The notes under the pieces: model-generated
Told to the model about the DNA's origin: nothing
Seen by the model: the letters and a program-made list of their open reading frames with translations, nothing else
Database searches by the model: none
Made by a program: the position numbers and the translations under genes
Part shown: positions 1-54,090 of the stretch, one piece after another
Layout of the letters: each line of letters opens with the position of its first letter
Position numbering within the stretch: the first letter of the stretch is position 1
Source: Candidatus Moraniibacteriota bacterium
GTDB lineage: Bacteria; Patescibacteriota; Minisyncoccia; Moranbacterales; UBA11712
Direction: 5' to 3'
Length of the DNA: 54,090 nucleotides
Assembly: GCA_028716005.1 (NCBI GenBank)
Contig: JAQUQQ010000002.1
Coordinates: 1 to 54,090 of the forward strand

Positions 1-2061
1 GGCTTCGAGAACTTTTTTGAGATTGTTTTGAACGAGAACAATCTGCCCCGCTTCTTTGGCGATATCCTGCGCGCTGCCCATCGCGATTCCAAGGTCGGCC
101 TGAACAAGGCTCGGCGCGTCATTGATTCCGTCTCCGACGAAAACGACTTTCTCGCCTTTTTCCTGAAGCCGCTTTATCTCAAACGCTTTTCCGGAGGGCA
201 GAACTTCGGCCAAAATATTTTTGATTCCTAATTCTCCCGCGATATATTCAGCCGTTTTTTTGTTGTCTCCCGTGATCATCGCGATTTTGAGCCCCATTTT
301 TTTTAGTCCTCCAACGACTTCTTTCGCTTCAGCTCGCAATTCATCAGCCACGACAATCGCGCCGACAACTTCATCGCCATGAGCGACAAACAATTTCGTC
401 CCGATTCCAAATTTATCCGAATCGACAATCTCCCGCGCCCATTTTGTGTCAAAATTGTTCTCCTCCAACAACTTTTCGTTCCCGAGAAACAGCTTTGCAC
501 GGTGCTCAACGCATTCGCCAACCACTCCCTTGCCTCTGATTTCCTTTACGCCCTTTACTTCAGCAAGCACGACGCCTTTTTTCTGCACATAATCCGTTAT
601 GGCTTTCGACAAAGGATGCTCCGAATATTCAGCCAGGCTAGCAGCAACTTTCAGAATCTTTTCTTCCGGATATCCGAATTTCAAATTGCTAATTGTTGAT
701 TGCACTTCCGGCTTGCCCGAAGTCAATGTTCCGGTTTTGTCAAAAACAACCATCGAAATATCTTTTGCCCGCTCAAAGCTTTCTCCGTTTTTGAAAAGGA
801 TTCCGCTCCGAGCGCCGCGTCCCGTCCCGACCATGATTGCCGCCGGCGTCGCGAGCCCCAGCGCGCAAGGGCATGCGATCACCAAAACCGCGACGGCATT
901 GATGATAGCCAGCGTATAATTCCCCGAATATGCCATCCAACCGATCAGCGTGATCCCGGCCAGAGCAATCACCGCCGGCACAAAAATGCCTGAAATTTTA
1001 TCGGCTAATTTCTGGATGGGCGCTTTCGATCCTTGGGCTTCCTCGACGGTTTTGATGATTTGGGCGAGAACCGTATCTTCCCCGATTTGTGTCACTTTTA
1101 TCTTGAGGACGCCATCCTGATTGAGTGTCGCTCCAAAGACCGAGGAATATTTTTTTTTCTCAACGGGGAGCGATTCTCCTGTCAGCATTGATTCGTCAAC
1201 GTCTGATTCCCCCTCAACGACAATACCGTCCAGGGGAATTTTTTCCCCGGGACGGACAACGATCGTGTCGCCAGCCTTAACCTCATAAATATTTGTTTCT
1301 TCTTCGCGTCCGTCCGCCCGAACGAGGCGGGCTTTTTTCACTCCCAGTTCCAAAAGTTTTCTCATCGCTTTTCCGGCTTGGCCCGTGCTTTTGGCCTCGA
1401 AATATTTCCCAAGCAGAATAAAAGTGACAATGAGCGCGGCAGATTCAAAGTATCCTTCTCTCCCGTGAAACAGCGCCCAAAGGCTGAAAAAATAGGCGGT
1501 GAGTGTTCCAAGCGACACCAAAGTATCCATATTCGCCCGAATTTTTTTCGCCTGCATGAAAGCCATCCGGTGAAACCTTGAGCCGAACCAGAAAACCACA
1601 ATCGTTGCGAGGGCAAGATGCAGCCACATCACGAGATCAATTCCCAAAAATGATGTCCTCGACCTCAATTTCACGAACATTTCGATGAGAAGCGGGATAC
1701 TCAAAACCGCCGACCCGAGAAATGTTGTCCAATCTTTCCCAATATCCTCCCCTCCATGTTCATGCTCACCATTTTCCATACGCATAAAGCTTGGCTTTGA
1801 GGAATTGTCCCGATCAGATCGGGACAAGGGAAAAGCCGATCTTTGACTCATCTCAACCTGATAACCATTATTGATAATAACCTGCCTAACATCTTCCTCG
1901 CTCAAAATATCCGCGTCATATTTCACGTAGACCTTTTTGACGGCGAAATTCACGGACGCGTCCAAAATACCCTTCGTTTTGAGAAGAGCTTTCTCATTGC
2001 TCATCGCGCAACTGGCGCAAGTCATGCCGGAAATTTTTATAGCAATTTTTTGAATATTCAT
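1..2061 (-). CDS. copA: Copper-translocating P-type ATPase (C-terminus beyond window start)
   Basis: Manual minus-strand translation from ATG (complement of 2059-2061): [26 protein letters not shown] (HMA domain, CxxC), CPC motif in [36 protein letters not shown]. Absent from the ORF track only because its stop lies outside the window. Confidence 0.93.
1805..1827. repeat. Perfect 23-nt palindrome inside copA coding sequence
   Basis: ttgtcccgatc-a-gatcgggacaa, 11-nt arms. Read in frame as LSRSDRDN in the linker between the HMA domain and the first TM helix. Confidence 0.85.
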
Positions 2062-2118
2062 AATGATCCGCTATATAGTCCTTAGTAACTAGGCTGTGGG
2101 CTGCAAGTCAGGTTGTGA

Positions 2119-2162
2119 GTCATTGGTTGTGGGAAAATTGCCAATGACAAATGACCAAAGAC
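2119..2162. repeat. Intergenic mosaic: 8-bp inverted repeat plus three AATGAC-type heptads
   Basis: gtcattgg (2119-2126) / ccaatgac (2141-2148); heptads caatgac aaatgac caaagac (2142-2162); the 12-mer caaatgaccaaa recurs at 45697-45708. Confidence 0.6.
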
Positions 2163-2201
2163 CAGTCCCACCGCTCACTGCCTTGTTACCCATAATTTTT
2201 T

Positions 2202-3335
2202 TCACTCAATTATGAATTTCCCCCTCACCATCCCCATCCCGCAGCTAAACGGAATTTCGCTCGCGTTGGAAGGGACAAAACTGATTATATTCTCGCCGAA
2301 ATGGATGTTTTTGGCAATATTGAGGCTCGGAATGATTATGCTGTTTGTGCAGCCACTCACCGAAACGCCGTTCACGATCCAGCGCACCGGAACACCCTTT
2401 TTTATCTTCAATGTGCTGGGTTCGAAACCCCGGCTCGTGACGGCCATTTCAATAGTCTGCTCTTCGGCGTCGGCATTATTATTTTCTGTTTTGCCGTCAG
2501 CCGTTTTTTCTTTCTTGTCCGAACTGCTGATCACATTTGTTTTCACGTTTCGAAGAGCCAAAGCCGAATTGAAAGTGAAAACAGCAAAAAAAATAACCAG
2601 TATGCCGGCCGCCTTTTGAAGAGCTTCCGTTTTTTTGAATTTTCCCCAAGAAAATCCCACTCCAAGAGCCAAGAGCACCGGGAGTGTTCCCAGCGCGAAG
2701 AAAAAGAGGCTGGCCGCTCCCGCCCAAAAACTGCCCGACGCGAGTGCCAAAATCTGCATGCTTTGGGTAAAACCGCAGGGAAGGAAAAAAGTGAAACCGC
2801 CCAAAAGAAACGGCGCCGCTTGGCTGCCGGATTCCTGAAGCCGATAGAAAAATTTTCGAAAAAATTTCGGCGGCTGAAGACCGAGCGAAGAAATGGAAGG
2901 GAGGATTCCCAAAATATTGAGGCCGAGCCACGCCATGACAATTGCAATTATCATGGAATAGGCCGAAACAAAACTTCCGCTCAAGTTTATTTTTCCTCCG
3001 ATTGCGCCCAGAAGTCCCCCGAGAAAGAAAAATGACAGCAAACGGCCAATGTGGAAATAAACATTTGGCCGCACGGCGCCTTCAAAAAAGTTTTTTTCTC
3101 CGCTTTTCACTTTTTCGGAAAAAGCAACCACAACCCCGCCCACTACCGCCAGGCACGACGAGACCGAAGCCACCAGGCCGACAAGAAACGCCACGCCCGA
3201 TGTCATGGCCGCCGTTTGAATATTGACCGACCCAAGCCAGCCGGATGCCTGGACCGCGCGGTATAGGATGACCGCGAAAAGCACTACAAAAAGAGCTTTA
3301 GCCCATTCCAGCCACCGATAATTTGATTTTTCCAT
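2202..3335 (-). CDS. Multi-pass membrane protein (DsbD_2/TauE-like TM domain) with C-terminal cupredoxin-like domain
   Basis: ORF 2202-3392 trimmed to the ATG at 3335 (MEKSNYRWLEW). Many hydrophobic helices; C-terminal soluble domain ends ...SGCTNSIIIPSL...PFSCGMGMVRGKFIIE; adjacent to copA. Confidence 0.6.
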   Translation of the reverse strand: MEKSNYRWLEWAKALFVVLFAVILYRAVQASGWLGSVNIQTAAMTSGVAFLVGLVASVSSCLAVVGGVVVAFSEKVKSGEKNFFEGAVRPNVYFHIGRLLSFFFLGGLLGAIGGKINLSGSFVSAYSMIIAIVMAWLGLNILGILPSISSLGLQPPKFFRKFFYRLQESGSQAAPFLLGGFTFFLPCGFTQSMQILALASGSFWAGAASLFFFALGTLPVLLALGVGFSWGKFKKTEALQKAAGILVIFFAVFTFNSALALRNVKTNVISSSDKKEKTADGKTENNNADAEEQTIEMAVTSRGFEPSTLKIKKGVPVRWIVNGVSVSGCTNSIIIPSLNIAKNIHFGENIISFVPSNASEIPFSCGMGMVRGKFIIE

Positions 3336-3451
3336 GAAAACGTTGCTAATTTTCAATATCTTTCTATATTTATACGCTTTCCTCCTATGCAATAATTCTG
3401 ATATAATGAAAACACAAAAAAATAAACAAAATTGGCGAAGGGAGGTGACTT

Positions 3452-3889
3452 ATGGACCCGACATACAATATGCAATATTCGGGCGATGTGCCGGCAGCCG
3501 CCGCGGGCGGAGCCGCTCTTTTCGCGGGCGGAATGTTTTTGTTTATCTTGCTGTTTGTTCTCATCATATACGTTTTGATGGCAATTTCGCTCATGAAAAT
3601 CGCCAATCGGACCAACACTCCCAACGCCTGGTTCGCCTGGATTCCGATCCTGAACCTCATTTTGATGCTTCAAATCGCGAATCGTCCGATGTGGTGGCTG
3701 GTGTTTTTTTTGGTGCCGATTATCAACATCGTCGGTATCGTTCTCACTTTTGTAATCTGGGTTGATATCGCCAAAAGGCTCGGAAAGTCAGCTGTTTTCG
3801 GAATTCTAGCGGCTCTCATTCCGATTATTTTCATGCCGTATCTGGCTTTTTCAGGAAGCGATACTCCGACCGTCCAACCGGCGCAATAA
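3452..3889 (+). CDS. DUF5684-like small membrane protein
   Basis: 145 aa. AWFAWIPILNLILMLQIANRPMWWLV...GKSAVFGILAALIPIIFMPYLAF resembles the DUF5684 pattern; SD gggaggtga lies upstream. Confidence 0.6.
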   Translation: MDPTYNMQYSGDVPAAAAGGAALFAGGMFLFILLFVLIIYVLMAISLMKIANRTNTPNAWFAWIPILNLILMLQIANRPMWWLVFFLVPIINIVGIVLTFVIWVDIAKRLGKSAVFGILAALIPIIFMPYLAFSGSDTPTVQPAQ

Positions 3890-3913
3890 GAGAAAATTTG
3901 CTAGTTCTCACCG

Positions 3914-3949
3914 CACAGCCCCGACGTCACGTCGGGGCTGTGTTTTTTT
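3914..3949 (+). terminator. Rho-independent terminator
   Basis: cacagccccgacg-tca-cgtcggggctgtg followed by T7. Confidence 0.85.
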
Positions 3950-4009
3950 CTCTCAAATTATGCTAATCTTTGAATAGAATCCTGCTGTAAATCGGTAATA
4001 CTTTATAAG

Positions 4010-5092
4010 ATGAAGAAAAAAATTTTCATTATTTTTTCGGTTTTTGCGGCTCTAATTCTCCTCATAGGCCTTGTTTATGTTTTTCTGCCCAAAACTGCCG
4101 CGAATACAGCCGGCCGGGAAGCGAATCCCGCTTTCACAAAACTTGTCTCCTTCCGGGGTGTTTTGGCGGATGTATTGAATGGCATCCAGGGCGAAGTGGA
4201 AAAAATCGAAGAAGCCGTCTCCAGCCCTTTTCCCGGAGACCAGAAAAAACCTGCCGAAACTTCGCCAGCGCCTTCCACCGAAAACAATTTCACCTTTGCC
4301 ATTCTCGGTGACACGCAATATTTCAAACCAAATAATCCGCAAGGAAATTTTCAAAAGGCCATGGCCCAAATCGCGAAACTGAATCCCAGTTTGATCGCGG
4401 CCGAAGGCGATCTCGTCGGAAGCTGCGACGGCGACAGCAAATGCGCGAACAATTATTCCAACTGGAAAAATATCGTCGGAAGCTTTATGCCGAAAACCTA
4501 CGCCGTCCAGGGAAACCACGATCGCACCGGGGACGACAAAACTGACGGCGTCTGGCGTTCAAGCTTCAATTTCCCGACCAACGGCCCCTCCGGATTCAGC
4601 GAACAGGTGTATTCTCTCGATTTCGGAAATTCCCATTTCGTCTTTTTGGACTCCGACAAGCCCAAAGAGCATCTGGTGAACGGCGAGCAGCGCGCCTGGC
4701 TTGAAAAAGATCTTTCGGCGAACAAGAAAGAAAATATTTTTGTCTTTTTTCACGAACCGGCTTATCCGGTCAGTTCCAAGATAAACGAGAGTCTGGATGT
4801 TGAGGCTGCGGAGCGGAACGCCCTTTGGCAGATTCTGAAGAAATACAACGTGACGGCCGTTTTCAACGGCCACGAGCATGTCGTGAGCCGGAGAAAAATC
4901 GACGGAATTTATCAATTTGTTTTTGGAGACACCGATTCCTTCAATCACGAACTCCCGAAACCCGGAGTTGCAGAGTATTCAAATCAAGGCCAGGGCCGCT
5001 TCGGCCTCGTGAAAGTGAGTGGAAAAGAAATAACGGTCGAAACACACGGCCCGGACGGCGCCTTGCTCAACACCTTCACTTTTTCAAAATAA
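4010..5092 (+). CDS. Membrane-anchored metallophosphoesterase (calcineurin-like)
   Basis: 360 aa with an N-terminal TM helix. Motifs FAILGDTQY, EGDLV, GNHD, FFHEP, GHEH. Confidence 0.85.
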   Translation: MKKKIFIIFSVFAALILLIGLVYVFLPKTAANTAGREANPAFTKLVSFRGVLADVLNGIQGEVEKIEEAVSSPFPGDQKKPAETSPAPSTENNFTFAILGDTQYFKPNNPQGNFQKAMAQIAKLNPSLIAAEGDLVGSCDGDSKCANNYSNWKNIVGSFMPKTYAVQGNHDRTGDDKTDGVWRSSFNFPTNGPSGFSEQVYSLDFGNSHFVFLDSDKPKEHLVNGEQRAWLEKDLSANKKENIFVFFHEPAYPVSSKINESLDVEAAERNALWQILKKYNVTAVFNGHEHVVSRRKIDGIYQFVFGDTDSFNHELPKPGVAEYSNQGQGRFGLVKVSGKEITVETHGPDGALLNTFTFSK

Positions 5093-5109
5093 TGCTTTAG
5101 GGCACAAGC

Positions 5110-5334
5110 ATGATTGCTCAATTCGCCTATTCAATATACTTCGGCTTGCCTGTTGTGGCTTATTTTGGCATGATCACGCTCCTTCTTTTACTGACGACGG
5201 CCACGCTTGGCTATCTTTCCCTCCGGGGAAAAATTCAAAAGGGATTTAAGTATCACTTTTTCTTCGCGCGAACAACGATAGTTTTCGCGCTCATTCACGC
5301 TATTCTGGCTCTTTCGGCCCACTTGAATTTCTAG
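5110..5334 (+). CDS. Small two-TM membrane protein, hypothetical
   Basis: 74 aa with two hydrophobic helices; starts 18 nt after the upstream gene. Confidence 0.45.
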   Translation: MIAQFAYSIYFGLPVVAYFGMITLLLLLTTATLGYLSLRGKIQKGFKYHFFFARTTIVFALIHAILALSAHLNF

Positions 5335-5462
5335 CCCTCAAACAGGGCTTGAAATATACATTTTTCTCCCTTGTATTATTATTTAGAGGCAAAACGCTCT
5401 TATTTCTTGTTATATTGAACAGCCTGTTGTTGATATTTTTATATAATAATTAATAAAAAAAC

Positions 5463-5936
5463 ATGGAAGAAAAAATGGAGCAAAATGAGGCCCCAAAAGA
5501 GTCATCAGGCAACACGAATTATTGGGTAATTGGAATAATCGCGCTGGTGGTGGTCGTTGGCATAATTTGGTATGCCAGCAAAGGAAAAAAGGGCGGCCTT
5601 TACGGAACGCCAGCCGCGGCACCTTCTCAAAGTTCGCAGTCAGCCACTCAGCCCGCCCCAAACGGAACGCAAAATCAAACTGGAAGCGCGGTAACCGTCA
5701 AAAATTTCGCGTTTTCGCCGGCTGACCTCACCGTCACCAAAGGCACAACCGTAACTTGGACGAACGAGGATTCAGTCCCTCATCAGATCGCCAGTGACTC
5801 GGGAAGCGCCGTATCGTTCACCGGCACCCAAATGTCTCAAGGGCAATCTTTCAGCTTCACGTTTGACACGGCCGGAGCATTCCCCTACCACTGCGCTATT
5901 CATCCCACAATGCACGGAGTAATAACGGTTAAATGA
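5463..5936 (+). CDS. Cupredoxin (plastocyanin/amicyanin-like blue copper protein), membrane anchored
   Basis: 157 aa. N-terminal TM helix, then a cupredoxin fold with type-1 Cu ligand pattern ...VPHQI... and YHCAIHPTMHG. Confidence 0.85.
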   Translation: MEEKMEQNEAPKESSGNTNYWVIGIIALVVVVGIIWYASKGKKGGLYGTPAAAPSQSSQSATQPAPNGTQNQTGSAVTVKNFAFSPADLTVTKGTTVTWTNEDSVPHQIASDSGSAVSFTGTQMSQGQSFSFTFDTAGAFPYHCAIHPTMHGVITVK

Positions 5937-5967
5937 ATTTTTATTAATAAATATTCATACAACGCTT

Positions 5968-6198
5968 ATGCCAAAAGTTCCTGACACCCAAGAAAACTTC
6001 GAAAAGTGTGTTTGCGACCGGTGTCCGACTTGGACAGCCGCCCCATGTCCGAAAGAAAAAACGGAAAAATTGTATTGCGCCAAAGGCATGACTGCTTGTG
6101 GATTGAAAGAAAAAGGTTGCATCTGCGGCGCTTGCCCAGTGCACGATGAAAATCATTTGACTGGTATGTATTTCTGCATTAAAGGCGCGGCGAAATAG
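5968..6198 (+). CDS. DUF2769-like cysteine-rich small protein
   Basis: 76 aa. CVCDRCP...LYCAKG...KGCICGACPV...YFC, the same Cys pattern as the N-terminus of the 6690-8159 product. Confidence 0.6.
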   Translation: MPKVPDTQENFEKCVCDRCPTWTAAPCPKEKTEKLYCAKGMTACGLKEKGCICGACPVHDENHLTGMYFCIKGAAK

Positions 6199-6218
6199 AA
6201 GAACGAAAAAGGAGAAAA

Positions 6219-6247
6219 CCGGAGCAAACAAATTTTGTTTGTTCCGG
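6219..6247. terminator. Bidirectional hairpin terminator between convergent genes
   Basis: ccggagcaaacaaa/tttgtttgttccgg long stem, T-rich on both flanks. Confidence 0.7.
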
Positions 6248-6283
6248 TAAAATACTTTTCTTTCGGCTCGCGCTATTGCATGC

Positions 6284-6526
6284 TTACCTCAAAGCTTGCA
6301 TCAGCGCGAGTATGGACAGGATGAGCGGCGTTAGACGGGTCGCGATATCCACCGCCATTTTTCCTTTTTGCAGCCTGCCCCGGCGACATTGGAAGAACCT
6401 CATTGCCAGGTCGAATTGCTCTTCCAGGGGCAAATCCTTGTACCCTGGCTTTTCTCTTTTGAGAAATTCGATGTCATCGTTGATGGATTTTAGGGTAAAT
6501 TCGCGGTTTTGAAACAGTCTTCTCAT
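6284..6526 (-). CDS. Hypothetical small protein with C-terminal hydrophobic helix
   Basis: ORF 6284-6652 trimmed to the ATG at 6526 (MRRLFQNREF...), which is preceded by ggagagg. Could extend to the GTG at 6652. Confidence 0.35.
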   Translation of the reverse strand: MRRLFQNREFTLKSINDDIEFLKREKPGYKDLPLEEQFDLAMRFFQCRRGRLQKGKMAVDIATRLTPLILSILALMQALR

Positions 6527-6665
6527 TTTTGGTAGCCTCTCCTTATATATTTTTTGCCTTATGGCCGCAAGAAAAAAACCCGCACGTCCTGCCGTAGGGT
6601 TCGTTGTTTTGTTAAAGAACTTCTGTTCTTCGCCAAAACTGTCTTTATTCACTTATCCTACTGCC

Positions 6666-6693
6666 ATTATACAGGTCTGTTTTTATTTGTCAA
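6666..6693 (-). promoter_or_regulatory. Sigma-70-like promoter (TTGACA-16 nt-TATAAT) on minus strand
   Basis: Minus strand reads ttgaca (6693-6688), 16-nt spacer, tataat (6671-6666). The -35 overlaps the TGA stop of the upstream gene. Confidence 0.45.
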
Positions 6694-8159
6694 GTCAGCC
6701 ATTTTACGCCGCAAACCTCCGCCATTTCCTTTTGCAAAGAGACCAAATCTTCGCTCGATAATTTATTCACGTCGTTTTTTCCGACAATCCTCGCAATCTC
6801 CGCGATTTCTTCCGCGGAAATTTTCACGAAGTTTTTCAGTTTGCGAACGCCTTCTTCGACATCGAGTTGCTTCACGAGCTCGGGGTTGTGCGTCGTCACT
6901 CCGGTTGGGCACAGACCGGTGTGGCAAATGCGGTATTGCTGGCAATTGATGGCAATGAGCGCGGCTGTCCCGATATAAACCGCGTCCGCGCCGAGTGCCA
7001 GGCATTTCCCAAAATCCGCCGAAGTCCGAAGGCCTCCCGCCGCGATAAGCGAAATTTTCTCTTTCACTCCCAAATCTTTTAGCGTTTTATAAGCCCGTGG
7101 AAGCGCGGCAACAATCGGTAGCCCGACATTATCTTTCACATACGCGTCCGTCGCGCCTGTTCCGCCGCCGAATCCGTCAATCGCGATATAGTCGATTCCG
7201 GCTCCGGCCAAAACTTTCACATCTGCCTCAATATTTCCACAACCAATTTTCGCGCCGATAGGAACGCCGCCCGTGAGCTCGCGCAGCCATTTCACTTTCA
7301 CGGCGATCTCTTCCGGCGTTTTCATGTCATGATGGTGCGCCGGAGAATAGGAAGACTCCCCGGTTTTGAGCCCCCGCAGATTCGCGACTTCCTCCGTCAT
7401 TTTTTTGGCCGGCAGATAACTGCCTTTTCCGGGATAAGCCCCCTGCCCAAAGCGAATTTCAACCGCCGCCACTTTTTTGATCACGTCGTCATTCACGCCA
7501 AACCTTCCCGTCGCGTATTGGCCGATCAAAAATTCTTTTGCGCTGTATAATTCGTCAAGAATTCCTCCTTCTCCGGAGTTGAAAGCGATTTTCAAATCTT
7601 TCGCAACTTTTGAAACAACAAGATGGACATTTTTTGAAGTCGCGCCGAAGCTCATTCCCGAAATCATAATTGGAGATGCGACTTTCAAGGGTTTTTTCGC
7701 CGCCGGACCGATAACAACCTCCATATTCACTTTTTCTTCGCGGTTGAGCGGAATTTTTGCCACTTGCGCCGGGACAAACTGCAAATTATCAAGTGACAGC
7801 TCGCAGCCGATTTTTTTGAGTGATCCCATCGGCCGGACAATGCTTTCTCCTGTTTCGGCGAGAGTCTTGATGTCCGCGACTGTCTGATAAAATTCTCCGC
7901 TCTCATTTGATTTCTTTTTCCGCATCACGATTTTTTTTTCGCCAACCACGTCGCGAGTGCAATAATATATTTCTTTGAGTTTGTTTTCCGCCCAAACCAC
8001 GCAGCCCGGACAAAGACAACCCTTGGCATCAATATCGCACCGGCTATGCCCCACCTCCTCCGCGCAATACAAAAGTTCCCCGTTGCAATCATGAGGATAG
8101 GACGGACAACTCGGACAAAGACATTTTTTTCGGTTTTCTTCGGAATTTTGAACCGGCAT
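6690..8159 (-). CDS. FMN-dependent glutamate synthase-related protein (GltB central-domain family) with N-terminal DUF2769 Cys-rich module
   Basis: 489 aa. N-terminus CLCPSCPSYPHDCNGELLYCAEE...KGCLCPGCVV...YYC, then a TIM-barrel GltS-like domain (ISGMSFGA, GEGG, DYIAIDGFGGGTGA, AAGGLRT, CHTGLCPTGVTT). Confidence 0.8.
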   Translation of the reverse strand: MPVQNSEENRKKCLCPSCPSYPHDCNGELLYCAEEVGHSRCDIDAKGCLCPGCVVWAENKLKEIYYCTRDVVGEKKIVMRKKKSNESGEFYQTVADIKTLAETGESIVRPMGSLKKIGCELSLDNLQFVPAQVAKIPLNREEKVNMEVVIGPAAKKPLKVASPIMISGMSFGATSKNVHLVVSKVAKDLKIAFNSGEGGILDELYSAKEFLIGQYATGRFGVNDDVIKKVAAVEIRFGQGAYPGKGSYLPAKKMTEEVANLRGLKTGESSYSPAHHHDMKTPEEIAVKVKWLRELTGGVPIGAKIGCGNIEADVKVLAGAGIDYIAIDGFGGGTGATDAYVKDNVGLPIVAALPRAYKTLKDLGVKEKISLIAAGGLRTSADFGKCLALGADAVYIGTAALIAINCQQYRICHTGLCPTGVTTHNPELVKQLDVEEGVRKLKNFVKISAEEIAEIARIVGKNDVNKLSSEDLVSLQKEMAEVCGVKWLT

Positions 8160-8277
8160 ATGGTTGGCGCTATACTATATACTAATTGAACAATAGAAAA
8201 GTTCCAACAACATCAGGAGTCAACTACATCCACGTGGATACAGACGACTCCTTCCCTTTTATCAATAAAAAAATATT

Positions 8278-9075
8278 TTATCTTTTTTCTGGATACGTCG
8301 GACCGTATTTATCCGCCGCTTCCCAGGCCATTTCATAGAGCGCTTTCATGATTTTCGCAAGCTCGGCGCTCGTTATCAGGATCCCCATCCGGTTTGGCTT
8401 TTTGAGAAGGGCAATCATTATCTTATCTTCGAATATATTCACTTCGCTGTCAAAGAGATAGTTTATTTTTTCTTTCGGCAGAATTTTGTATTGGGTATAC
8501 TTCATTGTCGTCGGATAATTCCGGAACCAATTGATTGTTTTTTCGCTCGCCGGAATGAGAACCCGCTCGTATATTTTCGCCTTTGCCCGCTCCCGGTTAT
8601 ACTGTCTGCCCCAGGCAGCAAGATCAGGTGATTCCCACTCTTCGCAGTCGCCGACCGAAAAAATTTCCGTTTTTGATTTCAGTGTTTCAGCATAAATCGC
8701 CTTGAGGCCCTCCGTCCCCTCAAAAAATTTTATGCCCGGCCTGTTTGGCTCGCAATAAAGCATCTTGAGCTCCGGGATTTTTTTCTTTAGCTCATCCAAC
8801 TGTTTTTCTTCCCTTTTTTGTTTTCGTTCCAAAAAGCTGAAAAGGTTACGCGGCGGCATCGCGGAATATCTTTTTTTTGAATTTTTTCCGGAAGCATAAG
8901 TCACAAGATTGTATTTCACGAGCTTTTCCAGCACATCATAGCAACTGACTCGGTTCACTTCCGCTTTCCGGCTAATTTCCGTGACGAGTGACGGCCCCAA
9001 TTCCAAAAGCGCAAGGTAGACCTTGGCCTCGTTCTCCGAAAGTCCCAAATTAGCGATAAGTTCGATTATGTTCAT
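8278..9075 (-). CDS. TrmB-family transcriptional regulator
   Basis: 265 aa. N-terminal wHTH LGLSENEAKVYLALLELGPSLVTEISRKAEVNRVSCYDVLEKLV. Confidence 0.85.
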   Translation of the reverse strand: MNIIELIANLGLSENEAKVYLALLELGPSLVTEISRKAEVNRVSCYDVLEKLVKYNLVTYASGKNSKKRYSAMPPRNLFSFLERKQKREEKQLDELKKKIPELKMLYCEPNRPGIKFFEGTEGLKAIYAETLKSKTEIFSVGDCEEWESPDLAAWGRQYNRERAKAKIYERVLIPASEKTINWFRNYPTTMKYTQYKILPKEKINYLFDSEVNIFEDKIMIALLKKPNRMGILITSAELAKIMKALYEMAWEAADKYGPTYPEKR

Positions 9076-9264
9076 ATTTACTCTGTATCACATATTCAAG
9101 ATTGTGTAAAGTCATTTCGACAAAAAATTATTAATTGTTTAATAATACTATTTTTAAGCCATATTTTTTCGAGACGTTCAAAAATACTATTTTACATTTA
9201 TAAATTATATTGTTCAATATCTTATCCTGGTCATTAAACCGGGAAATAAAAGGAGGAAATGCTA

Positions 9265-9972
9265 ATGGCAACTTTAAAAAGTCAAATGCGCTCAAGTGTG
9301 GACTCAAATTTCACTTACCCCGCTGAATACAACATAAAGCCTATCGCCGAGCAAATTGCAATATTGTCCGAATTATTTGATCTCGACGGCATCAAAGCGT
9401 TGGCTTTCATCCAAAATCTACCAGACCTTCCCGAAGGAGCAGAAGGTTGCTTCGCCATCCCGAGGTGGCAGTCAATCGCCAAGACATATGGCGAAGCATT
9501 GAAAAAAGCTGTCACTCTTATTGCCAAGAACCGCAAATTTAAGGATTACTTCGAGGGGAAATTCAGCAAGGAATATTTTCGCCAGACAATGAGGACCATG
9601 ACGATGTTCACTAAACTCCAGTTACAACAGGAAAGTGATATTGTCATAGTCCCTGGCCAGTTTGGTTTGCGACACCGTGGAAAATCGCCGCGGTTTGCTC
9701 TCGAAACCTTGGCAAAAGAAGAGTTCGCCTTAAGTTCTTTTCACGTGGCCTGTATGCTTCTTTCCCATCCAAAAAGGGAGAAAGATATACCGGGCGCATA
9801 CAGCCAGCTTCATGCCTACTGCGCGGGAGATAGATTTTGTTACAATGCTGATGGTCAATATGACCGTATCCCTTCTTTTTTCGGGGTCGCCAATATACTT
9901 CATTTCGGTGGAGATAACTGGATGTACACTGTTTGTGATAGATTTGGCGTGGCGACGGGTTTCGTTATGTAA
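9265..9972 (+). CDS. Hypothetical protein
   Basis: ORF 9259-9972. The ATG at 9265 sits 8 nt after the strong SD aggagg (9251-9256); no motif recognised. Confidence 0.55.
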   Translation: MATLKSQMRSSVDSNFTYPAEYNIKPIAEQIAILSELFDLDGIKALAFIQNLPDLPEGAEGCFAIPRWQSIAKTYGEALKKAVTLIAKNRKFKDYFEGKFSKEYFRQTMRTMTMFTKLQLQQESDIVIVPGQFGLRHRGKSPRFALETLAKEEFALSSFHVACMLLSHPKREKDIPGAYSQLHAYCAGDRFCYNADGQYDRIPSFFGVANILHFGGDNWMYTVCDRFGVATGFVM

Positions 9973-9975
9973 CCG

Positions 9976-9998
9976 TTCCTAAAGTTCGACTTTAGGAA
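9976..9998. repeat. 23-nt palindrome TTCCTAA-N9-TTAGGAA
   Basis: ttcctaaagt-tcg-actttaggaa, 4 nt after the stop at 9972; a sibling lies at 35455-35477. Confidence 0.75.
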
Positions 9999-10106
9999 TG
10001 AAGCAGCCCGGCTCCTCTTTCCCGGGCTTTCAATGAAACCTTCCTCGCCTACTTTTTTTCTGGGCGATAACGATCATGGTTCCTGTGTTCCTTGAGCTCT
10101 AGACCT

Positions 10107-10138
10107 AAAAGCCGCCCGGGAAATCCGACGGCTTTTTT
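10107..10138 (+). terminator. Hairpin plus T-run
   Basis: aaaagccg-14 nt loop-cggctttt followed by tt. Confidence 0.5.
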
Positions 10139-10412
10139 CATCTCAAGAAATGAAGGGCCTCAAGGAGTTTTGATTTTTTGGCATGCCAAGTGGGAGCTTG
10201 AGCGCGCGAAAGAAAATCGAACTTCTCGAGACCCGTATATGGGCGGGGCCGAGTCCGGGTATTGTTCCCGAGCGAGCTTTACTTTCAGCCTTTCTCAACG
10301 GCTGAATTGAAGCATTTTTTGGCCCCGTGTAATGAATTACTACACCAAATAAGGCATTTTTATTTTGAAAAAAATTTCAGAAATCCCGCCGCAATCCGCG
10401 GAGCACGAATTT

Positions 10413-11417
10413 TTACTGAAATATCTCGTTCGCGTGGGCTTCGTAGAGCAAGTGTTGAGAATCTATATTTTCAATTTCTTTTTCGATATTCGCAATGCTT
10501 TTGCCATCAATTGAATCGAGGCCGAGAGCTTTGAGACCGTTCACCGTCATCATTCGGATAGCAACTTTGGCGGAAATTTTTCTGGGGTCGTTTTCCGTTC
10601 CTTTCTGGAGAAGCGCGGCGAATTTGCCCGCCTCCCAGACATCCAACCGGTTGGAGCTTGCCGCGCCGTCCGTGCCAATTGCGACTGTGATTCCAGCTTC
10701 ATGCATTTTCGCCACCGGTGCTATCCCTGAACCTAATTTCAAATTGCTGATAGGACAATGCACGACTTTCGACCCTCGTTTGGCGATAATTTGAATATCT
10801 TCGTCCGTGAGCCAGACGCAATGGGCGAGAATTGTTTTTTCGTTCAAGAGTCCGCGCTTATCGGCATAGCCGACCGGCGTCAGCTTGTTTTTGGCCATGC
10901 AATCGTCAAACTCTCTTTTCGTCTCTGCGAGGTGCGCATGAATCGGGGCATCGTATTTTTTGGCAAGTTTTGCCGCCCTTTCAAGTTTTTTTTCACCCAC
11001 CGTGAAGATTGAATGAGGAGCTACCGCCACTTTCACGAATTTATTGTTTTTGTATTTTTTCAACAGGCGTTCCGTGATTTCGAAAGCTTCCTCCGTTTTT
11101 TTGTAGCTCGGCGAAGGAAAATCAAGAATAGCTTCTCCGACAAGAACGTGCATACCGAGTTCTTCGGCGGCTCTCGCGACTTGGTCTTCAAAAAAATACA
11201 TATCCGCAAACGCTCTGATGCCGTTTTTTTTCATCTCGGCTATCGCCGCCTTCGTGTTTTTATAGACAAAATCGTGATTAACATTTTTTTTCTCCAGCGG
11301 CCAGATGTGGTCATTCAGCCATTCATGGAGCGAAAGGTCTTCCGCCACTCCGCGAAACGCCACCATCGCCGCGTGAGTATGCGCGTTGACTAAAGGCAAT
11401 TTTGCGATTTTTTTCAT
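10413..11417 (-). CDS. Amidohydrolase (MTA/SAH deaminase or guanine deaminase-like, short form)
   Basis: 334 aa. Metal-binding LVNAHTHAAM near the N-terminus, HLAET, VHCPISN, GTDGAAS. Confidence 0.8.
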   Translation of the reverse strand: MKKIAKLPLVNAHTHAAMVAFRGVAEDLSLHEWLNDHIWPLEKKNVNHDFVYKNTKAAIAEMKKNGIRAFADMYFFEDQVARAAEELGMHVLVGEAILDFPSPSYKKTEEAFEITERLLKKYKNNKFVKVAVAPHSIFTVGEKKLERAAKLAKKYDAPIHAHLAETKREFDDCMAKNKLTPVGYADKRGLLNEKTILAHCVWLTDEDIQIIAKRGSKVVHCPISNLKLGSGIAPVAKMHEAGITVAIGTDGAASSNRLDVWEAGKFAALLQKGTENDPRKISAKVAIRMMTVNGLKALGLDSIDGKSIANIEKEIENIDSQHLLYEAHANEIFQ

Positions 11418-11612
11418 GAGTTATAATTTACCGTCCTAAATATTCTTCCACAAAAATACGCAGAAGGAAAATCGTATAATATTTAAATATATATAACATT
11501 CTCACATTCTCAAGAATATGAGAATATTGTATTTGTGAAAGCTTTAGCGGAATTGCTCACCTTATCACGTAATTCCGCCCCTATCCTATCCCGAAACGGA
11601 GGTTTTTTCAAG

Positions 11613-11636
11613 AAAAAATGGGGTGTCATCCCCATT
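11613..11636 (-). terminator. Weak hairpin terminator after SHOCT gene
   Basis: On the minus strand, aatgggg-atgaca-ccccatt followed by tttttt. Confidence 0.45.
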
Positions 11637-11661
11637 CCCTTTTTGATCCCGAACAGCTTAG

Positions 11662-11919
11662 TTATTCCAGGTCTTTTTTCATTTTTTCAAAATCCTCTTT
11701 AGAAATCTCCCCTTTGGCGTAACGTTCTTTGAGAATATCGAGAGCTTTATTTTCTTTGCCTTTCTGTTCATCAAGACCATGCCACCCGCACCCGTGGCGA
11801 CCCGAGAGACCGCGGATCAAAGCCATAACCACGAAAAATATCAAAACCCAAAAAATGAGCATGAAAACGAAACCGAAACCAAAGCCGAGCCCTCCCATAT
11901 GTCCATAATATCCCATCAT
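11662..11919 (-). CDS. SHOCT-domain membrane protein
   Basis: 85 aa. N-terminal TM helix; C-terminal ...LKERYAKGEISKEDFEKMKKDLE. Confidence 0.7.
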   Translation of the reverse strand: MMGYYGHMGGLGFGFGFVFMLIFWVLIFFVVMALIRGLSGRHGCGWHGLDEQKGKENKALDILKERYAKGEISKEDFEKMKKDLE

Positions 11920-11992
11920 ATATTTTTATTACTGTTTACCCTATTTAATACGCTTCGGATATTTCTTTTTTTCAAGCGCCATATTCGCCAAA

Positions 11993-12040
11993 CAAAAAAG
12001 CCCCGAAGGAACCGCCCGCTGCCGGGAAGTTCCTCCGAGG
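11993..12040 (-). terminator. Rho-independent terminator of argG-like gene
   Basis: The minus-strand RNA folds cctcggaggaac/gttccttcgggg (12 bp including 2 G-U) followed by ctttttt. The plus-strand version has true mismatches, so it is strand specific. Confidence 0.75.
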
Positions 12041-12050
12041 ATTGAGATTG

Positions 12051-13307
12051 TCAAGGGATCTCGACCTGGCCCGCATGATGCCGAGTTTCAGGCAGAAGGC
12101 ACTCAATCTCGAGCCACGGTTCCGACCAGGCCTGATTGAAGCCACCCCCGCTTTCAAAGGTTACGTTGCCCCGGTCATACAGGGAATATGGCACATCCTT
12201 CATCCCTCTGTATTCCGCATTGCCTTTGAACAGTTCGAACGAAACAGTGCCAGTCACGAACTTGGCATAATAGTCAAAAAAGGCGAGTTTGCCGTTAACC
12301 ATGGGACTGAACCATTCTGCCGAGTAGATCTCCCATGCCAGCGCCTGCGACATGTTATTAAAAGATGCACGGGTCTGACGGTCCATGACGACCTGGAGGA
12401 TGGCGTCGTATACCTTTTGGAGAATTTTTAGAGCCGCGTGCTCATATACGCCGCGACATTTCAGATCCCCGAAATACCGATCCTCGAACATATCCACGAC
12501 GCCATACCCATGGGGGCCGCAGATATCATTCAGCCGGTTAACGAGTTCGAAAAGGTTTTCAATGCGCCGGCCATCGATGTGGGTCGGCCACCCCTTTTCA
12601 AAGGTGATGGTGACTAACTGCGAATGATCCAGGCCGTTCTTGGGATGAACTGACATGGCCAATTTGACGAAATCAGTCGGCGTAAGCGCTTCTCCCAGCT
12701 GCCTCCCTTCCCAGGTGCATCCCCAGACATTCTTGTCGGAGGAACAGGGCTCTTTGGGGTCGGACGTAATGTGCAGACCTTTGCCAACGCAATGATCGAA
12801 CATCTCCTGGCGACCCGGAAATTTTGCACGGAACGGTTCCCAGTTCCAGGGACCAATGACTTTGATGGTGGGGCATAACATCCTCATGCCCTTTTTGAAG
12901 CGCGTCTGGTCATTCCCTTTGGGCGTAGCACCGTGCGCCATGAACCCGCCGTTGTCCATCCCCCTCTTCGTCATTTCCTGCCAGGCAAGATAATCCTTCA
13001 CCGCTCTAGCCAGAGCCGTGGAAAGGCCGTATCCGGAACCATAAACTGCCAAGGGCCGTATGAGCCCGCGGACCCCCCATTTGCAGAGAAGATCACGGCC
13101 GTCGAGGATTATGGCATCCACGGCACCAGCGTCTTTCATGTAGCCGGTTAGCTCTTGCATATCTTCTCCGGCCTGACCGAGATCAACCAGACCCGCTGTC
13201 ACCCTGGCCTTCACTTCTTTGGCCAGATAGTCGATGATCGTCATCGTGTCTAGGCCGCCGGAGGCTAACAAAAAAATATTACGGTTTTCCAGAAATGCTA
13301 GGTTCAT
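12051..13307 (-). CDS. argG: Argininosuccinate synthase family protein (divergent)
   Basis: 418 aa, colinear with ArgG. ASGGLDT P-loop, HGATPKGNDQTRFK, IKVIGPWNWE, SSDKNVWGCTWEG, FEDRYFGDLKCRGVYE, FELFKGN. SD aaggag lies 7 nt upstream. Confidence 0.75.
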   Translation of the reverse strand: MNLAFLENRNIFLLASGGLDTMTIIDYLAKEVKARVTAGLVDLGQAGEDMQELTGYMKDAGAVDAIILDGRDLLCKWGVRGLIRPLAVYGSGYGLSTALARAVKDYLAWQEMTKRGMDNGGFMAHGATPKGNDQTRFKKGMRMLCPTIKVIGPWNWEPFRAKFPGRQEMFDHCVGKGLHITSDPKEPCSSDKNVWGCTWEGRQLGEALTPTDFVKLAMSVHPKNGLDHSQLVTITFEKGWPTHIDGRRIENLFELVNRLNDICGPHGYGVVDMFEDRYFGDLKCRGVYEHAALKILQKVYDAILQVVMDRQTRASFNNMSQALAWEIYSAEWFSPMVNGKLAFFDYYAKFVTGTVSFELFKGNAEYRGMKDVPYSLYDRGNVTFESGGGFNQAWSEPWLEIECLLPETRHHAGQVEIP

Positions 13308-13397
13308 AATCCTGCTCCTTTTGCCAAAGATTTTTCACCCCTCGCTGGGGTGGTTTTTCCACAAGTTTTGAATGTTATCAAAACATTTGGTGCTTAT

Positions 13398-13427
13398 TTG
13401 ATAGCAGAAATTGCGAGTGATAGTCAA
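13398..13427 (-). promoter_or_regulatory. Candidate promoter for argG-like gene
   Basis: Minus strand reads ttgact-18 nt-tatcaa, followed by the 5'UTR hairpin cacccc-agcga-ggggtg. Confidence 0.35.
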
Positions 13428-13428
13428 A

Positions 13429-13462
13429 TAAAAAACCGCAGGCGAACTTCTGCCACCTGCGG
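13429..13462 (-). terminator. Rho-independent terminator
   Basis: Minus strand reads ccgcagg-13 nt-cctgcgg followed by tttttt. Confidence 0.7.
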
Positions 13463-13487
13463 CGCATTCACGAACAATTTGGACGCA

Positions 13488-13997
13488 TTATAGTATTTCT
13501 TTAACGCCAACCACCTCGATCTTGTCCAATTCCCCCGGCGCAATGTGGTTGAAACACGCGGCCAGCTGCTTCAGCCAGAGTTTCTTTTTTTCGACAGTTT
13601 CCTCCGAGGTGTAGACCCACAGCCGATGGAATCCGTTGTAGACTGACAAAGTTGTTACATCCCCGTTTTCGGGGCAGAGCACGTCAACAGCATACCGAAT
13701 CGGTATCATTACCCGGGCACTGACACCAAACTTGTCCAGTTGGTCCTGGACTTTGAGCTGGTTTAATTCAAGAATGTCCCGAGCAGCCTGCCTCTGCCGA
13801 AAAGTTTTCATTTTACGACCCATCGGGCCAAAGTCAATGTCCCAGCCCATCTTTCTGAAGTGTTCGTTGATGTCATGGCCACCCCCGGGAAGAACAACCA
13901 ATGAGTATTTTTCCGAATTCTTACGCATATGTTCGTAAACCCCGGGATGCTCCAGCAATCTCCCACCGATTTTCGCAAAACCATTGAGCTTTGCCAT
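13488..13997 (-). CDS. Hypothetical 169-aa protein with amino-acid-kinase-like N-terminal motifs
   Basis: ORF 13488-14084 trimmed to the ATG at 13997 (MAKLNGFAKIGG), preceded by SD gaggaggg. FAKIGGRLL and LVVLPGGGHDINEHF resemble the AAK N-lobe, but the protein is much shorter. Confidence 0.45.
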   Translation of the reverse strand: MAKLNGFAKIGGRLLEHPGVYEHMRKNSEKYSLVVLPGGGHDINEHFRKMGWDIDFGPMGRKMKTFRQRQAARDILELNQLKVQDQLDKFGVSARVMIPIRYAVDVLCPENGDVTTLSVYNGFHRLWVYTSEETVEKKKLWLKQLAACFNHIAPGELDKIEVVGVKEIL

Positions 13998-14198
13998 AAG
14001 TTCAGCCCTCCTCAAGGCTGTTTTAGCAATAATATATTGGTAAAGAAGTGGATACAAAATAGCGCAGATGGAGATATTTATCAAGAAAAATATTCGTTGC
14101 GAAAGAGGTAATCCTTATCATTGCTATTTGAGTATTCAATCGGTTGTAATCTACGGCTTATTATAGTAAGATTTCAAAAAAGTGCCTGGAGGGACCAT

Positions 14199-14561
14199 AT
14201 GGGACGAAGAATTGCGAGAAGATTGGCTGGCGATCTGACAGTTAAAGATCCCAACGGGAAAAAATTTACCGGTTATATTGACTTCTCTAGACGGGCGAAA
14301 AACCAAAAAGGGCCCTACAACTTGATCTGGGAAGACGGAAAGAGCGGCTGTCTGATTCTCAATGCGAGAACCAGCTTCCGGAGGCCATACCGCAGACTGG
14401 AGTGCCAGGTCAAGCCGCCGGATGGCAGGCAGGAAGACGCCATCTGTTTCTGTCTTCCCTATCCCGAGAATATCGACACCAGCTGGGCAACGGGACAGCA
14501 CCTTACTACGGGGCAGTTTGTGTCATGGTCCGCTTTTCTCAAGGCAGATTATCGGGGATGA
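14199..14561 (+). CDS. Hypothetical basic 120-aa protein
   Basis: ORF 14121-14561 trimmed to the ATG at 14199 (MGRRIARRLAG), preceded by SD ggaggg. Divergent from the 169-aa gene. Confidence 0.5.
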   Translation: MGRRIARRLAGDLTVKDPNGKKFTGYIDFSRRAKNQKGPYNLIWEDGKSGCLILNARTSFRRPYRRLECQVKPPDGRQEDAICFCLPYPENIDTSWATGQHLTTGQFVSWSAFLKADYRG

Positions 14562-14584
14562 CAACATGGCCCCCCTATTCATGC

Positions 14585-14612
14585 AAAGGCGCGCCTTCGG
14601 GTGTCGCCTTTT
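14585..14612 (+). terminator. Rho-independent terminator
   Basis: aaaggcgcgcc-ttcg-ggtgtcgccttt followed by a T/A-rich run. Confidence 0.7.
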
Positions 14613-14617
14613 AATTT

Positions 14618-14659
14618 AATACTAGATACAAGATACTAAATACAATATACTAGATATAT
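14618..14659. repeat. Heptanucleotide array, GTAT/ATAC family, 6 units
   Basis: aatacta gatacaa gatacta aatacaa tatacta gatatat; the last unit contains the lgt ATG (14658). Confidence 0.85.
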
Positions 14660-15494
14660 GCTACAAACCTGGCAAAATATTCCCGCGCATCTGAACCCGA
14701 TCGCTTTCAGCATCGGGCCGATACAAGTTTCCTGGTATGGGATCATGTATGTCGTTGCTTTCGCTGTTGTTTATTACCTTGTCCGCTATCGGATTCGAAC
14801 GGAAAAATTGGGGATTTCCTTTGAAACGGTCCGGGATTTTTTTCCGTGGGCGATTGTCGGACTTCTTGTCGGGGCGCGGCTGGGAGATGTCTTCATATAC
14901 GACTGGGCTTATTTCCAAAATCATCTCTCGCAAATTTTTCTCCCGTTTGATATCCACAACCACTGGCAATATATCGGAATTTACGGCATGAGCTATTTCG
15001 GCGGCCTCGTCGGCCTTGCGATTGTATTTTATATTTTTTGCCGCGCGCGAAAAATTAATCTTTTACAATTCAGCGACCTCTTCGCTCCCGCTGTCCCGCT
15101 CGCCTTCACCTTCGGCCGACTGGGAAACTTCATAAACGGCGAACTCTGGGGCCGCCTCACGAATAAATTCTGGGGAATGTATTTTCCTGCTGATTTTTCC
15201 GCGCGGCTCCGCCACCCATCCCAACTTTATGAAGCTTTTCTCGAGGGAATTTTATTATTTATTATTTTATGGAGTATTCGGAAAATCAAATTCCCCGTTG
15301 GCCATCTCACCGCTTTTTATTTGATAGGCTACGGAACAGCCCGCTTCACCGCCGAATTCTTCCGCGAGCCGGACAACGGCTGGTATTTCTGGTCGCTCAC
15401 TTTTGGGCAGTGGCTTTCTATTTTTCTCGCAATATTTGGGATATCCCTGTTTTTTCGGATAAAATCACCCGAAAATCAGCCGGAACTTCACTAA
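14658..15494 (+). CDS. lgt: Prolipoprotein diacylglyceryl transferase
   Basis: 278 aa multi-pass. IGPIQVSWYGIMYVVAF, FGRLGNFINGELWGR. Confidence 0.9.
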   Translation: MLQTWQNIPAHLNPIAFSIGPIQVSWYGIMYVVAFAVVYYLVRYRIRTEKLGISFETVRDFFPWAIVGLLVGARLGDVFIYDWAYFQNHLSQIFLPFDIHNHWQYIGIYGMSYFGGLVGLAIVFYIFCRARKINLLQFSDLFAPAVPLAFTFGRLGNFINGELWGRLTNKFWGMYFPADFSARLRHPSQLYEAFLEGILLFIILWSIRKIKFPVGHLTAFYLIGYGTARFTAEFFREPDNGWYFWSLTFGQWLSIFLAIFGISLFFRIKSPENQPELH

Positions 15495-15546
15495 AAAGAC
15501 ATTTTGTGCTATACAAATAAAACGCCCCTTTTTCTTGTATAAATCT

Positions 15547-17718
15547 ATGGCGAACAATAAATTTGTAAAGCAATTTCCAGTGACGCGCTTGAGAACCGGT
15601 ATGATGCAAATTGGCCTGGTTTTGGCCATTTTGTTTCTCATTGCCAAATTCAATTATCTCCTTTTCCACGTTTTGGTGGAATTTTCCGGCACGGCGATTA
15701 GCCTCGCAATTTTTCTCTTGGCCTGGAACGCCAGAAAATTCTCGAAAAACAATTACTATCTTTTTTTCGGAATGGCTTTTCTGGCTTCGGGAACAATCAG
15801 TTTGATTCACGCCCTCACTTATCGGGGAATGGGAGTAGTGGCAGAAACAACAAATGACTCCAATATTGCCACCCAACTCTGGCTCGCCAATCAGTATATT
15901 CTGGCCGCCACTTTTGTCATCGCCCCTTTTCTTTTGGGAAAGCGATTGAAATCCCAGTCCATTATCTTGAGTTATTTGGCCGCGTTAGTCTTTGCGCTGG
16001 TGGCTATTTTTTATTGGAAAATTTTTCCTGTTGCCTATGCGGAAGGAACCGGCCTCACCCCTTTCAAAAAAATCAGCGAATATGCCGTGGCCTTTTCCTT
16101 TCTTCTTTCGCTATTTTTTTTCTGGAAGCGCCAAGACCTCATGGAAAAAAGATTTTTTCATCTGGTTGCCGTCACCCTTTCTCTTTTCTTTTTTTCCACT
16201 ATTTCTTTCACGCTTTATGTCGGAGTGTATAGTTTTCCGAACGAACTTGGCCATCTTTTGCGGGTTTTGGCTTTTTACGTGAGTTACCTGGCTTTGGTTG
16301 AATACGGGCTGATGAGACCCTACCATTCGATGTTCCGGGAATTGAGTGAGAGCGAAAAAGTGTTGAAAGAAGCCAAGGACGAGTGGGAGCGGACCTTTGA
16401 CAGTGTTCCGGATTTGATTGCTATTCTCGACACCAAACACACAATCAGAAGAGTGAACCGCGCCATGGCGGAAAGGCTGGGAACATCGGAAGGGAAATGC
16501 GTCGGTCTTCACTGCTACAGCTGCGTGCACGGAAGCAAAGAGCCCATTGCCTCCTGTCCGCATTCGCTAACCTTGAAGGATAAGAAAGAACACATCGCGG
16601 AAGTGGAAGAAGAAAATCTTGGCGGAACATTCCTTGTCAGCACCACGCCTTTTTTTGACGATGACGGCAAACTGATCGGTTCCGTTCATGTCGCCCGTGA
16701 CATCACCGAACGAAAGAAAATGGAAGATAAAATGGCCGATTTGGCCAAATTCCCCGATGAAAATCCGAATCCTGTTCTGAGAATGGATAAATCCGGAAAA
16801 ATACTGTATCAAAACCCGGCCGCAAATAAATTGTTTTCCGGACTGAACGAAAGCGAGAAAAAAAATGTCACGTTCAGCTGGAAAAAAGAGGTGGAAAAAG
16901 CGATAACGCACGAAAGCGAAATGACGTCTGAACTTCTTGTCGGAGAAAAATATTTTTCCGTGATGGTCGCTCCGATAAAAGGATATTCATACGCCAATTT
17001 GTATCCTATGGATATAACGGAGAGGAAGAGGATGGAGATGGCCAAAGACGAATTCATTTCCCTGGCTTCCCACCAGCTGCGAACTCCCCTCGCGAGCATC
17101 AGCCTATCTTCAGAATTGCTTTTGAGAGGAATCAGCGGAAAAATGGATCCCGGGCAGAAAGAAAGCCTTGAAGATATTCACAAATCCATCAAGAAAATGT
17201 CCCTTCTCGTGAGCAACCTTCTCAATGTTTCCCGGGTGGAGATGGGAAATTTCGAAATCAATCCAGAAACGCTGCCCATTTCACATATCGTTGAGGATAC
17301 GATAAAAGATTTTCTGCCCCTCTTCGAGGAAAAAAAGTTGAAGCTCGAAACAAAGATTGGAAAAGAAATCGCCATCCGGAATTTCGACGCGAACAGCTTC
17401 AATATTATTTTCCAGAATCTGCTTTCGAACGCGATCCGGTATACGCCCAAAAGTGGCTCAGTTTCCATTTCCCTCAAGAGAGATGAGAGTGGCATTTTGC
17501 TTTCCGTGGCGGACAGCGGGATTGGAATTCCGGAGGAAGATGCCAAGAAAATTTTTTCAAAATCATACCGCGCAGCCAATGCCCGAAGAAAAACCTCTGA
17601 AGGCGCTGGGCTTGGCCTTTATATGGTGAAAATCGCCTCGGAGCGCGGCGGAGGCAAAATCTGGTTTGAATCCCAAGAAGGGAAAGGAACAACTTTTTTC
17701 GTCTTATTTCCCGAGTAA
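15547..17718 (+). CDS. Sensor histidine kinase with multi-pass membrane sensor domain and PAS domains
   Basis: ORF 15535-17718, ATG at 15547. About 7 TM helices; H-box FISLASHQLRTPL, N-box NLLSNAIRYT, DSGIGI, GAGLGL. Confidence 0.87.
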   Translation: MANNKFVKQFPVTRLRTGMMQIGLVLAILFLIAKFNYLLFHVLVEFSGTAISLAIFLLAWNARKFSKNNYYLFFGMAFLASGTISLIHALTYRGMGVVAETTNDSNIATQLWLANQYILAATFVIAPFLLGKRLKSQSIILSYLAALVFALVAIFYWKIFPVAYAEGTGLTPFKKISEYAVAFSFLLSLFFFWKRQDLMEKRFFHLVAVTLSLFFFSTISFTLYVGVYSFPNELGHLLRVLAFYVSYLALVEYGLMRPYHSMFRELSESEKVLKEAKDEWERTFDSVPDLIAILDTKHTIRRVNRAMAERLGTSEGKCVGLHCYSCVHGSKEPIASCPHSLTLKDKKEHIAEVEEENLGGTFLVSTTPFFDDDGKLIGSVHVARDITERKKMEDKMADLAKFPDENPNPVLRMDKSGKILYQNPAANKLFSGLNESEKKNVTFSWKKEVEKAITHESEMTSELLVGEKYFSVMVAPIKGYSYANLYPMDITERKRMEMAKDEFISLASHQLRTPLASISLSSELLLRGISGKMDPGQKESLEDIHKSIKKMSLLVSNLLNVSRVEMGNFEINPETLPISHIVEDTIKDFLPLFEEKKLKLETKIGKEIAIRNFDANSFNIIFQNLLSNAIRYTPKSGSVSISLKRDESGILLSVADSGIGIPEEDAKKIFSKSYRAANARRKTSEGAGLGLYMVKIASERGGGKIWFESQEGKGTTFFVLFPE

Positions 17719-17749
17719 TATATTTTTCAAAACGATAAAATTGGGAACA

Positions 17750-17778
17750 AAAAACCCCGACGCGACGTCGGGGTTTTT
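17750..17778. terminator. Bidirectional terminator between convergent HK and RR genes
   Basis: aaaaaccccgacg-cga-cgtcggggttttt. Confidence 0.85.
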
Positions 17779-17791
17779 CTTTTTGTTCAGT

Positions 17792-18463
17792 TTATTCATT
17801 CATCCTGTAACCCACGCCCCGCACTGTTTCGATTATTTTTCCCTCCGCGTCGCCGATTTTTCTTCGGAGATTCGTCACATGGACATCCACCACATTGGCA
17901 AAAGAGTCAAAAGCAAAATCCCAGACGTTCGAAAGGATTTGTTCCCTCGAAACTGCCACGTTTTTATTTCGCATCATGTATTCGAGCAGGCTGAATTCTT
18001 TTAGTGTTAGTTTTATTTCTTTTCCATTCCGTTCAATTTTTTTTGTCGCCGGATTCAAAGTTATTTCTCCCGCTTTGAGCTCAAGCGGAAGCGCCGATTT
18101 GGGACGACGGAGAATCGCCCTGATTCTCGCCAAAAGGACATCAAAAGAAAAAGGTTTGGCCAGATAATCGTCCGCCCCCGCGTCAAGGCCGCTCGCGACG
18201 TCCTTTGCGCTGTCACGGGCAGTGAGCATCAGAATGGGCAGGTCGATTTTTTTGGACCGCACCTCGCGGCAAATTTCATCACCGTTTTTTTGGGGCAGCA
18301 TCCAATCGAGAATAACCAGGTCATAGTCTTTGTGATTCATGGAAATCCTTCTTTCGCCCGTTTCTCCGTCAAGAACATAGTCCACCGCAAAGCCTTCCGA
18401 TTCAAGGCCTTTTTTCACAAGCCGCGCCAAATTTTCCTGGTCTTCGACGACGAGAATTCTCAT
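17792..18463 (-). CDS. OmpR/PhoB-family response regulator
   Basis: 223 aa. Receiver domain (ILVVEDQ, DLVILDWMLP) plus winged-helix output (LTLKEFSLLEYMM, VDVHVTNLRRKI). Confidence 0.9.
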   Translation of the reverse strand: MRILVVEDQENLARLVKKGLESEGFAVDYVLDGETGERRISMNHKDYDLVILDWMLPQKNGDEICREVRSKKIDLPILMLTARDSAKDVASGLDAGADDYLAKPFSFDVLLARIRAILRRPKSALPLELKAGEITLNPATKKIERNGKEIKLTLKEFSLLEYMMRNKNVAVSREQILSNVWDFAFDSFANVVDVHVTNLRRKIGDAEGKIIETVRGVGYRMNE

Positions 18464-18513
18464 ATTTTTATTTTATACCTCTTTTTCCCAAAAAATCAAG
18501 GATTTTCTCTTCA

Positions 18514-18550
18514 TGTTCTTAATCTGTTCTTAATGCGCTTTTTATATAAT
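18514..18550 (+). promoter_or_regulatory. Tandem 11-bp direct repeat over the -35 position plus TATAAT: candidate response-regulator box and promoter
   Basis: tgttcttaatc tgttcttaatg (18514-18535), 9 nt, tataat (18545-18550). Lies in the divergent RR / sigma-factor intergenic region. Confidence 0.45.
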
Positions 18551-18575
18551 ACGGGCAAGATTAATATTTTATTTT

Positions 18576-19232
18576 ATGGCCATGAAAACACAACTCCAAC
18601 GAAAAGAAGCAAGAACTTGCCCCTGCGAACTTTCCGAATTCTGCGGAAAGCGCACCGACGAGGAAATAATCGAATTCGCGAAAGTGAACAAAGAATGCTA
18701 TGCCCTTCTTGTCGAAAGATACGAAGCCAAATTGGCGCGGTATATAAAACGCATAAGCAATCCCCCAAAAGAATCCGTCGAAGATATTCTTCAATCCGTC
18801 TTTCTCAAAGTTTATGAAAACTTGAACGCTTTCGACAGCAGCAATAAGTTCTCTTCATGGATATATCGCATCGCTCACAATGAGACCGTCAACTTCTGGC
18901 GAAAAGACAAAAAAAGATCTGAAACTGTTTCACTGGATGCCAATGAATTCTTGAGAAACACCATCGTTGACAGACAGAATATCGGTGAGGAAGTGGCGCA
19001 AAAACTCGACGGGCAAATCATATCGGATATGTTTGGAAGATTGAACCGAAAGCAAAAACAGGCGCTTGACTTGAGATTTGTGAACGAGCTAAGTTATGGC
19101 GAAATAGCAACAAAACTCGGAAAACCCGTGGGAACAGTCGGGACCCTCATCAACCGGGGCAAAAAAATGCTCCGCCTGGAGCTTGAAAAGGTCGGATTTT
19201 CTTCTCGAGTTTCATTCAACAATTCGCAGTAA
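18576..19232 (+). CDS. Sigma-70 family (ECF-like) RNA polymerase sigma factor
   Basis: 218 aa. Region 2 FSSWIYRIAHNETVNFWRK; region 4 LSYGEIATKLGKPVGTVGTLINRGKKML. Confidence 0.8.
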   Translation: MAMKTQLQRKEARTCPCELSEFCGKRTDEEIIEFAKVNKECYALLVERYEAKLARYIKRISNPPKESVEDILQSVFLKVYENLNAFDSSNKFSSWIYRIAHNETVNFWRKDKKRSETVSLDANEFLRNTIVDRQNIGEEVAQKLDGQIISDMFGRLNRKQKQALDLRFVNELSYGEIATKLGKPVGTVGTLINRGKKMLRLELEKVGFSSRVSFNNSQ

Positions 19233-19264
19233 CAGGGAAATATAAAAGAAGGGAGGTGAGAAAA

Positions 19265-19639
19265 ATGAATGGAGAACAAAACATAAAAACAGTAAACTGG
19301 CTGATTGTCATCGCCGGTCTTTGGCTCATTATCGCTCCTTTCACGCTGGGGTTTGGCGGAACGATGCTTAGCATGAACGACGTGATCACGGGCATTATCA
19401 TTGCGATAATATCACTGATTGCCATCGGATTGCCGGAAGAAAGCCGATGGTTGAATTGGGTCAGCGCCATCCTGGGTATCTGGATTTTCATCACTCCTTT
19501 CTTCCTGGCATCGATTGGAAGGGTGGGCATGTGGAACAATCTGATCATTGGTGTGATCACCGTTGTCTTGGGAATTTGGGGAACCATGTCCATATCTTCG
19601 CCTTCTTCCTCCTCTTCTCAAATGTCAAAAGCTGTTTAG
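19265..19639 (+). CDS. SPW-repeat-like four-TM membrane protein
   Basis: ORF 19256-19639. The ATG at 19265 lies 8 nt after SD gggagg. Repeated W..(I/V)..G(L/I)W(L/I)(I/F)I(A/T)PF..(G/A) units; likely cotranscribed with the sigma factor. Confidence 0.55.
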   Translation: MNGEQNIKTVNWLIVIAGLWLIIAPFTLGFGGTMLSMNDVITGIIIAIISLIAIGLPEESRWLNWVSAILGIWIFITPFFLASIGRVGMWNNLIIGVITVVLGIWGTMSISSPSSSSSQMSKAV

Positions 19640-19656
19640 TCCTATGGGGGGACGAC

Positions 19657-19680
19657 AAAAAGCCTTTTTGAAGGCTTTTT
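19657..19680 (+). terminator. Rho-independent terminator
   Basis: aaaaagcct-ttttga-aggcttttt followed by gttttagtttttt. Confidence 0.8.
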
Positions 19681-19782
19681 GTTTTAGTTTTTTATGATCG
19701 GACGTTGGTTTAGTTTCGTGATAAATATTTTCAGGATATAAAAATAATTCCAAAAAAATATTTCCGACACGCAAATAGCCAT

Positions 19783-19820
19783 ATCGACAATAATTATGCT
19801 ATAGCATTTTTATTGTCGAT
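19783..19820. repeat. 38-nt near-perfect palindrome
   Basis: atcgacaataa-tt-atgcta|tagcat-tt-ttattgtcgat; only the two tt/tt positions are unpaired. Confidence 0.8.
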
Positions 19821-19918
19821 ACGATCTTGCTTTGTTGTTTTCTGAAAAATATTTTGTGAAAAAAAACAGGGCCGCCCGCGCATGGCACGAAACGACCCAG
19901 TGAATCTCCTTGGAACGG

Positions 19919-20962
19919 TCAAATGAAGATGACTTCACCGCTCCCCTCGACGACTTGGCCGATCTTATAGACCCCTTCCTCCCGAATTTCATTCGGCGAA
20001 TAGACTATAAATCCGATGCCGTTGTTGAAGGTCTTGTCCATTTCACTCTGGGCCACGTTGCCGCGTTTCTGGATCAGGGAAAAAATCGGCGGGATCGGCC
20101 ATGACCCTCTTTTGATGGCAACGGAACACCCCGGCGGAAGAATCCGCTGGGGATTTCTCGCCAGACCTCCTCCGGTGACGTTGGCCATCCCTGCGATTTC
20201 GTATTTATCATTTAAGTCAAGAATGCCCTGCCGATACAGTATCGTGGGCACGCTTACTTCCTCGAGCAGCGTCCTTCCCAATTCGGGATAATGGGCATTG
20301 AGACGCTCCCCTGCCTGATCCGGATCTTTGAAGTCGATTCCAAAAGTTGCCCAAAGTAGGCTGAAACCGTTGGAGTGCAAGCCGGAGGAGGCTATGCCAT
20401 AGGCATACATGCCGGGAACGATTGACTCGCCCATAATGAGATGCCTGCGGTCCGGAAGGATTCCGACACCGAAACCGGCTAGGTCATATTCTTCCTCCTT
20501 GTAAAAACCGGGAAGCTCAGCCATTTCCCCCCCGCCCAGACCGAATTGCGCCATGTGGCAGCCCCGGATCATTCCGCTTATTATAGCCTTAGTCCGGTCC
20601 GGCTTCTGGACACCTTGGGAGATGTAGTCCAGAAAAACTCCGTGGATGAAGCCATAGACCAGAATGTCGTTGAAGACCATAGCTGCCAGATCGATACCCA
20701 CCAGCTCATGGTAGCCGGAAATAAAAGCGGTCCGAAGTTTGGTGCCAACCCCGTCTGTAGAAAATCCAAGGACGGTCCCGCATGGCAATTCCAGGATGAA
20801 GGCGAATCCACCGATGGCGTTGATTGGTTTACCGCCAAAATACTTGTGCGTGGAAGCCGCATCTTCCCTGATTCGATCAACTGCTTCTTCACCGGCTTCA
20901 ATACTAACACCGGCACCCTCGTAAGTTAGCCCCTCTTTTGGTTCAGTCCCGCCTCCAGCCAT
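19919..20962 (-). CDS. purM: Phosphoribosylformylglycinamidine cyclo-ligase (AIR synthetase)
   Basis: ORF 19919-20977. The ATG at 20962 follows SD gaggtga. FSTDGVGTKL, NDILVYG, ANVTGGG. Confidence 0.9.
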   Translation of the reverse strand: MAGGGTEPKEGLTYEGAGVSIEAGEEAVDRIREDAASTHKYFGGKPINAIGGFAFILELPCGTVLGFSTDGVGTKLRTAFISGYHELVGIDLAAMVFNDILVYGFIHGVFLDYISQGVQKPDRTKAIISGMIRGCHMAQFGLGGGEMAELPGFYKEEEYDLAGFGVGILPDRRHLIMGESIVPGMYAYGIASSGLHSNGFSLLWATFGIDFKDPDQAGERLNAHYPELGRTLLEEVSVPTILYRQGILDLNDKYEIAGMANVTGGGLARNPQRILPPGCSVAIKRGSWPIPPIFSLIQKRGNVAQSEMDKTFNNGIGFIVYSPNEIREEGVYKIGQVVEGSGEVIFI

Positions 20963-21127
20963 ACCGTCACCTCGCAAAGTTTTTATGAAGTTTTAAAAGA
21001 AGGACCCTCCTCCGAAGAGCCCTCCGCGATTCCCTGCCTTCAGGCTAAAGGATATGCCGTTTTTAGGCAAGAAAAATCCCCGAGCCGAGATGGTCCGGGG
21101 AATGCTTCCACAACTTTCTTGAAAAAC

Positions 21128-21457
21128 TTACTTTTTTTCGGGTTCGCGGCCGTGAAGACCGACGTCTCTAAACCGGCCTCCCGGAACGGTTTGGGGATCG
21201 CCGTAGCGACCCTCCAACACTTCGGGAAGTTCGCGGTGCACAAAACCTTCCCCGACCTGGATATGGGTCCCGCCGCCCCGAATGCGGCTAGGCGGATAGT
21301 GGGTTTCAGTGGCCGCTCCTCCCCCCGTAAACACCACGTGGCAGGCATGTTCGCTCTTGAGTCCGTCGAGCATGGCCTTCTCAGATCCATCCGGAGAAAT
21401 TTCCAGAAGAGGAGGAATTTCCTCTTCTTCGGATAACTTACCTTTCTTTTTGTCCAT
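21128..21457 (-). CDS. Hypothetical 109-aa protein between purL and purM
   Basis: Strong SD aaggagg upstream of the ATG, plus its own promoter; no recognisable motif (…HACHVVFTGGGAATETHYPPSRIRGGGTHIQVGEGF…). Confidence 0.5.
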   Translation of the reverse strand: MDKKKGKLSEEEEIPPLLEISPDGSEKAMLDGLKSEHACHVVFTGGGAATETHYPPSRIRGGGTHIQVGEGFVHRELPEVLEGRYGDPQTVPGGRFRDVGLHGREPEKK

Positions 21458-21512
21458 TTAGCAAAGCCTCCTTACGATATAAATGGGTATATTTTCATTG
21501 CTATGACGTTGA

Positions 21513-21541
21513 AATTTAACGAAAAATCCGAATTTTGTCAA
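21513..21541 (-). promoter_or_regulatory. Sigma-70-like promoter for orf109-purM
   Basis: Minus strand reads ttgaca (21541-21536), 17 nt, taaatt (21518-21513). Confidence 0.5.
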
Positions 21542-21548
21542 GAAAAAT

Positions 21549-21578
21549 CCCCGCCAGGTCCTCCAGGTCCCAGCGGGG
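21549..21578 (-). terminator. Candidate terminator after purL
   Basis: Minus strand reads ccccgc-18 nt-gcgggg followed by atttttc; the loop is large, hence modest confidence. Confidence 0.4.
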
Positions 21579-21630
21579 AATTTGAATTTTTTAATTCACG
21601 CGCAAATGTTTCACGCGGGTTTTTGTTGTT

Positions 21631-24600
21631 TTACGCCGCTAGCACGAGCGGCTCTTCAGACAGGTCCTCGGTTTCCATGCACCAAAGGAACATATTCTGG
21701 AACATACGGATCCAGGGAGAATTTTGGATATGCGACCATCCATCTGGCCACCAGCCCCACTGCCATTTGAGCACGGTGCGCTCGGGATGTTCCATGAACA
21801 TCAGATGTCGTCCGGTCCGGTCGCAGAGAGCCGTTATGCCAAACGGAGAACCGCTCGGGTTGAAAGGATATTCTTCAGTTATCCGACCTTTGTCATCAAC
21901 AAACCTGATCGGAGCCAGATTTTCGTCCAGGATCCGCTTCATCACCCCCGGCGTCGGCACGAAGATCCGCCCTTCACCGTGAGCACTGCGAACTCCCAAA
22001 ATGGATCCTTCCATCCCCTTGAGATATATTGATGGGGAATCGAGAATAATGACGCTCGGGTTTCTTGATTCGAACCGCTCGCTGGTATTTTGATAGAGAG
22101 CGGGCTGGAACCGGTCATGGGTCTTCCACGGGGCGATGCCAAGGATTGCCATAAGCTGGCAACCGTTGCAGACGCCAAGCGTGAAAGTGTCCGGACGCGC
22201 GAGAAATTCGTTGAACTCGCGGGCAATTTTTTTGTTGAATTTGATCACTGCCGCGAATCCCACCGCCGAGCCCAGGACATCTTTGTAGGAGAATCCCCCC
22301 GGGAAGAATATTCCACGGAAATTTCGCAGGGATACTCTGCCGCTATCCAGATCTGACAATGTGACTTCCCACGGCTCAAAACCGGCCAGATAGCAGGCGA
22401 TCCAGGCTTCTCGGTTGCTGTTGGTGCCCTCCTCCCGAAGAACGGCAATCCGGGGTTTATCGGCAAAATCTTCGCGTGTCTGGGGATACAGATCGGGATC
22501 GAAGGTTAGCCGATATGGAGGCTTGGCCTGGTCATAAAGCATCTTTTTCTGCTTTTCGACACAGGACCGGGTTGTTTGGTGAAGGTCCATGGAATACGAC
22601 GTCTCGCGCCAGGCTTGCCGCAAATCGCGCATGTCTTTATCGATCACTATCCTGCCATTATGCGCAATGCGGATCTGCTTTTTGCGGGTTGTTTTGCCGA
22701 TGATGCGAACGATGCCTTCCAAACCCGCTTCGGCGAAACGTCCCAGGAGCTGTTCTTCGTGTTCGGGCAGATATTCGACAATAAGCCCGAGCTCCTCATT
22801 GAAAATCATAGCCATGGCTTTGGCTTTTTTGTTGGATAACCGGACATCAAGGCCGCAGTTACCGGCGAACGCCATCTCTGTGAGGGTCTTGGCAAGCCCG
22901 CCCCTGCCCTTTGCATGCCCCGAAAGCAGCATCTTTTCCCGGATGAGTTCTTGCATCAGATCAAACGTTTTCGTGATACTTTCCGGATGATCCGCATCCG
23001 TGCATTTGTTCCCGACTTGTTTGATAGTCTGGGCAAAAACACTGCCCCCAAGACGGGTCTTGCCATGAGCGAGATCAATGAAAATGAGTTTGCTTTCTCC
23101 CGGACGCTTGATGTCGGGAGTAATCCGGGCATTGATATCCGGACAGGCAGCATAGGTTGTCAGGACCAGCGTGCTAAGCGACTTTACCAGTTCATCGAAA
23201 ACCTGGGTGGCCAAAGACATGGAGTCCTTGCCGCCGTCAATGTCGATTTCCAAAATTTTCAGGAAATTCTTGAGAGCCAGAGCGGCATCATACAACCATG
23301 CCATCCCACCCGGCTGTTTCACTGGCAGCATCCAGTTGGCCGACATCTTGATCTCATCTCGTTTTGAAACGGCCACGAACATCAGTTTCATCAAAACTTC
23401 GGCCGCCACCATGCGAGCCATCGCCTCGGGGGAAATGAGGCCAAGGGTTTGACGCTGGGCAAATGAATTGGCTTCACCCACTGTTTCCAGATGACTGGCG
23501 GCGGTCAAGGCATAATCAGAGATCGGCACCTGGAGAGGCCCCGTCCTGCATCCTTGAACGACGAGTCCGGTCACACTGTCGTCGACTTTGTCTTGCGCCC
23601 ATTCCATGGAACCAACTGCCAGATGTTTATAGGATAGCTCCATGGCCTTTTGAACAGACATATACTTGGGAATTTTGAGCGGCTTCAGTTTTAAGCGACG
23701 GCGATTGTCTTTGAAGGTCTTTTGGGGATAGTCTCCCAAAATGTATTTCAGTTCATAGTCGATGATCTTCGTTTCACCGTCATCAACCACGACAATCTTG
23801 CCATCGCCGGTGATCGAACCGATTCTCGCCAGCGGCACATTCTCCCGCTCGCAGATGGACTGCAGTTTTTCCCATCCTTCCGGCTTCACCAGAACAATAA
23901 AGCTTTCCTGATATTCGGCCACAAGAATGGCTACGCGGCGGATAGACTTGTCGCCCACCGGAATCTCGCGCAGATATACTTTCGCGCCTGCCGGGAAGAC
24001 GGCTTCTTTCAGCGCGTTCATAACACCGCCGGCGCCCATATCCGTGATGAACTCGATAGGATTGTCAATGCCGAGGCAAACGCACATATAGATGACGAAA
24101 TCAACTTTCTTCGCCATCTCCCCGTTGGCCCTCTGGACTGAAGCGTGATCAAGTTTTTCGATGTTGGAGCCGCCTTGCATACTTGAAGCGGCACCGCCGC
24201 CCAGGCCAATTTCAAAGGCTTGGCCGCCGAGCTTGGCAACCCACCAACCTTTCTCTGCCAAATTCTTGATTACATGCCGGCTGTCGATGAGGCCTGTCCC
24301 GCCAGAGAACATGATCGGCTTTACGTTTTCAATACGCTCGCCGTTGATTCTCATCCCGAAGGTTTCAAGAAACAAGCCTATCAGGGGCTCGCCGGCTTCG
24401 TTAGCATCACGGAACCCGCCATTGGTGGCGAAGATGAAAAATTCCAGCGGGGATTCAGTCCGCGGGTCGTATTTGAACGACCGGTCTTCCCACGGCAGTC
24501 TTCGCGCCGGATCATTGAGATTTCCTCCCATAAAGCCGGCGATGCCACCAACTGTGATTGCTCCTCTGCCGACAGCCGCATTATCCCTATAGCGCCCGCC

Positions 24601-25575
24601 TCTCCCGGTTGCAGCACCAGGATCAGCCGCCCATAAGCAGGGATGATTGTGCGTCTCGCACGTTAGCACAAAGTGATAAAGTAGCTTGACCATGCGAAGG
24701 CGCGAGGGCATTCCCGGACGTTCGGGTATGAGAGTATTGACTGTGAAACCGCGAATGGCTGAAGCGTTGTCGTGGAAAGCGATGATGCTGTTCTCGCGAT
24801 TTTTGAGCGTGCTCCGGATCAAATCCATGAGCGTGAACGGGACAACTTCATCATCGATAACGAGCTTTGCCCGGAAAATATGGTGCCGGGAATGCTCGCA
24901 GTTCGAATTTCCGATGTCTCGCCAGGCTTCTACGGAAAGATCAAAACCAAAGATTTCTTGGACCAGATGGGCATAGTAGTTCATGTCGAACTCGTCCATC
25001 GCCAATCCATATTCTTTGTTTGCCTCGCGCAGAGCTTCAACGCCTTTTTCCAGAACCGGGACAAAGACAACGGGCTCCAGCTCCTTGGGAACCTCGAAGG
25101 TGTCTATCGGCTGGTTATAGACCGCCTCAACCATGGGGTCGTGAAGCATAGCTTCAACTTTTATTCTTTCCCCCTTCGTGAGCGGCCTCGAAGACAAAAT
25201 TTGGAAACGCCGCCCCTGCTCGAATCTATTGACACTCCCCACGCCGATTTTTTTGCAAATATTCACGGCATTGGAAGAATCTGGAGTTTCGAAAGCAAGG
25301 CGAGGATTGACCTCAATGACGTTTTCTCCTCGGAGAAACGGTTTTTCGGAGAGACTAGCCGGCCGATGGCGGTTTTTCACCAGCCATCTTATCTTTCTCA
25401 TCCGGCTGTTGGTGATCCTCCGGTCCGATTGGAGATAAAAGACTTTTTCGGTTTTTACGCCAGTGACGACGCGAACCCTCTGTTGAAGTTTTTTGCAGAG
25501 ATCCGCCGTCCGTTCTTCCGACAGCAGTGGCTCTCTGTAAAACTTGTACATGTGGTGAACATTGGCCGCCGCCAT
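21631..25575 (-). CDS. purL: Phosphoribosylformylglycinamidine synthase, large single-chain type
   Basis: 1314 aa. N-terminal PurS-like and linker region, duplicated AIR-synthase-like FGAM domains (CETHNHP), C-terminal glutaminase (GVCNGCQLMA, SAHGEGR). Confidence 0.95.
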   Translation of the reverse strand: MAAANVHHMYKFYREPLLSEERTADLCKKLQQRVRVVTGVKTEKVFYLQSDRRITNSRMRKIRWLVKNRHRPASLSEKPFLRGENVIEVNPRLAFETPDSSNAVNICKKIGVGSVNRFEQGRRFQILSSRPLTKGERIKVEAMLHDPMVEAVYNQPIDTFEVPKELEPVVFVPVLEKGVEALREANKEYGLAMDEFDMNYYAHLVQEIFGFDLSVEAWRDIGNSNCEHSRHHIFRAKLVIDDEVVPFTLMDLIRSTLKNRENSIIAFHDNASAIRGFTVNTLIPERPGMPSRLRMVKLLYHFVLTCETHNHPCLWAADPGAATGRGGRYRDNAAVGRGAITVGGIAGFMGGNLNDPARRLPWEDRSFKYDPRTESPLEFFIFATNGGFRDANEAGEPLIGLFLETFGMRINGERIENVKPIMFSGGTGLIDSRHVIKNLAEKGWWVAKLGGQAFEIGLGGGAASSMQGGSNIEKLDHASVQRANGEMAKKVDFVIYMCVCLGIDNPIEFITDMGAGGVMNALKEAVFPAGAKVYLREIPVGDKSIRRVAILVAEYQESFIVLVKPEGWEKLQSICERENVPLARIGSITGDGKIVVVDDGETKIIDYELKYILGDYPQKTFKDNRRRLKLKPLKIPKYMSVQKAMELSYKHLAVGSMEWAQDKVDDSVTGLVVQGCRTGPLQVPISDYALTAASHLETVGEANSFAQRQTLGLISPEAMARMVAAEVLMKLMFVAVSKRDEIKMSANWMLPVKQPGGMAWLYDAALALKNFLKILEIDIDGGKDSMSLATQVFDELVKSLSTLVLTTYAACPDINARITPDIKRPGESKLIFIDLAHGKTRLGGSVFAQTIKQVGNKCTDADHPESITKTFDLMQELIREKMLLSGHAKGRGGLAKTLTEMAFAGNCGLDVRLSNKKAKAMAMIFNEELGLIVEYLPEHEEQLLGRFAEAGLEGIVRIIGKTTRKKQIRIAHNGRIVIDKDMRDLRQAWRETSYSMDLHQTTRSCVEKQKKMLYDQAKPPYRLTFDPDLYPQTREDFADKPRIAVLREEGTNSNREAWIACYLAGFEPWEVTLSDLDSGRVSLRNFRGIFFPGGFSYKDVLGSAVGFAAVIKFNKKIAREFNEFLARPDTFTLGVCNGCQLMAILGIAPWKTHDRFQPALYQNTSERFESRNPSVIILDSPSIYLKGMEGSILGVRSAHGEGRIFVPTPGVMKRILDENLAPIRFVDDKGRITEEYPFNPSGSPFGITALCDRTGRHLMFMEHPERTVLKWQWGWWPDGWSHIQNSPWIRMFQNMFLWCMETEDLSEEPLVLAA

Positions 25576-25625
25576 CTCAACACCTTCCTTTCCCTTTTCG
25601 GGTTTTTCGCGGCTATTAGCGGATC

Positions 25626-26336
25626 TTAATTATCCCGCGCTCCGGCCACGACGTGATATTCGTCTTTTAGCTCAGCGGGAATCATCATACCGCGCAGATC
25701 CCGCGTGGCGTAAATAACTTTTCCGCCCTCGAGTCGCACGTGCCACTGAACCACATGATTCAGCACAAGGGATTGCACCTTGTGTTCCTCATCATTCACC
25801 CGCCGGGCCAAAGTTTCCGGAGTATCCCCCGAACAGATTGGCACCTGCCGAACAAAAATAATCGGCCCGCGGTCATAAACTTCGTCCACGAAATGCATGA
25901 TGACGGCGCTGTGAGTGATTTCCCCTCGCCGATAGGCCGCCAAAACTGCCTCATGGACGCGGTGACCATACATATTTGGCCCGCCAAAGCGCGGCAAAGG
26001 CCCCGGATGAATGTTGATGGTCCGCGCCGGATCAAGTCCGGCCGCCAGTTTCAGCCAGCCGGAGAGCATGAAGAAATCCGCGTTGTATTTCTTCGCGAAT
26101 CTTTGATAGTCCTCGGCTGTGTAGGGTCCCGGCCAATACTCAAATGGGGTCGTGAACTCATCTGCATATCCCCGAACGCCACCGTGTTCATGATTGGAAA
26201 CCACTCCCACGATGTCAGCTTCAAGTTTGGGCGGAATAGACCGCATGGCCCTGACCATCGTCTCGAATCCCGACCCGCCGCCGGTTTTCGTTCCGGAGGC
26301 AAACACCAAAATTCTCGGCTTCGTTATGCTGTTCAT
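25626..26336 (-). CDS. purN: Phosphoribosylglycinamide formyltransferase-like
   Basis: 236 aa. ILVFASGTKTGGGSG, INIHPGPLPRFGG, HFVDEVYDRGPII. SD aaggag upstream. Confidence 0.8.
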   Translation of the reverse strand: MNSITKPRILVFASGTKTGGGSGFETMVRAMRSIPPKLEADIVGVVSNHEHGGVRGYADEFTTPFEYWPGPYTAEDYQRFAKKYNADFFMLSGWLKLAAGLDPARTINIHPGPLPRFGGPNMYGHRVHEAVLAAYRRGEITHSAVIMHFVDEVYDRGPIIFVRQVPICSGDTPETLARRVNDEEHKVQSLVLNHVVQWHVRLEGGKVIYATRDLRGMMIPAELKDEYHVVAGARDN

Positions 26337-26531
26337 AGCATTCTCCTTAGTTTATTACCGCGGAAATTTGAATTCGGTTATCATATTTTTCAGCACCAGA
26401 AATGCTGCTTGATCAGAAATTTACACAAATTTTCAGTTTTCAACGAGCTATATCATAAAAAAGACTAGCCCTCCAAATAGCCAGTCCTCCTGTGCTTTCA
26501 GGCTAACAAATACGGGCTATTATAGCAATCA

Positions 26532-26560
26532 TTGACAAACGCGCTCCCACGTGCTACAAT
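26532..26560 (+). promoter_or_regulatory. Near-consensus sigma-70 promoter
   Basis: ttgaca (26532-26537), 17 nt, tacaat (26555-26560). Confidence 0.7.
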
Positions 26561-26576
26561 TGCCATCAGTTATCGA

Positions 26577-26690
26577 GTTAGGCGTAAGTATCCAAGTATT
26601 TTAGAATATTGGGAATACAAGAAAGTCGTTCGCCTAAGTTAGAGCTATTTTGACCCTGAAAAGTCAAGATTATTAAAAAGTTAGGCGAAC
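26577..26690 (+). promoter_or_regulatory. Structured 5' leader with mutually exclusive pairings
   Basis: Segment 2 gttcgcctaa (26628-26637) can pair with ttaggcg (26578-26584), or perfectly (10 bp) with ttaggcgaac (26681-26690), which ends 5 nt before the ATG. Confidence 0.45.
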
Positions 26691-26695
26691 ACAAG

Positions 26696-26923
26696 ATGTA
26701 CGATCAAAACAGACCGCAGAGGCAGATGCACGATGTATCTTCTCTCGGACTCAAGTGCACAGAGTGCGGCGTGGACATCACGGAACTTCCGTTTGAGCCC
26801 ACCAAGCGCGATGACGGCACTTATGGCCGACTCTACTGCCAGCCCTGCAATCGCAACCGAAGAAAAAGCTTCGGAGGCGGAGGCTCGGGTTTCGGCGGCG
26901 GCGGTCGAAGAGACCGATACTAA
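26696..26923 (+). CDS. Small zinc-ribbon protein with Gly/Arg-rich tail
   Basis: 75 aa. CTEC...CQPC zinc ribbon; C-terminal SFGGGGSGFGGGGRRDRY. Confidence 0.6.
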   Translation: MYDQNRPQRQMHDVSSLGLKCTECGVDITELPFEPTKRDDGTYGRLYCQPCNRNRRKSFGGGGSGFGGGGRRDRY

Positions 26924-26935
26924 GTCGAACAATAG

Positions 26936-26970
26936 CAACCCCCCGCGAGGGGGGTTGTTTTTTGTTTTTT
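26936..26970 (+). terminator. Rho-independent terminator
   Basis: caacccccc-gcga-ggggggttg followed by ttttttgttttttt. Confidence 0.9.
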
Positions 26971-27000
26971 TGGCTTGAATGGTGCTAAAATTAAACCACT

Positions 27001-27795
27001 ATGAAACCCGGTAAAAAAAATGTTTTTTTTGTCATTGTCATTCTTGTCTTTCTCGCGGCATTTTTTGCTTTCTCCGCCAAAAAGCCCGCTAGCAAACAGG
27101 AAAAAGCAAATATTGCCGATAACCAAGCCGAGAGTAGCCTGAAGGGGGAAATAGCGGAAACTGAACAGCCAGAGCCGGCTCCAGAAGAAAATACCGAGAA
27201 ACCCGCGGAAGATCCAAAGCCCCAAATCCCCGAAAAATTTTCGCTCGATACCCCCTTCTATTCCCAGGCCCCGCTTTCCAAGTGGGACGCCTTTCACGAA
27301 GATATGTGCGAAGAAGCATCGGTGCTCAACGCCGCGCTATATCTCGAAGAAAAAAAGCTGACAAAAGAACAATTCGAAGCCGAGCTCCAAAAAATGCAAA
27401 ACGCGGAGAAAAAAGAAATCGGCGAGTGGAAAAGCACAACCGTCACCCAAATCAAGAAAGTTTCCGATATATATTTTGATGGAAAAATAAAGTCAAAAAT
27501 CATCGACAACCCGACTATCGAAGATATCGAGGCAGAAATTGCCGCCGGCCATCCTGTTGTTGTCCCTCTTGCCGGCCGCGACATCGGAAACCCCAATTTT
27601 ACCCCGCCGGGACCGGTCTATCATATGCTGACCATCAAAGGATATGACACCCAAAACTTCATCACCAACGACGTCGGCACGCGGAAAGGCAATTCGTATC
27701 CCTACAAAAAAGGGGTGATTATGAAGAATATGCACGATTGGAATGAAAAAGACATCCACCTTGGAGAAAAAAGATTATTGGTATTGTATAAATAG
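27001..27795 (+). CDS. Membrane-anchored C39-like (papain-fold) peptidase domain protein
   Basis: 264 aa. TM helix, acidic linker, then PFYSQAPLSKWDAFHEDMCEEASVLNAALYL ... HMLTIKGYD ... NDVG. Confidence 0.65.
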   Translation: MKPGKKNVFFVIVILVFLAAFFAFSAKKPASKQEKANIADNQAESSLKGEIAETEQPEPAPEENTEKPAEDPKPQIPEKFSLDTPFYSQAPLSKWDAFHEDMCEEASVLNAALYLEEKKLTKEQFEAELQKMQNAEKKEIGEWKSTTVTQIKKVSDIYFDGKIKSKIIDNPTIEDIEAEIAAGHPVVVPLAGRDIGNPNFTPPGPVYHMLTIKGYDTQNFITNDVGTRKGNSYPYKKGVIMKNMHDWNEKDIHLGEKRLLVLYK

Positions 27796-27841
27796 GGATT
27801 TTGCTATATTATATAAGGAGCTTAAAACGTGAAAATACGCT

Positions 27842-28843
27842 ATGTATTGCTTGGTTGATTTCCGAAACCGCCCCCAATACAAATATACTTTTCCTAAAAT
27901 AGAAAAGGCGCGCGAGTGCCTCCGAAAGATCAAAAACAACCCGTTGGGCGTGACGGTTTTTTTTGCCGACGGCCGGAGAGAATATTTTGAAAACGGGCTG
28001 CCTCGAAGCTTTTTTGCTTCATCCAGAAAAATCACCCGGATCAAAAAGGGCTGCCACGCGAAATACCAAATTCGCGAAATGAACAATCTTGACGGAGTCC
28101 TCAAGAAACAGTCCCGAATGGAAACCGCGAGCGCCGCCAATTGGCGAAAAAAATCCGTCCTCTCTCTTTTTATGCTCGGCAACCGGAAAATTTATGCCGG
28201 CCTGGCTGTCGTTTCGCTCCTTATGTTTTCTTCCTCATTCTATTTCCAAAAACAATCGAGTCTTGGCGCCGCCGCGAATCCGGAAGGCGTCGGGAAAACT
28301 GAAGGGCAAGTCGCCGGCGCTATGGACGCCAAAACGGAAGGGGATGGAGAATCCTTGAATCTGGCTGACGAGGAAATTGTCATGAATCTCATTGGAAAAA
28401 TCGCTGACGCGAAATCGGAAGAATTTGAAACCGAGCTTTTGAAATACGTCAAAGGCCGGCCAATGGAAGATATGGCTCCCTACATTGCCAAACAGCCCCG
28501 GATCGTTGCCGCCTTTCTGGTCGGGATAGCCATGAAAGAAAGCAAGTTTGGAACCTATTCCCCGAAACTCGACGGTCAGGACTGCCACAACTATTGGGGA
28601 TTCAAGGGAGGCGGGACAACCGCTTCCGGCGGATATACTTGCTTTGGAACACCCAAGGAAGCAATTGAAGTAGTCGGGAAAAGGATAGCCAAATTGGTTG
28701 ACGGCGGCCGGACCAACCCGCAGGCTATGGTCATTTGGAAATGCGGCTCGTCTTGCTCCTGGGATAACCCCGAAAACGTCCGCAAATGGATCGCCGACGT
28801 GGGAGTGAACTTCTATAAAATAAATTCAAAGGAGAATTCGTGA
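27842..28843 (+). CDS. Membrane-anchored protein with Cys-containing C-terminal domain (possible GH73/glucosaminidase-like wall hydrolase), paralog 1
   Basis: 333 aa; start uncertain. C-terminal VAAFLVGIAMKESKFGTYSPKLDGQDCHNYWGFKGGG...WKCGSSC...FYKIN. Confidence 0.5.
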   Translation: MYCLVDFRNRPQYKYTFPKIEKARECLRKIKNNPLGVTVFFADGRREYFENGLPRSFFASSRKITRIKKGCHAKYQIREMNNLDGVLKKQSRMETASAANWRKKSVLSLFMLGNRKIYAGLAVVSLLMFSSSFYFQKQSSLGAAANPEGVGKTEGQVAGAMDAKTEGDGESLNLADEEIVMNLIGKIADAKSEEFETELLKYVKGRPMEDMAPYIAKQPRIVAAFLVGIAMKESKFGTYSPKLDGQDCHNYWGFKGGGTTASGGYTCFGTPKEAIEVVGKRIAKLVDGGRTNPQAMVIWKCGSSCSWDNPENVRKWIADVGVNFYKINSKENS

Positions 28844-29033
28844 TTTAGGCTTGTATAAGCCAAAAATACCAAGTCATACAAAGCCCCTTGACGCCCCGGG
28901 CCGCTTCTGCTAGCATAACCCTTGTCAACAATAAATGGAGTAGCTATTAGTGCTATTCTTTTTTTGTTGGTCGCAGGCGAAAAGAGGCTTCAAAAGGTCC
29001 TTTAGCCGAAGATAATCCTTGAAATATCTGCCA

Positions 29034-29897
29034 ATGAGTAGCTGGAGTAAATCCGCTTTTTATGGGGGGGTTTATACCAAAACTCAAAAACAGGAAAATT
29101 GCCTAAGTTGTGATATCAAATACGAGTGTAAATATCGCAAATTCGCTGCCCAGCTTGAAAAATTCAAAGATCTCTCGGAAACCGGCTGGGAAAAAACAAA
29201 GTATTTTTCAAAGGTCTATAACAAAAAACTGAAAAACCATATATGGAAAAAGCAGGAAGTCTACCTGCCGGTTTTGATCGCGGTCACGCTTCTCGCGCTG
29301 GTTTTTGTCTCGAAAACCGCTTTTTCAAAAACCGCTGATCCGACCAACAATCTGCCGGTTGAGGATAAATATAACGTGAAGCTTATCGGAACGAACTTCA
29401 CGAGCCAGACCGGAAAACTGTGCTCAAGTGAAAATGAGGAATATCAGAAAGATCTGGCCAAGAGCGCCGAAGCGCCCGACGCGAACGATCTCAAAAAAGA
29501 CGTTCAGAAAATCGTGAAAAATACACCCATGGCCGCCATGGTAGACCCGATTTCTGAAAAAGACCGGACCGTGGCCGCTTTCATCGTCGGAATTGCCATG
29601 AAAGAAAGCAAGTTCGGAGTCTATTCTCCCAAACTTGCCGGACGGGACTGCTACAACTACTGGGGATTCAAAGGGGGCGGAAAAACCGTCGCTGGAGGAT
29701 ACAGTTGTTTCGCTTCGCCTGAACAGGCTATTGACGCCGTCGGCGGAAAAATCGAAAAAATGGTCGCGAAAGGCGTCCGGACTCCCGCCCAGGCTATTTC
29801 TTGGAAATGCGGATCGTCCTGCGCCGGACACGGGCAGGCAAACGTCCAGAAATGGATTTCCGACGTCGCCATAAACTTCTATAAAATCAATTCGTAA
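29034..29897 (+). CDS. Paralog 2 of the 27842-28843 product
   Basis: ORF 29019-29897, first ATG at 29034. C-terminal VAAFIVGIAMKESKFGVYSPKLAGRDCYNYWGFKGGG...WKCGSSC...FYKIN. Confidence 0.5.
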   Translation: MSSWSKSAFYGGVYTKTQKQENCLSCDIKYECKYRKFAAQLEKFKDLSETGWEKTKYFSKVYNKKLKNHIWKKQEVYLPVLIAVTLLALVFVSKTAFSKTADPTNNLPVEDKYNVKLIGTNFTSQTGKLCSSENEEYQKDLAKSAEAPDANDLKKDVQKIVKNTPMAAMVDPISEKDRTVAAFIVGIAMKESKFGVYSPKLAGRDCYNYWGFKGGGKTVAGGYSCFASPEQAIDAVGGKIEKMVAKGVRTPAQAISWKCGSSCAGHGQANVQKWISDVAINFYKINS

Positions 29898-29907
29898 TAT
29901 ATCGACA

Positions 29908-29935
29908 GAAAAACGGCCCTTGCGGGCCGTTTTTC
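29908..29935. terminator. Bidirectional terminator between convergent genes
   Basis: gaaaaacggccc-ttgc-gggccgtttttc. Confidence 0.88.
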
Positions 29936-29949
29936 TTATCCAAAATATT

Positions 29950-29984
29950 GCGTTACCGGTTATGCGTTATGCGTTATGCGTTAC
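29950..29984. repeat. Heptanucleotide array, GCGTTAY family, 5 units
   Basis: gcgttac cggttat gcgttat gcgttat gcgttac; begins 5 nt after the rpoD TAG (minus-strand sense). Confidence 0.9.
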
Positions 29985-29988
29985 ACGA

Positions 29989-31272
29989 CTAATAATCCTT
30001 CAATTTATCCACCATTCCGCTCTCGCGGATTTTGTCGAGGGCTTTGGCTTCAATCTGCCGGATACGCTCGCGCGTGACCCCAAATTCGTGCCCAACTTCT
30101 TCCAAGGTATGCGTCACTCCGTCCTCAAGTCCGAACCGGATTTTGAGGATTTTTTGCTCGCGGGGCGTCAAATCCTTGAGGACCAACTCCACGTGGTCCG
30201 CCAAGAGCTTTCTGGCCGCGTTGTGGTGGGGCATCACCGTTTCTGTGTCCTCAATGAAATCGCCGAGAATTGAGTCGTCTTCGCTGTCGCCCACCGGAGT
30301 TTCGATCGAAACCGTTTCCTGTGAAATTTTCATGATGTGGCGCACTTTTTCGACTTCGATTCCCATCTCCGCCGCGATTTCTTCCGGCAACGGATCGCGC
30401 CCCAAATCCTGAACAAGACGCCGCGTGGCTTGGGTATATTTGTTGATAGTCTCAACCATGTGCACCGGAATTCGGATGGTTCGCGACTGGTCGGCCAGCG
30501 CCCGGGTGATCGCCTGGCGAATCCACCAGGTGGCGTAAGTTGAAAATTTGTATCCTTTTCGATAGTCGAACTTTTCCACCGCCCGGAAAAGCCCGATGTT
30601 CCCTTCCTGAATGAGATCGAGAAGCGACAGATTCGTGCTGCGGCCGACATATTTTTTGGCGATGGAAACAACAAGCCGCAAATTGGCTTCAGTGAGTTTT
30701 TGCTTGGCCGCCAAATCCCCTCTTTCGTTTCTTTTCGCGAGCTGCACCTCTTCTTCGCCTTTGAGAAGCGGAACCCGGCCGATTTCTCGAAGATACATCT
30801 GGACTGAATCGGAAGAAATATCGCCGAGATCCAGCGGAACATCCATGTCCTCGACTTTCTTGTCCTTGTGGTCATCTTCGTGTTCGGCGTCCTCTTTGAT
30901 CACTTCGTCGGAACTCACCACTTTCACTCCGGACTTTTCCAGTTTTTCATAGAGTTTTTCAAGCTCGGCCACATTTTTCTCCACCTCCGGGATGATCTGA
31001 AGAATTTCGTCCTCCGTGACAAACCCTCTTTGCTTTCCGAGCTTCACAAATTCGTTGAGACTCCCTTTTCCCGTCGCCTCTTCTTCTTTTCCCTTTTTGA
31101 CTGGTTTCTTCGGTGAAGAGGACTTGCCAAAACGGCCGCGCCGTTGGGCGAGCTTTTTTGATTTCCTTTTCTTCGGGACTTTCTTTTTCGGTTTCCTGAC
31201 GGCTGTTTTTTTCTTTCCAACCTTTTTCTTCACAATTTTCTTCTTCGCGTTTTTTTTCTTCTTCTTTGCCAT
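29989..31272 (-). CDS. rpoD: RNA polymerase primary sigma factor with lysine-rich N-terminal tail
   Basis: 427 aa. [33 protein letters not shown]; the N-terminal ~60 aa are mostly K/R. Confidence 0.93.
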
Positions 31273-31289
31273 AAAAACTATTTATAATA

Positions 31290-33089
31290 CTATTCAAGCT
31301 GGCTCGACAAATTTTGGAATTCCTGAAGCAACGCTTTCGCCGCTTTTTTATCGCCGGATTTCTCGGCTTCTTTTATTTTTTTGGAGAATTCAACTGTCTT
31401 TTCTTTGATCCTCATGCTTCTATGCCTTTTCAGTGATTTTTTGAGATCCTCTTCCGGAAAAGGAATTCTGTTTTCATCCCTTTCCACTTCAATTTCAAAG
31501 ACAGCCTCGTCAATCAGCCTTTGGGCTTCAAAATCAAAAACCAAGTTTTTTATTTTCTCGGAATCTTCCCCCGGCTTTTCTTTTTTGATTCTTTCGATTA
31601 TTTTTTCTGTCTTGTCTGAAAATTCTTTCGGGTCGATAGCCGCCTTTTGCCTTTCCGTCTCCCGGGGAAAAGCGAGCAGAAGGCCGATTATTCTTCTTTC
31701 CACCGCTTTTTCTTTTCCCGCGCTTTGGAAAGAAGCGTTCTCCTTTTGCCCGGCAGCCGTTTTCGGTTCGCTTTTGGCTTTTCTCAAAATTTCGACCAAG
31801 GCTCCTTCCCCGACACCCAGTTTTTCGGCCAGCTTCTTGATCCAGTGCCCCTTTTCAACGGGGTTGGAGATATCTTTCAAAACATTCAAAAGTTCTTTGG
31901 CGATTTTTTTCTTGTCGGCCGGATTTTTCGGGTCATGCCGCGAAAAGGCGTCCTCAAAGAAATATTCAACGACTTCCCGGGCCCCTTCGACCGCCTTTTC
32001 CCAAACGGCCTTGTCTTCCCGGACAACATCCGCCGCGTCCTTGCCTCTTGGCAACAGGACTATTCTAACATTCAAATCATTCTCAAGGCAAACTTTGGCG
32101 CTTCTTCTGGCCGCCGTCTGCCCGGCCGCGTCCATGTCAAAGGCCATCTTGATATTTTCCGTATAGCGCCTGATGACTTTTATCTGTTCCGGTCCGAAAG
32201 CCGTTCCGGAAACCGCTATCGTGTTTTGCAATCCCGCCTGCTGGGAAGCAATCACGTCCATGTTTCCTTCCACTAGTACGACTTCATCCCTCTTTTTGAT
32301 TTCAGTTTTGGCAAAATTGAGCCCATAAAGCACTTTGCTTTTGTCATAAAGTTCCGTCTGGGGCGTATTTATGTATTTGGCCGTTTTTTCGTCTCCGCCG
32401 GGAGCCACCCGCGCCGCAAAGCCCACCACCCGGCCCATGATGTCTTGAACCGGAAACATAATTCTATCCCTGAATCTGTCGTAAGCGTTAGTATTTGGTA
32501 TCTTGTATCTGGTATCCGGTATTTTGTTCTCGGAATCCTTTTCGACCAGCAGGCCAGTTTTAGCAATGTCCTCTATTTTATAATTTTTCTTCTGTAGAAA
32601 CTCCAGCATATTCCTCCATCCTTCCGGCGCGTAGCCGAGGCGGAATTTTTTGATTGTTTCGTCCGTGAGGCCACGTCCCCGCAAATATTTCAATATTTTG
32701 TCTTGGCCTTTTCCCTCCCAAAGATTCTTTTCATACCATTTCGCCGCGAGTTCCAAAATGTTATATAGTTTCGGCTTTGCGCTTTCTTTTTCCCTATCGC
32801 CCTTCTCAAATCTTTTCAGCTCAATTCCGGCTTTTTGGGCCAGCTGTTCAAGCGCTTCCCGAAATTCAATTCCTTCCATTTCCATCACAAAAGTGAAAAT
32901 GTCTCCGCCTTTTCCGCAGCCAAAGCAGTGAAAGCTCCGTCGCTCTTCGCTCACCATGAACGAGGGTGTTTTTTCATTATGAAAAGGACAGAGAGCCCTC
33001 CAAGCGCTCCCTGCTTTTTGAAGCCGGACATATTCGCCGACCAGATCAACGACACTTATTCTGTTTTTTATATCTTCAACGTCGGACAT
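31290..33089 (-). CDS. dnaG: DNA primase
   Basis: ORF 31290-33107 (GTG), trimmed to the ATG at 33089 (MSDVEDIKNR). CHC2 zinc finger CPFHNEKTPSF...CFGCG; TOPRIM VLVEGNMDVIA. Confidence 0.92.
   Translation of the reverse strand: MSDVEDIKNRISVVDLVGEYVRLQKAGSAWRALCPFHNEKTPSFMVSEERRSFHCFGCGKGGDIFTFVMEMEGIEFREALEQLAQKAGIELKRFEKGDREKESAKPKLYNILELAAKWYEKNLWEGKGQDKILKYLRGRGLTDETIKKFRLGYAPEGWRNMLEFLQKKNYKIEDIAKTGLLVEKDSENKIPDTRYKIPNTNAYDRFRDRIMFPVQDIMGRVVGFAARVAPGGDEKTAKYINTPQTELYDKSKVLYGLNFAKTEIKKRDEVVLVEGNMDVIASQQAGLQNTIAVSGTAFGPEQIKVIRRYTENIKMAFDMDAAGQTAARRSAKVCLENDLNVRIVLLPRGKDAADVVREDKAVWEKAVEGAREVVEYFFEDAFSRHDPKNPADKKKIAKELLNVLKDISNPVEKGHWIKKLAEKLGVGEGALVEILRKAKSEPKTAAGQKENASFQSAGKEKAVERRIIGLLLAFPRETERQKAAIDPKEFSDKTEKIIERIKKEKPGEDSEKIKNLVFDFEAQRLIDEAVFEIEVERDENRIPFPEEDLKKSLKRHRSMRIKEKTVEFSKKIKEAEKSGDKKAAKALLQEFQNLSSQLE
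32489..32523. repeat. Heptanucleotide array (GTAT family, 5 units) in frame inside dnaG
   Basis: tagtatt tggtatc ttgtatc tggtatc cggtatt; translated as NKIPDTRYKIPNT just before the conserved YDRFRDRIMFP. Confidence 0.88.
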
Positions 33090-33098
33090 TGAATTCGC

Positions 33099-33126
33099 GT
33101 GACGCACAACGCAAAACCTATAACGC
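33099..33126. repeat. Heptanucleotide array, GCGTTAY family, 4 units, inverted orientation
   Basis: gtgacgc acaacgc aaaacct ataacgc; lies 10 nt upstream of the dnaG ATG. Confidence 0.7.
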
Positions 33127-33127
33127 G

Positions 33128-33146
33128 TTTGGAAAATATTTCTAAA
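33128..33146. repeat. AT-rich hairpin between the two inverted arrays
   Basis: tttggaaa-ata-tttctaaa (8 bp including one G-T). Confidence 0.6.
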
Positions 33147-33180
33147 CGTTCTGCGTTACACGTTCTACATTACACGTTAT
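33146..33180. repeat. Heptanucleotide array, GCGTTAY family, 5 units
   Basis: acgttct gcgttac acgttct acattac acgttat; overlaps the TAA stop (33177-33179) of the next gene. Confidence 0.8.
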
Positions 33181-33449
33181 GAGAAGCTGCTCGTTTTCGC
33201 CTTGATCCCTTTGAGCCTGTTCAGCTCCTTCGCGAGCAGATCAATCTCTTTCGCCGTTCCTTCCGCCGCGACAACAATCAGCGCCAGACAATTCGAAACG
33301 CAGTGCCGCTCCACATTCACCCCGAGCCGGGCCATGATGAGCCGCCCGTTCTTCGTCAGAATCCGGTTGACGCTTGCCGAAAGGCCCTTCCGGTCGCTCA
33401 CAAAGATCGTTATGGTCGCAAGATGCAATTTTTCCTTTTTACTCGGCAT
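33177..33449 (-). CDS. TM1266-like ACT-fold small regulator (iron-only hydrogenase system regulator family)
   Basis: 90 aa. Pattern ATITIFVSDRK...VNRILTKNGRLIMARLGV...LALIVVAAEGT...LAKELNRLKGIKAKT resembles TM1266 as I recall it. Confidence 0.45.
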   Translation of the reverse strand: MPSKKEKLHLATITIFVSDRKGLSASVNRILTKNGRLIMARLGVNVERHCVSNCLALIVVAAEGTAKEIDLLAKELNRLKGIKAKTSSFS

Positions 33450-33496
33450 ACTATTACTCTAAACGATAAGAGAAAAATACTCAAATTTATTCCTTT

Positions 33497-33540
33497 TTTC
33501 CAAATTTCCCCAATTTTCCAAATCTTCCTATTTTCCAAAC
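33497..33540. repeat. 9-mer tandem array at a gene junction
   Basis: tttccaaat ttccccaat tttccaaat cttcctat tttccaaac; contains the NUDIX gene stop (33528-33530). Confidence 0.7.
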
Positions 33541-34100
33541 AGCATTTTTTTGAATTCTTTCCTGAATTTTCGGTCGTACCGCGCCCGAACCAGCGTGTTT
33601 TTGAGCTCCCCTTCATAAAAATTTTTATCTTCGCCGAGAGAAAGAAATTCGCCAAAGGTCGCCATCCTCATTTTGATTTTTTCTCCCGTATCCGGATGAG
33701 GATTCTGCTTTTTTACGCAGTCGCGGGCGACGAAATTATGAACCGTCCAGACAATTTTTCCGTAAGGATTTATTTTCTTCCAGAGTTTCCATTTTTTGGA
33801 AACGTATCCTGTTTCCTCCAGAAGTTCCCGTTTGGCCGCCTCGAGAGGCGATTCCCCTTCGTCCACTCTTCCTCCGGCCAAAGTATTTTTGTGTTTTTTC
33901 CAATCCGGCTGTTTCTGCCGGAGCAAAATTATTTTTTCTCCAACGGTGCCAATCACATTGACCGTATCGGCCCTCACGAGTTTTTCGAAAATCGCCGATC
34001 TCCCATCAAACATTTTCTGCTTCCAATGCCACACGTCAAAAATGACGCCCTTGAAAACGCGCTTGGCGTTTTTTGGAAGTTTTTTTCTTTTTCGTGACAT
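33528..34100 (-). CDS. NUDIX hydrolase
   Basis: 190 aa. Nudix box GGRVDEGESPLEAAKRELLEETGY. Confidence 0.87.
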   Translation of the reverse strand: MSRKRKKLPKNAKRVFKGVIFDVWHWKQKMFDGRSAIFEKLVRADTVNVIGTVGEKIILLRQKQPDWKKHKNTLAGGRVDEGESPLEAAKRELLEETGYVSKKWKLWKKINPYGKIVWTVHNFVARDCVKKQNPHPDTGEKIKMRMATFGEFLSLGEDKNFYEGELKNTLVRARYDRKFRKEFKKMLFGK

Positions 34101-34107
34101 AGATAAT

Positions 34108-34482
34108 TTATGATTTCCAGAGCCCGTGCAGGTTGCAATATTCCCGCGCAGTGATGTCTTCCGCCTCGACGCAAAATTCGGCCTCGGGAGCGTCTCCCGG
34201 TTTCAAATATTTCCGATAGGCTTTTCCATCTGCGAGAATTTCGATCCATTCGATATAGTGGGCTTCCTCCATCGGATGCGGCACCGACCCGACTTTCACT
34301 CTGACGCCTTTTTCTGTTTTTTCTATGACGGGCACGTGTTTTTCAACCGCCGCGTCAACCGTATTCTCGATTTGCCGAGCCATCGGCTCGCCGCAACAAA
34401 CGAGCTCCCCTCCGCCCGGATGCAATACCTCGACAATATTCCCGCACTTGGCGCATTTGTAGATTTGGTTTTGTTCGGTCAT
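34108..34482 (-). CDS. dfx: Desulfoferrodoxin (2Fe superoxide reductase)
   Basis: 124 aa. Centre I CAKCGN...CCGEPM; centre [24 protein letters not shown]. Confidence 0.9.
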
Positions 34483-34701
34483 ATATTTGGTTCAGTGATT
34501 ACGTTCTTTATTACTCTAACCTCGTCCAGTTTATTTCTCAACTTCCTCACTCCTATTTTTTTCTCCTAAGAGCCCATTTCGGCGATTCTCGGCACATCCC
34601 CAATTTTCGCTTTTCGAATATGCATATTCACTTGGTTGATTTTCTGACTGCTCTTGGCTGAACGCGAAACCACTCTCAGAAAAGGAGGTTTCTCATATAT
34701 G

Positions 34702-35442
34702 TCACTTATTTTTCCTGTATAACAATTTTTTCAATTTTTCAAAGCAGTTCCAAAATATATTGCTGTCGCAATCATCGTCGCGCCCTTTCTCAACGACGAT
34801 TCTGTATATGGGAGAGAAAAAATTTTTACCGTTTTTCGAATTGATGGTTTTTCTCAGACCGGACCTTGCCACTTCTTTCTGGTGTATCCTTATCGCGTCA
34901 TTTTTCAGCAGCTCCTTGATTTCGGCTGATTTCATCAGAAATTCATACGCCGGGTTGATTCCGAAATTGGAGCGCTTATTTTCTTCGTCCGGAAAAGTTT
35001 CAAACGGTCCGATAAGCGCGATTCCCCCGTCCTTCATCACCCGAAATATTTCCAGAACCATCTCAACAAAGGCTCTCTTTGATGGAAGATGATCGTAAGT
35101 GTTGAGGCAAAGAACCCTGTCAAAACGGTTATCCTTGAAAGGCATATCCTGCCCTATTCCCGCGACCAGGCCGTATTCTTGGGCAAACCGTTTCACCAAT
35201 AACCTATGGTTTTCAATCGAAAAGTCGGGGCTCAAAGAAACAACATCGGCATCAATTTTGGCGTTCTTTAGCCCCCTTGCCAGCTTGATTTCCGGACCGC
35301 ATCCCAAATCAAGAACCCTTATTCCCTCAAGATCTTGCCTTCTGAAGCCAAGCGTCTTCTCATAATCATCCAAACTGCGTCCTCCTTCGGGCATTAGCGG
35401 GTGTTCTATTGTCCCTTTTTTCCATTCCAGATTATTCGCCAC
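34702..35442 (-). CDS. Class I SAM-dependent methyltransferase
   Basis: 246 aa. Motif I VLDLGCGPE; FDRVLCLNTYDHL. Confidence 0.8.
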   Translation of the reverse strand: MANNLEWKKGTIEHPLMPEGGRSLDDYEKTLGFRRQDLEGIRVLDLGCGPEIKLARGLKNAKIDADVVSLSPDFSIENHRLLVKRFAQEYGLVAGIGQDMPFKDNRFDRVLCLNTYDHLPSKRAFVEMVLEIFRVMKDGGIALIGPFETFPDEENKRSNFGINPAYEFLMKSAEIKELLKNDAIRIHQKEVARSGLRKTINSKNGKNFFSPIYRIVVEKGRDDDCDSNIFWNCFEKLKKLLYRKNK

Positions 35443-35454
35443 TGGATTTTTCTT

Positions 35455-35477
35455 TTCCTAATCTCCGAGATTAGGAA
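35455..35477. repeat. 23-nt palindrome TTCCTAA-N9-TTAGGAA
   Basis: ttcctaatct-ccg-agattaggaa, 13 nt upstream of the methyltransferase ATG; a sibling lies at 9976-9998. Confidence 0.75.
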
Positions 35478-35614
35478 ATTTATTTAATAAAAAATTTATC
35501 AACGTTTTTTTCTATGTATATTCCCGAAAACCGTATTTGTTCGGGGCGTTTCTTGCCCGTCAATTCCATTGAGATACTGAACTGGGTCGAGGACGGTCCT
35601 CGACTGAAATATTT

Positions 35615-36202
35615 TTACATTTCCAACTTATCGCTGATCCCCTGCAGCGCCTGAAGACCGATTTCAAGGAAATTTTCGAGTGAGATTCCGGCTTTTTCGC
35701 ATTCGCGGATGAGTTCCCGGTCGCATTTCGCGGCGAAAGATTTGTCTTTGAATTTCTTTTTGAGAGATTTCAACCTGACGCTCGCAAGTTTTTTGTCGGG
35801 TTGCACAAGTGCTGATGCCACGATAATCCCGGTGAGAGTCTCGGCCGCCACAAGACAGTGCTCAATTTTTGTTTCGCGTTTTTTGCTGAGAAGTCCGGGT
35901 ATCATTTCATTCGCGTATCCATGCGACTGGATTGTTTCAATGAGATAATCGCTCGCTCCGGAGCCGCGCAAAATTTCCACGGCTTTCACGCAATGCTGAC
36001 TCTGATTTTCTTTGGTGAGGTCCCAATCAATGTCGTGGAGAAGCCCGATGATTCCCTATTCATCTTCATTTTCTCCCAAATGTTTCGCCACCGCCCGCAT
36101 AATCGCTTCTGATTCCAGAAGATGCATCTTCGTCACGGGGTCTTTGATATATTCGTCAACCAATTTGTCCGCTTTTTCTTTCGTGATTCCAAGTTTTTCC
36201 AT
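35615..36202 (-). pseudogene. HD/HDIG-domain phosphohydrolase interrupted by one in-frame TAG
   Basis: Manual translation from the ATG at 36202: MEKLGITKEKADKLVDEYIKDPVTKMHLLESEAIMRAVAKHLGENEDE*GIIGLLHDIDWD... The TAG is at 36056-36058 and the same frame continues to 35615. Confidence 0.75.
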
Positions 36203-36203
36203 A

Positions 36204-36935
36204 TCAATTTTCCAAAATATTTTTCACATACTCATATTCCGCTTTCATTTGCCCGGCGCTTTCACAGTCGCTTTCGATAATGATCGGCAGATGCTGTTTA
36301 TCTTTCACGAAGTCTATAATTTCATCCTGCAAAGTTTCGACAAGCGGCCGATGTTCATGTTTTGTCACTTGCGGATTATATCCGCTCAAATGGATTTCGA
36401 CGATTTTTTCTTTGAATGCTTCGCATAGTTCCTCAGGCAGATTTTTTCTTTCGCCGTTTGATTCAAAAGCGTGTTTCACATCGAAAGTCATTTTGAAGTC
36501 CTTATTTTTCTCGAAAATACCCTGTAGCTGTTCCGGCAAATAGAACGGCGATGGATTATCCTCACTCATATTTTCCACTGCCAGATCGAAAGAAAATTCA
36601 TCGAAAACTTTCCAATCCTCTATTTCTGACGGGTGAACTACAAGATGTTTGCACCCAAAATGATCATAGGCTCTTTGAAATTTACGTAGAGCGTCACGAT
36701 GTTTCGCGTCTTTTCTGAACATAAAGCCGTTTCCCGGGGTGTGAAGGGAAACATATTCAAAGTCATCCAACTTCTCTCCTGATTCTATCAAGTCGCCAAG
36801 CAGATTGATTTCTTCATCAGTCTTGGCACTAAGTTCAATCACGTTGCATCCAATTTCGCGGCAAATGTCAATTATTTCTCTCGAAATGGACGGGGTTTTG
36901 CGAAAAATCGCTCCTGTTGAAAATCCTAAAAGCAT
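36204..36935 (-). CDS. Xylose-isomerase-like TIM-barrel protein (sugar phosphate isomerase/epimerase family)
   Basis: ORF 36204-37094 trimmed to the ATG at 36935 (MLLGFSTGAI), because the longer form overlaps ahcY. LVVHP, VENM, EIHLSG. Confidence 0.65.
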   Translation of the reverse strand: MLLGFSTGAIFRKTPSISREIIDICREIGCNVIELSAKTDEEINLLGDLIESGEKLDDFEYVSLHTPGNGFMFRKDAKHRDALRKFQRAYDHFGCKHLVVHPSEIEDWKVFDEFSFDLAVENMSEDNPSPFYLPEQLQGIFEKNKDFKMTFDVKHAFESNGERKNLPEELCEAFKEKIVEIHLSGYNPQVTKHEHRPLVETLQDEIIDFVKDKQHLPIIIESDCESAGQMKAEYEYVKNILEN

Positions 36936-36945
36936 ATATATTTTT

Positions 36946-38352
36946 CTAATACCTGTAAAAATCCGGCTTGTATGGCCCGCTTTCGGGAATACCGAGATAT
37001 TTGGCCTGCTCTTTGGTGAGTTTCGTGAGGCGCACTCCCAGTTTTTCGAGATGGAGCCGGGCCACTTCTTCGTCGAGCTCTTTGGGAAGAACATGGACGC
37101 CGATTTCGTATTTTTTCGTCCAAAGTTCGATTTGAGCCAGAACCTGGTTTGAAAAACTCGAGCTCATCACAAAGCTCGGGTGTCCCGTCGCGCAACCGAG
37201 GTTCATGAGCCGCCCTTCGGCGAGAATATATATTTCATGTCCGCCGGGAAAAACATACTTGTCCACCTGCGGTTTGATGTTCATTTTTTTCACTCCCTTC
37301 GCGCTGTCGAGCTTTTCCATTTCGATTTCATTGTCAAAATGTCCGATGTTCGCGACAATTGCCTGGTCCTTCATTTTTTTCATGTGGCCAAGCGTGATGA
37401 CATGCCGGTTTCCCGTCGCGGTGATATAGACGTCAGCTTTCCCGAGCGTATCTTCCACCGTCGCCACTTCATAGCCCTCCATCGCAGCTTGGAGCGCGCA
37501 AATTGGATCAATTTCCGTGACGATTACTCTGGCTCCCTGTCCGCGAAGGGCCTGGGCGCAACCTTTCCCGACCTCGCCGTATCCGCAAACAACCGCCGTC
37601 TTTCCGCCAAGCATCACATCGAGCGCCCGGTTGAGACCGTCCACCACCGAATGCCGGCAGCCATAGATATTGTCGAACTTGCTTTTCGTCACCGAGTCAT
37701 TCACGTTGATGGCCGGAAAAAGAAGTTCGCCTCTTTCAAAGCGCTGATAGAGACGATGCACTCCCGTGGTTGTTTCTTCGGAAACACCTGCGACATTTTG
37801 CGCTGTTTTGTGCCAACGATTCGCGTCTTTGGAATATTCCTTTTTGAGCACTTTCATGAGCTCCTGAAAATCCTGCTCTGAAGAAGTATAATCTTTTTTG
37901 AGAAGCGCGGGATTGTTCTCAATTTCCGTCCCGAGATGAATCATGAGAGTCGCGTCGCCTCCGTCGTCGACAATGAGATCCGGACCCTTGCCGTCCCCGA
38001 AATCAAGTGCTTTTTCCGTGCACCACCAGTATTCTTCGAGTGTTTCTCCTTTCCAGGCAAATACCGGGATGCCCGCCTTCGCAATCGCCGCCGCCGCGTG
38101 GTCTTGCGTTGAAAAAATATTGCAGCTCGCCCAGCGGACTTTTGCCCCGAGAGCCACCAGCGTTTCAATCAAAACCGCCGTTTGGATCGTCATATGGAGC
38201 GACCCCGTTATTTTAGCATCCCTAAGCGGTTTTTCGGCAGAGTATTTTTTCCGAATCGCCATCAGCCCCACCATTTCTTCTTCGGCTATTTTGATTTCTT
38301 TCCTGCCCCATTCGGCGAGTTTCATATCCGCGACTTTGTAGTCTTTTCCCAT
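36946..38352 (-). CDS. ahcY: Adenosylhomocysteinase
   Basis: 468 aa. Full-length match to the AhcY pattern (MPGLMA-like [24 protein letters not shown]). Confidence 0.95.
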
Positions 38353-38353
38353 A

Positions 38354-38409
38354 AAATTTAGAAATTGAATAATTTAATAATTATTTGAAAATTAAAAATT
38401 TAGAAATTG
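38354..38409. repeat. AT-only heptad array, 8 units
   Basis: aaattta gaaattg aataatt taataat tatttga aaattaa aaattta gaaattg; starts 2 nt upstream of the ahcY ATG. Confidence 0.65.
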
Positions 38410-38440
38410 CCACCCTAACGGGTGGTCCCCCGCAGGGGGA
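38410..38440. repeat. Twin GC hairpin element (variant)
   Basis: ccaccc-taac-gggtgg then tccccc-gca-ggggga; lies just after the PfkB kinase gene stop and may act as its terminator. Confidence 0.7.
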
Positions 38441-38448
38441 AAATTATA

Positions 38449-39393
38449 TCAAAGTCGAGCATCTTCTCTGTACGAAGCTTGATATCTTTTTTTAAACTCT
38501 GTAAGCGAAAAATGATGTTCCTGCGTCCCATATTTCTCAATCGCGTAGCTCGCCGCGACGCTCCCGAGCCGTCCACACATTCGAAGATTATATCCCTTAT
38601 CCAATCCGACCAAAAATCCCGCCCGATACGCGTCTCCCGCCCCGGTCGGGTCTTCGATTTTTTTTGGCCGGCAGGCTTCAACCAAAATTTCCTGCCTGTC
38701 GCGGGTTTCAATTCGCGAACCTCTCTCGCTATACGTCGTCACGAGCGTTTCCGCGCGCTTCAAAATTTCTTTTTTATCCCAGCCTGCTCTTTTCTGAATC
38801 ATTTTTATTTCATAATCATTGCCGACAAGAACGTTCGCCTGGTTTATGGCTTTTCTCAATTCGCTGTCCGTGAATGCCGGAATCTGCTGCCCGGGATCAA
38901 AAATTGTTTTGACGCCAAGACCGGCGCATTGCGACAAGTGTTTCAGCATCACGCTTATTTTGGTCGGGGAAATGATTGCCCAGCGGGGCTTTTCTTCTTT
39001 TTTTCTGAATTTTATCTCCGGCGCGGAGCCGAGAGCGCCGTTATAGAACGCGGTGATCTGGTTGTCGTCGAGATCGGTTGTGATATAGCACGAAGCGGTA
39101 AACAGTTTTTTATCTGTTTCAATTCGATCACCGCTTATTTTGATATGGCTTAGATATTTCAAATACTCTCCGCCGTCTTGTCCGACTGACGAAACAATAA
39201 TCGGACTGCCGCTCAGCAATTTTATATTATACGCGATATTCCCCGCCGTCCCGCCTTTGCTTTTTTCCAATTTGTCGACAGTAAAACAGACATTCAAAAT
39301 ATGGATACTGTCCGGAAGAATATGATTTTTGAACCGGTCCGGAAAGTCCATGATATGGTCATAGACCAAGGAACCGGATACGAGAATTGGCAT
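38449..39393 (-). CDS. PfkB-family carbohydrate/nucleoside kinase (adenosine kinase candidate)
   Basis: ORF 38449-39498 trimmed to the ATG at 39393 (MPILVSGSLVYD), because the extension reads through the tRNA. GGTAGNIAYN, DPTGAGDAYRAGF. Confidence 0.8.
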   Translation of the reverse strand: MPILVSGSLVYDHIMDFPDRFKNHILPDSIHILNVCFTVDKLEKSKGGTAGNIAYNIKLLSGSPIIVSSVGQDGGEYLKYLSHIKISGDRIETDKKLFTASCYITTDLDDNQITAFYNGALGSAPEIKFRKKEEKPRWAIISPTKISVMLKHLSQCAGLGVKTIFDPGQQIPAFTDSELRKAINQANVLVGNDYEIKMIQKRAGWDKKEILKRAETLVTTYSERGSRIETRDRQEILVEACRPKKIEDPTGAGDAYRAGFLVGLDKGYNLRMCGRLGSVAASYAIEKYGTQEHHFSLTEFKKRYQASYREDARL

Positions 39394-39408
39394 ATTGTTA
39401 TTTTTAGT

Positions 39409-39496
39409 TGGCGGAAGGGGAGGGATTCGAACCCTCGATACCTTGCGGTATACCCGCTTTCCAAGCGAGCGCACTCGGCCTCTATGCGACCCTTCC
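39409..39496 (-). tRNA. tRNA-Ser (anticodon GGA), CCA encoded
   Basis: Hand-folded 88 nt. Acceptor GGAAGGG/CCCTTCC, D stem GCA/TGC, anticodon stem CTCGC/GCGGG with loop TTGGAAA, long variable arm TATACCGCAAGGTATC, T arm GAGGG-TTCGAAT-CCCTC, then GCCA. Confidence 0.88.
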
Positions 39497-39789
39497 ATTA
39501 TTTTTTATCAACTGCTCAAACGCATTGCCGCCCTTATACGATTTTATCTTTTTCTCCCTCCTCATCGCTTCCTTTTTATCTGAAAATTTTTCTGTATGCA
39601 CAAGCCTAAACGGACGCCGTTTTCTTGTCGATATATTTCTGCCTTCATTATGAAACTTCAAACGCATTTCGACATTACCTGTGTACCCTATATAATAACG
39701 ACCGTCTTTCTTGCTTTGAATTATATAAACATAGTACATAACTTTCCAACCCCGCCGTGGCGGGGACTCGGCCTCTATGCGACCCTTCC
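39473..39789 (-). mobile_element. GIY-YIG cassette bounded by an exact 24-nt duplication of the tRNA-Ser 5' end
   Basis: actcggcctctatgcgacccttcc occurs at 39473-39496 and 39766-39789. GC hairpin ccccgcc/ggcgggg at 39750-39765. Confidence 0.5.
39482..39739 (-). CDS. GIY-YIG nuclease-family small protein
   Basis: 85 aa. MYYVYIIQSKKDGRYYIGYTGNVEMRLKFHNEG...REKKIKS; its last 15 nt, including the TAG, overlap tRNA positions 1-15. Confidence 0.8.
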   Translation of the reverse strand: MYYVYIIQSKKDGRYYIGYTGNVEMRLKFHNEGRNISTRKRRPFRLVHTEKFSDKKEAMRREKKIKSYKGGNAFEQLIKNNGRVA

Positions 39790-39820
39790 TTGCTCATTTA
39801 GAATAACCCACAAATAAAGC

Positions 39821-39846
39821 AAAATCAAGCCGAAAAGCTTGATTTT
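39821..39846 (-). terminator. Hairpin terminator after ppsA
   Basis: aaaatcaagc-6 nt-gcttgatttt; T-rich tail on the minus strand. Confidence 0.7.
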
Positions 39847-39871
39847 TACAACTCAAAAGTATTTTTCATTG

Positions 39872-42313
39872 CTACCTCTCCATCTTCTCAATCGCAATCA
39901 TTGTCTTGATGACCGTATCCGGGTTGAGGGATATAGAATCAATTTTTTCCTTCACTAAAAATTGAGCAAAATCAACAAAATCCGACGGCGCCTGGCCGCA
40001 AATTCCGACTTTGCGGCGGGCTTTGTGGGCTTTTTCTATAACTTGGCGGATGAGTTCTTTCACGGCTTCATTGCGCTCGTCATAGACATGCGCCACTTTG
40101 GCGCTGTCCCGATCCACTCCAAGAGTGAGTTGCGTGAGATCGTTCGAACCGATGGAAAATCCGTCAAAAATTTTTGAAAATTCCGCGGCGAGAATCACGT
40201 TCGAAGGAATTTCACACATAACGTTAACCTGAAGACCTCCTTCTCCGCGCTTGAGTCCATATTTTTCCATTTCAGCGAGAACTTTTTTTCCTTCCTCGAC
40301 CGTCCGGCAAAATGGAATCATGGCTTTCATGTTCGTGAGTCCCATCACATCGCGCACTTTCTTGAAAGCCAGGCACTCGAGGCGAAATCCTTCTTTATAA
40401 TCTTCGTCATAGTATCTCGACGCCCCCCGCCAGCCAATCATTGGGTTTTCTTCAGCCGGTTCGAAACTCTTTCCGCCAATCAAGGTCGCGTATTCATTCG
40501 TTTTGAAGTCCGACATCCGAACAATCACGTCTTTCGGCCAAAAAGCGGCGCAAATCCGCCCGATTCCCTCGGCCAATTTCTCCACAAAAAAATCTTCTTT
40601 GTTTTTATAGCCCTGCGTGAGTTCGTTGATTTTCTTTTTTTCCTCTTTTTCTTTCACTTTCTCGAAATGGATGAGAGCCATCGGGTGGATTTTGATATAT
40701 TCCGTGATGATGAATTCTTCTCGGGCGAGGCCAACACCATCGTTTGGTATAAAACTCAAGTCAAAAGACTGATCGGGATTGCCGACATTCATCATAATCT
40801 TCGTCTTCGATTTTTTGATATTTTTGAGGTTGGTTGTTTTTATCTCAAATTTGAGAAGGCCGTCATAGACATGCCCCTCTTCCCCCTCGGCGCAGCAGAC
40901 TGTCACCGGCTTTGTGTCTTTCACGGCGCTGGTCGCGTTTCCGGCTCCGACAATGCAGGGAATTCCAAGCTCGCGCGAAACAATCGCCGCGTGGGATGTC
41001 CGACCGCCGGAATTCGTGACAATGGCCGAAGCAATTTTCATGATTGGCTCCCAGTCCGGATCAGTCATTTCCGTCACCAGGACTTCGCCTTTTTTGAAAT
41101 CCGCGATTTTAGCCACGTCTTTGATCACATTGGCTTTCCCTTGACCGATTTTTCCTCCCACTGCCGCGCCAGTGCACAAAATTTTGCTTTTTGATTTCAA
41201 AATATATTCTTCAAGGACATTCTTTTCTTTTTGCGACTGCACGGTTTCGGGACGGGCCTGGACGATATAGAGTTTTCCGTCTCGGCCGTCTTTGGCCCAT
41301 TCGATGTCCATCGGCTTTTTGTAGTGCTCCTCAATGATGAGCCCCCACTTGGCCAGTTCCAGCGCTTCTTCATCCGTGAGACAGAATTTTTTTTGGTCTT
41401 CCTGCGAAACCGCCACGTTTTGAGTTGAAGCCCCGCCCCCGACGGAATAAACCAGTTTCGTTTCCTTGCTCCCCAGCTTTTTCCCGACAATTGATTTGAA
41501 TCCCTTTCGAAGAGTCGGCTTGTGAACGATGAATTCATCCGGATTAACCTTGCCCTTCACGATATTTTCTCCAAGACCCCAGGAGCCGTTCAGGATAATC
41601 GCGTCCGAAAATCCCGATTCAGTGTCGATCGTGAACATCACCCCGCTTGAAGCCTCGTCGGAGCGCACCATTTTTTGCACTCCTACCGAAAGAGCGATTT
41701 TGAGATGGTCGAAACCCTTATCCACGCGATAGGATATGGCCCGATCGGTGAAAAGTGAAGCAAAACATTTCTTGATCGACTCAAGAATTTGATATTCTCC
41801 GGTGATGTTGAGATAAGATTCCTGCTGACCGGCGAAAGACGCGTCCGCAAGATCCTCGGCGGTCGCGCTGGATCGCACCGCGACGTCCACTCCGCCGGCG
41901 AAATGATTGGTATGATCTTTTTTGTCCCAGCTTATTTTGAAACTGCGGTGCGGATTATATTCACGGGAAAGTTTCGAGTATGATTCAACGATTGAATTTC
42001 GAAGGTCGAAAGGAAATTCCGCCGAAAGAATAGCCTGGCGCACTTTGTATCCTCGTTCGGCGAGATTTCGCATATTTCCCGTATCAAGGCCCTTCAGAAT
42101 TTTTTTGATTTCCGCGTCCAGATTATTCTGGCGCAAAAAATAGCGGTAAGCTTCGGAGGTTATGGAAAAACCATCAGGAATTCTGATTCCATACTTGCGA
42201 AGATTCCGATGCATTTCCCCAAGCGAGGCGTTTTTCCCGCCGACAAGTTCGATATCTTTTATTCCGGTTTCACGAAACCAGAGAATGTATTTTGTTTTTG
42301 TATTGTATATCAT
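39872..42313 (-). CDS. ppsA: Phosphoenolpyruvate synthase (pyruvate, water dikinase)
   Basis: 813 aa. ATP-grasp N-terminus, swivel His GGRTSHAAIVSRELGIPCIVG, C-terminal PEP-utilising TIM barrel. Confidence 0.93.
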   Translation of the reverse strand: MIYNTKTKYILWFRETGIKDIELVGGKNASLGEMHRNLRKYGIRIPDGFSITSEAYRYFLRQNNLDAEIKKILKGLDTGNMRNLAERGYKVRQAILSAEFPFDLRNSIVESYSKLSREYNPHRSFKISWDKKDHTNHFAGGVDVAVRSSATAEDLADASFAGQQESYLNITGEYQILESIKKCFASLFTDRAISYRVDKGFDHLKIALSVGVQKMVRSDEASSGVMFTIDTESGFSDAIILNGSWGLGENIVKGKVNPDEFIVHKPTLRKGFKSIVGKKLGSKETKLVYSVGGGASTQNVAVSQEDQKKFCLTDEEALELAKWGLIIEEHYKKPMDIEWAKDGRDGKLYIVQARPETVQSQKEKNVLEEYILKSKSKILCTGAAVGGKIGQGKANVIKDVAKIADFKKGEVLVTEMTDPDWEPIMKIASAIVTNSGGRTSHAAIVSRELGIPCIVGAGNATSAVKDTKPVTVCCAEGEEGHVYDGLLKFEIKTTNLKNIKKSKTKIMMNVGNPDQSFDLSFIPNDGVGLAREEFIITEYIKIHPMALIHFEKVKEKEEKKKINELTQGYKNKEDFFVEKLAEGIGRICAAFWPKDVIVRMSDFKTNEYATLIGGKSFEPAEENPMIGWRGASRYYDEDYKEGFRLECLAFKKVRDVMGLTNMKAMIPFCRTVEEGKKVLAEMEKYGLKRGEGGLQVNVMCEIPSNVILAAEFSKIFDGFSIGSNDLTQLTLGVDRDSAKVAHVYDERNEAVKELIRQVIEKAHKARRKVGICGQAPSDFVDFAQFLVKEKIDSISLNPDTVIKTMIAIEKMER

Positions 42314-42332
42314 GTATTTTGTATTATGTATT
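42298..42332. repeat. Heptanucleotide array, GTAT family, 5 units
   Basis: ttgtatt gtatatc atgtatt ttgtatt atgtatt; spans the ppsA start (42311-42313) and the TAA of the four-helix-bundle gene (42324-42326). Confidence 0.8.
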
Positions 42333-42698
42333 TTTTATTTTTTTTAATCCGCAGATCAATTTGTGTGCTACAATTGTTTGATTCGCAATTCTACTAAAAT
42401 CTTCTTTTTGCAAATAGCCCACATCCCGTGCAACAGTTAACTGATTCTGAAGTTCAGTCAAAGAGCCTAACGCTATGGCATAAAATTGTAATTTTTCTTT
42501 GATTGTATTCCGGCTAAAACCCTCTGCGATGTTAGAAGTTATAGAAACAACGCAACGCCTCATCTGAATAGTTAATCCGAAAAGTTCTTCTTTAGGAAAA
42601 TTTTTTGTAACTTCATAAACTAAAAGGACGAGTTTATGTCCTTCTCGCCAAGCATTTAAATCTGTGAAAGATTTTATTTTACTTCCCTCCTTAATCAT
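42324..42698 (-). CDS. Four-helix-bundle protein (23S rRNA intervening-sequence protein family, TIGR02436-like)
   Basis: 124 aa. FTDLNAWREGHKLVLLVYEVTKNFPKEELFGLTIQMRRCVVSITSNIAEGFSR...LQFYAIALGSLTELQNQL. Confidence 0.82.
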   Translation of the reverse strand: MIKEGSKIKSFTDLNAWREGHKLVLLVYEVTKNFPKEELFGLTIQMRRCVVSITSNIAEGFSRNTIKEKLQFYAIALGSLTELQNQLTVARDVGYLQKEDFSRIANQTIVAHKLICGLKKIKNT

Positions 42699-42730
42699 AC
42701 ACTATACGCTATACAAAATACACTATACAC
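42696..42730. repeat. Heptanucleotide array, GTAT family (ATAC orientation), 5 units
   Basis: catacac tatacgc tatacaa aatacac tatacac; the first 3 nt are the start codon of the four-helix-bundle gene, and the last nt begins the pyk TAG. Confidence 0.85.
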
Positions 42731-44208
42731 TAAGAAATTTCCTCTACCTTCACCAAACTCATATGCTCTTTTTTCATGTGCGGGCGTCCGGCGACAATCA
42801 CCACTTTGTCTTTTCTTTTCAGCAGCTTGTTTTTTTTGAGAGTGGCGATTGATTTGTCCAGAAGTTCGTCCAAATCCCGGCAATCCGGAAGAACGAAACT
42901 TTCCGCTCCCCAGACCAAGGTGAGCTGATTGTGAGTTTTTTCTCGGTTGGTCATCACGAATAATCTCTCTTCCGACCGGTGCCGGGCAATTACTCGAGCC
43001 GTAAAACCAGAAACGCTGGCGGCAACAATGGCTTTGGCCCCGCTGTCCTTCACGAGTTCGTGGGCTGATTGGGCAATTGCTGACGAAACTGACATTTTTT
43101 CATCGCTCAAAAATCCATGCTCGAGGTCGTCAAAAGGAGACTCCTCTGTTTTTTCAATTATTTTTCTCATCATCCTGACAGCTTCCACCGGATATTTCCC
43201 GCTGGCTGTTTCCCCCGAAAGCATCACGGCGTCCGCGTGATCAATGACCGCGTTTGAAACGTCCGTCACTTCCGCTCGCGTCGGACGAGGATTCCGGATC
43301 ATGGAGTCGAGCATCTGGGTGGCCACAATGGCCGGCTTTCCGGCTCGCAAGGCTTTCGCTACCATTTCCTTTTGAAGAATGGGGAGTTCTTCCTGGGGCA
43401 TTTCAATTCCCAAATCTCCCCGGGCAACCATAATCGCGTCGGAAACTTTGAGGATTTCATTGAAATTTTTGACTGCCTCCCTTCTTTCAATTTTTGCGAC
43501 CACCTGGGGAATCCTTTTTTCGTCGGATATTTTTTTTCTTATCAATTGCTGGAGATCTTTTATTTCTTTCGCGTTCCGGACAAAAGACATGGCCACAAAA
43601 TCCGCGTCTTGAGAAAGAGCAAAATCCAAAACTTCTTTGTCCTGGCTCGTCAGCGCCCCAAGTTTCGCCGAAATTCCCGGAATATTGACTCCTTTCCTCA
43701 TTTTGATGACCCCGTCGTTTTCAGCGCGACAATGCAAACATTTTTTATCTTTTTTGAAAACCGAGAGCTTGATCAGACCGTCTTCAACCAAAATTTCATT
43801 GCCTACTTTGACAAGCTTCGTCACTTCGGGAAGATCAAGAAAAATGTTTTTCTGCCGGCCACTTTTTTTTGCAAATCTGCGGTTTCTGCCAGCTACCAGC
43901 AAAGTTTCACCTTTTTTGACTTTCACTTCCCGGTTCCCGATTGTTCTGATCCTTGGCCCTTGAAGATCGGCCATTATTCCGATTGGCTTTCTGATTTTTC
44001 GGCTCACCTCGCGGATACTCTTGATTGCTCTTTTATGAGACGCGAAATCTCCGTGCGAAAAATTGAGCCGGGCAACATCCATTCCCTCCCTTGCCATCTG
44101 CCGAAGCACTGATTTTTTTTCTGAAGCCGGACCGATGGTGGCAATTATTTTGGTTCTCTTTCCGCCAGAGGCGGATCCGCCTTTGGCGGACATTCCATCA
44201 TTTGTCAT
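42730..44208 (-). CDS. pyk: Pyruvate kinase
   Basis: ORF 42730-44220 (TTG). More likely ATG at 44208 or 44193. KIIATIGPAS, MVARGDLGIE, C-terminal regulatory domain. Confidence 0.9.
   Translation of the reverse strand: MTNDGMSAKGGSASGGKRTKIIATIGPASEKKSVLRQMAREGMDVARLNFSHGDFASHKRAIKSIREVSRKIRKPIGIMADLQGPRIRTIGNREVKVKKGETLLVAGRNRRFAKKSGRQKNIFLDLPEVTKLVKVGNEILVEDGLIKLSVFKKDKKCLHCRAENDGVIKMRKGVNIPGISAKLGALTSQDKEVLDFALSQDADFVAMSFVRNAKEIKDLQQLIRKKISDEKRIPQVVAKIERREAVKNFNEILKVSDAIMVARGDLGIEMPQEELPILQKEMVAKALRAGKPAIVATQMLDSMIRNPRPTRAEVTDVSNAVIDHADAVMLSGETASGKYPVEAVRMMRKIIEKTEESPFDDLEHGFLSDEKMSVSSAIAQSAHELVKDSGAKAIVAASVSGFTARVIARHRSEERLFVMTNREKTHNQLTLVWGAESFVLPDCRDLDELLDKSIATLKKNKLLKRKDKVVIVAGRPHMKKEHMSLVKVEEIS
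44161..44190. repeat. Twin 15-nt hairpin GC element, copy inside the pyk 5' end
   Basis: tccgcc-aga-ggcgga tccgcc-ttt-ggcgga; translated as SAKGGSASGG at the pyk N-terminus. Confidence 0.85.
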
Positions 44209-44261
44209 TCCCACATTCAATCACATATTATAATACATTTTTACTATTCTAGTATAAACCA

Positions 44262-44292
44262 AAACAGACAACTCGAAAAGCGCTGTCTGTTT
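44262..44292 (-). terminator. Hairpin terminator after the DUF4870 gene
   Basis: aaacagaca-13 nt-tgtctgttt; the minus strand continues tggttt. Confidence 0.5.
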
Positions 44293-44301
44293 GGAAAAAT
44301 A

Positions 44302-44315
44302 CTATTGCGCAATAG
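44302..44315. repeat. Perfect 14-nt palindrome
   Basis: ctattgc|gcaatag, 5 nt downstream of the DUF4870 gene stop. Confidence 0.7.
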
Positions 44316-44319
44316 CAAT

Positions 44320-44658
44320 TTAGTTGATCAGCTTGAATCCGCCGATAAGCGGCAATGCTTTCATATCGCCTTTCGCAGCGTTGATTATTCCCATAATCGC
44401 AACCACGATGAGAAATATAGTTCCCAAAGGCAGAAGAATAAACCAGCCAACGAAAGGTATGATACCGCCGACAATATTCACGACAACCGCAGCGAGAAGC
44501 AGATTGAGCTGCTGATTGGCATGAAATTTGGCGAACGGACTGTTTTTGGCGTCAGTCACGAGCGGAATGAAAAACAGGATCGGAATGATGTAGCCCACAA
44601 TTCCCATCGCTTTGTTTTTTTCCACGTCCTGCGGATCTCCTTTTTTTGCCTCTTCCAT
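44320..44658 (-). CDS. DUF4870-like membrane protein
   Basis: 112 aa. NKAMGIVGYIIPILFFIPLVTDAKNSPFAKFHANQQLNLLL. Confidence 0.65.
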   Translation of the reverse strand: MEEAKKGDPQDVEKNKAMGIVGYIIPILFFIPLVTDAKNSPFAKFHANQQLNLLLAAVVVNIVGGIIPFVGWFILLPLGTIFLIVVAIMGIINAAKGDMKALPLIGGFKLIN

Positions 44659-44716
44659 AAATTCACCTCGCTTTCTTTTTTATTTTGTAGAATTAGTTCG
44701 CTGATACAATTATACA

Positions 44717-45607
44717 TCATACATCCATCCCTCGCAAAGCTTTCACTCGCTGGGCAATTGGCGGATGAGTTTGAAATAAGTTCGATATTTTTTTACCTCG
44801 GAAAGGATTGGCGATGAAAAGATGGGCAGTCGCGCGATTGGCGTGGCGCATTGGCGTCGGGTCAGCGGAAATTTTCTCGAGGGCGCTCGCGAGCCCCTCG
44901 GGGTATCTTGTCAGCAGCGCTCCGTCTGCGTCCGCCAAAAATTCGCGCTTCCTTGAAATGGCCAGCTGGACAAGCATAGCCGCGATCGGAGCCAAAATTG
45001 AAAGTATAATCGCCGCGATGAACAATATGAGGCCGAGCTGCCCTCCTTCCCGGTCATTGTCTCGTCCCCCAAACCAGGCCCAGCGGCGAAACCAATCGGC
45101 CATGAGAGCCACAAATCCAACCAGAACCACAATGACCGTCGAGAGGAGGATGTCCCGATTGCCTATATGCGAAAGTTCGTGAGCGATGACGCCTTCCAGC
45201 TCTTTCTTTTCGAGTTTTTCAATTATTCCCGTCGTGAGACAAACAACCGCGTGTTCGGCGTTGCGCCCTGTCGCAAAGGCGTTTGGTGAAGGATCCTGGA
45301 TAATATAAATTTTGGGGACCGGTAATCCGGCGGTTATGCAAAGATTTTCAACAATATGAAAAATTACTTTCGCGTTGTCGTGCGTCACTTCTTTCGCCCC
45401 GCTCATCGCGAGAACAATCTTGTCGCTCCACCAGTATGAGGCGAAGCTCATCAGCGCGCTGAAAACAACCGCCACCACAAGAATGACAGAATTGTTCATC
45501 GCGCCGGCAAAAATATATCCGACACCGATGACAAATATCAAAAAACCCGTGATATATATCCAGGTAAGACGGGTGTTTTTGTCAACTTGATTGTATATAG
45601 TAGCCAT
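44717..45607 (-). CDS. htpX: Zinc metalloprotease HtpX (M48)
   Basis: 296 aa. TM helices; HELSHIGNRD. Confidence 0.9.
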   Translation of the reverse strand: MATIYNQVDKNTRLTWIYITGFLIFVIGVGYIFAGAMNNSVILVVAVVFSALMSFASYWWSDKIVLAMSGAKEVTHDNAKVIFHIVENLCITAGLPVPKIYIIQDPSPNAFATGRNAEHAVVCLTTGIIEKLEKKELEGVIAHELSHIGNRDILLSTVIVVLVGFVALMADWFRRWAWFGGRDNDREGGQLGLILFIAAIILSILAPIAAMLVQLAISRKREFLADADGALLTRYPEGLASALEKISADPTPMRHANRATAHLFIANPFRGKKISNLFQTHPPIAQRVKALRGMDV

Positions 45608-45612
45608 AAAAT

Positions 45613-45778
45613 TAAAATCCTAAATTCTAAACACTAAATCCCAAACAAATTCTCAGCCAGAGGCTGATCCGCCTTTGGTGGAAAATTATCAAAATTCAAA
45701 TGACCAAACTACTTTTGACTTTCGTCATTTCGAATTTTGATATTATTTAGGATTTCGAAATTAGGATTTAGGATTTTG
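45613..45778. mobile_element. MITE-like composite: inverted CTAAATY heptad arrays flanking a twin hairpin and an AATGAC hairpin
   Basis: Left taaaatc ctaaatt ctaaaca ctaaatc ccaaaca (45613-45647). Twin hairpin at 45653-45682. aaatgac...gtcattt. Right tatttag gatttcg aaattag gatttag gattttg (45744-45778). Confidence 0.45.
45653..45682. repeat. Twin 15-nt hairpin GC element
   Basis: tcagcc-aga-ggctga tccgcc-ttt-ggtgga. Confidence 0.85.
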
Positions 45779-45782
45779 ATAA

Positions 45783-46355
45783 CTAAAATTCAACTTTGAC
45801 CGCTCCCTTTTCGCCTTCCGCTGCTTCAAAAAACTCCCGGGCAGAGAATCCCAGCATTCCGGCAAAAATATTGTTTGGGAAGACTTGGATCTTTGTGTTG
45901 AAGTCGCGCACATTGCCGTTATAGAATCTTCGCGAGGCCTGGATTTTGTCTTCCGTATCCGCGAGTTCCCGCTGGAGCTCCAAAAAGTTCTGGTTGGCTT
46001 TGAGGTCGGGATAGTTTTCCGCAACCGCGAAAAGGCTTTTGAGGGTCTGCGAAAGCATATTTTCCGCTTGCGCCTTGTCCCCCGCGCTCTGGGCTCCCAT
46101 TGCCCTGGTTCGGGCTTCGGTCACTTTCTCAAAAACTTCCTTTTCATGGCTGGCGTATCCTTTCACCGTCGAAACCAGGTTCGGGATGAGGTCATACCGC
46201 CTTTTCAGCTGGACATCAATGTCGCTCCAAGCTTCGTCTACCCGGTTTTTGAGCCGGATGAGCCCGTTATAGACCGCAATCGCCCAAAGAACCAGGACGA
46301 CGATTATCCCCAATATTACCCACATAAACATGGATTTTTTGTTAATAATTACCAA
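45783..46355 (-). CDS. lemA: LemA family protein
   Basis: 190 aa from a TTG; the ATG at 46331 (MFMWVILG) is the more likely start. YNGLIRLKNRVDEAWSDIDVQLKRRYDLIPNLV. Confidence 0.85.
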   Translation of the reverse strand: MVIINKKSMFMWVILGIIVVLVLWAIAVYNGLIRLKNRVDEAWSDIDVQLKRRYDLIPNLVSTVKGYASHEKEVFEKVTEARTRAMGAQSAGDKAQAENMLSQTLKSLFAVAENYPDLKANQNFLELQRELADTEDKIQASRRFYNGNVRDFNTKIQVFPNNIFAGMLGFSAREFFEAAEGEKGAVKVEF

Positions 46356-46387
46356 AAAAAGCTATTTCAACTTATCTCGCGGAATTT

Positions 46388-47377
46388 TTATTTGACTTCG
46401 GCAGTGTTTTTTTCCATCGCCGCTCTTATCAATACGCGCGAGAGCGATACATTTTCTTTTATTTTATCTTCCTGATCACCCAAATAACCAACCGATGAAT
46501 TTTTGAAAACACTCAAACTAACTTTGCTGTTCTCGGCTCCGGCCACGGTCCCTGATCTGACACCGATCATTCCTTTCAGTTCATTTCTATAAACCCAGCC
46601 AAACTGGATGAGCAAAACCAATAGTAGCACCGCTGACATTGAGAAAGCAAATTTTGGAAAAAATCCCGTCCGGGAACCTGTGGAAACAAAATTTGGCGAA
46701 GAATACTCGGACCTCTTCAGCCAATTATCGATAACCGGAGAATGCGCGGTCGGCATAGGCTGGTTCTTTTTTTCTGGAAAGAATTTTTTCGCCTCAAGAA
46801 CGTTCGGAGCCGCTCTTTGAAACACTGGTTTTATGTTTCTTTTTGTTTTTAGATTAATCGTCTCAAGCTTTTTTCCCGCCACGAAAGATTTCTTGAGAAC
46901 TGGCTTGGGATTTATGATTCTCGGCGCTATAATCTTCACTTCCTCGCTTTTCGAACTTATGATTTTATTTTCCTCCTGCGCGGGATCTTTTGTCACGGGG
47001 CGGACAATCCGAAAATTTATCCTACTGTCTGCTTTCGCAATTTTTTCTTCGGACGTTTCAAGCGATTTTGTAATCTTGATTGAATGCTCCACAATTTTCT
47101 CAAGAGGCGCTGTTTCTTTCGCAATGATTTCCTTCTCCAGGCCGATTTTTTCTTTGACGGGCATCGCCGAAAAAACAAGGGGCTTTGCTTCCGCTTTTCT
47201 CGCCTCCGCGTCAGCCAAAAATTCTGAAAACCATTCCATTTTTGTATACCAGCGCTTTCCGATCCGGATTGATCCGATATCGCCGCGGCGCGCCAAAAGA
47301 CCCAAATACTCCTGGGCGTATTTTTTTTCTTTGGCAACGGCGGAAAGCAAAACGACATTTTTCTTGAAGTCCTCCAT
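46388..47377 (-). CDS. Hypothetical membrane-anchored protein with N-terminal HTH-like segment
   Basis: 329 aa. YAQEYLGLLARRGDIGSIRIGKRWYT near the N-terminus; one TM helix near the C-terminus. Confidence 0.5.
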   Translation of the reverse strand: MEDFKKNVVLLSAVAKEKKYAQEYLGLLARRGDIGSIRIGKRWYTKMEWFSEFLADAEARKAEAKPLVFSAMPVKEKIGLEKEIIAKETAPLEKIVEHSIKITKSLETSEEKIAKADSRINFRIVRPVTKDPAQEENKIISSKSEEVKIIAPRIINPKPVLKKSFVAGKKLETINLKTKRNIKPVFQRAAPNVLEAKKFFPEKKNQPMPTAHSPVIDNWLKRSEYSSPNFVSTGSRTGFFPKFAFSMSAVLLLVLLIQFGWVYRNELKGMIGVRSGTVAGAENSKVSLSVFKNSSVGYLGDQEDKIKENVSLSRVLIRAAMEKNTAEVK

Positions 47378-47432
47378 GATGAAATAATAACATAAAACGA
47401 AATTTTAGGCCACTGCCAGCAACCCGATATTC

Positions 47433-47504
47433 ACCCCGCACCACAATAAACATTGTTCCAGCCAATTATTATAAAATCAAAAATATCGGATTGTGGTGCG
47501 GGGT
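47433..47504. repeat. 15-bp GC-rich inverted repeat around a 42-nt AT-rich loop
   Basis: accccgcaccacaat (47433-47447) / attgtggtgcggggt (47490-47504). A crossing 7-bp pair ccgatat (47424-47430) / atatcgg (47483-47489) is also present. Confidence 0.75.
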
Positions 47505-47568
47505 TCCTTTCTCCTTTCATAAAAAAAGAAAATTTGCGAAAAATATGCTGTTTTGGTAAAATTCATCC

Positions 47569-48012
47569 ATGGACTGGAAAAACTATATAGTCATAATCGT
47601 TCCAATCGCCGTCGGGCTTTTCACTCAAGCTTTGAAATTTTTTCTTTATTCACTGAAGCACGGATTCAGGTGGGAATATGCCTTCACGCATGGCCACATG
47701 CCCAGCGCTCATACGGCTTTCGTCATTTCAACTCTCACGAGTATCGGCTATTTTGAAGGAACAACCTCCGGAGTTTTCGCTCTCGCTTTCATCTTTGCTT
47801 TTATTATTATTGACGATGCTGTGCGCCTCCGGGTATTTCTCGGAGACCAGGGAAGATACCTCAACATGCTGGTTGATCAGCTCCCCGTAGACAAGAAAAA
47901 ATTCCCTCGCCTGAAAGAGAGAATCGGCCATCGCATTTCCGAAGTTATTGCTGGCGGCGCTATTGGTCTTATTTTTTCATTTGTTCTGATAAAATTTCTC
48001 GAATCACTCTAG
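47569..48012 (+). CDS. Divergent PAP2 family protein (DUF212)
   Basis: 147 aa. HGHMPSAHTAFVISTLTSIG, IIIDDAVRLR. Confidence 0.75.
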   Translation: MDWKNYIVIIVPIAVGLFTQALKFFLYSLKHGFRWEYAFTHGHMPSAHTAFVISTLTSIGYFEGTTSGVFALAFIFAFIIIDDAVRLRVFLGDQGRYLNMLVDQLPVDKKKFPRLKERIGHRISEVIAGGAIGLIFSFVLIKFLESL

Positions 48013-49267
48013 GGTCGTTCCAGGGAATCCTTTTTGCGCCGACTACCATTATCTCTTCCGCCCCTTTCCCGGTGACGGCGACTATATCTCCCGACTTTGC
48101 AATCTGCAAGGCTTTTTTGATGGCTTCGCGACGATCAAATATCCGCCAGGCATTTTCGTTTTCTTTTTTGTGTTTCAAAACTCCAGCAAAAACTTCGTCA
48201 ATAATTTTTTGAGGATCTTCATTATACGGATCTTCATTGGTGACAAAACAATAGTCAGCATGTCGCGCCACAATTTCTCCCATAATCGGCCTCTTGCCCC
48301 GGTCTCTTTCTCCGCAAGAGCCAAAGACGGCGATTATTTTCGCGTTTTCTTTTTTTAGCTTGTTTATATAATTATATAATTTTTCGAGCGAATCCGGTGT
48401 CACGGCGAAATCAACAATGATTTCGAGTCCCCGGTCATTCTCAATATGCTCCATCCTGCCGGACACGCCTTTTATTTTCGCGAGAGCCTGTGAAATTTTC
48501 GGCAGCGCTATATTTTGTGAAAGTCCCACGCACGTCGCGGCCAAAGCGTTTTCGACATTAAATTCCCCCGGCAAATTAATTTGGAAGCTAGTATCTTGTA
48601 TTTGGTATTTGGTATTTTCTGTCCCTAGTTCAATGTTTTCGGAAATAATTTCGTGGAACGTATTGAACTGTGTTATGCGTTCTACGTTACGCGTTGCAAG
48701 ATGATATCCGTATTTATCTTTTACTCCATACTTTAAAAAATCCTCTGCTTTTTCCATTGCTAAATTAACCACTGTTGCTCCATTTATATTCTTCGCTGTC
48801 ATCGCAAATAGCTTTTCTTTCGCTTTCGCATACTTTTCCATCGTTTCGTGGTAATCAAGATGTTCCCGCGTTAAATTCGTTATCGCCGCCACATCGAAAT
48901 CGGTGCCCCAGACGCGGTTTTGGTCAAGTGAATGCGAAGATATTTCGAGAACGGCATAACTGCAACCCGCTTTAACGGCTTCGCTCAGATGTCTTTGCAA
49001 TCGCCAGCTGGAAAGCGTCGTAAACTTTGTGTCGTTCACCCATTCTTTTTCGCCGATCTTGAAATTTATGGTCGAGGCTACGGCGACCTTGTCGCCGGCC
49101 TCTTCCAGAATTTTGGCTATCATCTGCACCGTCGTCGTTTTGCCGTTCGTTCCCGTCACTCCTATAGCTTTCAATTTCCTTGACGGAAAACCATGCCAAA
49201 CATTCGCGAGAACCGCTTGGAAAAGATGATATATGTTTTTGACGGATTGGGGAATGATCTTTTTCAC
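47969..49267 (-). CDS. murE: Mur ligase, MurE-like (UDP-MurNAc-tripeptide synthetase)
   Basis: 432 aa. IGVTGTNGKTTT, LEISSHSLDQNRV, NLTREHLDYH, DRREAIKKAL...GKG. The 3' end overlaps the convergent PAP2 gene by 44 nt. Confidence 0.82.
   Translation of the reverse strand: MKKIIPQSVKNIYHLFQAVLANVWHGFPSRKLKAIGVTGTNGKTTTVQMIAKILEEAGDKVAVASTINFKIGEKEWVNDTKFTTLSSWRLQRHLSEAVKAGCSYAVLEISSHSLDQNRVWGTDFDVAAITNLTREHLDYHETMEKYAKAKEKLFAMTAKNINGATVVNLAMEKAEDFLKYGVKDKYGYHLATRNVERITQFNTFHEIISENIELGTENTKYQIQDTSFQINLPGEFNVENALAATCVGLSQNIALPKISQALAKIKGVSGRMEHIENDRGLEIIVDFAVTPDSLEKLYNYINKLKKENAKIIAVFGSCGERDRGKRPIMGEIVARHADYCFVTNEDPYNEDPQKIIDEVFAGVLKHKKENENAWRIFDRREAIKKALQIAKSGDIVAVTGKGAEEIMVVGAKRIPWNDPRVIREILSEQMKK
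48589..48616. repeat. Heptanucleotide array (GTAT family, 4 units) in frame inside murE
   Basis: tagtatc ttgtatt tggtatt tggtatt; translated as NTKYQIQDT. Confidence 0.85.
48670..48697. repeat. Heptanucleotide array (GCGTTAY family, 4 units) in frame inside murE
   Basis: gtgttat gcgttct acgttac gcgttgc; translated as ATRNVERITQ. Confidence 0.8.
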
Positions 49268-49343
49268 CCCGTTAGAAATAATATTTAATGATTTTATTTT
49301 CTTGTTAAATTTCTATCTCCCGTTAGTGGATTTCTAGCGAGGT

Positions 49344-50378
49344 TCACGGCTTTATTCTTCTTAGTGTTTTATATATCCAATATTTCGTGGGATTCAAGAT
49401 TATATCATAGCATCCAGGAAATTCAATAGTCCTTGTCTCCGGCGCAAAGCCGGTTTTGAATTTTGTGATTCCTGCCCAGTTTTTGTATTTAGTATTTGGT
49501 ATCTGGTATTTGGTATTTACTCCTCCGAGATCGTATTTTATACAGCCATTCTTTTTTGCATCGATAATCGTTTGCCATTGGAGAAGATACGGCGCCATCG
49601 CATCGCGATGCGCGTTATCCGACGCCCCGTGCATATACGTCGCCGTTTTTCCAAAAAACAAAACCAAGTTCGCGGCAATAATTTTCCCCTCATATTCGGC
49701 AGCATATAGTTTCAAAATTTCCGGTGGAATTGTTTCGAACATTTTTCGATAATAGTTTTCGGGATGTGCCGTAATCTTATCCCGCTGACTGGTGATTTTC
49801 ACTAGTCTCAAAAACTCTTCGATATTTTCCTGCGCTATACGTTCCACGTTATGCGTTATGCGAACGCCTTTCTTTTGAGAAAGGCGAATATTGTACCGCG
49901 TTTTCTGCTTCATTCCTGCCAAAATTTCTTCTTCGCTCTTCGAAATATCCAAAACCAATATTTCCCTCGGCTGCATATTCACCGGTGATTTTTTCATTTT
50001 TTTCTCTTTCGACAGACTTTCTTTTATCATCTCCAATCCTTCCGCGCTATTCGGCTCAACCCGAATCCAACCAACATTATTTTCTTTCGACAGACTAATT
50101 AAATTATCAAGAAAAATTTTTATTTTCCTCTCCGCGTTTTGCGTTATGCGTTTTGCGTTGTGCGTTACCGGTCCCCGTGGCACATAAAAATAATTCCCAA
50201 CAAGAGGAAGCGAATGCGCTATCGCATATGCATATATGAAAGCATTGCCATTTTCCTTTTCCTCCAGCTCAAAAGTTTTTCGACCGACACTTTCCTGAAA
50301 CTTCCGCCAATAAACTGATTGCAAAAAGCCCCCATGAGGGGAATTTTGTTGAACAAAATCAAAAAAATTCTTCTCCAT
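49344..50378 (-). CDS. femX: FemAB-family peptidoglycan bridge-forming aminoacyltransferase
   Basis: ORF 49344-50420 trimmed to the ATG at 50378 (MEKNFFDFVQQ), because the extension is encoded by a heptad array. FLQSVYWRKFQ, YMHGASDN...APYLLQW, KFKTGF. Confidence 0.8.
   Translation of the reverse strand: MEKNFFDFVQQNSPHGGFLQSVYWRKFQESVGRKTFELEEKENGNAFIYAYAIAHSLPLVGNYFYVPRGPVTHNAKRITQNAERKIKIFLDNLISLSKENNVGWIRVEPNSAEGLEMIKESLSKEKKMKKSPVNMQPREILVLDISKSEEEILAGMKQKTRYNIRLSQKKGVRITHNVERIAQENIEEFLRLVKITSQRDKITAHPENYYRKMFETIPPEILKLYAAEYEGKIIAANLVLFFGKTATYMHGASDNAHRDAMAPYLLQWQTIIDAKKNGCIKYDLGGVNTKYQIPNTKYKNWAGITKFKTGFAPETRTIEFPGCYDIILNPTKYWIYKTLRRIKP
49483..49517. repeat. Heptanucleotide array (GTAT family, 5 units) in frame inside femX
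   Basis: ttgtatt tagtatt tggtatc tggtatt tggtatt; translated as NTKYQIPNTKYK. Confidence 0.9.
49832..49866. repeat. Heptanucleotide array (GCGTTAY family, 5 units) in frame inside femX
   Basis: gcgctat acgttcc acgttat gcgttat gcgaacg; translated as RITHNVERIAQ. Confidence 0.85.
50134..50168. repeat. Heptanucleotide array (GCGTTAY family, 5 units) in frame inside femX
   Basis: gcgtttt gcgttat gcgtttt gcgttgt gcgttac; translated as VTHNAKRITQNAE. Confidence 0.9.
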
Positions 50379-50412
50379 ATACCAAATACTAGATACTAAA
50401 TACCAGATACTA
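50378..50412. repeat. Heptanucleotide array, GTAT family, 5 units, filling the ruvA-femX junction
   Basis: tatacca aatacta gatacta aatacca gatacta; the last 3 nt are the ruvA TAG, and the first nt is the last base of the femX ATG. Confidence 0.9.
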
Positions 50413-50979
50413 CTTCCCAAGATTCTTGAGCGCCGCCCGCACTCTCTCTGAAATGTCTTTTATTTTTTCTGGAACATTTTTCAAGGCTTCACGAGACTGG
50501 GTATTCGTGTATCCTAACGAAATCAGCGCTTCTATCGCTTCGGAATCGGCTTTAGCCGAACCTCCATCTTCCCCCGGAAGCTCAATGATACGATTCTTGA
50601 GTTCAAGGATCACCCGCTCGGCCGTCTTTTTTCCAACTCCCGAAACGCGCGTCAGAATCGATGAATCGCCCGATATCACCGCCGCCCGAATTGTTTTCGG
50701 CTCCGCGATGGAAAGGATTCCCATCGCAGCTTTCGGCCCGATTCCGGAAATGGAGATGAGCAGTTCAAACATTTCGAGTTCATCCAGAACCAAAAACCCG
50801 TAAAGCGACAGAGTGTCCTCGCGAACATAGGTATGGGTGTATAATTCTATTTCCTCTTTCCCGGCGATTTTCCCCATTGTAAAATCAGTGACGAATATCT
50901 TGTATCCGACTCCGGAAACGTCCACGATGACGTAGCTGTCGCGAAAAAAAGCGATTTTTCCTGTTATTTTGGCAATCAT
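50410..50979 (-). CDS. ruvA: Holliday junction DNA helicase subunit RuvA
   Basis: 189 aa. MIAKITGKI..., two HhH motifs (ISGIGPKAAMGIL, VSGVGKKTAERV). Confidence 0.92.
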   Translation of the reverse strand: MIAKITGKIAFFRDSYVIVDVSGVGYKIFVTDFTMGKIAGKEEIELYTHTYVREDTLSLYGFLVLDELEMFELLISISGIGPKAAMGILSIAEPKTIRAAVISGDSSILTRVSGVGKKTAERVILELKNRIIELPGEDGGSAKADSEAIEALISLGYTNTQSREALKNVPEKIKDISERVRAALKNLGK

Positions 50980-50983
50980 ATGT

Positions 50984-51018
50984 TTGTATCTAGTATATAG
51001 TATCTGGTATTTGGTATA
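50984..51018. repeat. Heptanucleotide array, GTAT family, 5 units
   Basis: ttgtatc tagtata tagtatc tggtatt tggtata; begins 5 nt upstream of the ruvA ATG. Confidence 0.88.
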
Positions 51019-51120
51019 TTTTTACAATACCTCGCGACTATTTACAAAAATAACTAACTGTGTTAGAAATATAGAGTGTTTTCAACCATTTTAAATTTTC
51101 AATTGTAATTTTTAATTTTT

Positions 51121-51150
51121 TCAGCCAAAGGCTGATCCGCCTCGGGAGGA
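51121..51150. repeat. Twin 15-nt hairpin GC element
   Basis: tcagcc-aaa-ggctga tccgcc-tcg-ggagga; lies between the divergent ruvA and rpsT. Confidence 0.85.
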
Positions 51151-51183
51151 CATTTTAAATTTTACACTTGAGCGATAGCGAAC

Positions 51184-51450
51184 ATGCCAATCAAGCAGAG
51201 TGCGAAGAAGTATCTGCGCGCCTCAACAAAACGGACCGCGCAAAATCTTTCGATCAAAAAAGATTTCCGAGACGCGGCGAAGAAACTCAACGAACTCGCG
51301 AAAGCCGGAAAAATTGAGGATGCCAAAAAAATGTTCCCGACCGTCCAGAAAGCCCTCGACAAAGCCGCCAAAGTCGGCGTCATCGCCAAAAACACCGCCG
51401 CCCGAAAAAAATCGCGGTTGGTGAAGATGATGAAAAAAGCAACGAAATAG
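51184..51450 (+). CDS. rpsT: 30S ribosomal protein S20
   Basis: 88 aa. MPIKQSAKKYLRASTKRTAQNLSIKK... Confidence 0.92.
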   Translation: MPIKQSAKKYLRASTKRTAQNLSIKKDFRDAAKKLNELAKAGKIEDAKKMFPTVQKALDKAAKVGVIAKNTAARKKSRLVKMMKKATK

Positions 51451-51466
51451 TTTGTCCGGATATTGA

Positions 51467-51496
51467 AAAGCCCCGACGTATGCCGGGGCTTTTTTT
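51467..51496. terminator. Bidirectional terminator
   Basis: aaaagccccg-8 nt-cggggctttttt; the GNAT TAA stop lies in the T-run. Confidence 0.85.
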
Positions 51497-51944
51497 ACTT
51501 CTTCTTCAATTTCCTTCTATAAACGCTCGTATCTCTTCTATCAAATTTCAGTTTTTTATAAAATTTATGGGATTCGGCACGATCATTACGACTGGAGAGA
51601 TCAACGTGCTTGGCGCCGTTTTTCTTGGCCCGGGATATCATATGGCTTATTATTCTCTTCCCGTGCCCTTTTCTTCGATGTTCCGGACAAACAACGACAT
51701 CTTCAATCCATGCCGATTTTTTTACAAGAGTTTCAAAATAGTGAAGGCTTCCCATGCCAATTATATCTTTTCCAAACTCCAACAGATATATCTCTAAAAG
51801 ATGGTTATTCAATAACTCCCGAAATCTCTTCTTGTTGACTGTATAATTGTTTGGTGATAAATGCCCTAACAAATTATTGATTGAGCTAATCAACTCATTC
51901 GTCAGTTCCGCATTTCTCTGAATTTTATATATCTTGTGTTTCAT
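51495..51944 (-). CDS. GNAT family N-acetyltransferase
   Basis: 149 aa. VVVCPEHRRKGHGKRIISHMISRAKKNG. Confidence 0.85.
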   Translation of the reverse strand: MKHKIYKIQRNAELTNELISSINNLLGHLSPNNYTVNKKRFRELLNNHLLEIYLLEFGKDIIGMGSLHYFETLVKKSAWIEDVVVCPEHRRKGHGKRIISHMISRAKKNGAKHVDLSSRNDRAESHKFYKKLKFDRRDTSVYRRKLKKK

Positions 51945-51975
51945 TTTGCGTTATGCGTTATTTGTTGCGCGGATC
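51941..51975. repeat. Heptanucleotide array, GCGTTAY family (degenerate ends), 5 units, filling the holA-GNAT junction
   Basis: tcatttt gcgttat gcgttat ttgttgc gcggatc; GNAT ATG at 51942-51944, holA TGA at 51974-51976. Confidence 0.65.
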
Positions 51976-52960
51976 AAACTCCCGCAATGAACTTATCCAG
52001 CGCCAATCCAACCTCAACTTTTCCCGTTTTCGCTTCGAAATCAATTTTGCAGAGATTGTTATACAACTTTTTTAGCTCGGCCAGCGAGAAATTTCTCCCT
52101 TGCTCGACGCTTTTTCGGGCGACATAAGGATGAATCTTGAGCTTGGCGGAAATTTCATGCGGCGGCGCGTTTTTTTCCGCAAGCGGTTTCACTTTGAGAA
52201 GGTTCCGGAACTGGAAAAAATACATTGAAAGAAGATAATAGGGATCTTCACCCGCCTCGAGATGATCGTGGAGCAGTTTCACGGCTGATTTTTTGTCTCC
52301 GCGGGCCATCGCGTCGATTGTTTCGAAAATATCCGTGTCAATTTTCGATTTCACGAGAAGTTCGACATCTTCTTCGGAAATTTCTCCTTTGCCCCTGAAG
52401 GCAACCAATTTTTCGATTTCTTTTGAGAGAAGCGCGAGATTGTTCCCGACAAAAATTGAAAGTTTCCCGGCGGCTTTTGGGCTGATGGATACTTTGTCTT
52501 CCCCAACTTGCCCGCCGAAGCCTTGGCAAAGGCGGGTCTCTTCAATCACCCAACTTTTCAGTTTCACTCCATCCAAAAGGCCGAACTCCTGTTTTTTCGA
52601 TTTTTCAAGAAGAAATTTCGTCAGCTTCAATTTTTTGTCGATTTTTTCTTTTTCCCAAAATACGAAGGTGAGATCTTTCATTTCTCCCTTTTCCGCCTTT
52701 TTTAGAAAACCGAGAAGCTCCAAATCTTGCGCCGCTGTTTTATTTTGAAGAATGTTTTTCACGATTGCCAATTTTTTGTTCGAAAACAATCCACCCGAAG
52801 AAAGCTTGATGAGCATTTCATTGATTTTTTCTGTCGGTTCGGCAAAGTCAAAAACAAAAAGGGTGCTGCCCTCTTTGTAATTTTGGAGAAATTTGTCTTT
52901 TACCTCGGCGAGTTTCCGGTTCGATCGAAATTCATCCTCGCCATATAGAAAAATTATCAT
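51974..52960 (-). CDS. holA: DNA polymerase III delta subunit
   Basis: 328 aa. MIIFLYGEDEF..., overall HolA-like layout; weak family, called by pattern. Confidence 0.72.
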   Translation of the reverse strand: MIIFLYGEDEFRSNRKLAEVKDKFLQNYKEGSTLFVFDFAEPTEKINEMLIKLSSGGLFSNKKLAIVKNILQNKTAAQDLELLGFLKKAEKGEMKDLTFVFWEKEKIDKKLKLTKFLLEKSKKQEFGLLDGVKLKSWVIEETRLCQGFGGQVGEDKVSISPKAAGKLSIFVGNNLALLSKEIEKLVAFRGKGEISEEDVELLVKSKIDTDIFETIDAMARGDKKSAVKLLHDHLEAGEDPYYLLSMYFFQFRNLLKVKPLAEKNAPPHEISAKLKIHPYVARKSVEQGRNFSLAELKKLYNNLCKIDFEAKTGKVEVGLALDKFIAGV

Positions 52961-53014
52961 GGAACGTGAAATGCTGAACCCAAAGCGCCAATGATTTTAT
53001 TTTTGGTTATGTTT

Positions 53015-53049
53015 TCGTTCCACGTTGTGCGCTATGCGTTACGCGACTA
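53015..53049. repeat. Heptanucleotide array, GCGTTAY family, 5 units
   Basis: tcgttcc acgttgt gcgctat gcgttac gcgacta; the last 3 nt are the TAG of the DUF3048 gene. Confidence 0.8.
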
Positions 53050-54090
53050 CGGCGTCGGTGTCCATTTCAGCGCCTGTCCCGGCTCCAAAACTTCCACCCA
53101 GATTTGTCCCGGCACGAATTTCACTTCCTGTCCGGACTCGTCATACATGAAAAGCTTTGACGCCCATTTCGATTTGTCTTTTTTCCAGCGGCCCTTCATT
53201 TCTTTTCCGTTGAAATAGTAGAACGCGTCTCCCTCGCTCACGCTGTCAAACTGCGGATCGCCGATTTGAACGTTGTTGTATTGACCTTCAATCTGCTCGG
53301 AACTGGCGATGACAACCGCCACATTTTTCGGCGCGAGCCTTTGCCCGTTGTTGGCATCAGTATCCTCCACTTTGTTCCAGGTGCGAAGATATGCGTTGGT
53401 CGCTTTGTCATAGTCATAATCCACCGCGAAAGGTCCCGCAAAACCAACTCGGAGATGCCCGCCGCTTGGCCTTTGATCGACTGATGCTTCCGCCTGATGG
53501 GCATAACCGGTAAATTTGTCCTCCATTCTGTAACCGGCTTTTTTGGCGCAATCGAGAAGCGTCGAAAAATTGGCAAATCCGTTGTCCGGCGCCGGAACTC
53601 CGGCTTTCCGAAAACCGCACTCGGGAGCCTTGTGGCCGAAACTTCCGTTGAGATCGAGGTTGTCTATCACGCCTTTGTCCAATATTTCGCCGGCAAAGTG
53701 TGAACCGCCCCAGTGGGTGAGAATGGCGTCCCATCCGGCGGCCAAGGCGATATAGTCATGTCGCGTGGAACGGATTGATCCGACCTCTTTGGGATCATTG
53801 CAAACATACACTCCCATCAGCCGCGTGATGCTCGCCGTGATTGCCGGCATTTCAAGAACCAGATCCGCGTCCGAAAATCCACTGTCGGGTCTGACAGAAA
53901 GATCAGCCGCCTCCATCACCGCAATCGGGCGGCGGTTCCAGTTGGCACAGGGAAGATTCGTGAAAGGGCTCACTTCTCCGGTATTGAGCGGCGCGCCTGT
54001 TTCAACGTCTCCTTTCATTGAATTTAGGTTCAGGGGTCCGGCTTTTCTTCCGCCAAACCAACCGAGAAAATATCCCGCAACCAAAATGAC
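53047..54090 (-). CDS. DUF3048-domain protein (N-terminus beyond window end)
   Basis: Frame stays open to the window edge. N-terminal TM helix, PIAVMEAADLSVRPDSGFSDADLVLEMP, GSIRSTRHDY. Confidence 0.75.
   Translation of the reverse strand, partial: VILVAGYFLGWFGGRKAGPLNLNSMKGDVETGAPLNTGEVSPFTNLPCANWNRRPIAVMEAADLSVRPDSGFSDADLVLEMPAITASITRLMGVYVCNDPKEVGSIRSTRHDYIALAAGWDAILTHWGGSHFAGEILDKGVIDNLDLNGSFGHKAPECGFRKAGVPAPDNGFANFSTLLDCAKKAGYRMEDKFTGYAHQAEASVDQRPSGGHLRVGFAGPFAVDYDYDKATNAYLRTWNKVEDTDANNGQRLAPKNVAVVIASSEQIEGQYNNVQIGDPQFDSVSEGDAFYYFNGKEMKGRWKKDKSKWASKLFMYDESGQEVKFVPGQIWVEVLEPGQALKWTPTP

What the first reader, a model, noticed from the sequence alone, without database searches (positions are those of the whole stretch)
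14618..53049. Pervasive 35-nt arrays of five degenerate heptanucleotides that tile gene junctions codon to codon
About 20 sites carry 4-8 (modal 5, i.e. 35 nt) tandem degenerate heptamers. The NNGTATY family is at 14618-14659, 32489-32523, 42298-42332, 42696-42730, 48589-48616, 49483-49517, 50378-50412 and 50984-51018. The GCGTTAY family is at 29950-29984, 33099-33126, 33146-33180, 48670-48697, 49832-49866, 50134-50168, 51941-51975 and 53015-53049. There are also CTAAATY arrays (45613-45647 and 45744-45778), AT-only heptads (38354-38409) and a 9-mer variant (33497-33540). Array ends coincide with codons. 42696-42730 runs from the ATG of the four-helix-bundle gene to the pyk TAG. 50378-50412 runs from the femX ATG to the ruvA TAG. 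51941-51975 runs from the GNAT ATG to the holA TGA. 14618-14659 ends in the lgt ATG. Unrelated heptamer sequences share the same 5x7 architecture, which argues for a length- or periodicity-constrained process or function rather than random slippage. Tandem heptanucleotide STRR repeats are known from heterocystous cyanobacteria. I know of no description of junction-filling arrays like these in a CPR-like genome.
Basis: partly seen in the sequence, partly recalled or inferred. Interest (0 to 1): 0.82.

Follow-up and report, generated by a model that had tools for sequence, protein, structure and literature searches.

The report
Heptamer arrays tied to IVP gene cassettes
The ~35-nt arrays of five 7-nt repeats are real and far beyond chance, and they turn out to be the arms (and scattered single copies) of small stem-loop elements that, in their complete form, bracket a gene for a ring-shaped five-subunit protein of unknown function, which gives a testable candidate partner for a class of bacterial repeats that has had none.

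Summary
OBSERVATION: confirmed. Period 7 is the only enriched tandem period in the window (9-14 arrays; 0 in shuffles; 0-1 for other periods). Arrays have 4-6 units, mode 5. About half abut stop or start codons. Six lie inside real genes (dnaG, a Mur ligase, femX) and are translated.

SOURCE: a Candidatus Moranbacteria (CPR) genome.

MAIN RESULT: the one 'four-helix-bundle' gene in the window (PF05635, S23p/23S-rRNA-IVP, Avd-like) is bracketed by two inverted arrays.
- In 80 loci fetched by IVP protein similarity alone, 62% of IVP genes have inverted complementary flanks, against 4% of neighbouring genes.
- The arms peak sharply at 5 units. Solved homologues of this protein are homopentamers.
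- The ruvA|femX junction carries a solo array (window, L241), a short-loop hairpin of arrays (L242) or a full IVP cassette (L243).
- Arrays persist at orthologous junctions and protein loops while their unit sequence turns over.

BEST READING (shown in part): IVS-type stem-loop elements and their ORF-less or single-arm derivatives. They are probably RNase III or regulatory sites. The 5x7 format probably matches the pentameric protein.

PRIOR ART: cyanobacterial and Beggiatoa heptamer repeats, and heptamers upstream of S23p in the Coxiella IVS. No paper found by these searches makes the general link.

NEGATIVE: no IVP genes near cyanobacterial TAACTGA arrays.

The parts
42324..42698 (-). IVP / S23p gene (124 aa, four-helix bundle, Avd-like): the ORF in the loop of the complete cassette
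   Evidence: Pfam PF05635 at E 6e-35, and bAvd at 1.5e-5, which is below that model's cutoff. PDB 2GSC at E 6e-22, an entry with 5 chains.
42696..42730 (-). Upstream arm of the cassette: 5 heptamers (NNGTATR in coding sense) running from the pyk TAG to the IVP ATG
   Evidence: It pairs with the downstream arm in the minimum-free-energy fold.
42286..42341 (-). Downstream arm of the cassette (RATACNN in coding sense, 5-8 units). It overlaps the IVP stop codon and encodes the first residues of ppdK (MIYNTKTKY)
33099..33180 (-). ORF-less hairpin element. The stop codon of the TM1266-like gene lies in the first unit, followed by RTAACGY x5, a 19-nt loop, GCGTTRY x4, then the dnaG ATG 9 nt further on
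   Evidence: RNA fold gives a 30-bp stem at -30.5 kcal/mol, z = -3.55.
45613..45778 (-). ORF-less hairpin element between LemA and the M48 peptidase: inverted CTAAATY arrays around a 96-nt structured loop
   Evidence: RNA fold -62.3 kcal/mol, z = -8.3. Flanking genes.
50378..50412 (-). Solo 5-unit array filling the ruvA TAG to femX ATG junction
   Evidence: The same family occupies the same site in L241. L242 has a hairpin there, and L243 has a full IVP cassette.
50984..51018 (-). 5-unit RATACNN array forming the leader directly upstream of the ruvA ATG. It is the inverted partner of 50378-50412 across ruvA
   Evidence: It is nearly identical at nucleotide level in L241 and L243 and follows a conserved promoter-like sequence.
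14616..14657 (+). 5-6-unit RATACNN array ending in the lgt ATG
   Evidence: lgt confirmed by Pfam.
29950..29984 (.). GCGTTAY x5 array between the convergent 3' ends of ORF 29019-29897 and rpoD
32489..32523 (-). In-frame array inside dnaG, translated as KIPDTRYKIPNTN in a loop before the YDRFRDRIMFP motif
   Evidence: An array occupies the same position in at least 7 Moranbacteria, with different units. The loop is 12-30 aa longer than in other CPR.
48589..48697 (-). Two in-frame arrays inside a Mur ligase gene (48589-48616 GTAT family; 48670-48697 CGTTAY family)
   Evidence: L243 carries arrays at similar positions in its Mur ligase, with other units.
49483..50168 (-). Three in-frame arrays inside femX (49483-49517, 49832-49866, 50134-50168), translated as NTKYQIPNTKYK, GVRITHNVERIAQ and VTHNAKRITQNA
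   Evidence: The three positions are hypervariable hot spots across 120 homologues. Confirmed as DNA arrays in L241-L243.
51941..51975 (-). Weak GCGTTAY array (2 perfect units) between the holA TGA and the GNAT ATG
53015..53049 (-). GCGTTAY-family array starting at the DUF3048 stop codon, upstream of holA
   Evidence: The same junction carries an array in L241, L242 (an inverted pair) and L243, each with a different unit.

Best explanation
WHAT IT IS
The arrays are the arms, and the dispersed single-arm or ORF-less derivatives, of an IVS-type stem-loop element. Its complete form is a ~125-aa gene for a four-helix-bundle protein (S23p / 23S-rRNA-IVP, PF05635, Avd-like). That gene is bracketed almost codon to codon by two inverted arrays of about five heptamers.
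- One complete copy lies at 42286-42730, between pyk and ppdK.
- Other junctions carry the same stem with a short loop (33099-33180 and 45613-45778) or a single arm.
- Further copies sit in permissive loops of essential genes and are translated into heptad-like peptides.

HOW IT PROBABLY WORKS
- In a transcript the two arms pair into a 28-35-bp duplex that encloses the ORF. This is predicted here.
- RNase III has been shown to cut this kind of stem in the rRNA-borne IVS of Coxiella and others. The elements are therefore probably tolerated, or used, as intercistronic processing or regulatory sites. This is inferred.
- The 5 x 7-nt format most likely reflects binding by the homopentameric IVP ring, one unit per protomer. 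This is inferred from the stoichiometry and from the Avd-RNA structure.
- Arrays persist at given sites while their unit sequence turns over.
For: SHOWN
1. All 6 IVP genes found by chance in earlier loci are flanked by period-7 arrays. This includes a GC-rich genome with unit CAGCGNN.
2. Unbiased test: 80 loci were fetched by IVP protein similarity only. 51 of 80 have an array within 200 nt. Other periods are essentially absent near IVP genes.
3. The arms are inverted complements of each other. 40 of 77 own pairs exceed the 95th percentile of mismatched pairs, and direct matching is at background.
4. 62% of IVP genes have an inverted-flank score of at least 12, against 4% of 303 other genes in the same loci. 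54% of IVP gene ends carry an array, against 19% of other gene ends.
5. Tight tiling: the host stop codon lies within 7 nt of the arm start in 20 of 31 cases, and the next ATG follows the downstream arm by a median of 6 nt.
6. The arms peak at 5 units with an uncensored detector.
7. The ruvA|femX junction exists as a solo array, a hairpin or a full IVP cassette in four related genomes. In L001 the pyk|ppdK junction lacks the gene.
8. Arrays away from a cassette share its unit: 44% within one mismatch in the same locus, against 8% between loci. The window's second unit, GTAACGC, flanks an IVP gene in L217.
9. The predicted folds pair the arms, with z = -3.6 and -8.3 for the two short-loop elements.

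FROM THE LITERATURE
- The Coxiella IVS carries an S23p ORF, a 28-bp terminal stem cut by RNase III, and 2-4 heptamers directly upstream of the ATG whose number varies between strains. The X. campestris S23p is a homopentameric toroid (PMC4990558).
- The Avd pentamer binds an RNA stem-loop with all five protomers, and the same residues from different protomers contact the flipped-out bases (bioRxiv 10.1101/2023.10.23.563531).
Against: - One genome carries many unrelated unit families. There are at least 7 in the 21 kb of L243. That is hard to reconcile with a single sequence-specific binder.
- No IVP gene lies within the 8-kb windows around 119 cyanobacterial, Beggiatoa or Bacteroidota TAACTGA arrays. 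IVP genes of Flavobacterium and Bacteroidales mostly lack arrays. The link is therefore not universal.
- Mismatches between units are only weakly column-specific: 4.0 variable columns observed against 4.5 expected.
- The 96-nt loop of the ORF-less element is not detectably an IVP remnant (E about 6).
- In-CDS arrays cannot be decayed full cassettes, so a separate route must spread single arrays.
- L001 keeps array-like periodicity at ppdK without the gene, so the direction of events (gain or loss) is unresolved.
- Nothing here shows RNase III cleavage, protein binding or mobility.
Confidence: 0.55

Rival explanations
1. The arrays are host cis-regulatory sites for post-transcriptional or translational control, as proposed for TAACTGA repeats. 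They would be bound by a factor unrelated to IVP, such as ribosomal protein S1, a cold-shock protein or CsrA. IVP genes would be just one regulated gene class, or would insert preferentially where arrays already exist.
For: - Many arrays end at start codons.
- The ruvA leader array is conserved at nucleotide level across three genomes whose FemX proteins are only 62-70% identical.
- Arrays persist at orthologous junctions.
- The same placement is described in Beggiatoaceae (PMC4679880). Deleting heptamer repeats alters reporter expression in Nostoc and E. coli (bioRxiv 10.1101/2022.06.06.494920).
- No IVP gene lies near TAACTGA arrays.
Against: - It does not explain the inverted complementary arms specific to IVP genes, 62% against 4%.
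- It does not explain the arrays inside coding regions.
- It does not explain why both orientations occur upstream of ATGs.
- It does not explain why the unit sequence can change completely at one site.
Confidence: 0.2
2. The arrays are neutral or selfish microsatellite-like products of replication slippage, similar to STRR, with no function. The 5-unit mode would be a mutational equilibrium, and the IVP association a by-product of where insertions are tolerated.
For: - Units are degenerate and turn over.
- Unit number varies between Coxiella strains.
- Arrays in other phyla have a long tail of unit numbers.
Against: - Only period 7 is enriched.
- Counts drop sharply from 5 units (114) to 6 units (19), and the tail then declines more slowly (uncensored check).
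- The two arms of a cassette stay complementary although units differ between cassettes.
- The ruvA leader array is conserved at nucleotide level.
Confidence: 0.12
3. The arrays are double-stranded DNA binding sites for a repeat-reading protein, in the manner of the heptad operators of ribbon-helix-helix repressors such as omega of pSM19035 (from my own knowledge). They would act on transcription or on chromosome organisation.
For: - The heptad period and the occurrence of both direct and inverted arrangements resemble omega operators.
- One array sits directly after a promoter-like sequence.
Against: - Many arrays lie in coding regions and at operon-internal junctions.
- No ribbon-helix-helix gene was seen next to an array.
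- Unit sequences are too diverse within one genome.
Confidence: 0.05
4. The arrays are assembly or sequencing artefacts.
For: None found.
Against: The same kind of array occurs at orthologous positions in many independent assemblies from different projects. These include the dnaG loop, ruvA|femX, DUF3048|holA and the femX loops.
Confidence: 0.01

Closest known systems
23S rRNA intervening sequence (IVS) carrying an S23p ORF (Coxiella burnetii, Leptospira; PMC4990558)
   Same: - Same protein family (PF05635).
- The ORF sits in the loop of a stem made by terminal inverted repeats.
- Tandem heptamers lie directly upstream of the ATG, and their number varies.
   Different: - Here the element is not in rRNA. 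It lies between protein-coding genes (pyk and ppdK).
- The whole stem is built from two arrays of about five heptamers.
- Related arrays are scattered over many junctions and inside coding regions.
- The protein looks conserved across 80 homologues, whereas in Coxiella it is reported to be decaying.
Intergenic heptamer direct repeats: TAACTGA in Beggiatoaceae, Cyanobacteria and Bacteroidetes (MacGregor 2015, PMC4679880); cyanobacterial STRR; Nostoc recF/recO repeats (bioRxiv 10.1101/2022.06.06.494920)
   Same: - Tandem 7-nt units, a few copies per set.
- Mostly intergenic, often ending at or 1 nt before a start codon.
- A few lie in ORFs.
- The binding partner is unknown.
   Different: - Different phylum (CPR).
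- Many unit families per genome, rather than one favoured heptamer.
- A sharp 5-unit mode.
- A systematic inverted pairing around IVP genes. I found no IVP gene near 119 TAACTGA arrays.
REP / RAYT (REPIN) systems (from my own knowledge)
   Same: A dispersed short repeat family whose members also flank, in inverted orientation, a single small gene. Singlets and hairpin-forming doublets are scattered through intergenic regions.
   Different: The flanked gene here is a four-helix bundle with no known catalytic activity, not a HUH Y1 transposase. The repeats are tandem heptamer arrays, not imperfect palindromes.
Avd pentamer bound to RNA in diversity-generating retroelements (bioRxiv 10.1101/2023.10.23.563531)
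   Same: A homologous pentameric barrel. It binds an RNA stem-loop with all five protomers through repeated identical contacts.
   Different: There is no reverse transcriptase or TR/VR pair next to the window's IVP gene. The Avd ligand is not a heptamer array.
TRAP 11-mer binding 11 (G/U)AG repeats (from my own knowledge)
   Same: A ring homo-oligomer in which the number of RNA repeats equals the number of subunits.
   Different: Unrelated fold. Binding of IVP to arrays has not been shown.
Rickettsia palindromic elements inserted in frame in genes (from my own knowledge)
   Same: A dispersed repeat tolerated in frame within loops of essential proteins.
   Different: RPEs are 100-150-bp palindromic elements, not 35-nt tandem arrays.

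Membership tests
IVS-type element with S23p/IVP ORF | ORF belongs to PF05635 (23S_rRNA_IVP) | tested here: met
   Pfam E 6e-35, 120 bits against a cutoff of 33.8. PDB 2GSC at E 6e-22.
IVS-type element with S23p/IVP ORF | Terminal inverted repeats able to form a stem that encloses the ORF | tested here: met
   The arms pair in the minimum-free-energy fold. Own-pair complementarity is far above controls in 77 cassettes.
IVS-type element with S23p/IVP ORF | Tandem heptamers directly upstream of the ORF start | tested here: met
.
IVS-type element with S23p/IVP ORF | Inserted in a 23S rRNA helix (25 or 45) | tested here: not met
   The element lies between pyk and ppdK. Rfam finds no rRNA in the window.
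IVS-type element with S23p/IVP ORF | Excised from the transcript by RNase III | not testable with these tools
   This needs RNA end mapping or an in vitro cleavage assay.
Heptamer direct repeats of the STRR / TAACTGA kind | Tandem direct repeats of a 7-nt unit, a few copies per set, enriched beyond chance | tested here: met
Heptamer direct repeats of the STRR / TAACTGA kind | Mostly intergenic and close to start codons | tested here: inconclusive
   About half of the window's arrays abut a start or stop codon. Six are in coding regions. In L241, 9 of 14 are in coding regions.
Heptamer direct repeats of the STRR / TAACTGA kind | The characteristic unit sequence (TAACTGA, or STRR1-3) | tested here: not met
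   The units here are NNGTATY, GCGTTAY, CTAAATY and others.
REP / RAYT (REPIN) | Dispersed repeats that also flank the associated gene in inverted orientation | tested here: met
REP / RAYT (REPIN) | The associated gene encodes a HUH Y1 transposase | tested here: not met
   The gene is a PF05635 four-helix bundle.
Diversity-generating retroelement | Avd-like gene next to a reverse transcriptase, with a TR/VR pair | tested here: not met
   The neighbours are pyk and ppdK. The bAvd Pfam hit is below its cutoff. A true bAvd plus RVT_1 pair does exist in relative L241.
Ring protein reading one RNA repeat per subunit (TRAP-like logic) | Number of repeats equals the number of subunits | tested here: met
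   The modal number of units is 5. Homologues are homopentamers (2GSC has 5 chains). The oligomeric state of this particular protein was not tested.
Ring protein reading one RNA repeat per subunit (TRAP-like logic) | Direct, unit-number-dependent binding of the protein to the array | not testable with these tools
   This needs EMSA, ITC or cryo-EM.

The most novel reading that the evidence does not exclude
S23p/IVP pentamers are the missing trans-acting partners of heptanucleotide arrays. A five-protomer ring reads 5 x 7-nt arrays. Together with its own inverted arms it forms a gene-plus-repeat system, comparable in logic to RAYT/REPIN. That system seeds arrays into operon junctions and into loops of essential proteins across CPR and several other phyla. 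It would give a first function to a protein family that has been enigmatic since the 23S rRNA intervening sequences were described.
Probability: 0.3. Interest if true: 0.9.

Novelty: new variant of a known kind. Interest (0 to 1): 0.74.

Why it matters
1. It links two orphan observations. One is short heptamer arrays at start codons, described in cyanobacteria and giant sulfur bacteria with no known partner. The other is the S23p/IVP proteins of rRNA intervening sequences, which have no known function. The result is a simple testable hypothesis: does the pentamer bind five heptamers?
2. It shows that IVS-like elements are not confined to rRNA. In CPR bacteria they populate operon junctions.
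3. The same arrays are written into loops of essential enzymes (primase, FemX, Mur ligase) and turn over between species. This is an unrecognised source of protein-length variation in very small genomes.
4. The arrays supply stop and start codons at gene boundaries, which matters for gene calling in CPR genomes.

Tried and rejected
- Assembly artefact: rejected, because the arrays recur at orthologous sites in independent assemblies.
- Exact look-up of the window's ppdK in the contig index: not on record.
- Rfam: no family matches any array or hairpin. The only hit in the window is a tRNA.
- Shine-Dalgarno test: uninformative. SD-like motifs are rare in this genome overall (6 of 25 control genes), so their absence before array-preceded genes means little.
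- Is the 96-nt loop at 45648-45743 a remnant of an IVP gene? Best blastx E is about 6, so this is not significant.
- Conserved core plus variable spacer inside units: only a weak effect, 4.0 variable columns against 4.5 expected.
- Extending the IVP link to cyanobacterial and Beggiatoa TAACTGA repeats: negative. There were 0 IVP-like ORFs in 119 loci (880 kb), while the same motif recovered all known positives.
- My first seed-based array detector under-counts 3-4-unit arrays. Its apparent mode was therefore re-checked with an uncensored detector at pre-defined positions.
- The first enrichment figure (2.08 against 0.157 arrays per kb) ignores the general preference of arrays for intergenic DNA. 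It was replaced by a per-gene control.
- In-CDS arrays as simple 35-nt insertions: not supported. Alignments to solved FemX structures show net insertions of only 0-6 aa.

Full report
1. OBSERVATION

Tandem Repeats Finder reports period-7 arrays at most of the listed coordinates, and the sequences read as described. A lag-p self-match scan finds nine segments at period 7 and none at any other period from 5 to 15. Twenty dinucleotide shuffles give none. A detector that tolerates two degenerate positions per unit finds 14 arrays of 4-6 units (4 units: 4; 5 units: 6; 6 units: 4). Shuffles give none, and other periods give 0-1. GTAT cores spaced exactly 7 nt apart form eight chains, and seven of them span five units.

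The stated coincidences with the pyk, IVP, ruvA, femX, holA, GNAT and lgt start and stop codons hold against ORF coordinates and Pfam annotation.

Three items are weaker:
- 38354-38409 is two 14-mers 42 nt apart rather than a heptad array.
- 33497-33540 has period 9/17.
- 51941-51975 has two perfect units.

The main correction concerns location. Six arrays are not at junctions. They lie inside dnaG, a Mur ligase gene and femX, and they are read through in frame. Pfam domains align on both sides in one ORF, so these arrays are translated and not removed.

2. SOURCE AND RELATIVES

DnaG relatives identify the source as a Candidatus Moranbacteria (CPR, Parcubacteria) genome. Period-7 arrays recur in the Moranbacteria loci, at 1.1 per 10 kb. 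They are nearly absent from dnaG loci of other CPR and other phyla, at 0.14 per 10 kb.

The array inside dnaG sits at the same position in at least seven species but with different units (RATACNN, AATATCC/AAATCTC, GGAATCA, GAACAGC). The loop it encodes is 12-30 aa longer than in non-Moranbacteria CPR.

3. LINK TO THE IVP GENE

The gene at 42324-42698 is a PF05635 protein (23S-rRNA-IVP, also called S23p, bAvd-like). It is flanked by two arrays in inverted orientation.

A pattern scan for GTATY arrays returned hits in many phyla. Every IVP-like ORF that happened to lie in those loci was bracketed by period-7 arrays. This included a GC-rich genome with unit CAGCGNN.

Those loci had been selected by array sequence, so I fetched 80 further loci by IVP protein similarity alone.
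- 51 of 80 have an array within 200 nt of the gene. Other periods are essentially absent there.
- The anatomy is constant: [host stop] - array - ATG...IVP...stop - reverse-complement array - [next ATG].
- The two arms of a cassette are complementary to each other but not to the arms of other cassettes. 40 of 77 own pairs exceed the 95th percentile of mismatched pairs, and direct-repeat matching is at background.
- Against a fair control, the other 303 predicted genes in the same loci, 62% of IVP genes have an inverted-flank score of at least 12, compared with 4%. 54% of IVP gene ends carry an array, compared with 19%.
- The host stop codon lies within 7 nt of the arm start in 20 of 31 cases. 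The next ATG follows the downstream arm by a median of 6 nt. The downstream arm often overlaps the last IVP codons.

4. FIVE UNITS

With the seed-based detector the counts are:
- arms flanking IVP genes: 4 units: 16; 5 units: 53; 6 units: 8;
- other arrays in the same loci: 4: 25; 5: 61; 6: 11;
- Moranbacteria dnaG loci: 4: 6; 5: 14.

That detector under-counts short arrays. I therefore re-measured at pre-defined positions with no seed threshold. Upstream flanks give 3: 16, 4: 14, 5: 32, 6: 2. Downstream flanks give 3: 8, 4: 17, 5: 29, 6: 11. Shuffled flanks never exceed 4. The mode at 5 and the sharp fall above it are real for the cassette arms.

Arrays in loci from cyanobacteria and other phyla also peak at 5 but have a much heavier tail.

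5. ONE JUNCTION, SEVERAL STATES

Synteny with close relatives is good.
- In L001, whose pyk is 96.5% identical, the IVP gene and the upstream arm are absent. A terminator- and promoter-like spacer takes their place, while RATAC periodicity remains at the 5' end of ppdK.
- At ruvA|femX, the window and L241 carry a solo five-unit array of the same family. L242 carries a hairpin of inverted arms of that family with an 18-nt loop. L243 carries a complete IVP gene with arms of a different unit.
- DUF3048|holA carries an array in all four genomes, with four different units.
- Two window junctions (33099-33180 and 45613-45778) have the cassette anatomy with loops of 19 and 96 nt. They fold into long stems with z = -3.6 and -8.3.
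- In the full cassette, the minimum-free-energy fold pairs the two arms around the whole ORF.
- The array that forms the ruvA leader is nearly identical in three genomes whose FemX proteins are only 62-70% identical, including at its 'degenerate' positions. That argues for selection on at least some arrays.
- Arrays distant from a cassette tend to share its unit: 44% within one mismatch in the same locus, against 8% between loci. The window's second unit (GTAACGC) flanks an IVP gene in L217.

6. ARRAYS INSIDE GENES

An alignment of 120 FemX homologues shows three hypervariable positions between invariant motifs. Most species carry peptides there that are translations of different heptamers: NTKYQIP, HNTQHIT, HNMEHGTW, INDQRSM, SNFQFPI, KSEKLKV. 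Some species carry none. One family often recurs at several sites in one protein.

DNA from three of these genomes confirms arrays of mostly five units at these sites and in the Mur ligase gene. Alignment to solved FemX structures shows net insertions of only 0-6 aa. The arrays therefore largely replace a native loop rather than simply adding 35 nt. In L241, 9 of 14 arrays fall within called genes.

7. LITERATURE

- The Coxiella IVS in 23S rRNA carries an S23p ORF and a 28-bp terminal stem that RNase III cuts. It has two to four heptamers directly upstream of the ATG, and their number differs between strains. The paper also cites the X. campestris S23p structure as a homopentameric toroid (PMC4990558). 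The window's protein matches that structure, 2GSC, which has five chains.
- Avd, the DGR relative, is described as a pentameric barrel similar to S23 proteins. It binds an RNA stem-loop with all five protomers through repeated identical contacts (bioRxiv 10.1101/2023.10.23.563531).
- Intergenic heptamer repeats ending at start codons, with no known partner, are described for Beggiatoaceae, Cyanobacteria and Bacteroidetes (PMC4679880) and for Nostoc repair genes. The TAACTGA paper (PMC4679880) does not mention S23p, IVP or four-helix-bundle proteins. The Nostoc preprint names no binding partner; I did not search its text for those terms.
- My searches found no paper that makes the general link, or that describes such arrays in CPR.

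8. LIMITS AND NEGATIVES

- 119 loci fetched with TAACTGA x3 (880 kb, mostly cyanobacteria) contain no IVP-like ORF, while the same procedure recovers the known positives.
- IVP genes of Flavobacterium and Bacteroidales mostly lack arrays.
- One genome holds many unit families, which does not fit a single sequence-specific reader.
- Column-specific conservation within units is weak.
- The loop-remnant test and the Shine-Dalgarno test were uninformative.
- Cleavage, binding and mobility were not and could not be tested here.

9. VERDICT

The best-supported reading is a family of IVS-type stem-loop elements: an IVP gene between inverted 5x7 arms, together with ORF-less and single-arm derivatives. 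These elements occupy operon junctions and permissive protein loops in Moranbacteria and many other CPR lineages.

The association, the anatomy, the 5-unit mode and the alternative states at one junction are shown. RNase III processing and pentamer binding are inferred from homologues.

Relative to what is known, this is a new variant of known kinds (IVS elements and heptamer repeats) rather than a new category. It also makes the function of S23p/IVP directly testable.

Noticed in passing
L241:12321-13725: A DGR-like gene pair lies immediately downstream of femX in a Moranbacteria relative: a weak bAvd hit on the minus strand next to an RVT_1 reverse transcriptase, beside a 353-aa ORF with no Pfam hit. 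The window has no such pair at this position.
   Followed up: no
window 42286-42313: The first residues of ppdK (MIYNTKTKY) are encoded by the downstream arm of the IVP cassette. L001 keeps a similar RATAC-periodic 5' end without the IVP gene.
   Followed up: partly
window 38410-38440: A GC-rich hairpin (CCACCC..GGGTGG, then GGTCCCCCGCAGGGGG) sits next to the AT-rich repeat in the PfkB|AdoHcyase junction. It is a single copy in the window. A similar GC-rich structured stretch occurs in the pyk|ppdK spacer of L003 (about 4200-4260).
   Followed up: partly
window 39412-39496: A tRNA gene on the minus strand overlaps the 5' part of the mechanical ORF 38449-39498. The PfkB gene must therefore start further downstream (Pfam aligns from residue 73).
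   Followed up: no
window 1-29000 versus 29000-54090: The arrays are very unevenly distributed. About 18 lie in the last 25 kb. The first 29 kb holds one clear array (14616-14657) and two weak 4-unit candidates (676-703 and 2136-2163).
   Followed up: no
window 33490-33539: A 9/17-nt tandem repeat (TTTTCCAAA, about 5 copies) lies at the NUDIX | TM1266-like junction. It has a different period from all the other arrays.
   Followed up: no
window 51040-51130; L241:9226-9330; L243:8764-8870: The divergent region between rpsT (S20) and ruvA is conserved at nucleotide level across three genomes. It includes an AT-rich stretch with period about 7 (51088-51120) and a promoter-like TTGTAA...TAAAAA just before the ruvA leader array.
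   Followed up: partly
window 50378-51018: ruvA itself is bracketed by inverted GTAT-family arrays, RATACNN upstream and NNGTATY downstream, in the window and in L241. A host gene thus sits in the same 'loop' position as the IVP gene.
   Followed up: partly

Follow-up and report, generated by a model that had tools for sequence, protein, structure and literature searches.

Runs of the heptamer GCGTTAY recur in a 54,090-nt stretch of DNA (the window) whose closest relatives are Moranbacteria. Since 7 = 1 mod 3, successive units of such a run fall in successive reading frames, and a TAA-bearing unit thereby puts TAA in every frame. This raises the question of whether arrays that follow genes act as a translational backstop, and of what the copies inside genes, which lack the in-frame TAA, say about translation and selection. 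We consider it likely that the GCGTTAY runs are heptanucleotide tandem-repeat arrays of a kind widespread in the genome of this ultra-small Candidatus Moranbacteria (CPR) bacterium and in those of its relatives, that they grew by slippage and were copied between sites, and that the placement of TAA is arithmetic and not design.

Heptamer arrays in the window and its relatives

The arrays themselves are well supported: 18 two-unit GCGTTAY matches were found in the window against 0.69 expected, none of 100 shuffles reaching 18, and the gene names given to their neighbours earlier proved correct by Pfam. GCGTTAY is one of many heptamer unit families. The window holds 20 period-7 arrays of many unit types and at most five of any other period (4-12), and 281 kb from Moranbacteria relatives contained 97 period-7 arrays compared with 2-25 for other periods. 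Arrays occur in short intergenic spacers, where they touch stops and starts, and in flexible surface loops of the conserved proteins FemX, MurE, DnaG and Fpg (Table 1). The two adjacent arrays behind pyruvate kinase fill their spacer and reach into the stop codon on one side and the start codon on the other.

Table 1 Coordinates of heptamer arrays and related features in the window
Feature	Position	Strand	Units and remarks
rpoD array, five GCGTTAY units	29950..29984	-	sense GTAACGC ATAACGC ATAACGC ATAACCG GTAACGC; rpoD 3' UTR
dnaG array, second heptamer family (sense ATACCNN)	32488..32522	-	translated KIPDTRYKIPNT
GCGTTAY-type array in opposite orientation	33099..33126	+	plus strand GTGACGC ACAACGC AAAACCT ATAACGC; spacer before dnaG
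TM1266-like gene array, five GCGTTAY units	33146..33179	-	ATAACGT GTAATGT AGAACGT GTAACGC AGAACGT
Two adjacent heptamer arrays, pyruvate kinase/next-gene spacer (31 nt)	42697..42732	-	plus ATACACT/ATACGCT; sense GTATAGC... and TAGTGTA...
LemA-HtpX spacer, long hairpin	45608..45785	-	arms are inverted arrays (AAATCCT)n and (AGGATTT)n
murE AAATACC-family array	48588..48617	-	translated NTKYQIQDT
murE GCGTTAY-type array	48670..48697	-	GCAACGC GTAACGT AGAACGC ATAACAC; translated ATRNVERIT; in-frame slot GAA
femX loop site 3, AAATACC-family array	49481..49518	-	translated NTKYQIPNTKYK
Single ATAACGC unit in femX, not an array	49605..49618	-	inside the gene
femX loop site 2, GCGTTAY-type array	49839..49862	-	ATAACGC ATAACGT GGAACGT; translated RITHNVER; in-frame slot GAA
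femX loop site 1, GCGTTAY-type array	50134..50168	-	GTAACGC ACAACGC AAAACGC ATAACGC AAAACGC; translated VTHNAKRITQNA; in-frame slot AAA
GTATNNN array filling the ruvA-femX spacer	50375..50410	-	last unit gives femX ATG (50376-78); P0001 = 344 aa
ATAC-family array, divergent rpsT/ruvA spacer	50986..51017	-	ends 6 nt 5' of ruvA ATG
holA-GNAT spacer array, two GCGTTAY-type units	51947..51961	-	spacer 29 nt
DUF3048 array, GCGTTAY-type, degenerate	53015..53042	-	GTAACGC ATAGCGC ACAACGT GGAACGA; 5 nt past TAG stop

Stop codons and orientation

According to the original prediction, four arrays place TAA in all three frames directly after the stop codon of a gene. This is true of the rpoD array, the first TAA of which lies 5 nt past the TAG stop (29989-91), and of no other. 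The TAA stop of the TM1266-like gene (33177-33449) is itself part of the first array unit (33177-79), the holA array starts 12 nt past the TGA of its gene and leaves 3 nt to the ATG of GNAT, and the DUF3048 array supplies one TAA and one TAG. After each of the four genes, a stop has appeared in every frame by 22-40 nt. Twenty-eight genes, these four among them, have every frame closed by 150 nt, with a median of 73.5 nt, and 22 genes do not. The rapid closure after the four counts against an explanation by slippage and neutral persistence, and it favours the view that arrays are kept because three-frame TAA halts readthrough or frame-shifted ribosomes. The 17 metagenome arrays that supply the stop codon of a reading frame also favour it. 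We nevertheless regard a selected backstop as highly unlikely. Non-coding arrays adjoin start codons as frequently as stop codons (a start is found within 12 nt in 25/62 and a stop in 15/33), and stops are not a regular feature of the other heptamer families that occupy these spacers, the stop content of sense and antisense strands being similar in 18 intergenic arrays of Moranbacteria relatives. The stop is lost in 30 % of non-coding units, and the GCGTTAY family is tolerated inside genes too. Frame-shifted ribosomes, moreover, normally reach out-of-frame stops within the gene. The three-frame stops look like a consequence of arithmetic rather than a selected safety device.

Orientation had been offered in support, eight of the nine GCGTTAY arrays in the window being reported to share one direction. 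The count is right and nominally significant (p = 0.04), but every gene here is on the minus strand, and in this organism orientation relative to transcription is confounded with strand or replication direction. One of the nine (49605-18), moreover, consists of just one unit, and when only non-coding arrays are counted the TAA-sense ratio is 4/5 (p = 0.38). When the census was extended to perfect GCGTTAY arrays on 120 metagenome contigs, 46-50 were TAA-sense and 35-38 TTA-sense, a slight excess that is not significant (p = 0.19-0.27). At these loci, with genes called by a home-made caller, arrays also occurred between divergent genes and, in the opposite sense, deep inside reading frames. Non-coding arrays of the relatives were likewise unbiased, with A-rich and T-rich sense strands at 15:14. 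In coding arrays the A-rich strand was the sense strand in 40 cases and not in 6 (p = 3e-7), and it is to these that the orientation bias is confined. We attribute this bias to selection for hydrophilic loop residues: the A-rich strand would be favoured as sense since ATAACGC codes for the hydrophilic I-T-H-N-A-x-R, while GCGTTAT would code for A-L-C-V-M-R-Y.

Reading frame of the coding arrays

The in-frame slots in murE and femX read GAA, GAA and AAA as originally described, and translation of the array-derived sequence is supported by the predicted structure and by homologues. Each coding array is spanned by one open frame and flanked on either side by conserved blocks. In the FemX model (mean pLDDT 92.5) the only low-confidence blocks, residues 71-80, 171-180 and 291-300, coincide with the three femX arrays, suggesting loops, and the loop that holds the murE array (48670..48697) is highly variable among orthologues. 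The codon phase of the intragenic copies also agrees: femX homologues share a 7-residue peptide, [IVA][TS][HCRYQ]N[ATMVISK]-x-[RH], in which x, at the stop slot, is Q, E or K in 23/23, and the codons for these residues are one-step neighbours of TAA.

To say that the coding copies have lost exactly the in-frame TAA is an overstatement. That TAA is indeed absent, and its loss is forced, since an open reading frame cannot hold it. TAA is also lost, however, in 3/9 out-of-frame units of coding arrays, including two out-of-frame slots of the femX site 1 array, and 6/20 units in non-coding arrays read GAA, CAA or AAA; the array at 33146..33179 has two GAA-variant units despite its non-coding position. 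In the survey of Moranbacteria relatives, 31/50 coding arrays were stop-free in every sense frame. With the same variant units found in non-coding arrays, the stop-free slots are weaker than the "direct evidence of purifying selection" for which they had been taken. Furthermore, the array at 33099-33126 is a near copy of the femX site 1 array (25/28 identical, with the common unit order TAA-CAA-AAA-TAA), so that the stop-free frame may have been inherited from a source copy.

Origin of the arrays and comparable repeats

Near-identical array copies occur at other unrelated sites of one genome. The femX site 3 array and the array upstream of ruvA have 18 identical bases in common, and in L002 a stretch of about 50 nt, aperiodic sequence included, is about 85 % identical between femX and murE. 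The same loop positions hold arrays in species that are 60-70 % identical, built from different units: AACGCAN, CGCATAA and AAATACC at the femX sites of the window, TTATGAA, CGCGCAA and AAATCTC in L129, and AAATTCC, AATTTTC and AACTCAA in other relatives. At femX site 2 the closest relative has a perfect (CGCGCAA)4.4 array. In the fpg gene of L132 a frameshift lies exactly at (AAAGTCA)3.4, and one extra unit would restore the frame; this single and indirect case of slippage could be an assembly error. We propose that arrays would lengthen and shorten in 7-nt steps by strand slippage, be homogenised or copied across sites through ectopic conversion or template switching, and persist wherever harm is small. 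Within genes only versions with a stop-free frame would survive, leaving CAA, GAA or AAA in the slot, while a subset of the non-coding arrays has probably acquired a function, for example in forming hairpins or serving as the ruvA leader, separately from stop codons.

A purely neutral picture does not predict all of this. The density of coding arrays in femX and murE is 15-20 times that of other genes (p = 5e-20), and at independent metagenome loci GT4, MurG or PBP genes made up 10/16 array-bearing reading frames and 0/19 controls (p = 4e-5); neither excess is predicted, nor is the conservation of the ruvA-upstream array in species 60-70 % identical. The two excesses would fit contingency loci, in which gain or loss of a 7-nt unit switches cell-envelope enzymes by shifting the frame, or alters loop length in three-unit steps, diversifying the surface of an episymbiotic bacterium. 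Perfect arrays in relatives and the frameshifted fpg gene point the same way, and Haemophilus influenzae has phase-variable heptanucleotide repeats in hmw promoters and reading frames (PMC2651432), which resemble the present arrays in unit length, in their presence in promoters and surface-related genes, and in the frameshifts that unit-number changes cause. However, those tracts have 6-38 perfect copies and demonstrated strain variation, whereas the Moranbacteria arrays are short (about 4.3 units) and often degenerate, as in the window. Several arrays per gene lie at conserved structural loops, rather than a single tract near the 5' end; coding array lengths cluster tightly at an in-frame mode of 30-32 nt, about 47 coding arrays include a single one that is out of frame, and murE and dnaG are normally essential. 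Contingency switching therefore appears improbable to us.

It is also conceivable, though we find it doubtful, that the non-coding arrays serve as A-rich, unstructured leaders or offer sites for a putative protein (cold-shock or S1-like) binding 7 nt per unit, and that inverted pairs form long terminator or processing hairpins. A matching proposal exists for TAACTGA repeats (MacGregor 2015, PMC4679880). The sequence of the array before ruvA is conserved in four relatives, which could also reflect an ordinary promoter, and in several cases 0-7 nt, with no Shine-Dalgarno sequence among them, separate an array from the start codon that follows. Inverted pairs fold strongly: the arrays at 33099..33126 and 33146-79 pair with each other over about 34 bp in a hairpin (-30.5 kcal/mol, z = -2.85; fold of 33085-33185), the LemA-HtpX spacer hairpin reaches -62.3 kcal/mol (z = -8.8), and in L135 the same spacer forms a hairpin from a different unit (z = -4.4). 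The rpoD array is unpaired in the fold and is followed by a terminator hairpin (29913-29935). Against a regulatory role, one spacer carries different units in different species, no Rfam family matched, the binding protein is hypothetical, and the coding arrays, half of all, are left unexplained.

The preferred reading, slippage-grown and copied heptamer arrays, places them among the simple-sequence repeats of the cyanobacterial STRR or "long SSR" kind. STRR are heptanucleotide repeats of heterocystous cyanobacteria, and both kinds share with the present arrays the favoured repeat length of 7 and genome-specific dominant units; no description of such heptamer repeats in CPR bacteria was found in the literature searched. 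Tandem (back-up) stop codons are in-frame single codons past the primary stop, seen as a statistical excess; the arrays also provide extra stops shortly past the real one, but as a by-product of a repeat that stands before starts and inside genes as well. Small dispersed repeats of Nostoc, reportedly about 20-50 nt long, likewise occur as near-identical copies at unrelated sites, genes included, whereas the arrays have no hairpin core or defined ends and are heptamer arrays internally. Among the long simple repeats of prokaryotes, heptamers are the most frequent. The survey of "long simple sequence repeats" by Mrazek et al. 2007 is reported to describe a favoured period of 7 with dominant units peculiar to each genome, polymerase slippage having been proposed as the cause, and to note that repeats in coding sequence mostly have unit lengths that are multiples of three, unlike the 7-nt units common inside Moranbacteria genes.

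The TAACTGA direct repeats of Beggiatoaceae, cyanobacteria and Bacteroidetes (MacGregor 2015, PMC4679880) are also 7-nt tandem units, in 2-6 copies and many spacers; their forward orientation gives three-frame stops, sometimes overlapping the gene stop, a start codon often follows them within a few nt, and in reverse they are translated as 7-residue repeats. They involve a single dominant heptamer, are mostly intergenic and come from other lineages, while the arrays of these CPR bacteria have many unit families, and half of them lie in conserved enzymes, where they hold fixed loop positions and run in the stop-bearing orientation with an altered in-frame slot. Tandem repeats of Borg elements, which create disordered protein regions (PMC9879509), likewise abound in a single genome type, are A-rich and about half intragenic, and give rise to flexible hydrophilic segments, but their intragenic units are always divisible by three and nearly all unique, compared with the 7-nt units in shared families found here.

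Heptanucleotide arrays in the window and in related loci

The GCGTTAY runs are heptanucleotide tandem-repeat arrays of a known kind. All four features that characterize such arrays (the STRR or long-SSR kind) were found: tandem 7-nt units, arranged head to tail in 2–5.4 copies per array by TRF and our own scan, an excess of period 7, a dispersed unit family and enrichment in non-coding DNA. Two-unit GCGTTAY matches occurred 18 times in the window against 0.69 expected, and no shuffle attained 18. The period scan gave 20 period-7 arrays in the window vs at most 5 for any other period among 4–12, and in 281 kb of sequence (the window and 14 Moranbacteria loci) the numbers were 97 and 2–25, respectively. 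Of these 97 arrays, 50 were inside genes and 47 in the 11.5 % of the sequence that is non-coding, i.e. the arrays were enriched in non-coding DNA. Genes in the loci of the relatives were called with a self-trained codon-usage caller, which reproduced the database calls for one of them, L129. Two unit families recur at dispersed sites of the window, NNAACGY with eight arrays and the ATAC type with about eight; the second large family, with ATAC or GTAT in each unit, is found in dnaG, murE, femX, the ruvA-femX spacer, upstream of ruvA, and at 14619 and 42697. The nine arrays of the original prediction are thus real and beyond chance as GCGTTAY runs, except that the one at 49605-18 is a single unit. 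Among the long simple repeats of prokaryotes, those with heptanucleotide units are the most frequent, and slippage has been suggested for them (Mrazek 2007, as summarised in PMC4679880).

The window is DNA of a CPR bacterium; its FemX shares 49–70 % identity with Candidatus Moranbacteria (Moraniibacteriota) proteins, the closest relative being 70 % identical. The gene order DUF3048-holA-GNAT-rpsT-ruvA-femX-murE-LemA-HtpX is common to the window and the Moranbacteria relatives, and the predicted gene names were borne out by Pfam. The Rfam scan of the window gave one tRNA and no other RNA family. At its 5' end, a naive reading frame overlaps with a tRNA gene, and the gene in that frame probably starts further downstream, at MPILVSG. 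The N-terminus of rpoD contains a lysine-rich extension of about 65 residues ahead of sigma-factor region 1.1. No GCGTTAY site occurs in 1-29949, 15 of the 20 period-7 arrays also lie in 29950-53049, and the first 30 kb is almost array-free.

Coordinates of genes, arrays and other elements in the window and, where a locus (L) is named, in relatives
Feature	Coordinates	Strand	Assignment
rpoD	29989-31272	minus	Pfam
rpoD N-terminal extension	31150-31272		
dnaG	31290-33107	minus	Pfam
Inverted array pair	33085-33185		predicted hairpin
Opposite-strand GCGTTAY array	33099-33126		
TM1266-like	33177-33449	minus	Pfam
Naive reading frame	38449-39498		
tRNA gene	39412-39496	minus	
GGCGGATCAGCCTYTGGCTGA variant	44161-44190		
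LemA-HtpX spacer	45608-45785		predicted hairpin
GGCGGATCAGCCTYTGGCTGA element, first spacer	45653-45673		
Mur ligase (murE)	47969-49267	minus	Pfam
FemAB-family (femX)	49344-50378	minus	Pfam
femX site 3	49481-49518	minus	
femX site 2	49839-49862	minus	
femX site 1	50134-50168	minus	
ruvA upstream array	50986-51017		
GGCGGATCAGCCTYTGGCTGA element, second spacer	51121-51141		
GNAT	51495-51944	minus	Pfam
holA	51974-52960	minus	Pfam
DUF3048	53047-54084	minus	Pfam
ruvA upstream array, L001	6608-6641		
ruvA upstream array, L129	8904-8937		
ruvA upstream array, L134	9333-9367		
femX and murE loops, L002	1085-1155 and 2493-2563		
GGCGGATCAGCCTYTGGCTGA element in murE, L004	11643-11663		
Reverse-transcriptase genes, L130	17231-18672		bAvd + RVT_1 pair
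fpg, L132	5856-6709		
(AAAGTCA)3.4 array in fpg, L132	6101-6124		
Reverse-transcriptase gene, L132	12370-14085		RVT_1

Stop codons and orientation

The units were set in register on the sense strand against the consensus ATAACGC and the stop slots, i.e. the TAA positions, were tallied by class. None of the three in-frame coding units had a stop (GAA in murE, GAA and AAA in femX). The nine out-of-frame coding units had TAA in six cases, no other stop, and a non-stop triplet in three, while the 20 units of non-coding arrays had TAA in 12, another stop in two (TAG, TGA) and a non-stop triplet in six (GAA, CAA, AAA). The claim that coding copies have lost exactly the in-frame TAA was correct for the three in-frame slots, but since three of the nine out-of-frame units are likewise non-stop, loss of the T is not limited to in-frame units. 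The missing in-frame TAA is a necessity and not a discovery, as an open frame excludes an in-frame stop.

Four arrays were predicted to follow stop codons directly and to close all three frames with TAA, as a backstop for translation. This holds for the rpoD array but not for the other three: the own stop of the TM1266-like gene is the first unit of its array, the array after holA is two units long and stops 3 nt short of the GNAT start, and the DUF3048 array carries one TAA and one TAG. All three frames do close within 22–40 nt after the stop in each of the four array-followed genes, the rpoD array alone achieving this with its own TAAs, while the median was 73.5 nt over the 28 genes with closure inside 150 nt (the four included), and 22 genes still had a frame open at 150 nt. 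The rpoD array is unpaired in the predicted fold and is preceded by the stop and followed by a terminator hairpin, which was shown by folding and missed by the consensus scan. Three-frame stops are expected of heptamer arrays, because 7 = 1 mod 3, and the property has already been described for TAACTGA repeats, which overlap stops, lie immediately upstream of starts and, when reversed in orientation, are translated (PMC4679880).

A selected backstop should leave its mark on orientation, strand and placement, and the data gave no such mark. In 18 intergenic arrays between co-directional genes of the Moranbacteria sample, the stop-bearing frames were alike on both strands: zero, one, two and three frames with stops were found in 3, 1, 10 and 4 arrays on the sense strand, and zero, two and three in 5, 11 and 2 arrays on the antisense strand. 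Scanning metagenomes for perfect (GCGTTAY)3 yielded 120 contigs with a GC content of 30 to 71 %. Their non-coding arrays were TAA-sense in 46–50 and TTA-sense in 35–38 cases (p = 0.19–0.27 over three gene-length cut-offs), and 12 or 13 perfect arrays were deep in reading frames, in the opposite sense. The stop-bearing strand was thus not favoured as the sense strand in metagenome loci or Moranbacteria relatives. Nor did the arrays prefer the 3' end of genes to the 5' end: for non-coding arrays, a start lay 12 nt away or closer in 25 of 62 cases and a stop in 15 of 33, and GCGTTAY arrays were also found between divergent genes in the metagenome contigs. The shared orientation in the window had been taken as a rule, and it does not hold as one in this larger sample of other organisms, which has no significant bias. 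The non-coding arrays of the window alone had one orientation in four of five cases (p = 0.38), in a stretch (29950-53049) where all genes are on the minus strand except rpsT and the DUF212 gene. The single array on the opposite strand, 33099-33126, was considered as a counterexample to the orientation rule and is better explained as a hairpin arm and a copy of a femX array. Selection on the three-frame stop property is not supported, and the original observation as a whole was partly confirmed; the three-frame stop question as posed matters little.

Array-encoded loops of FemX and MurE

Translation of the coding arrays, which had been predicted, is well supported, because the frames are open between conserved blocks, the arrays are the low-confidence loops of FemX and the stop slot encodes Q, E or K. 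Alignments of FemX and MurE had a single open frame across each array with conserved blocks on either side, and the arrays fall in stretches that are highly variable among orthologues. The AlphaFold model of FemX has a mean pLDDT of 92.5, and its low-confidence blocks, 71–80, 171–180 and 291–300, are the three array sites. The same three femX sites hold arrays in the relatives too, with other units: TTATGAA, perfect (CGCGCAA)4.4 and (AAATCTC)4.6 in L129, AAATTCC in L003, AATTTTC in L004, and AACTCAA in L002 and L133. The peptide [IVA][TS][HCRYQ]N[ATMVISK]-x-[RH] was present in 19 of 120 FemX homologues, and x, which corresponds to the stop slot, was always Q, E or K (23 of 23); the predicted rule for the stop slot thus extends beyond the window, although it is a necessity. 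Predicted array-encoded peptides include VTHNAKRITQNAER, RITHNVER and NTKYQIPNTK. The mode of coding-array length was 30–32 nt. Growth of the femX loops by 7 residues, in three-unit steps, was considered and dropped, the length distributions being without clean steps of 7.

The orientation of the coding copies can be explained by the peptide that they encode. By the genetic code, ATAACGC reads as I-T-H-N-A-x-R, which is suited to loops, and GCGTTAT as A-L-C-V-M-R-Y. The coding copies of the window are stop-bearing in orientation because the ATAACGC sense peptide suits loops, and no transcription-linked signal is required. The A-rich strand was the sense strand in 40 coding arrays vs 6 (p = 3e-7), and in 15 vs 14 of the non-coding arrays between co-directional genes.

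Copying, non-coding arrays and envelope genes

Judged from their sequences, the arrays are copied between sites and not merely grown in place. The non-coding array 33099-33126 and the femX site-1 array are identical at 25 of 28 positions and have the same unit order, TAA-CAA-AAA-TAA. In L002, the locus of a relative, the femX and murE loops have about 50 nt in common at about 85 % identity, an aperiodic stretch included, and both encode TQNSK.KAQSQSAK. Near-identical copies at unrelated sites, aperiodic detail included, are what is expected of a small mobile or dispersed repeat; in the array flanks read, we noticed no defined ends, no duplicated target and no associated enzyme. As arrays appear to be copied, a coding array may owe its stop-free frame to the source copy. 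All nine GCGTTAY sites lie within 23 kb of a window of 54 kb (p = 5e-4 under uniform placement), which fits local spread.

A change of one unit was seen in a single instance. The fpg gene of L132 is split in two frames by a frameshift exactly at its (AAAGTCA)3.4 array, and one added AAAGTCA unit would restore the frame; the split may be genuine variation, the mark of a pseudogene or an artefact of assembly. The frameshift scan gave this one real case at an array and one further case unrelated to arrays.

Some non-coding arrays have features of leaders or hairpins. The array upstream of ruvA, which is of the ATAC type, ends 6 nt before the ATG. Its sequence is kept in L001, L129 and L134, although FemX is only 60–70 % identical between the species, and a weaker form occurs in L135, L130 and L004; the array may belong to the promoter or leader of ruvA. 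The inverted array pair at 33085-33185 is a predicted strong hairpin with z = -2.85. The LemA-HtpX spacer of the window is predicted to form a long hairpin with (AAATCCT)n and (AGGATTT)n arms (-62 kcal/mol, z = -8.8), and that of L135 a hairpin from a different unit, AACTTGA (z = -4.4). The LemA-HtpX spacers of L004, L133 and L135 were looked at alongside that of the window.

The concentration of arrays in envelope enzymes and their copying between sites form the lead of greatest interest. Over the window and 14 relatives, coding arrays numbered 1.22 per kb of femX and 0.93 per kb of murE, compared with 0.06 per kb of the other genes (p = 5e-20), i.e. femX and murE were 15–20 times denser. In the independent metagenome contigs, 10 of 16 array-bearing frames encoded GT4 glycosyltransferases, MurG or a PBP (in L031, L082, L084, L088, L093, L106 and L110), vs none of 19 array-less random frames from the same contigs (p = 4e-5). 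The arrays thus have the association with surface and envelope genes that is typical of contingency loci, and phase variation driven by heptanucleotide repeats is known from Haemophilus influenzae (PMC2651432). Perfect arrays of 4.3 units occur in the relatives; those of the window are degenerate. It is conceivable, but in our view improbable, that the heptamer arrays form an actively maintained, copied, fixed-loop system in envelope enzymes (FemX, MurE, MurG, GT4, PBP) of Moranbacteria and perhaps other CPR, in which changes in unit number would switch or retune the enzymes and some spacer arrays would act as leaders or hairpins. If so, and not mere passive debris, the arrays would give ultra-small episymbiotic bacteria a contingency or diversification mechanism built on 7-nt units.

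Borg repeats also yield disordered protein regions (PMC9879509), but their units are divisible by three, whereas those of the Moranbacteria arrays are of 7 nt. Our literature search found no report of heptamer arrays in Moranbacteria, Patescibacteria, Parcubacteria or CPR. The wider pattern is possibly important: 7-nt arrays are read in all three frames within conserved enzymes, in the same three FemX loops across species, with copying between genes and a high density in envelope enzymes. If genome-wide, it would provide a handle on protein-loop and surface variation in streamlined genomes, and it bears on the old question of the bacterial preference for 7-nt repeats. In practice, heptamer arrays can frameshift gene calls and break CPR genome assemblies.

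Other short elements were observed in the same genes and spacers. The palindromic mini-element GGCGGATCAGCCTYTGGCTGA occurs in two spacers of the window, and a variant of it lies in the pyruvate kinase reading frame, at the 5' end. The copy inside murE of L004 is read as PPKADQPLAE, and similar peptides are present in FemX loops of other homologues. In the loci L005 and L006, a short element, CHPE(Q/L)V(L/S)GSDSEM(L/P)KQV(Q/R)HD, is inserted in variable FemX and MurE loops, twice in the FemX of L005. Reverse-transcriptase genes adjoin the syntenic block in L130 and L132, and the pair in L130 looks like a diversity-generating retroelement.

What the first reader, a model, noticed from the sequence alone, without database searches (positions are those of the whole stretch)
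32489..50168. Array-derived peptide inserts in essential enzymes DnaG, MurE and FemX
Heptad arrays are read in frame inside conserved genes. DnaG gains NKIPDTRYKIPNT immediately before the conserved YDRFRDRIMFP. MurE gains ATRNVERITQ and, 54 nt away, NTKYQIQDT before the conserved LPGEFNVENALAA. FemX gains VTHNAKRITQNAE after PRGPV, RITHNVERIAQ, and NTKYQIPNTKYK inside GGV...NWAGITKFKTGF. From my memory of these families, all sit where homologs have short variable loops. The situation resembles the in-frame Rickettsia palindromic elements, but the inserts here are tandem heptads. Three inserts in one 345-aa FemX is remarkable.
Basis: partly seen in the sequence, partly recalled or inferred. 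Interest (0 to 1): 0.75.

Follow-up and report, generated by a model that had tools for sequence, protein, structure and literature searches.

The report
In-frame heptanucleotide repeat arrays in enzymes
Short tandem 7-base DNA repeats that litter this ultra-small bacterium's genome are also read in frame inside DnaG, MurE and FemX, mostly as floppy surface loops. This is real and recurs across the whole bacterial group, but it looks like tolerated passenger DNA rather than new protein function.

Summary
The quoted peptides and their heptad DNA are all present. Period-7 arrays are far above chance (11 found against 0.1 in shuffles). The genome is a Candidatus Moranbacteria (Patescibacteria).

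Five of the six arrays lie in variable-length loops that are shorter in relatives and in solved structures. AlphaFold models put the DnaG and FemX inserts in low-confidence loops. The sixth, MurE NTKYQIQDT, is not an insertion: that hairpin is 17 residues in nearly all homologs, and its DNA has become heptad-periodic in place.

The phenomenon is general. In related genomes the same sites carry different heptads or none. Across 1.37 Mb, arrays are about 6-fold denser between genes, cluster at about 31 nt, and inside genes are mostly in the stop-free, hydrophilic orientation.

Best reading: heptanucleotide repeats like the cyanobacterial STRR and TAACTGA repeats, kept in genes only where translation tolerates them, analogous to in-frame Rickettsia palindromic elements. 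How the arrays arise is unresolved. Stepwise 7-nt slippage would frameshift, and one relative's MurE is broken by exactly one unit.

Side finding: genes of the PF05635 (S23p) family are bracketed by inverted heptad arrays.

The parts
31290..33107 (-). dnaG (DNA primase), the host gene of one array
   Evidence: TIGR01391 matches at 1e-129 over residues 10-430. Pfam finds the Zn-ribbon, DNAG_N, Toprim and DnaB_bind domains.
32491..32522 (-). ATAC-family heptad array in DnaG: ATACCGG ATACCAG ATACAAG ATACCAA ATAC, read as KIPDTRYKIPNT
   Evidence: It sits in the loop of a beta-hairpin between strands 187-189 and 208-210, where model confidence (pLDDT) is about 52. P. aeruginosa DnaG 5vaz and Aquifex 2au3 lack about 12 residues here. 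The relative L081 has an orthologous ATAC array. L082 has a perfect AACTCTC array of 4.9 units and the same length at the same place.
47969..49267 (-). murE (Mur ligase that lacks the N-terminal domain), the host of two arrays
   Evidence: TIGR01085 matches at 7e-121, covering profile positions 69-471.
48670..48697 (-). Decayed AACGC-family array at MurE site 1: GCAACGC GTAACGT AGAACGC ATAACAC, read as ATRNVERITQ
   Evidence: This segment is 19 aa here against 8-9 aa in the shortest homologs. Other lineages carry other heptads here: L084 has GGAATCA at 4.3 units, L026 has AATCAAG at 7 units, and L038 and L061 have others. T. maritima MurE 4bub lacks 11 residues here.
48591..48617 (-). ATAC-family array at MurE site 2: ATACCAA ATACCAA ATACAAG ATAC, read as NTKYQIQDT. 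It replaces the sequence in place and is not an insertion.
   Evidence: The segment is 17 aa in 23 of 24 homologs. Period-7 DNA has arisen here independently in L084 (AATTCAT), L026 (CAGTTCT) and L007/L013/L038 (ATAC-like). There is no gap against 4bub.
49344..50378 (-). femX (FemAB-family aminoacyl-tRNA-dependent peptidyltransferase). The true start is the ATG at 50378.
   Evidence: PF02388 matches at 2e-45. Homologs begin at MEKNF. The AlphaFold model has mean pLDDT 90 and TM-score 0.76-0.79 to FemX structures 1ne9 and 6snr.
50134..50167 (-). AACGC-family array at FemX site 1: ACGCACA ACGCAAA ACGCATA ACGCAAA ACGC, read as THNAKRITQNAE
   Evidence: Residues 72-83 form a loop plus the N-terminal cap of a helix, with pLDDT about 73. 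W. viridescens FemX lacks 6 residues here. Relatives carry different heptads at this site.
49830..49864 (-). Decayed AACGC-family array at FemX site 2: TTCGCAT AACGCAT AACGTGG AACGTAT AGCGCAG, read as RITHNVERIAQ
   Evidence: It covers predicted strand 173-176 plus loop 177-182, with pLDDT 74-81. The net gain is only about 3-5 aa. L084 has a perfect CGCGCAA array of 4.4 units here.
49485..49516 (-). ATAC-family array at FemX site 3: ATACCAA ATACCAG ATACCAA ATACTAA ATAC, read as NTKYQIPNTKYK
   Evidence: It lies in loop 287-301, where pLDDT is below 50 for residues 292-298. FemX 1ne9 lacks 7 residues and 6snr lacks 3 here. The shortest homologs have 7 aa against 16 here.
50375..50412 (+). ATAC-family array between genes. 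It fills the whole spacer from the ruvA stop codon to the femX ATG, in GTAT orientation relative to the genes.
   Evidence: Its reverse complement matches the array upstream of ruvA at 29 of 32 positions (read directly from the sequences).
50986..51017 (-). ATAC-family array between genes, 7 nt upstream of the ruvA ATG
   Evidence: It is nearly identical in the relative L084.
42314..42341 (-). ATAC-type array spanning the stop codon of the PF05635 gene and the start of the PEP-utilising enzyme gene, whose N-terminus reads MIYNTKTKY
   Evidence: The relatives L081 and L082 start this protein at MK(T/Q)K.. with no array.
42697..42732 (+). ATAC-type array that fills the spacer from the pyruvate kinase stop codon to the PF05635 ATG, inverted relative to the array at 42314-42341
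42324..42698 (-). PF05635 (S23p, four-helix-bundle) gene bracketed by the two inverted arrays. It is absent from this position in L081 and L082.
   Evidence: The precomputed Pfam label is. The same bracketed layout occurs in 8 further loci.
14619..14656 (+). ATAC-family array between genes, 7 nt upstream of the lgt ATG at 14658
29949..29984 (-). AACGC-family array (a perfect GCATAAC run of 3.6 units) just beyond the 3' end of rpoD, between two convergent genes
33146..33178 (-). AACG-family array between the stop codon of the upstream TM1266-like gene and the dnaG start
51947..51961 (-). Short AACGC array in the spacer between holA and the GNAT gene
45608..45782 (-). Spacer between lemA and the M48 peptidase gene, built of inverted AAATCCT/AGGATTT-type heptad arrays that fold into one long hairpin
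   Evidence: The minimum free energy is -62.3 kcal/mol, with z = -8.8 against shuffles. The architecture is conserved in L082.

Best explanation
The six inserts belong to a genome-wide and phylum-wide population of short tandem heptanucleotide arrays. The arrays are typically about 31 nt, or about 4.4 units. This genome has a few unit families, mainly ATACCAA-like and AACGCAT-like.

The arrays are DNA-level repeats. They live mainly in the tiny spacers between genes, often abutting start or stop codons and sometimes paired as inverted repeats that form hairpins.

Because 7 and 3 share no factor, an array inside a gene is read in all three frames in turn and yields a 7-residue peptide repeat. 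Purifying selection therefore keeps arrays inside genes only under three conditions:
- The orientation and unit variants give no stop codon and a hydrophilic peptide rich in N, K, S, Q, T and I.
- The total length keeps the reading frame.
- The site is a surface loop, or a hairpin whose own 7-residue periodicity fits the repeat.

The same tolerant sites in DnaG, MurE and FemX are therefore occupied again and again in different lineages by different heptads. The peptides are passengers, not functional additions.

Shown: the sequence facts, the statistics, the loop locations, the recurrence and turnover at the same sites, and the orientation bias.

Inferred: that the peptides are neutral passengers. 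Also inferred: that arrays in these genes were installed or replaced in blocks of at least 21 nt, or by reiteration of a local seed in place, rather than by stepwise 7-nt slippage, which would frameshift the gene.
For: **Real arrays of two families**
- Period-7 arrays occur 11 times against 0.1 in shuffles.
- The same two unit families occur at 6 sites inside genes and about 8 sites outside genes in the window.

**Same sites, different heptads in relatives**
- FemX, MurE and DnaG sites in relatives carry other heptads or none. Examples are HNTQHIT, ISNFQFP, KSEKLKV and NPKSKIQ, with the DNA shown.
- The DnaG array of this window is replaced in L082 by a perfect AACTCTC array of identical length.

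**Loop locations**
- The DnaG insert lies in a hairpin loop with pLDDT about 52.
- The FemX inserts lie in loops with pLDDT 45-81.
- The models match the expected folds.
- Solved homologs lack these residues.

**Statistics over 1.37 Mb of Patescibacteria loci**
- Array density is 0.70 per 10 kb in coding DNA and 4.09 per 10 kb outside it.
- Peptides in the sense reading have hydropathy (GRAVY) -0.58, against +0.45 if the array were reversed.
- 45 of 84 coding arrays would contain a stop codon if reversed.

**Independent replicate**
- Of ATAC-type arrays from more than 120 genomes, 102 of 127 lie outside long ORFs.
- Those inside long ORFs favour the hydrophilic orientation 20 to 5.

**Selection on unit variants**
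- A perfect ATAACGC array would hit TAA in every frame.
- The coding copies alternate ACA, AAA and ATA variants and so avoid it. The copy outside genes at 29959-29983 is perfect.

**Frameshift hazard**
- MurE in L001 is frameshifted at its CTCAAAG array. Adding exactly one unit restores the full ORF.

**MurE site 2**
- In L084 the array starts at the conserved TCC GAA TTC codons and reiterates AATTC. This keeps TTC at both conserved Phe codons, which are 21 nt apart.

**Precedents in the literature**
- Heptanucleotide repeats are the commonest class of long simple repeats in several prokaryotes.
- TAACTGA repeats occur in sets of 2-6 copies just upstream of start codons.
- RPEs insert in frame into conserved genes.
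Against: - No expression, proteomic or population data exist. Translation of the inserts and their neutrality are not shown.
- Some arrays outside genes are conserved across substantial divergence. The array upstream of ruvA is nearly identical in L084, and the lemA-M48 hairpin is conserved in L082. At least those arrays may therefore be functional.
- The sharp length mode at 30-33 nt, in both coding and non-coding DNA, is not predicted by a simple model of neutral repeats.
- Unit families are shared among unlinked sites: 18.8% of array pairs within a locus are related, against 7.1% between loci. The passenger model does not explain this.
- Persistent occupation of the same loops could also reflect some benefit.
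Confidence: 0.62

Rival explanations
1. The arrays are ordinary replication-slippage microsatellites. Each arises locally from a chance 2-unit seed and grows or shrinks unit by unit. No dispersal or block installation is involved, and loops merely tolerate them.
For: - One published idea is that the polymerase footprint favours slippage of 7-nt units (Mrazek 2007, as summarised).
- A one-unit difference breaks MurE in L001.
- Long arrays of up to hundreds of nt exist in other taxa and in some Patescibacteria.
- The L084 MurE site 2 array seems seeded by the local GAATTC.
Against: - Steps of 7 nt frameshift these single-copy genes, which are presumably essential, so stepwise growth would pass through lethal intermediates.
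- Perfect arrays cluster at 30-33 nt, with none at 28-29.
- The same heptad families recur at many unlinked sites in one genome.
- An array can be replaced by an unrelated perfect array of the same length.
Confidence: 0.2
2. The arrays are functional nucleic-acid elements. They could be stems cut by RNase III, mRNA-end structures, or binding sites for a protein that recognises heptads. The copies inside genes would then be kept for that DNA- or RNA-level role, with the peptides as a by-product.
For: - 6 of 9 arrays outside genes lie within 7 nt of a start codon. TAACTGA repeats show the same pattern.
- Inverted arrays bracket PF05635 genes.
- Inverted arrays also bracket ruvA, with 29 of 32 positions complementary.
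- The lemA-M48 spacer folds into a hairpin with z = -8.8.
- The array upstream of ruvA is conserved in L084.
- Array length is uniform at about 31 nt.
- The Coxiella IVS has tandem heptamers at its RNase III site.
Against: - Arrays inside genes turn over quickly and differ in unit sequence between close relatives.
- Several unrelated unit families coexist in one genome.
- Many homologs have no array at these sites.
- No Rfam family matches.
- Inverted partners are not general: 3 inverted pairs against 16 direct pairs.
Confidence: 0.12
3. The inserted loops are adaptive at the protein level. They would be lineage-specific interaction or regulatory loops in cell-wall and replication enzymes of an episymbiont.
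For: - The same loops are occupied across many lineages.
- All the genes remain intact.
Against: - The peptide sequence at one site differs completely between close relatives, for example KIPDTRY against TLNSQLS.
- Identical heptads also sit in non-coding spacers.
- The inserts lie in low-confidence loops.
- Some homologs have minimal loops.
Confidence: 0.04
4. The arrays are assembly or sequencing artefacts, or the genes are pseudogenes.
For: - MurE in L001 is frameshifted at an array.
- The assembly behind L082/L083, which looks long-read, has split genes.
Against: - All three ORFs in the window are intact, with full-length domain coverage.
- The same sites carry arrays in dozens of independent assemblies made with different assemblers.
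Confidence: 0.02

Closest known systems
Heptanucleotide long simple-sequence repeats in prokaryotes (Mrazek et al. 2007, as summarised in PMC4679880)
   Same: Both are tandem direct repeats of a 7-nt unit, far more frequent than chance and patchy across taxa. A slippage origin was proposed for that class.
   Different: That class was described as mostly non-coding, with in-gene repeats favouring units that are multiples of 3. Here 7-nt arrays sit in frame inside conserved core enzymes, show a length mode near 31 nt, and occur in Patescibacteria. I found no published description for that group.
TAACTGA heptamer direct repeats of Beggiatoaceae, Cyanobacteria and Bacteroidetes (MacGregor 2015, PMC4679880)
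   Same: [quoted passage not shown] Orientation is constrained by stop codons. Both are suspected to be mobile, with no known mechanism.
   Different: The units differ, and several families coexist per genome here. In-ORF TAACTGA copies are rare and peripheral, at protein ends or in hypothetical proteins. Here the arrays are internal to the catalytic domains of DnaG, MurE and FemX, at recurrent hot spots.
Cyanobacterial STRR heptamers, including their presence inside the RNase P RNA gene (Vioque 1997; only the title was seen)
   Same: Both are genome-wide families of tandem heptamers. Both can occupy a variable region of an essential gene without destroying it.
   Different: The host there is an RNA gene, not a protein-coding gene. 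The unit sequences and the phylum differ. STRR unit sequences are recalled from memory and were not checked here.
Rickettsia palindromic elements (RPE) inserted in frame (PMC10969869)
   Same: Both are repeats with selfish-looking behaviour, inserted in frame in many unrelated conserved genes, apparently compatible with fold and function. In relatives, the FemX loops also contain nested GC-rich palindromic elements.
   Different: RPEs are palindromic elements of about 150 bp that each encode a fixed peptide. The arrays here are direct tandem heptads of about 31 nt, read in all three frames. One of them replaces rather than inserts.
23S rRNA intervening sequence (IVS) elements with an S23p ORF, for example in Coxiella burnetii (PMC4990558)
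   Same: Both have a PF05635 ORF immediately preceded by 3-4 tandem heptamers, flanked by sequences that can pair. In Coxiella the heptamer copy number varies among strains. The same bracketed layout occurs here and in 8 other loci.
   Different: Here the cassette lies between protein-coding genes (pyruvate kinase and the PEP-utilising enzyme), not in rRNA. The link between these cassettes and the arrays inside genes is unproven. In L084 the cassette's heptad family does not match that genome's coding arrays.

Membership tests
Heptanucleotide simple-sequence repeats (LSSR) | Head-to-tail direct repeats of a 7-nt unit | tested here: met
   Tandem Repeats Finder reports period 7 or 14 at every site. 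The units are spelled out.
Heptanucleotide simple-sequence repeats (LSSR) | Longer or more frequent than chance in that genome | tested here: met
   There are 11 arrays at lag 7 against 0.1 in shuffles, and 0-2 at other lags. The perfect-run length distribution shows the same excess.
Heptanucleotide simple-sequence repeats (LSSR) | Copy number changes by whole-unit slippage | tested here: inconclusive
   MurE in L001 is out of frame by exactly one unit. No strain-level or read-level data were available. No protein more than 70% identical to this FemX exists in the database.
Cyanobacterial STRR | Tandem heptamer families dispersed through the genome | tested here: met
Cyanobacterial STRR | The canonical STRR unit sequences, in heterocystous cyanobacteria | tested here: not met
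   The units here are ATACCAA-like and AACGCAT-like. The organism is Candidatus Moranbacteria. STRR units are recalled from memory.
TAACTGA repeat system | The unit is TAACTGA | tested here: not met
   No such unit appears among the window's arrays.
TAACTGA repeat system | Sets of 2-6 copies within a few nt upstream of start codons | tested here: met
   6 of 9 arrays outside genes end within 7 nt of a start codon: those before lgt, ruvA, femX, the PF05635 gene, the PEP-utilising enzyme gene and the GNAT gene.
TAACTGA repeat system | In-ORF copies are rare and sit at protein ends | tested here: not met
   The six arrays are internal to the catalytic domains.
Rickettsia palindromic elements | A palindromic element of about 100-150 bp | tested here: not met
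   The arrays are direct repeats of about 18-35 nt with no internal palindrome.
Rickettsia palindromic elements | In-frame insertion in unrelated conserved genes at surface positions | tested here: met
   The arrays lie in loops of the AlphaFold models. The residues are absent from solved homologs.
Phase-variable contingency loci | A repeat tract inside an ORF whose unit is not a multiple of 3 | tested here: met
   The tracts are 7-nt units inside ORFs.
Phase-variable contingency loci | Located in dispensable surface, restriction-modification or virulence genes, with on/off switching among strains | tested here: not met
   The hosts are dnaG, murE and femX. Switching among strains could not be tested.
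IVS / S23p cassette (side finding) | A PF05635 ORF flanked by inverted repeats, with tandem heptamers just upstream of the start | tested here: met
   Window 42314-42732. The same layout occurs in L084, L086, L110, L163, L158, L192, L176 and L105.
IVS / S23p cassette (side finding) | Inserted in a 23S rRNA helix | tested here: not met
   It lies between the pyruvate kinase and PEP-utilising enzyme genes.

The most novel reading that the evidence does not exclude
Heptad arrays are not passive microsatellites. They would be discrete modules of about 31 nt, written in one step, and repeatedly overwritten, at tolerant sites by an active mechanism. Candidates are reiterative gap-filling from a local 7-nt seed, or a copy-and-paste process tied to the PF05635 (S23p, Avd-like) cassettes, whose ends are inverted heptad arrays. 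That would be a new kind of micro mobile element, or a new mutational process, that edits loops of core enzymes across Patescibacteria without changing their length.
Probability: 0.2. Interest if true: 0.85.

Novelty: new variant of a known kind. Interest (0 to 1): 0.62.

Why it matters
Patescibacteria have tiny, streamlined genomes, yet they tolerate, at measurable mutational risk, 7-nt repeats inside replication and cell-wall enzymes.

- **Annotation and alignment.** The result explains a widespread class of odd low-complexity peptides in their proteins, such as ISNFQFP, NTKYQIP and HNTQHIT. It warns annotators and alignment or phylogeny pipelines about segments at recurrent sites that are not homologous, and about frameshifts at arrays.
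- **A natural map of tolerant loops.** The recurrent sites show which loops in DnaG, MurE and FemX accept insertions.
- **An open question made testable.** How tandem heptamer families arise and spread has been unresolved since the cyanobacterial STRRs were described. Three observations give it concrete handles: the length mode near 31 nt, same-length replacement, and the association with PF05635 cassettes.

Tried and rejected
- **Literature on heptamers in this phylum.** Searches for heptanucleotide or heptamer repeats in CPR bacteria, Patescibacteria or Parcubacteria found nothing relevant. A 2025 survey of short tandem repeats across life does not mention heptamers or Patescibacteria. The Vioque 1997 STRR paper is not held in the library.
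- **Inverted pairs as a general rule.** I tested whether same-family arrays generally bracket genes as inverted pairs. There were only 3 inverted pairs against 16 direct pairs, so this is not general. The detector also missed the imperfect arrays that flank PF05635 genes.
- **Finding PF05635 genes.** A phmmer search with two PF05635 proteins was too insensitive. It was replaced by a profile built from 120 homologs.
- **Fixed insertion size.** I tested whether gains are always +21 or +30 nt. They are not: net gains at array-bearing sites are 0, +3, +6 or about +10 aa. Arrays partly overwrite the older loop.
- **A universal length cap near 31 nt.** This was rejected. A sample of diverse phyla chosen for ATAC-type arrays has many arrays of 45-544 nt, though the 30-32 nt mode persists.
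- **Cassette ends as the source of coding arrays.** I checked whether the heptad family at cassette ends matches the coding arrays of the same genome. It holds only loosely in the window (a shared ATAC core) and fails in L084.
- **Known RNA families.** Rfam finds only the tRNA-Ser.
- **Strain polymorphism.** No metagenome scan for strain variants was run, because no protein more than 70% identical to this FemX exists in the database.

Full report

The three ORFs are intact. The ORF at 31290-33107(-) is DnaG (TIGR01391, 1e-129). The ORF at 47969-49267(-) is MurE (TIGR01085, 7e-121), and it lacks the N-terminal domain. The ORF at 49344-50378(-) is a FemAB-family protein (PF02388, 2e-45).

Every quoted peptide is present and is encoded by tandem heptads on the sense strand. 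There are two unit families:
- ATAC[C/T/A]A[A/G], at DnaG 32491-32522, MurE 48591-48617 and FemX 49485-49516.
- [A/G]NAACGC, at MurE about 48670-48697, FemX about 49830-49864 and FemX 50134-50167.

Period 7 stands out sharply. There are 11 arrays at lag 7 against 0.1 in shuffles, and 0-2 at lags 4-12. Core-based counts are 11 and 8, against about 2 expected. The same families also occur at about 8 places outside genes in the window.

**2. Are they insertions?**

FemX homologs name the organism as Candidatus Moranbacteria, a Patescibacteria (CPR) lineage. I aligned homologs from the protein database and from 80 genome loci. MurE lies next to FemX in most of them.

| Site | Length here | In homologs | Against solved structures |
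|---|---|---|---|
| DnaG loop | 20 aa | 7-9 aa minimum | 5vaz and 2au3 lack about 12 |
| MurE site 1 | 19 aa | 8-9 aa minimum | 4bub lacks 11 |
| FemX site 1 | 18 aa | 7-12 aa | 1ne9 lacks 6 |
| FemX site 3 | 16 aa | 7-12 aa | 1ne9 lacks 7, 6snr lacks 3 |
| FemX site 2 | 15 aa | 10-12 aa | not assessed |
| MurE site 2 | 17 aa | 17 aa in 23 of 24 | no gap against 4bub |

FemX site 2 is mostly a replacement. MurE site 2 (GTENTKYQIQDTSFQIN) has no net gain, so the heptads there have overwritten a conserved beta-hairpin in place. The same hairpin has independently become heptad-periodic in L084 (AATTCAT), L026 (CAGTTCT) and L007/L013/L038.

In L084 the array begins at the conserved TCC GAA TTC codons and reiterates AATTC. 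The two conserved Phe codons are 21 nt apart, which equals three heptads, so both survive. A 7-nt DNA repeat read in three frames is a 7-residue peptide repeat, which fits this hairpin.

**3. Structure**

The AlphaFold model of FemX has mean pLDDT 90 and TM-score 0.76-0.79 to FemX crystal structures.
- Site 1 (residues 72-83) is a loop plus the cap of a helix, with pLDDT about 73.
- Site 2 (173-185) covers a short strand plus a loop, with pLDDT 74-81.
- Site 3 (287-301) is a loop, with pLDDT below 50 at 292-298.

The DnaG N-terminal model has mean pLDDT 86 and is 2.0 Å rmsd from the S. aureus DnaG polymerase domain. It puts residues 194-206 in the loop of a hairpin between strands 187-189 and 208-210, with pLDDT about 52. 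MurE was mapped only by sequence alignment to solved structures.

**4. The phenomenon is general**

At each site, other lineages carry other heptads, often as perfect arrays of 4.3-4.9 units, or nothing at all.
- L084 FemX has GAATTAT/GAATCAG, CGCGCAA and AAATCTC at the same three sites. Its MurE has three arrays.
- L009 has AATTTCC twice in FemX.
- DnaG relatives about 80% identical carry ATAC, AACTCTC, or what look like AAATCAC-type arrays (peptide evidence only for the last).

L081 shares the window's ATAC array in DnaG. L082, whose flanks are closest to L081, has a perfect AACTCTC array of the same length at the same place, which is a replacement.

Arrays occur in many Patescibacteria classes, including Berkelbacteria and Falkowbacteria. 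An ATAC-type array pattern hits more than 120 genomes against 0.07 expected. Many are Patescibacteria, but Bacteroidota, cyanobacteria and DPANN archaea are also hit.

**5. Signs of selection**

Over 1.37 Mb, arrays are about 6-fold denser outside genes (4.09 against 0.70 per 10 kb). Peptides in the sense reading are hydrophilic (GRAVY -0.58, against +0.45 if reversed) and rich in S, N, I, K and Q. Reversing the array would create a stop codon in 45 of 84 cases.

In the independent ATAC-selected set, 102 of 127 arrays lie outside long ORFs. The rest favour the hydrophilic orientation 20 to 5.

A perfect ATAACGC array would meet TAA in every frame. The coding copies alternate ACA, AAA and ATA variants, while the copy outside genes at 29959-29983 is perfect.

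The hazard is visible in a relative. MurE in L001 is frameshifted at its CTCAAAG array, and adding exactly one unit restores a full-length ORF.

**6. Unexplained regularities**

- Perfect runs and overall extents show a mode at 30-33 nt, about 4.4 units, both inside and outside genes. There are no perfect runs of 28-29 nt, and almost no arrays exceed 39 nt in the loci chosen by FemX.
- Longer arrays do exist elsewhere, so this is a mode and not a cap.
- Unit families are shared among unlinked sites within a genome: 18.8% of array pairs are related, against 7.1% between loci.
- Net length gains are not quantised (0, +3, +6, about +10 aa), so arrays partly overwrite what was there before.

Steps of 7 nt frameshift, so arrays in these single-copy genes, which are presumably essential, must have been installed or exchanged in blocks of at least 21 nt or by reiteration in place. 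This is inference, not observation.

**7. Arrays outside genes and a side finding**

Six of nine arrays outside genes end within 7 nt of a start codon. Several fill the whole spacer between two genes.

The PF05635 (S23p, four-helix-bundle) gene at 42324-42698 is bracketed by inverted ATAC-type arrays. It is absent from this position in the syntenic relatives L081 and L082.

Nine, counting the window's own, have the same layout: an array abutting the ATG, the ORF, then an inverted array. The eight others are L084, L086, L105, L110, L158, L163, L176 and L192.

Homologs of this small protein are 70-83% identical across very many contigs. That is more conserved than the best FemX match and is consistent with mobility.

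The literature gives a precedent. The Coxiella 23S rRNA intervening sequence has 3-4 tandem heptamers directly upstream of its S23p ORF. Their copy number varies by strain, and the RNase III site lies at the first repeat.

Two other structures are built from inverted arrays:
- ruvA is bracketed by arrays that are complementary at 29 of 32 positions.
- The lemA-M48 spacer is one long hairpin (z = -8.8), conserved in L082.

Whether these cassettes have anything to do with the arrays inside genes is open. In L084 the heptad families do not match.

**8. Comparison with what is known**

Heptanucleotide tandem repeats are a recognised and poorly understood class. Examples are the Mrazek 2007 long simple repeats, the cyanobacterial STRRs (which also occur inside the RNase P RNA gene), and the TAACTGA repeats that sit just upstream of start codons. 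In-frame selfish repeats in conserved genes are known from Rickettsia palindromic elements.

What appears new here:
- The combination: direct heptads read in frame inside the catalytic domains of core enzymes.
- Recurrent hot-spot sites with rapid exchange of unit families.
- Same-length overwriting of a structured hairpin.
- A length mode near 31 nt.
- The setting in Patescibacteria, for which I found no published description.

**9. Verdict**

One 'insert' is a replacement. The phenomenon is clade-wide rather than lineage-specific. The best-supported reading is that these are tolerated passenger repeats. I class it as a new variant of a known kind, of moderate to high interest.

Noticed in passing
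window 42314-42732; also L084 9500-10000, L086 185-626, L110, L163, L158, L192, L176, L105: PF05635 (S23p, four-helix-bundle) ORFs are bracketed by inverted heptad arrays of about 4.5 units. The 5' array abuts the ATG and the 3' array follows the stop codon. This gene is missing between the pyruvate kinase and PEP-utilising enzyme genes in relatives L081 and L082. Homologs are 70-83% identical across thousands of contigs, which suggests a mobile cassette like the 23S rRNA intervening sequences.
   Followed up: partly
window 50379-50410 and 50986-51017: ruvA is bracketed by two 32-nt ATAC-family arrays in inverted orientation, complementary at 29 of 32 positions. The upstream array, and the whole spacer between rpsT and ruvA, is about 90% conserved in L084, although FemX is only 70% identical between the two genomes.
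   Followed up: partly
window 45608-45782: The spacer between lemA and the M48 peptidase gene is a long hairpin whose arms are inverted heptad arrays (AAATCCT/AGGATTT and AAATTCG/TGAATTT). Its folding energy is -62.3 kcal/mol, with z = -8.8. The architecture is conserved in L082, and no Rfam family matches it.
   Followed up: partly
window 45653-45673, 51121-51141, 44161-44190: A small GC-rich hairpin element, GGCGGATCAGCCTYTGGCTGA, occurs at three places: two exact copies and one overlapping palindromic variant, giving 4 matches against 0.01 expected. One copy is nested inside the heptad hairpin. Another lies in the 5' extension of the pyruvate kinase ORF.
   Followed up: no
L001 3895-3917 (MurE of a Ca. 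Moraniibacteriota metagenome-assembled genome, JAUXSN010000032.1): MurE is frameshifted exactly at a CTCAAAG array of 3.3 units. Inserting one more unit restores a full-length ORF. This is either real slippage or an assembly error at the repeat.
   Followed up: yes
FemX loops in L007, L038, L002, L005, L004, L011, L020, L083 (site tables): Besides heptads, the same FemX loops in relatives contain nested GC-rich stretches that look palindromic and are read in frame. Examples are CHPELVSGS..KQVRHD and QPHP.PLLI..RG. These loops seem to collect several kinds of small repeat.
   Followed up: no
window 42286-42341 / ORF 39872-42313(-): The N-terminus of the PEP-utilising enzyme (MIYNTKTKYILWF) runs into the heptad array. 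Relatives start at MKTKHILWF or MKQKYVLWF. This is a seventh array that is partly translated.
   Followed up: partly
window 39409-39739: An 85-aa GIY-YIG nuclease ORF (PF01541, 1e-18) sits immediately next to, and slightly overlaps, the tRNA-Ser(GGA) gene.
   Followed up: no
window 47969-49267: MurE aligns to profiles and to solved structures only from about position 69-100 onward. It lacks the usual N-terminal domain, as do its Patescibacteria relatives.
   Followed up: no
L082/L083 (ENA contig_107715): Several genes (dnaG, murE, polA) are split into pieces in this relative. This looks like frameshift errors in a long-read assembly, so gene integrity there should not be over-interpreted.
   Followed up: no
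one search hit list (DnaG homologs) and one search hit list (PF05635 homologs): Many DnaG homologs are annotated 'partial', and many PF05635 homologs lie on contigs of about 1 kb. This may mean that assemblies break at these repeats.
   Followed up: no

Follow-up and report, generated by a model that had tools for sequence, protein, structure and literature searches.

SegB is a free-standing GIY-YIG homing endonuclease encoded in the tRNA gene cluster of phages T4 and T6 (PMC2330249; PMC13096335). The enzyme was shown to cut inside many tRNA genes via a conserved T-arm motif, GGTTCRANTCC (PMC2330249). It drives the preferential inheritance of itself and of the neighboring tRNA genes (PMC2330249; PMC13096335), as well as the recombination-dependent tandem amplification of units consisting of tRNA and segB (PMC13096335). 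SegB is a member of the phage I-TevI/Seg branch and contains an extra DNA-binding region. Phage T4 SegB is the closest known analogue of the chromosomal locus described here, in which a small GIY-YIG gene is embedded in a tRNA-Ser(GGA) locus.

Slx1 requires Slx4 and acts on branched DNA, and Slx1-type nucleases cleave both branched and stem-loop DNA. Integrase-type islands and prophages, which are kilobases in length, rely on tyrosine integrases and leave a duplicate of the tRNA's 3' portion. REPs are short palindromes dispersed genome-wide, and their partner RAYTs are Y1 (IS200/IS605-like) transposases. The minimal single-domain architecture of the stand-alone Slx1-like/UPF0213 proteins (COG2827, YhbQ-type) was noted by Dunin-Horkawicz et al. 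2006 (PMC1564403). This family has been described as uncharacterized or repair-related, and no link to tRNA genes or palindromes is made in PMC1564403.

The locus lies in a contig of a Candidatus Moraniibacteriota bacterium, and the window is the whole stretch of 54,090 nucleotides that was analyzed (Table 1). Its tRNA-Ser(GGA) gene is the only tRNA called by ARAGORN in the 54-kb window, and matches the Rfam tRNA model with 51.7 bits (E = 3e-10). Only two exact copies of GGAAGGGTCGCATAGAGGCCGAGT, each on the minus strand, were found in the 54 kb (39473-39496 and 39766-39789), with no match in 100 shuffles and no extension of the repeat beyond either end. The upstream copy spans the 5' acceptor strand and the D-arm, up to the first nucleotide of the 3' D-stem. 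Searching the window for CCCGC-N3-8-GCGGG returned a single match, the palindrome CCCCGCCACGGCGGGG. At the other end of the inserted gene, the last 15 nt of the ORF (five codons including the TAG stop) are tRNA nt 1-15, the TAG being nt 13-15. The exact 24-nt duplication of the tRNA 5' end, the GC hairpin, the 85-aa GIY-YIG ORF and its overlap with the tRNA had all been reported in a preliminary description of this DNA, and each was reproduced. Past the palindrome, TTGGAAAG was found to equal tRNA nt 33-40, indicating that the upstream tRNA copy is longer than 24 nt and is interrupted, not ended, by the palindrome. The upstream fragment is a palindrome-disrupted pseudo-tRNA, made up of nt 1-24, the palindrome and nt 33-40. 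The preliminary description had placed the integration in the D-arm; the palindrome does sit at nt 24/25, but an integration point there is not necessary, since the pseudo-copy resumes past the palindrome. The PfkB gene starts 15 nt past the tRNA, and the window therefore has no right-hand tRNA remnant.

Table 1. Features of the tRNA-Ser(GGA) locus, with positions counted from the first letter of the window.
Feature	Positions	Strand	Remarks
PfkB-family kinase gene, 314 aa	38449-39393	minus	Downstream context
tRNA-Ser(GGA), intact	39409-39496	minus	ARAGORN call; perfect 7-bp acceptor stem, CCA encoded; working copy
GIY-YIG nuclease ORF, 85 aa	39482-39739	minus	Stand-alone; Slx1/UPF0213 branch; Pfam match
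TTGGAAAG	39742-39749	minus	tRNA nt 33-40, anticodon loop of the remnant; 2 nt ahead of the ATG; probable ribosome-binding site
GC palindrome CCCCGCCACGGCGGGG	39750-39765		CCCCGCC-AC-GGCGGGG; stands in place of tRNA nt 25-32 in the remnant
Left tRNA remnant GGAAGGGTCGCATAGAGGCCGAGT	39766-39789	minus	Exact tRNA-Ser(GGA) nt 1-24
Putative sigma-70-type promoter of the original tRNA gene	39800-39828	minus	-35 TTGATT, 39823-39828; 17-nt spacer; -10 TATTCT, 39800-39805
Terminator-like hairpin of the ppsA-like gene	39821-39846	minus	11-bp stem followed by a T-run; kept in the syntenic loci L083 and L084
ppsA-like PEP synthase gene, 813 aa	39872-42313	minus	Upstream neighbor, context

Two Logan contigs from two landfill runs, X1 (covering 39463-39920) and X2 (39451-39860), carry no mismatch to the window over both spans. 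Both junctions, for which the preliminary description had asked for read support, are thus independently reproduced, in contigs and not in raw reads. Among the Logan contigs, and in contigs only, neither a cassette-free allele of the window's strain nor an excised or circular form of the cassette was found, and the window's own population showed no filled/empty polymorphism. The 16 listed runs containing the sequence are all labeled 'DNA?', the kind of run being a guess. Could the locus be a coincidence, with a tandem tRNA-Ser duplication decaying around an unrelated small ORF, or else an assembly artefact? The upstream piece does derive from a second tRNA copy, and tRNA regions are known to break short-read assemblies, as the breaks of the Logan unitigs in tRNA regions illustrate. 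Such an origin is already contradicted, and we give it hardly any credence: both junctions are exact in two runs, arrays of the unit are seen in long-read assemblies, and the remnant is identical to its tRNA at 24 of 24 positions despite saturated synonymous sites in the orthologous ORFs. Moreover, the ORF family, the palindrome and the remnant recur in more than 70 independent genomes. This recurrence, at 11 different anticodons, contradicts the unrelated tandem-tRNA decay that the preliminary description had named as another possible source of the 24-nt copy.

The 85-aa ORF matches the Pfam GIY-YIG model PF01541 with E = 1.3e-18 and 67.5 bits (cut-off 22.6). Residues Y5, Y16, G18, R26, H30 and E62 are invariant among 37 homologues, with the GIY and YIG motifs, the Arg and the Glu all retained; the homologues are mostly 79-90 aa in length. 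The best profile matches in the PDB were to 1zg2 (E = 6.3e-16), 1ywl (E = 1.8e-12) and SLX1 (E = 1e-6). The AF2 model (pLDDT 90; 49 in the tail) contains elements E2-9, E15-20, H23-32, E44-52, H55-67 and H72-80, corresponding to the beta-beta-alpha-beta-alpha-alpha order of the GIY-YIG fold, and was matched by Foldseek to BH0048 and Slx1 (TMq 0.63-0.68) and to I-TevI (0.51). By sequence and predicted fold, the protein is a member of the stand-alone Slx1/UPF0213 branch of the GIY-YIG superfamily, consisting of a single minimal domain without an auxiliary domain. For a catalytic domain of 85 aa with no obvious DNA-binding module, site-specific homing would need dimerization, a partner or structure recognition. 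As judged from codon substitution, the ORF is under purifying selection (dN/dS ~0.12-0.2, with dS saturated). The ORF family comprises 8,613 clusters at 50% identity (E <= 1e-10), whose members are annotated merely as 'GIY-YIG nuclease family protein'. The NCBIfam, PHROGs and PADLOC profile libraries gave no match for the protein, phage records contain relatives only at <=46% identity, and 2.9 M viral contigs yielded one distant match to the family. A phage or defense origin was dropped on account of the distant viral matches and the missing PHROGs/PADLOC match.

Related loci were collected from GTDB genomes (one per species), with 12 closer homologues as the query. A tRNA on the same strand touches the ORF in 73 of 78 related loci, and 11 anticodons are represented: Ser GGA/GCT, Tyr GTA, Gly TCC/GCC, Lys CTT, Gln TTG, Glu TTC and Pro TGG/CGG/GGG. 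The Ser, Tyr, Gly, Lys, Gln and Glu tRNAs were found in Patescibacteria and relatives, and the Pro tRNAs in Bacteroidota; on the nuclease protein tree, the tRNA types are interspersed. The combination of ORF, palindrome and partial tRNA copy occurs in several phyla, which bears out the earlier proposal of a GIY-YIG cassette linked to tRNA. The pseudo-tRNA copies are collinear with the neighboring tRNA, with the palindrome interrupting them or replacing part of their sequence. Remnants of this kind were found in 20 Patescibacteria-type loci and all begin at tRNA nt 1, and in relatives the pseudo-copy ends at nt 36, 51, 60 or 66. The pseudo-tRNA-Pro copies of Bacteroidota keep the acceptor, anticodon and T arms, and are still called tRNAs by ARAGORN. 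Tandem arrays of ORF and pseudo-tRNA, with up to 9 units at 99% identity, were observed in long-read MAGs; the units of the Bacteroidota arrays are 347-358 bp long. No description of the arrangement of ORF, palindrome and tRNA was found in the literature searched, which included few subscription journals.

The palindrome, with the consensus CCCCGCC-N-GGCGGGG, lies inside an extra, disabled tRNA copy, and its sequence is conserved across phyla while the tRNA context changes. In 74-76 of 79 loci it was found no more than 150 nt from the ORF, at a density of 2.5/kb beside the ORFs versus 0.10/kb in the flanks (~25-fold), and with the same polarity in 150 of 155 cases. Of the palindromes farther from the ORF, ~31 of 37 are inside mini-repeats of tRNA remnants; in related loci, palindromes are found only in the cassette or its remnants. 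Among syntenic orthologues, the stems are invariant and the loop is variable.

A complete element was found at locus L089. Native tRNA nt 1-36 are followed by a pair of palindromes, the ORF, a full tRNA-Ser, a partial tRNA, the identical palindrome pair again and native nt 37-86. The insert splits the native tRNA-Ser in its anticodon loop; it carries the nuclease and a whole tRNA-Ser of its own, with the acceptor stem GGAAGGG/CCCTTCC as against CCTCTCC in the native 3' part. Locus L088 is identical to L089 over the aligned stretch except for 118 nt absent from L088, which leaves a recombinant allele with a chimeric tRNA. Both loci carry the donor-type tRNA 5' part, and are the only case in which the cassette tRNA and the native tRNA differ in sequence. 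They show directly that tRNA sequence supplied by the cassette restores a working gene. The tRNA regeneration suggested in the preliminary description is thereby supported, but not its restriction to the 5' part, since the L089 insert brings a whole tRNA and splits the resident one in the anticodon loop.

The identical palindrome pairs on both sides of the L089 insert would also suit a transposon of which the palindromes are the true ends. A structure- or dyad-specific GIY-YIG 'transposase' would cut there and move the ORF and tRNA (cut-and-paste or copy-out), much as in REP/RAYT systems and not through allele homing. In many loci palindromes lie exactly at the remnant/insert junctions, and their sequence is kept across phyla in changing tRNA contexts; switches between unrelated tRNAs are hard to explain by homology-dependent homing, and the Slx1 fold match is consistent with cleavage of branched and stem-loop DNA. 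We regard such a transposon as rather improbable. The palindrome is one-sided in many loci, including the window, and palindromes are also seen at several places within remnants, as well as in mini-repeats that lack the ORF. Excised or circular forms did not appear among the contigs, and we know of no GIY-YIG transposase.

Empty-site alleles, proposed as a check in the preliminary description, were found in the close relatives L082, L091 and L092, and the closest relative, L081, has a scar without the ORF. The empty site of L082 shows the same ppsA...pfkB synteny as the window, with 90% identical PpsA; the filled sites L084 and P0002 likewise have a ppsA-like gene as their upstream neighbor. 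In the window and in L083, the 24-nt remnant matches the tRNA of its own genome exactly; in L084 the match is 22/24. Because the ppsA-GIY-tRNA arrangement is common to a clade with saturated synonymous divergence, the insertion in the window must be old and could be domesticated. The GIY-YIG protein and the palindrome-bearing pseudo-tRNA would then form a vertically inherited, host-beneficial, tRNA-linked unit that is no longer mobile, possibly acting as a nuclease for tRNA-locus maintenance or copy number (compare Slx1 at rDNA) or as a source of tRNA-like decoy RNA. Consistent with this are the strong purifying selection on the ORF, the conservation of promoter, palindrome stems and ribosome-binding site across syntenic orthologues, the presence of the ppsA-GIY-tRNA-Ser arrangement in several related genomes, the arms retained by the Bacteroidota pseudo-tRNA-Pro copies, which are still called as tRNAs, and the housekeeping-type character of the closest solved relatives, Slx1 and UPF0213 proteins. 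Domestication nonetheless appears unlikely to us. The cassette is patchily distributed, and relatives of similar divergence have empty sites; the 11 tRNA targets are interspersed on the protein tree; the cassette tRNA of L089 differs from the native tRNA that it splits; and the nuclease (58-69% identity) is far more divergent than the neighboring PpsA (88-93%) and PfkB (76-82%). In addition, GIY-YIG genes are among those predicted to have been transferred out of Patescibacteria (PMC12455944).

The reading that we favor, and hold to be fairly probable, is that the locus represents one member of a widespread family of selfish, nuclease-driven cassettes of ~0.4 kb inside tRNA genes, which break the tRNA gene and supply a replacement. 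A selfish element living in tRNA genes in this manner is apparently undescribed. Each cassette would consist of an ~80-aa Slx1/UPF0213-type GIY-YIG nuclease, at least one CCCCGCC-N-GGCGGGG palindrome, and tRNA sequence with the identity of the target. Insertion would leave the resident tRNA gene broken and palindrome-marked, and the cassette would provide, or recombine into, the only working copy. In the window, the original tRNA-Ser(GGA) would survive only as the palindrome-disrupted stub of nt 1-24 and nt 33-40, with its promoter still ahead. For the nuclease, this stub would provide the 5' leader and probably also the ribosome-binding site, and the nuclease ORF runs 15 nt into the intact tRNA. 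The nuclease may cut tRNA-gene DNA or the palindrome, upon which recombinational repair from a filled allele would copy the cassette in, thereby achieving homing; the same repair could also give rise to local duplications, tandem arrays and repeat homogenization. Precise loss of the cassette would be costly, because recombination between the palindrome-disrupted remnants would recreate a nonfunctional tRNA. Should the nuclease target the tRNA itself, a filled allele would not be immune, since the cassette regenerates an intact tRNA; immunity of the intact tRNA through sequence change was rejected, the empty-site tRNA of L082 differing by 1 nt.

A bolder form of the cassette reading, which we put forward tentatively as possible but doubtful, is that of a new class of minimal mobile element. 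Its ~80-aa Slx1-like nuclease would have the palindromes as its own recognition/cleavage ends, and the element would hop between tRNA species, amplify into arrays and be retained by tRNA gene replacement. Such retention would follow from the splitting of a resident, often single-copy, essential tRNA gene into palindrome-marked halves that are unable to recombine into a working gene. In a more speculative variant, the palindrome and the flanking tRNA-derived RNA might help direct the nuclease to tRNA genes.

How do these cassettes compare with the systems introduced above? Like SegB, the protein has a GIY-YIG catalytic domain, and its gene is embedded among tRNA genes, as seen in 73 of 78 loci. 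The tandem amplification of tRNA and nuclease resembles the Bacteroidota arrays of 347-358-bp units, and the T-arm cutting by SegB is paralleled by the break of pseudo-copies at the T-loop (nt 60-66) in several loci. Unlike SegB, the protein is only 80-85 aa long, with a single domain of the Slx1/UPF0213 branch, and the family is chromosomal, occurring in Patescibacteria, Bacteroidota and other phyla, while being nearly absent from viral contigs. With its 85 aa, one domain, no PHROGs match and phage relatives at <=46% identity, it does not belong to the Seg type by sequence. A conserved palindrome, a palindrome-substituted pseudo-tRNA, and the splitting of a resident tRNA with its replacement are not described in PMC2330249 or PMC13096335. 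The likeness to Slx1 and the Slx1-like/UPF0213 proteins lies in the best sequence and fold matches and in the minimal single domain.

As in integrase islands and prophages, DNA is inserted in a tRNA gene, carries tRNA sequence and leaves a working tRNA, with a partial direct repeat of the tRNA at the boundary. However, the unit here is 0.4 kb long without an integrase, its duplication begins at tRNA nt 1, and a complete tRNA can be carried (L089). The locus is not an integrase-type island: the GIY-YIG gene is the only ORF between the repeats, and the repeat is tRNA nt 1-24. The arrangement had been called unusual, which holds against integrase islands; on the other hand, it is widespread and has a studied analogue in phage SegB (PMC2330249, PMC13096335).

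Group I introns of tRNA anticodon loops share with the cassette the insertion within the body of a tRNA gene, and the L089-type element lies in the anticodon loop. They differ in that no ribozyme is present here and a working tRNA is regained through a second gene copy, not through splicing. When 39300-39900 was scanned against Rfam (E <= 1), no intron model matched, and intron, riboswitch and CRISPR readings were rejected. Besides the tRNA, the scan returned a Plastid-psbl-rps4 match on the opposite strand of the tRNA, below threshold (34.3 bits, E = 1.9e-05; the gathering score is 68), and two matches at chance level, one of them between a CRISPR repeat model and the palindrome (E = 0.76). 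In REP/RAYT systems, too, a small, dedicated nuclease gene accompanies a short, conserved, GC-rich palindrome. Membership is contradicted by the single palindrome in 54 kb, by the confinement of palindromes to the cassette or its remnants in relatives, and by the enzyme being a GIY-YIG protein.

If the cassette reading is correct, it would tell what part of a very large uncharacterized GIY-YIG family (8,613 clusters) does and how it lives. It would also mean that tRNA-targeted homing and nuclease-driven amplification, known from the SegB of T-even phages, occur with a far smaller enzyme on chromosomes in Patescibacteria, Bacteroidota and further phyla. The retention strategy, in which the resident tRNA is broken and a replacement is brought along, does not seem to have been described before for a nuclease cassette. 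For biochemists, a sequence-specific 80-aa nuclease paired with a 16-nt palindrome would be attractive to study. On the practical side, cassette pseudo-tRNAs called as genes by tRNA finders inflate tRNA counts, and cassette repeats break assemblies.

The preliminary description had further proposed that the displaced tRNA promoter now drives the nuclease gene, and the upstream sequence makes this plausible. The -35 and -10 hexamers upstream of the remnant are conserved in three syntenic orthologues, even though the synonymous sites of the ORF are saturated; the TTGATT/TATTCT pair is below the threshold of a consensus promoter scan. The pair called by that scan, TTGGAA-18-TATAAT, would place the start inside the ORF and was treated as chance in AT-rich sequence. 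The palindrome and the ATG are 10 nt apart, and the putative tRNA promoter probably drives the pseudo-tRNA, the nuclease ORF and the tRNA as a single transcript. At the position of the ribosome-binding site, TTGGAAAG, TTGGGAAG or TTGGAAG is conserved in L001, L007, L083 and L084, and TTGGAAAG probably plays this role for the nuclease ORF. Folding of the leader RNA gave no clear gain over shuffles (z = -1.95), and a special leader structure beyond the palindrome was dropped. The 3' arm of the terminator-like hairpin of the ppsA-like gene overlaps the putative -35 element of the tRNA promoter.

The sole tRNA gene of the window, tRNA-Ser(GGA), carries an encoded CCA and a perfect 7-bp acceptor stem. 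A preliminary description held that a GIY-YIG gene had been inserted here with an exact 24-nt duplication of the tRNA 5' end. The duplication is present, had no match in 100 shuffles and ends at 24 nt on both sides. On the minus strand, a palindrome, ten bases and an 85-aa ORF separate the two tRNA copies, and the final five codons and TAG of the ORF are tRNA nt 1-15, again as described. The upstream piece does contain the exact copy of nt 1-24, but this copy resumes past the palindrome with nt 33-40; judged from its sequence, it is a palindrome-interrupted pseudo-tRNA, more than a 24-nt stub. Support at both junctions, on which the proposed insertion had been made to depend, came from independently assembled contigs of two landfill metagenome runs, which cover 39463-39920 and 39451-39860 with zero mismatches. 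Thus, the arrangement is not an artefact of a single assembly. The neighbourhood reads ppsA (PEP synthase-like), cassette, tRNA-Ser, pfkB (PfkB-family kinase) and AdoHcyase. Because pfkB begins 15 nt past the tRNA, no right-hand remnant is found.

Features of the window locus and of related loci (L-numbers) from other genomes; PpsA and PfkB percentages are protein identities to the window
Feature	Location	Strand	Details
tRNA-Ser(GGA)	39409-39496	minus	ARAGORN; Rfam 51.7 bits
Second copy of tRNA nt 1-24	39766-39789	minus	Exact; one extra occurrence in window
Palindrome CCCCGCCACGGCGGGG	39750-39765		Between tRNA copies
TTGGAAAG	Eight bases after palindrome	minus	tRNA nt 33-40, anticodon loop
85-aa GIY-YIG ORF	39482-39739	minus	Pfam GIY-YIG E = 1.3e-18
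Empty site	L082		tRNA-Ser directly after ppsA, 1 nt different; without ORF, remnant or palindrome; PpsA 90%, PfkB 76%
Empty sites	L091, L092		Retrieved with tRNA 5' half
Filled sites	L083, L084		ppsA synteny as in window; PpsA 88% (L084), L083 too short for comparison
Filled site	L007/L079		ppsA about 1.6 kb upstream of ORF; PpsA 90.5%
ORF-less site, closest relative	L081		tRNA-Ser cut off at nt 65, then divergent intact tRNA-Ser(GGA); PpsA 93%
Tandem array	L057:2912-6089		9.2 copies of 347 bp, 99% identity
Tandem array	L008:2902-5486		7.2 copies of 358 bp, 99% identity
ORF-less tandem mini-units	L049:2439-2900, L060:2622-2900, L014:2616-2880, L046:2365-2530		Upstream of intact tRNA-Pro
Second palindrome class	L002:3244-3330, L086:2750-2830, downstream pseudo-tRNAs of L014 and L049

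Empty-site tRNA-Ser alleles, which the preliminary description had proposed to look for in related genomes, were seen in three of these loci. In the closest relative, the intact tRNA-Ser(GGA) lies inside a 15-nt inverted repeat (ccccgcaccaaaatt / aattttggtgcgggg) at L081:2798-3010, a region containing no nuclease ORF; this arrangement may be the scar of a lost cassette. For the same genome pairs, the nuclease (58-69% identity) is far more divergent than PpsA (88-93%) and PfkB (76-82%).

The catalytic-type residues of the ORF are invariant, and dN/dS between the window and syntenic orthologues is about 0.12-0.2, with dS saturated. An AF2 model of the window protein has a pLDDT of 90; the five residues from the tRNA overlap have 49, as would be expected of incidental read-through. 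The remnant matches its own genome's tRNA at 24/24 positions in the window and L083 and at 22/24 in L084, and co-varies with that tRNA between genomes. Such identity despite saturated dS is not expected of a neutral relic. Three alternatives are left: re-creation of the remnant through recurrent repair or homing, its homogenisation by gene conversion, or selection. A putative promoter upstream of it (-35 TTGATT, 17 nt, -10 TATTCT) is also conserved in the syntenic orthologues.

The locus belongs to a large class that recurs in many genomes. Close homologues of the window protein number 67, with lengths of about 80-90 aa, and at E <= 1e-10 a profile search of a 50%-identity library returned 8,613 clusters. 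In several homologues, the C-terminus is G-[REG]-V-A, the translated 5' end of tRNA-Ser. Among 78 related loci drawn from one-genome-per-species GTDB genomes, 73 have a same-strand tRNA touching the ORF. Coincidental tRNA decay or misassembly is excluded by this recurrence together with the independent contigs. Two layouts were found. The Patescibacteria type, shared with a few other phyla and mapped in 21 loci including the window, runs from a pseudo-tRNA starting at nt 1 and bearing palindromes, through the ORF, whose stop is often within tRNA nt 8-15, to an intact tRNA: Ser(GGA), Tyr(GTA), Gly(TCC), Lys(CTT), Gln(TTG) or Glu(TTC). In Bacteroidota, the ORF comes after an intact tRNA-Pro (all three anticodons) and before a full-length pseudo-tRNA-Pro, in which a palindrome takes the place of the D-arm (nt 11-25). 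The tRNA identities are interspersed on the protein tree, indicating that the tRNA association has switched several times. Within this class, the window copy is an ordinary example, one-sided and rather old.

The palindrome belongs to the module. Within 150 nt of the ORFs, its motif (CCCCGC/TCCCGC/CCACCGC...GCGGG[GA]) was counted 142 times (2.54/kb), against 37 in 364 kb of flanking sequence (0.10/kb); about 31 of these 37 are tandem mini-units upstream of tRNA-Pro in four loci. The whole window contains one. The C-rich arm comes first in 150 of 155 hairpins, so the sequence is conserved beyond pairing alone. Across the window, L083 and L084, the stems are invariant and two loop bases vary. 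Palindromes lie within the disabled tRNA copy, substituting for the D-arm, anticodon arm or T-loop, or inserting into the anticodon or D-loop. A second class, TCCCGCC-N-GGCGGGA, replaces the T-loop alongside the D-arm palindrome in some Bacteroidota pseudo-tRNA-Pro copies; its outermost pair shows a compensatory C-G to T-A change.

The most informative locus for an insertion that supplies tRNA sequence is one with two structural alleles from two metagenome samples (L089:3633-4152 and L088:5138-5539). In L089, the native tRNA-Ser (acceptor GGAGAGG/CCTCTCC) is cut past nt 36 and followed by two palindromes, the ORF, a complete tRNA-Ser with CCA and a different, self-consistent acceptor (GGAAGGG/CCCTTCC), a partial tRNA, the identical two palindromes, and native nt 37-86 with the native flank. 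Thus, the insert brings its own working tRNA, bounded on both sides by identical palindrome pairs. The L088 allele is 100% identical along the aligned stretch and lacks 118 nt; its chimeric tRNA-Ser combines a 5' part from the cassette with the 3' end of the native gene and has two mismatches in the acceptor stem (A4.C69 and G5.U68). This allele is a recombination product. Right-hand remnants reaching the last tRNA nucleotide also occur in L013, L036, L043, L058 and L067. A palindrome-ended transposon would agree with L089 and with the jumps between tRNAs, but would be unprecedented, and the palindrome is one-sided in many loci. The foreign tRNA of L089, the patchy distribution and the tRNA switching are likewise at odds with a domesticated, vertically inherited module, with which purifying selection and shared synteny do agree.

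Amplified arrays of the Bacteroidota unit occur in L057 and L008, at least the latter a Nanopore-based assembly judging from its record title. The array unit comprises tRNA-Pro nt 27-77, a terminator-like hairpin, the GIY-YIG ORF, tRNA nt 1-10 and the palindrome; the first tRNA alone keeps the native D-arm. The mini-units (55-68 bp each, 3-7 copies) consist of tRNA 5' flank, tRNA-Pro nt 1-10, palindrome and nt 27-~40, and look like repeated left-junction remnants. Three homologous proteins (P0188, P0189 and P0192; 166-214 aa) contain two GIY-YIG stretches in one called protein, probably as read-through fusions of neighbouring array units.

What could produce these structures? Among systems studied by experiment, phage SegB comes nearest. 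It is a GIY-YIG homing endonuclease within the T4 tRNA cluster, which recognises the T-arm motif GGTTCRANTCC, cleaves many tRNA genes and secures the inheritance of itself and neighbouring tRNAs (PMC2330249). SegB also causes tRNA-Tyr + segB units to amplify in tandem, a process that depends on recombination (PMC13096335). By analogy, the small nuclease would break tRNA-gene DNA or the palindrome, and the cassette would be copied during repair from a filled allele; remnants, mini-unit arrays and arrays of ORF plus pseudo-tRNA would arise by unequal repair. Palindromes would interrupt homology between remnant and working tRNA, and recombination between remnants would yield a dead gene, both effects stabilising the cassette. 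Such stabilisation accounts for the palindrome positions but not for their sequence conservation, which suggests recognition by a protein.

The best matches of the window protein in a PDB profile search were the UPF0213 proteins BH0048 and EF2693, followed by SLX1; a fold search gave the same order, with I-TevI weaker. By sequence and fold, it falls in the branch of minimal stand-alone Slx1-like proteins in Dunin-Horkawicz et al. 2006 (PMC1564403), where linkage of this branch to tRNA genes is unmentioned. The PHROGs (phage), PADLOC (defence) and NCBIfam libraries gave no match, and the family is essentially absent among 2.9 M viral contigs. As a kind, tRNA-linked selfish GIY-YIG nuclease genes are already known; distinctive here are the minimal Slx1-type enzyme, the conserved palindrome, the split resident tRNA and its cassette-borne replacement. 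No description of the combined ORF, palindrome and tRNA was found in the full-text literature, a provisional result given incomplete coverage.

On the basis of standard biology, the old tRNA promoter probably drives the ORF and the tRNA together. RNase P cutting at tRNA nt 1 would leave the mRNA without its stop codon, and this loss may hold the amount of nuclease down. A CRISPR repeat model matched 39742-39778 (minus) at chance level (Rfam E = 0.76; 16.7 bits, gathering score 39), through the GC hairpin only. A consensus scan called a promoter-like TTGGAA-18-TATAAT at 39720-39749 (minus), with its -35 in the anticodon-loop remnant and its -10 inside the ORF start; the transcript would miss the start codon, and the call is probably due to chance in AT-rich sequence.
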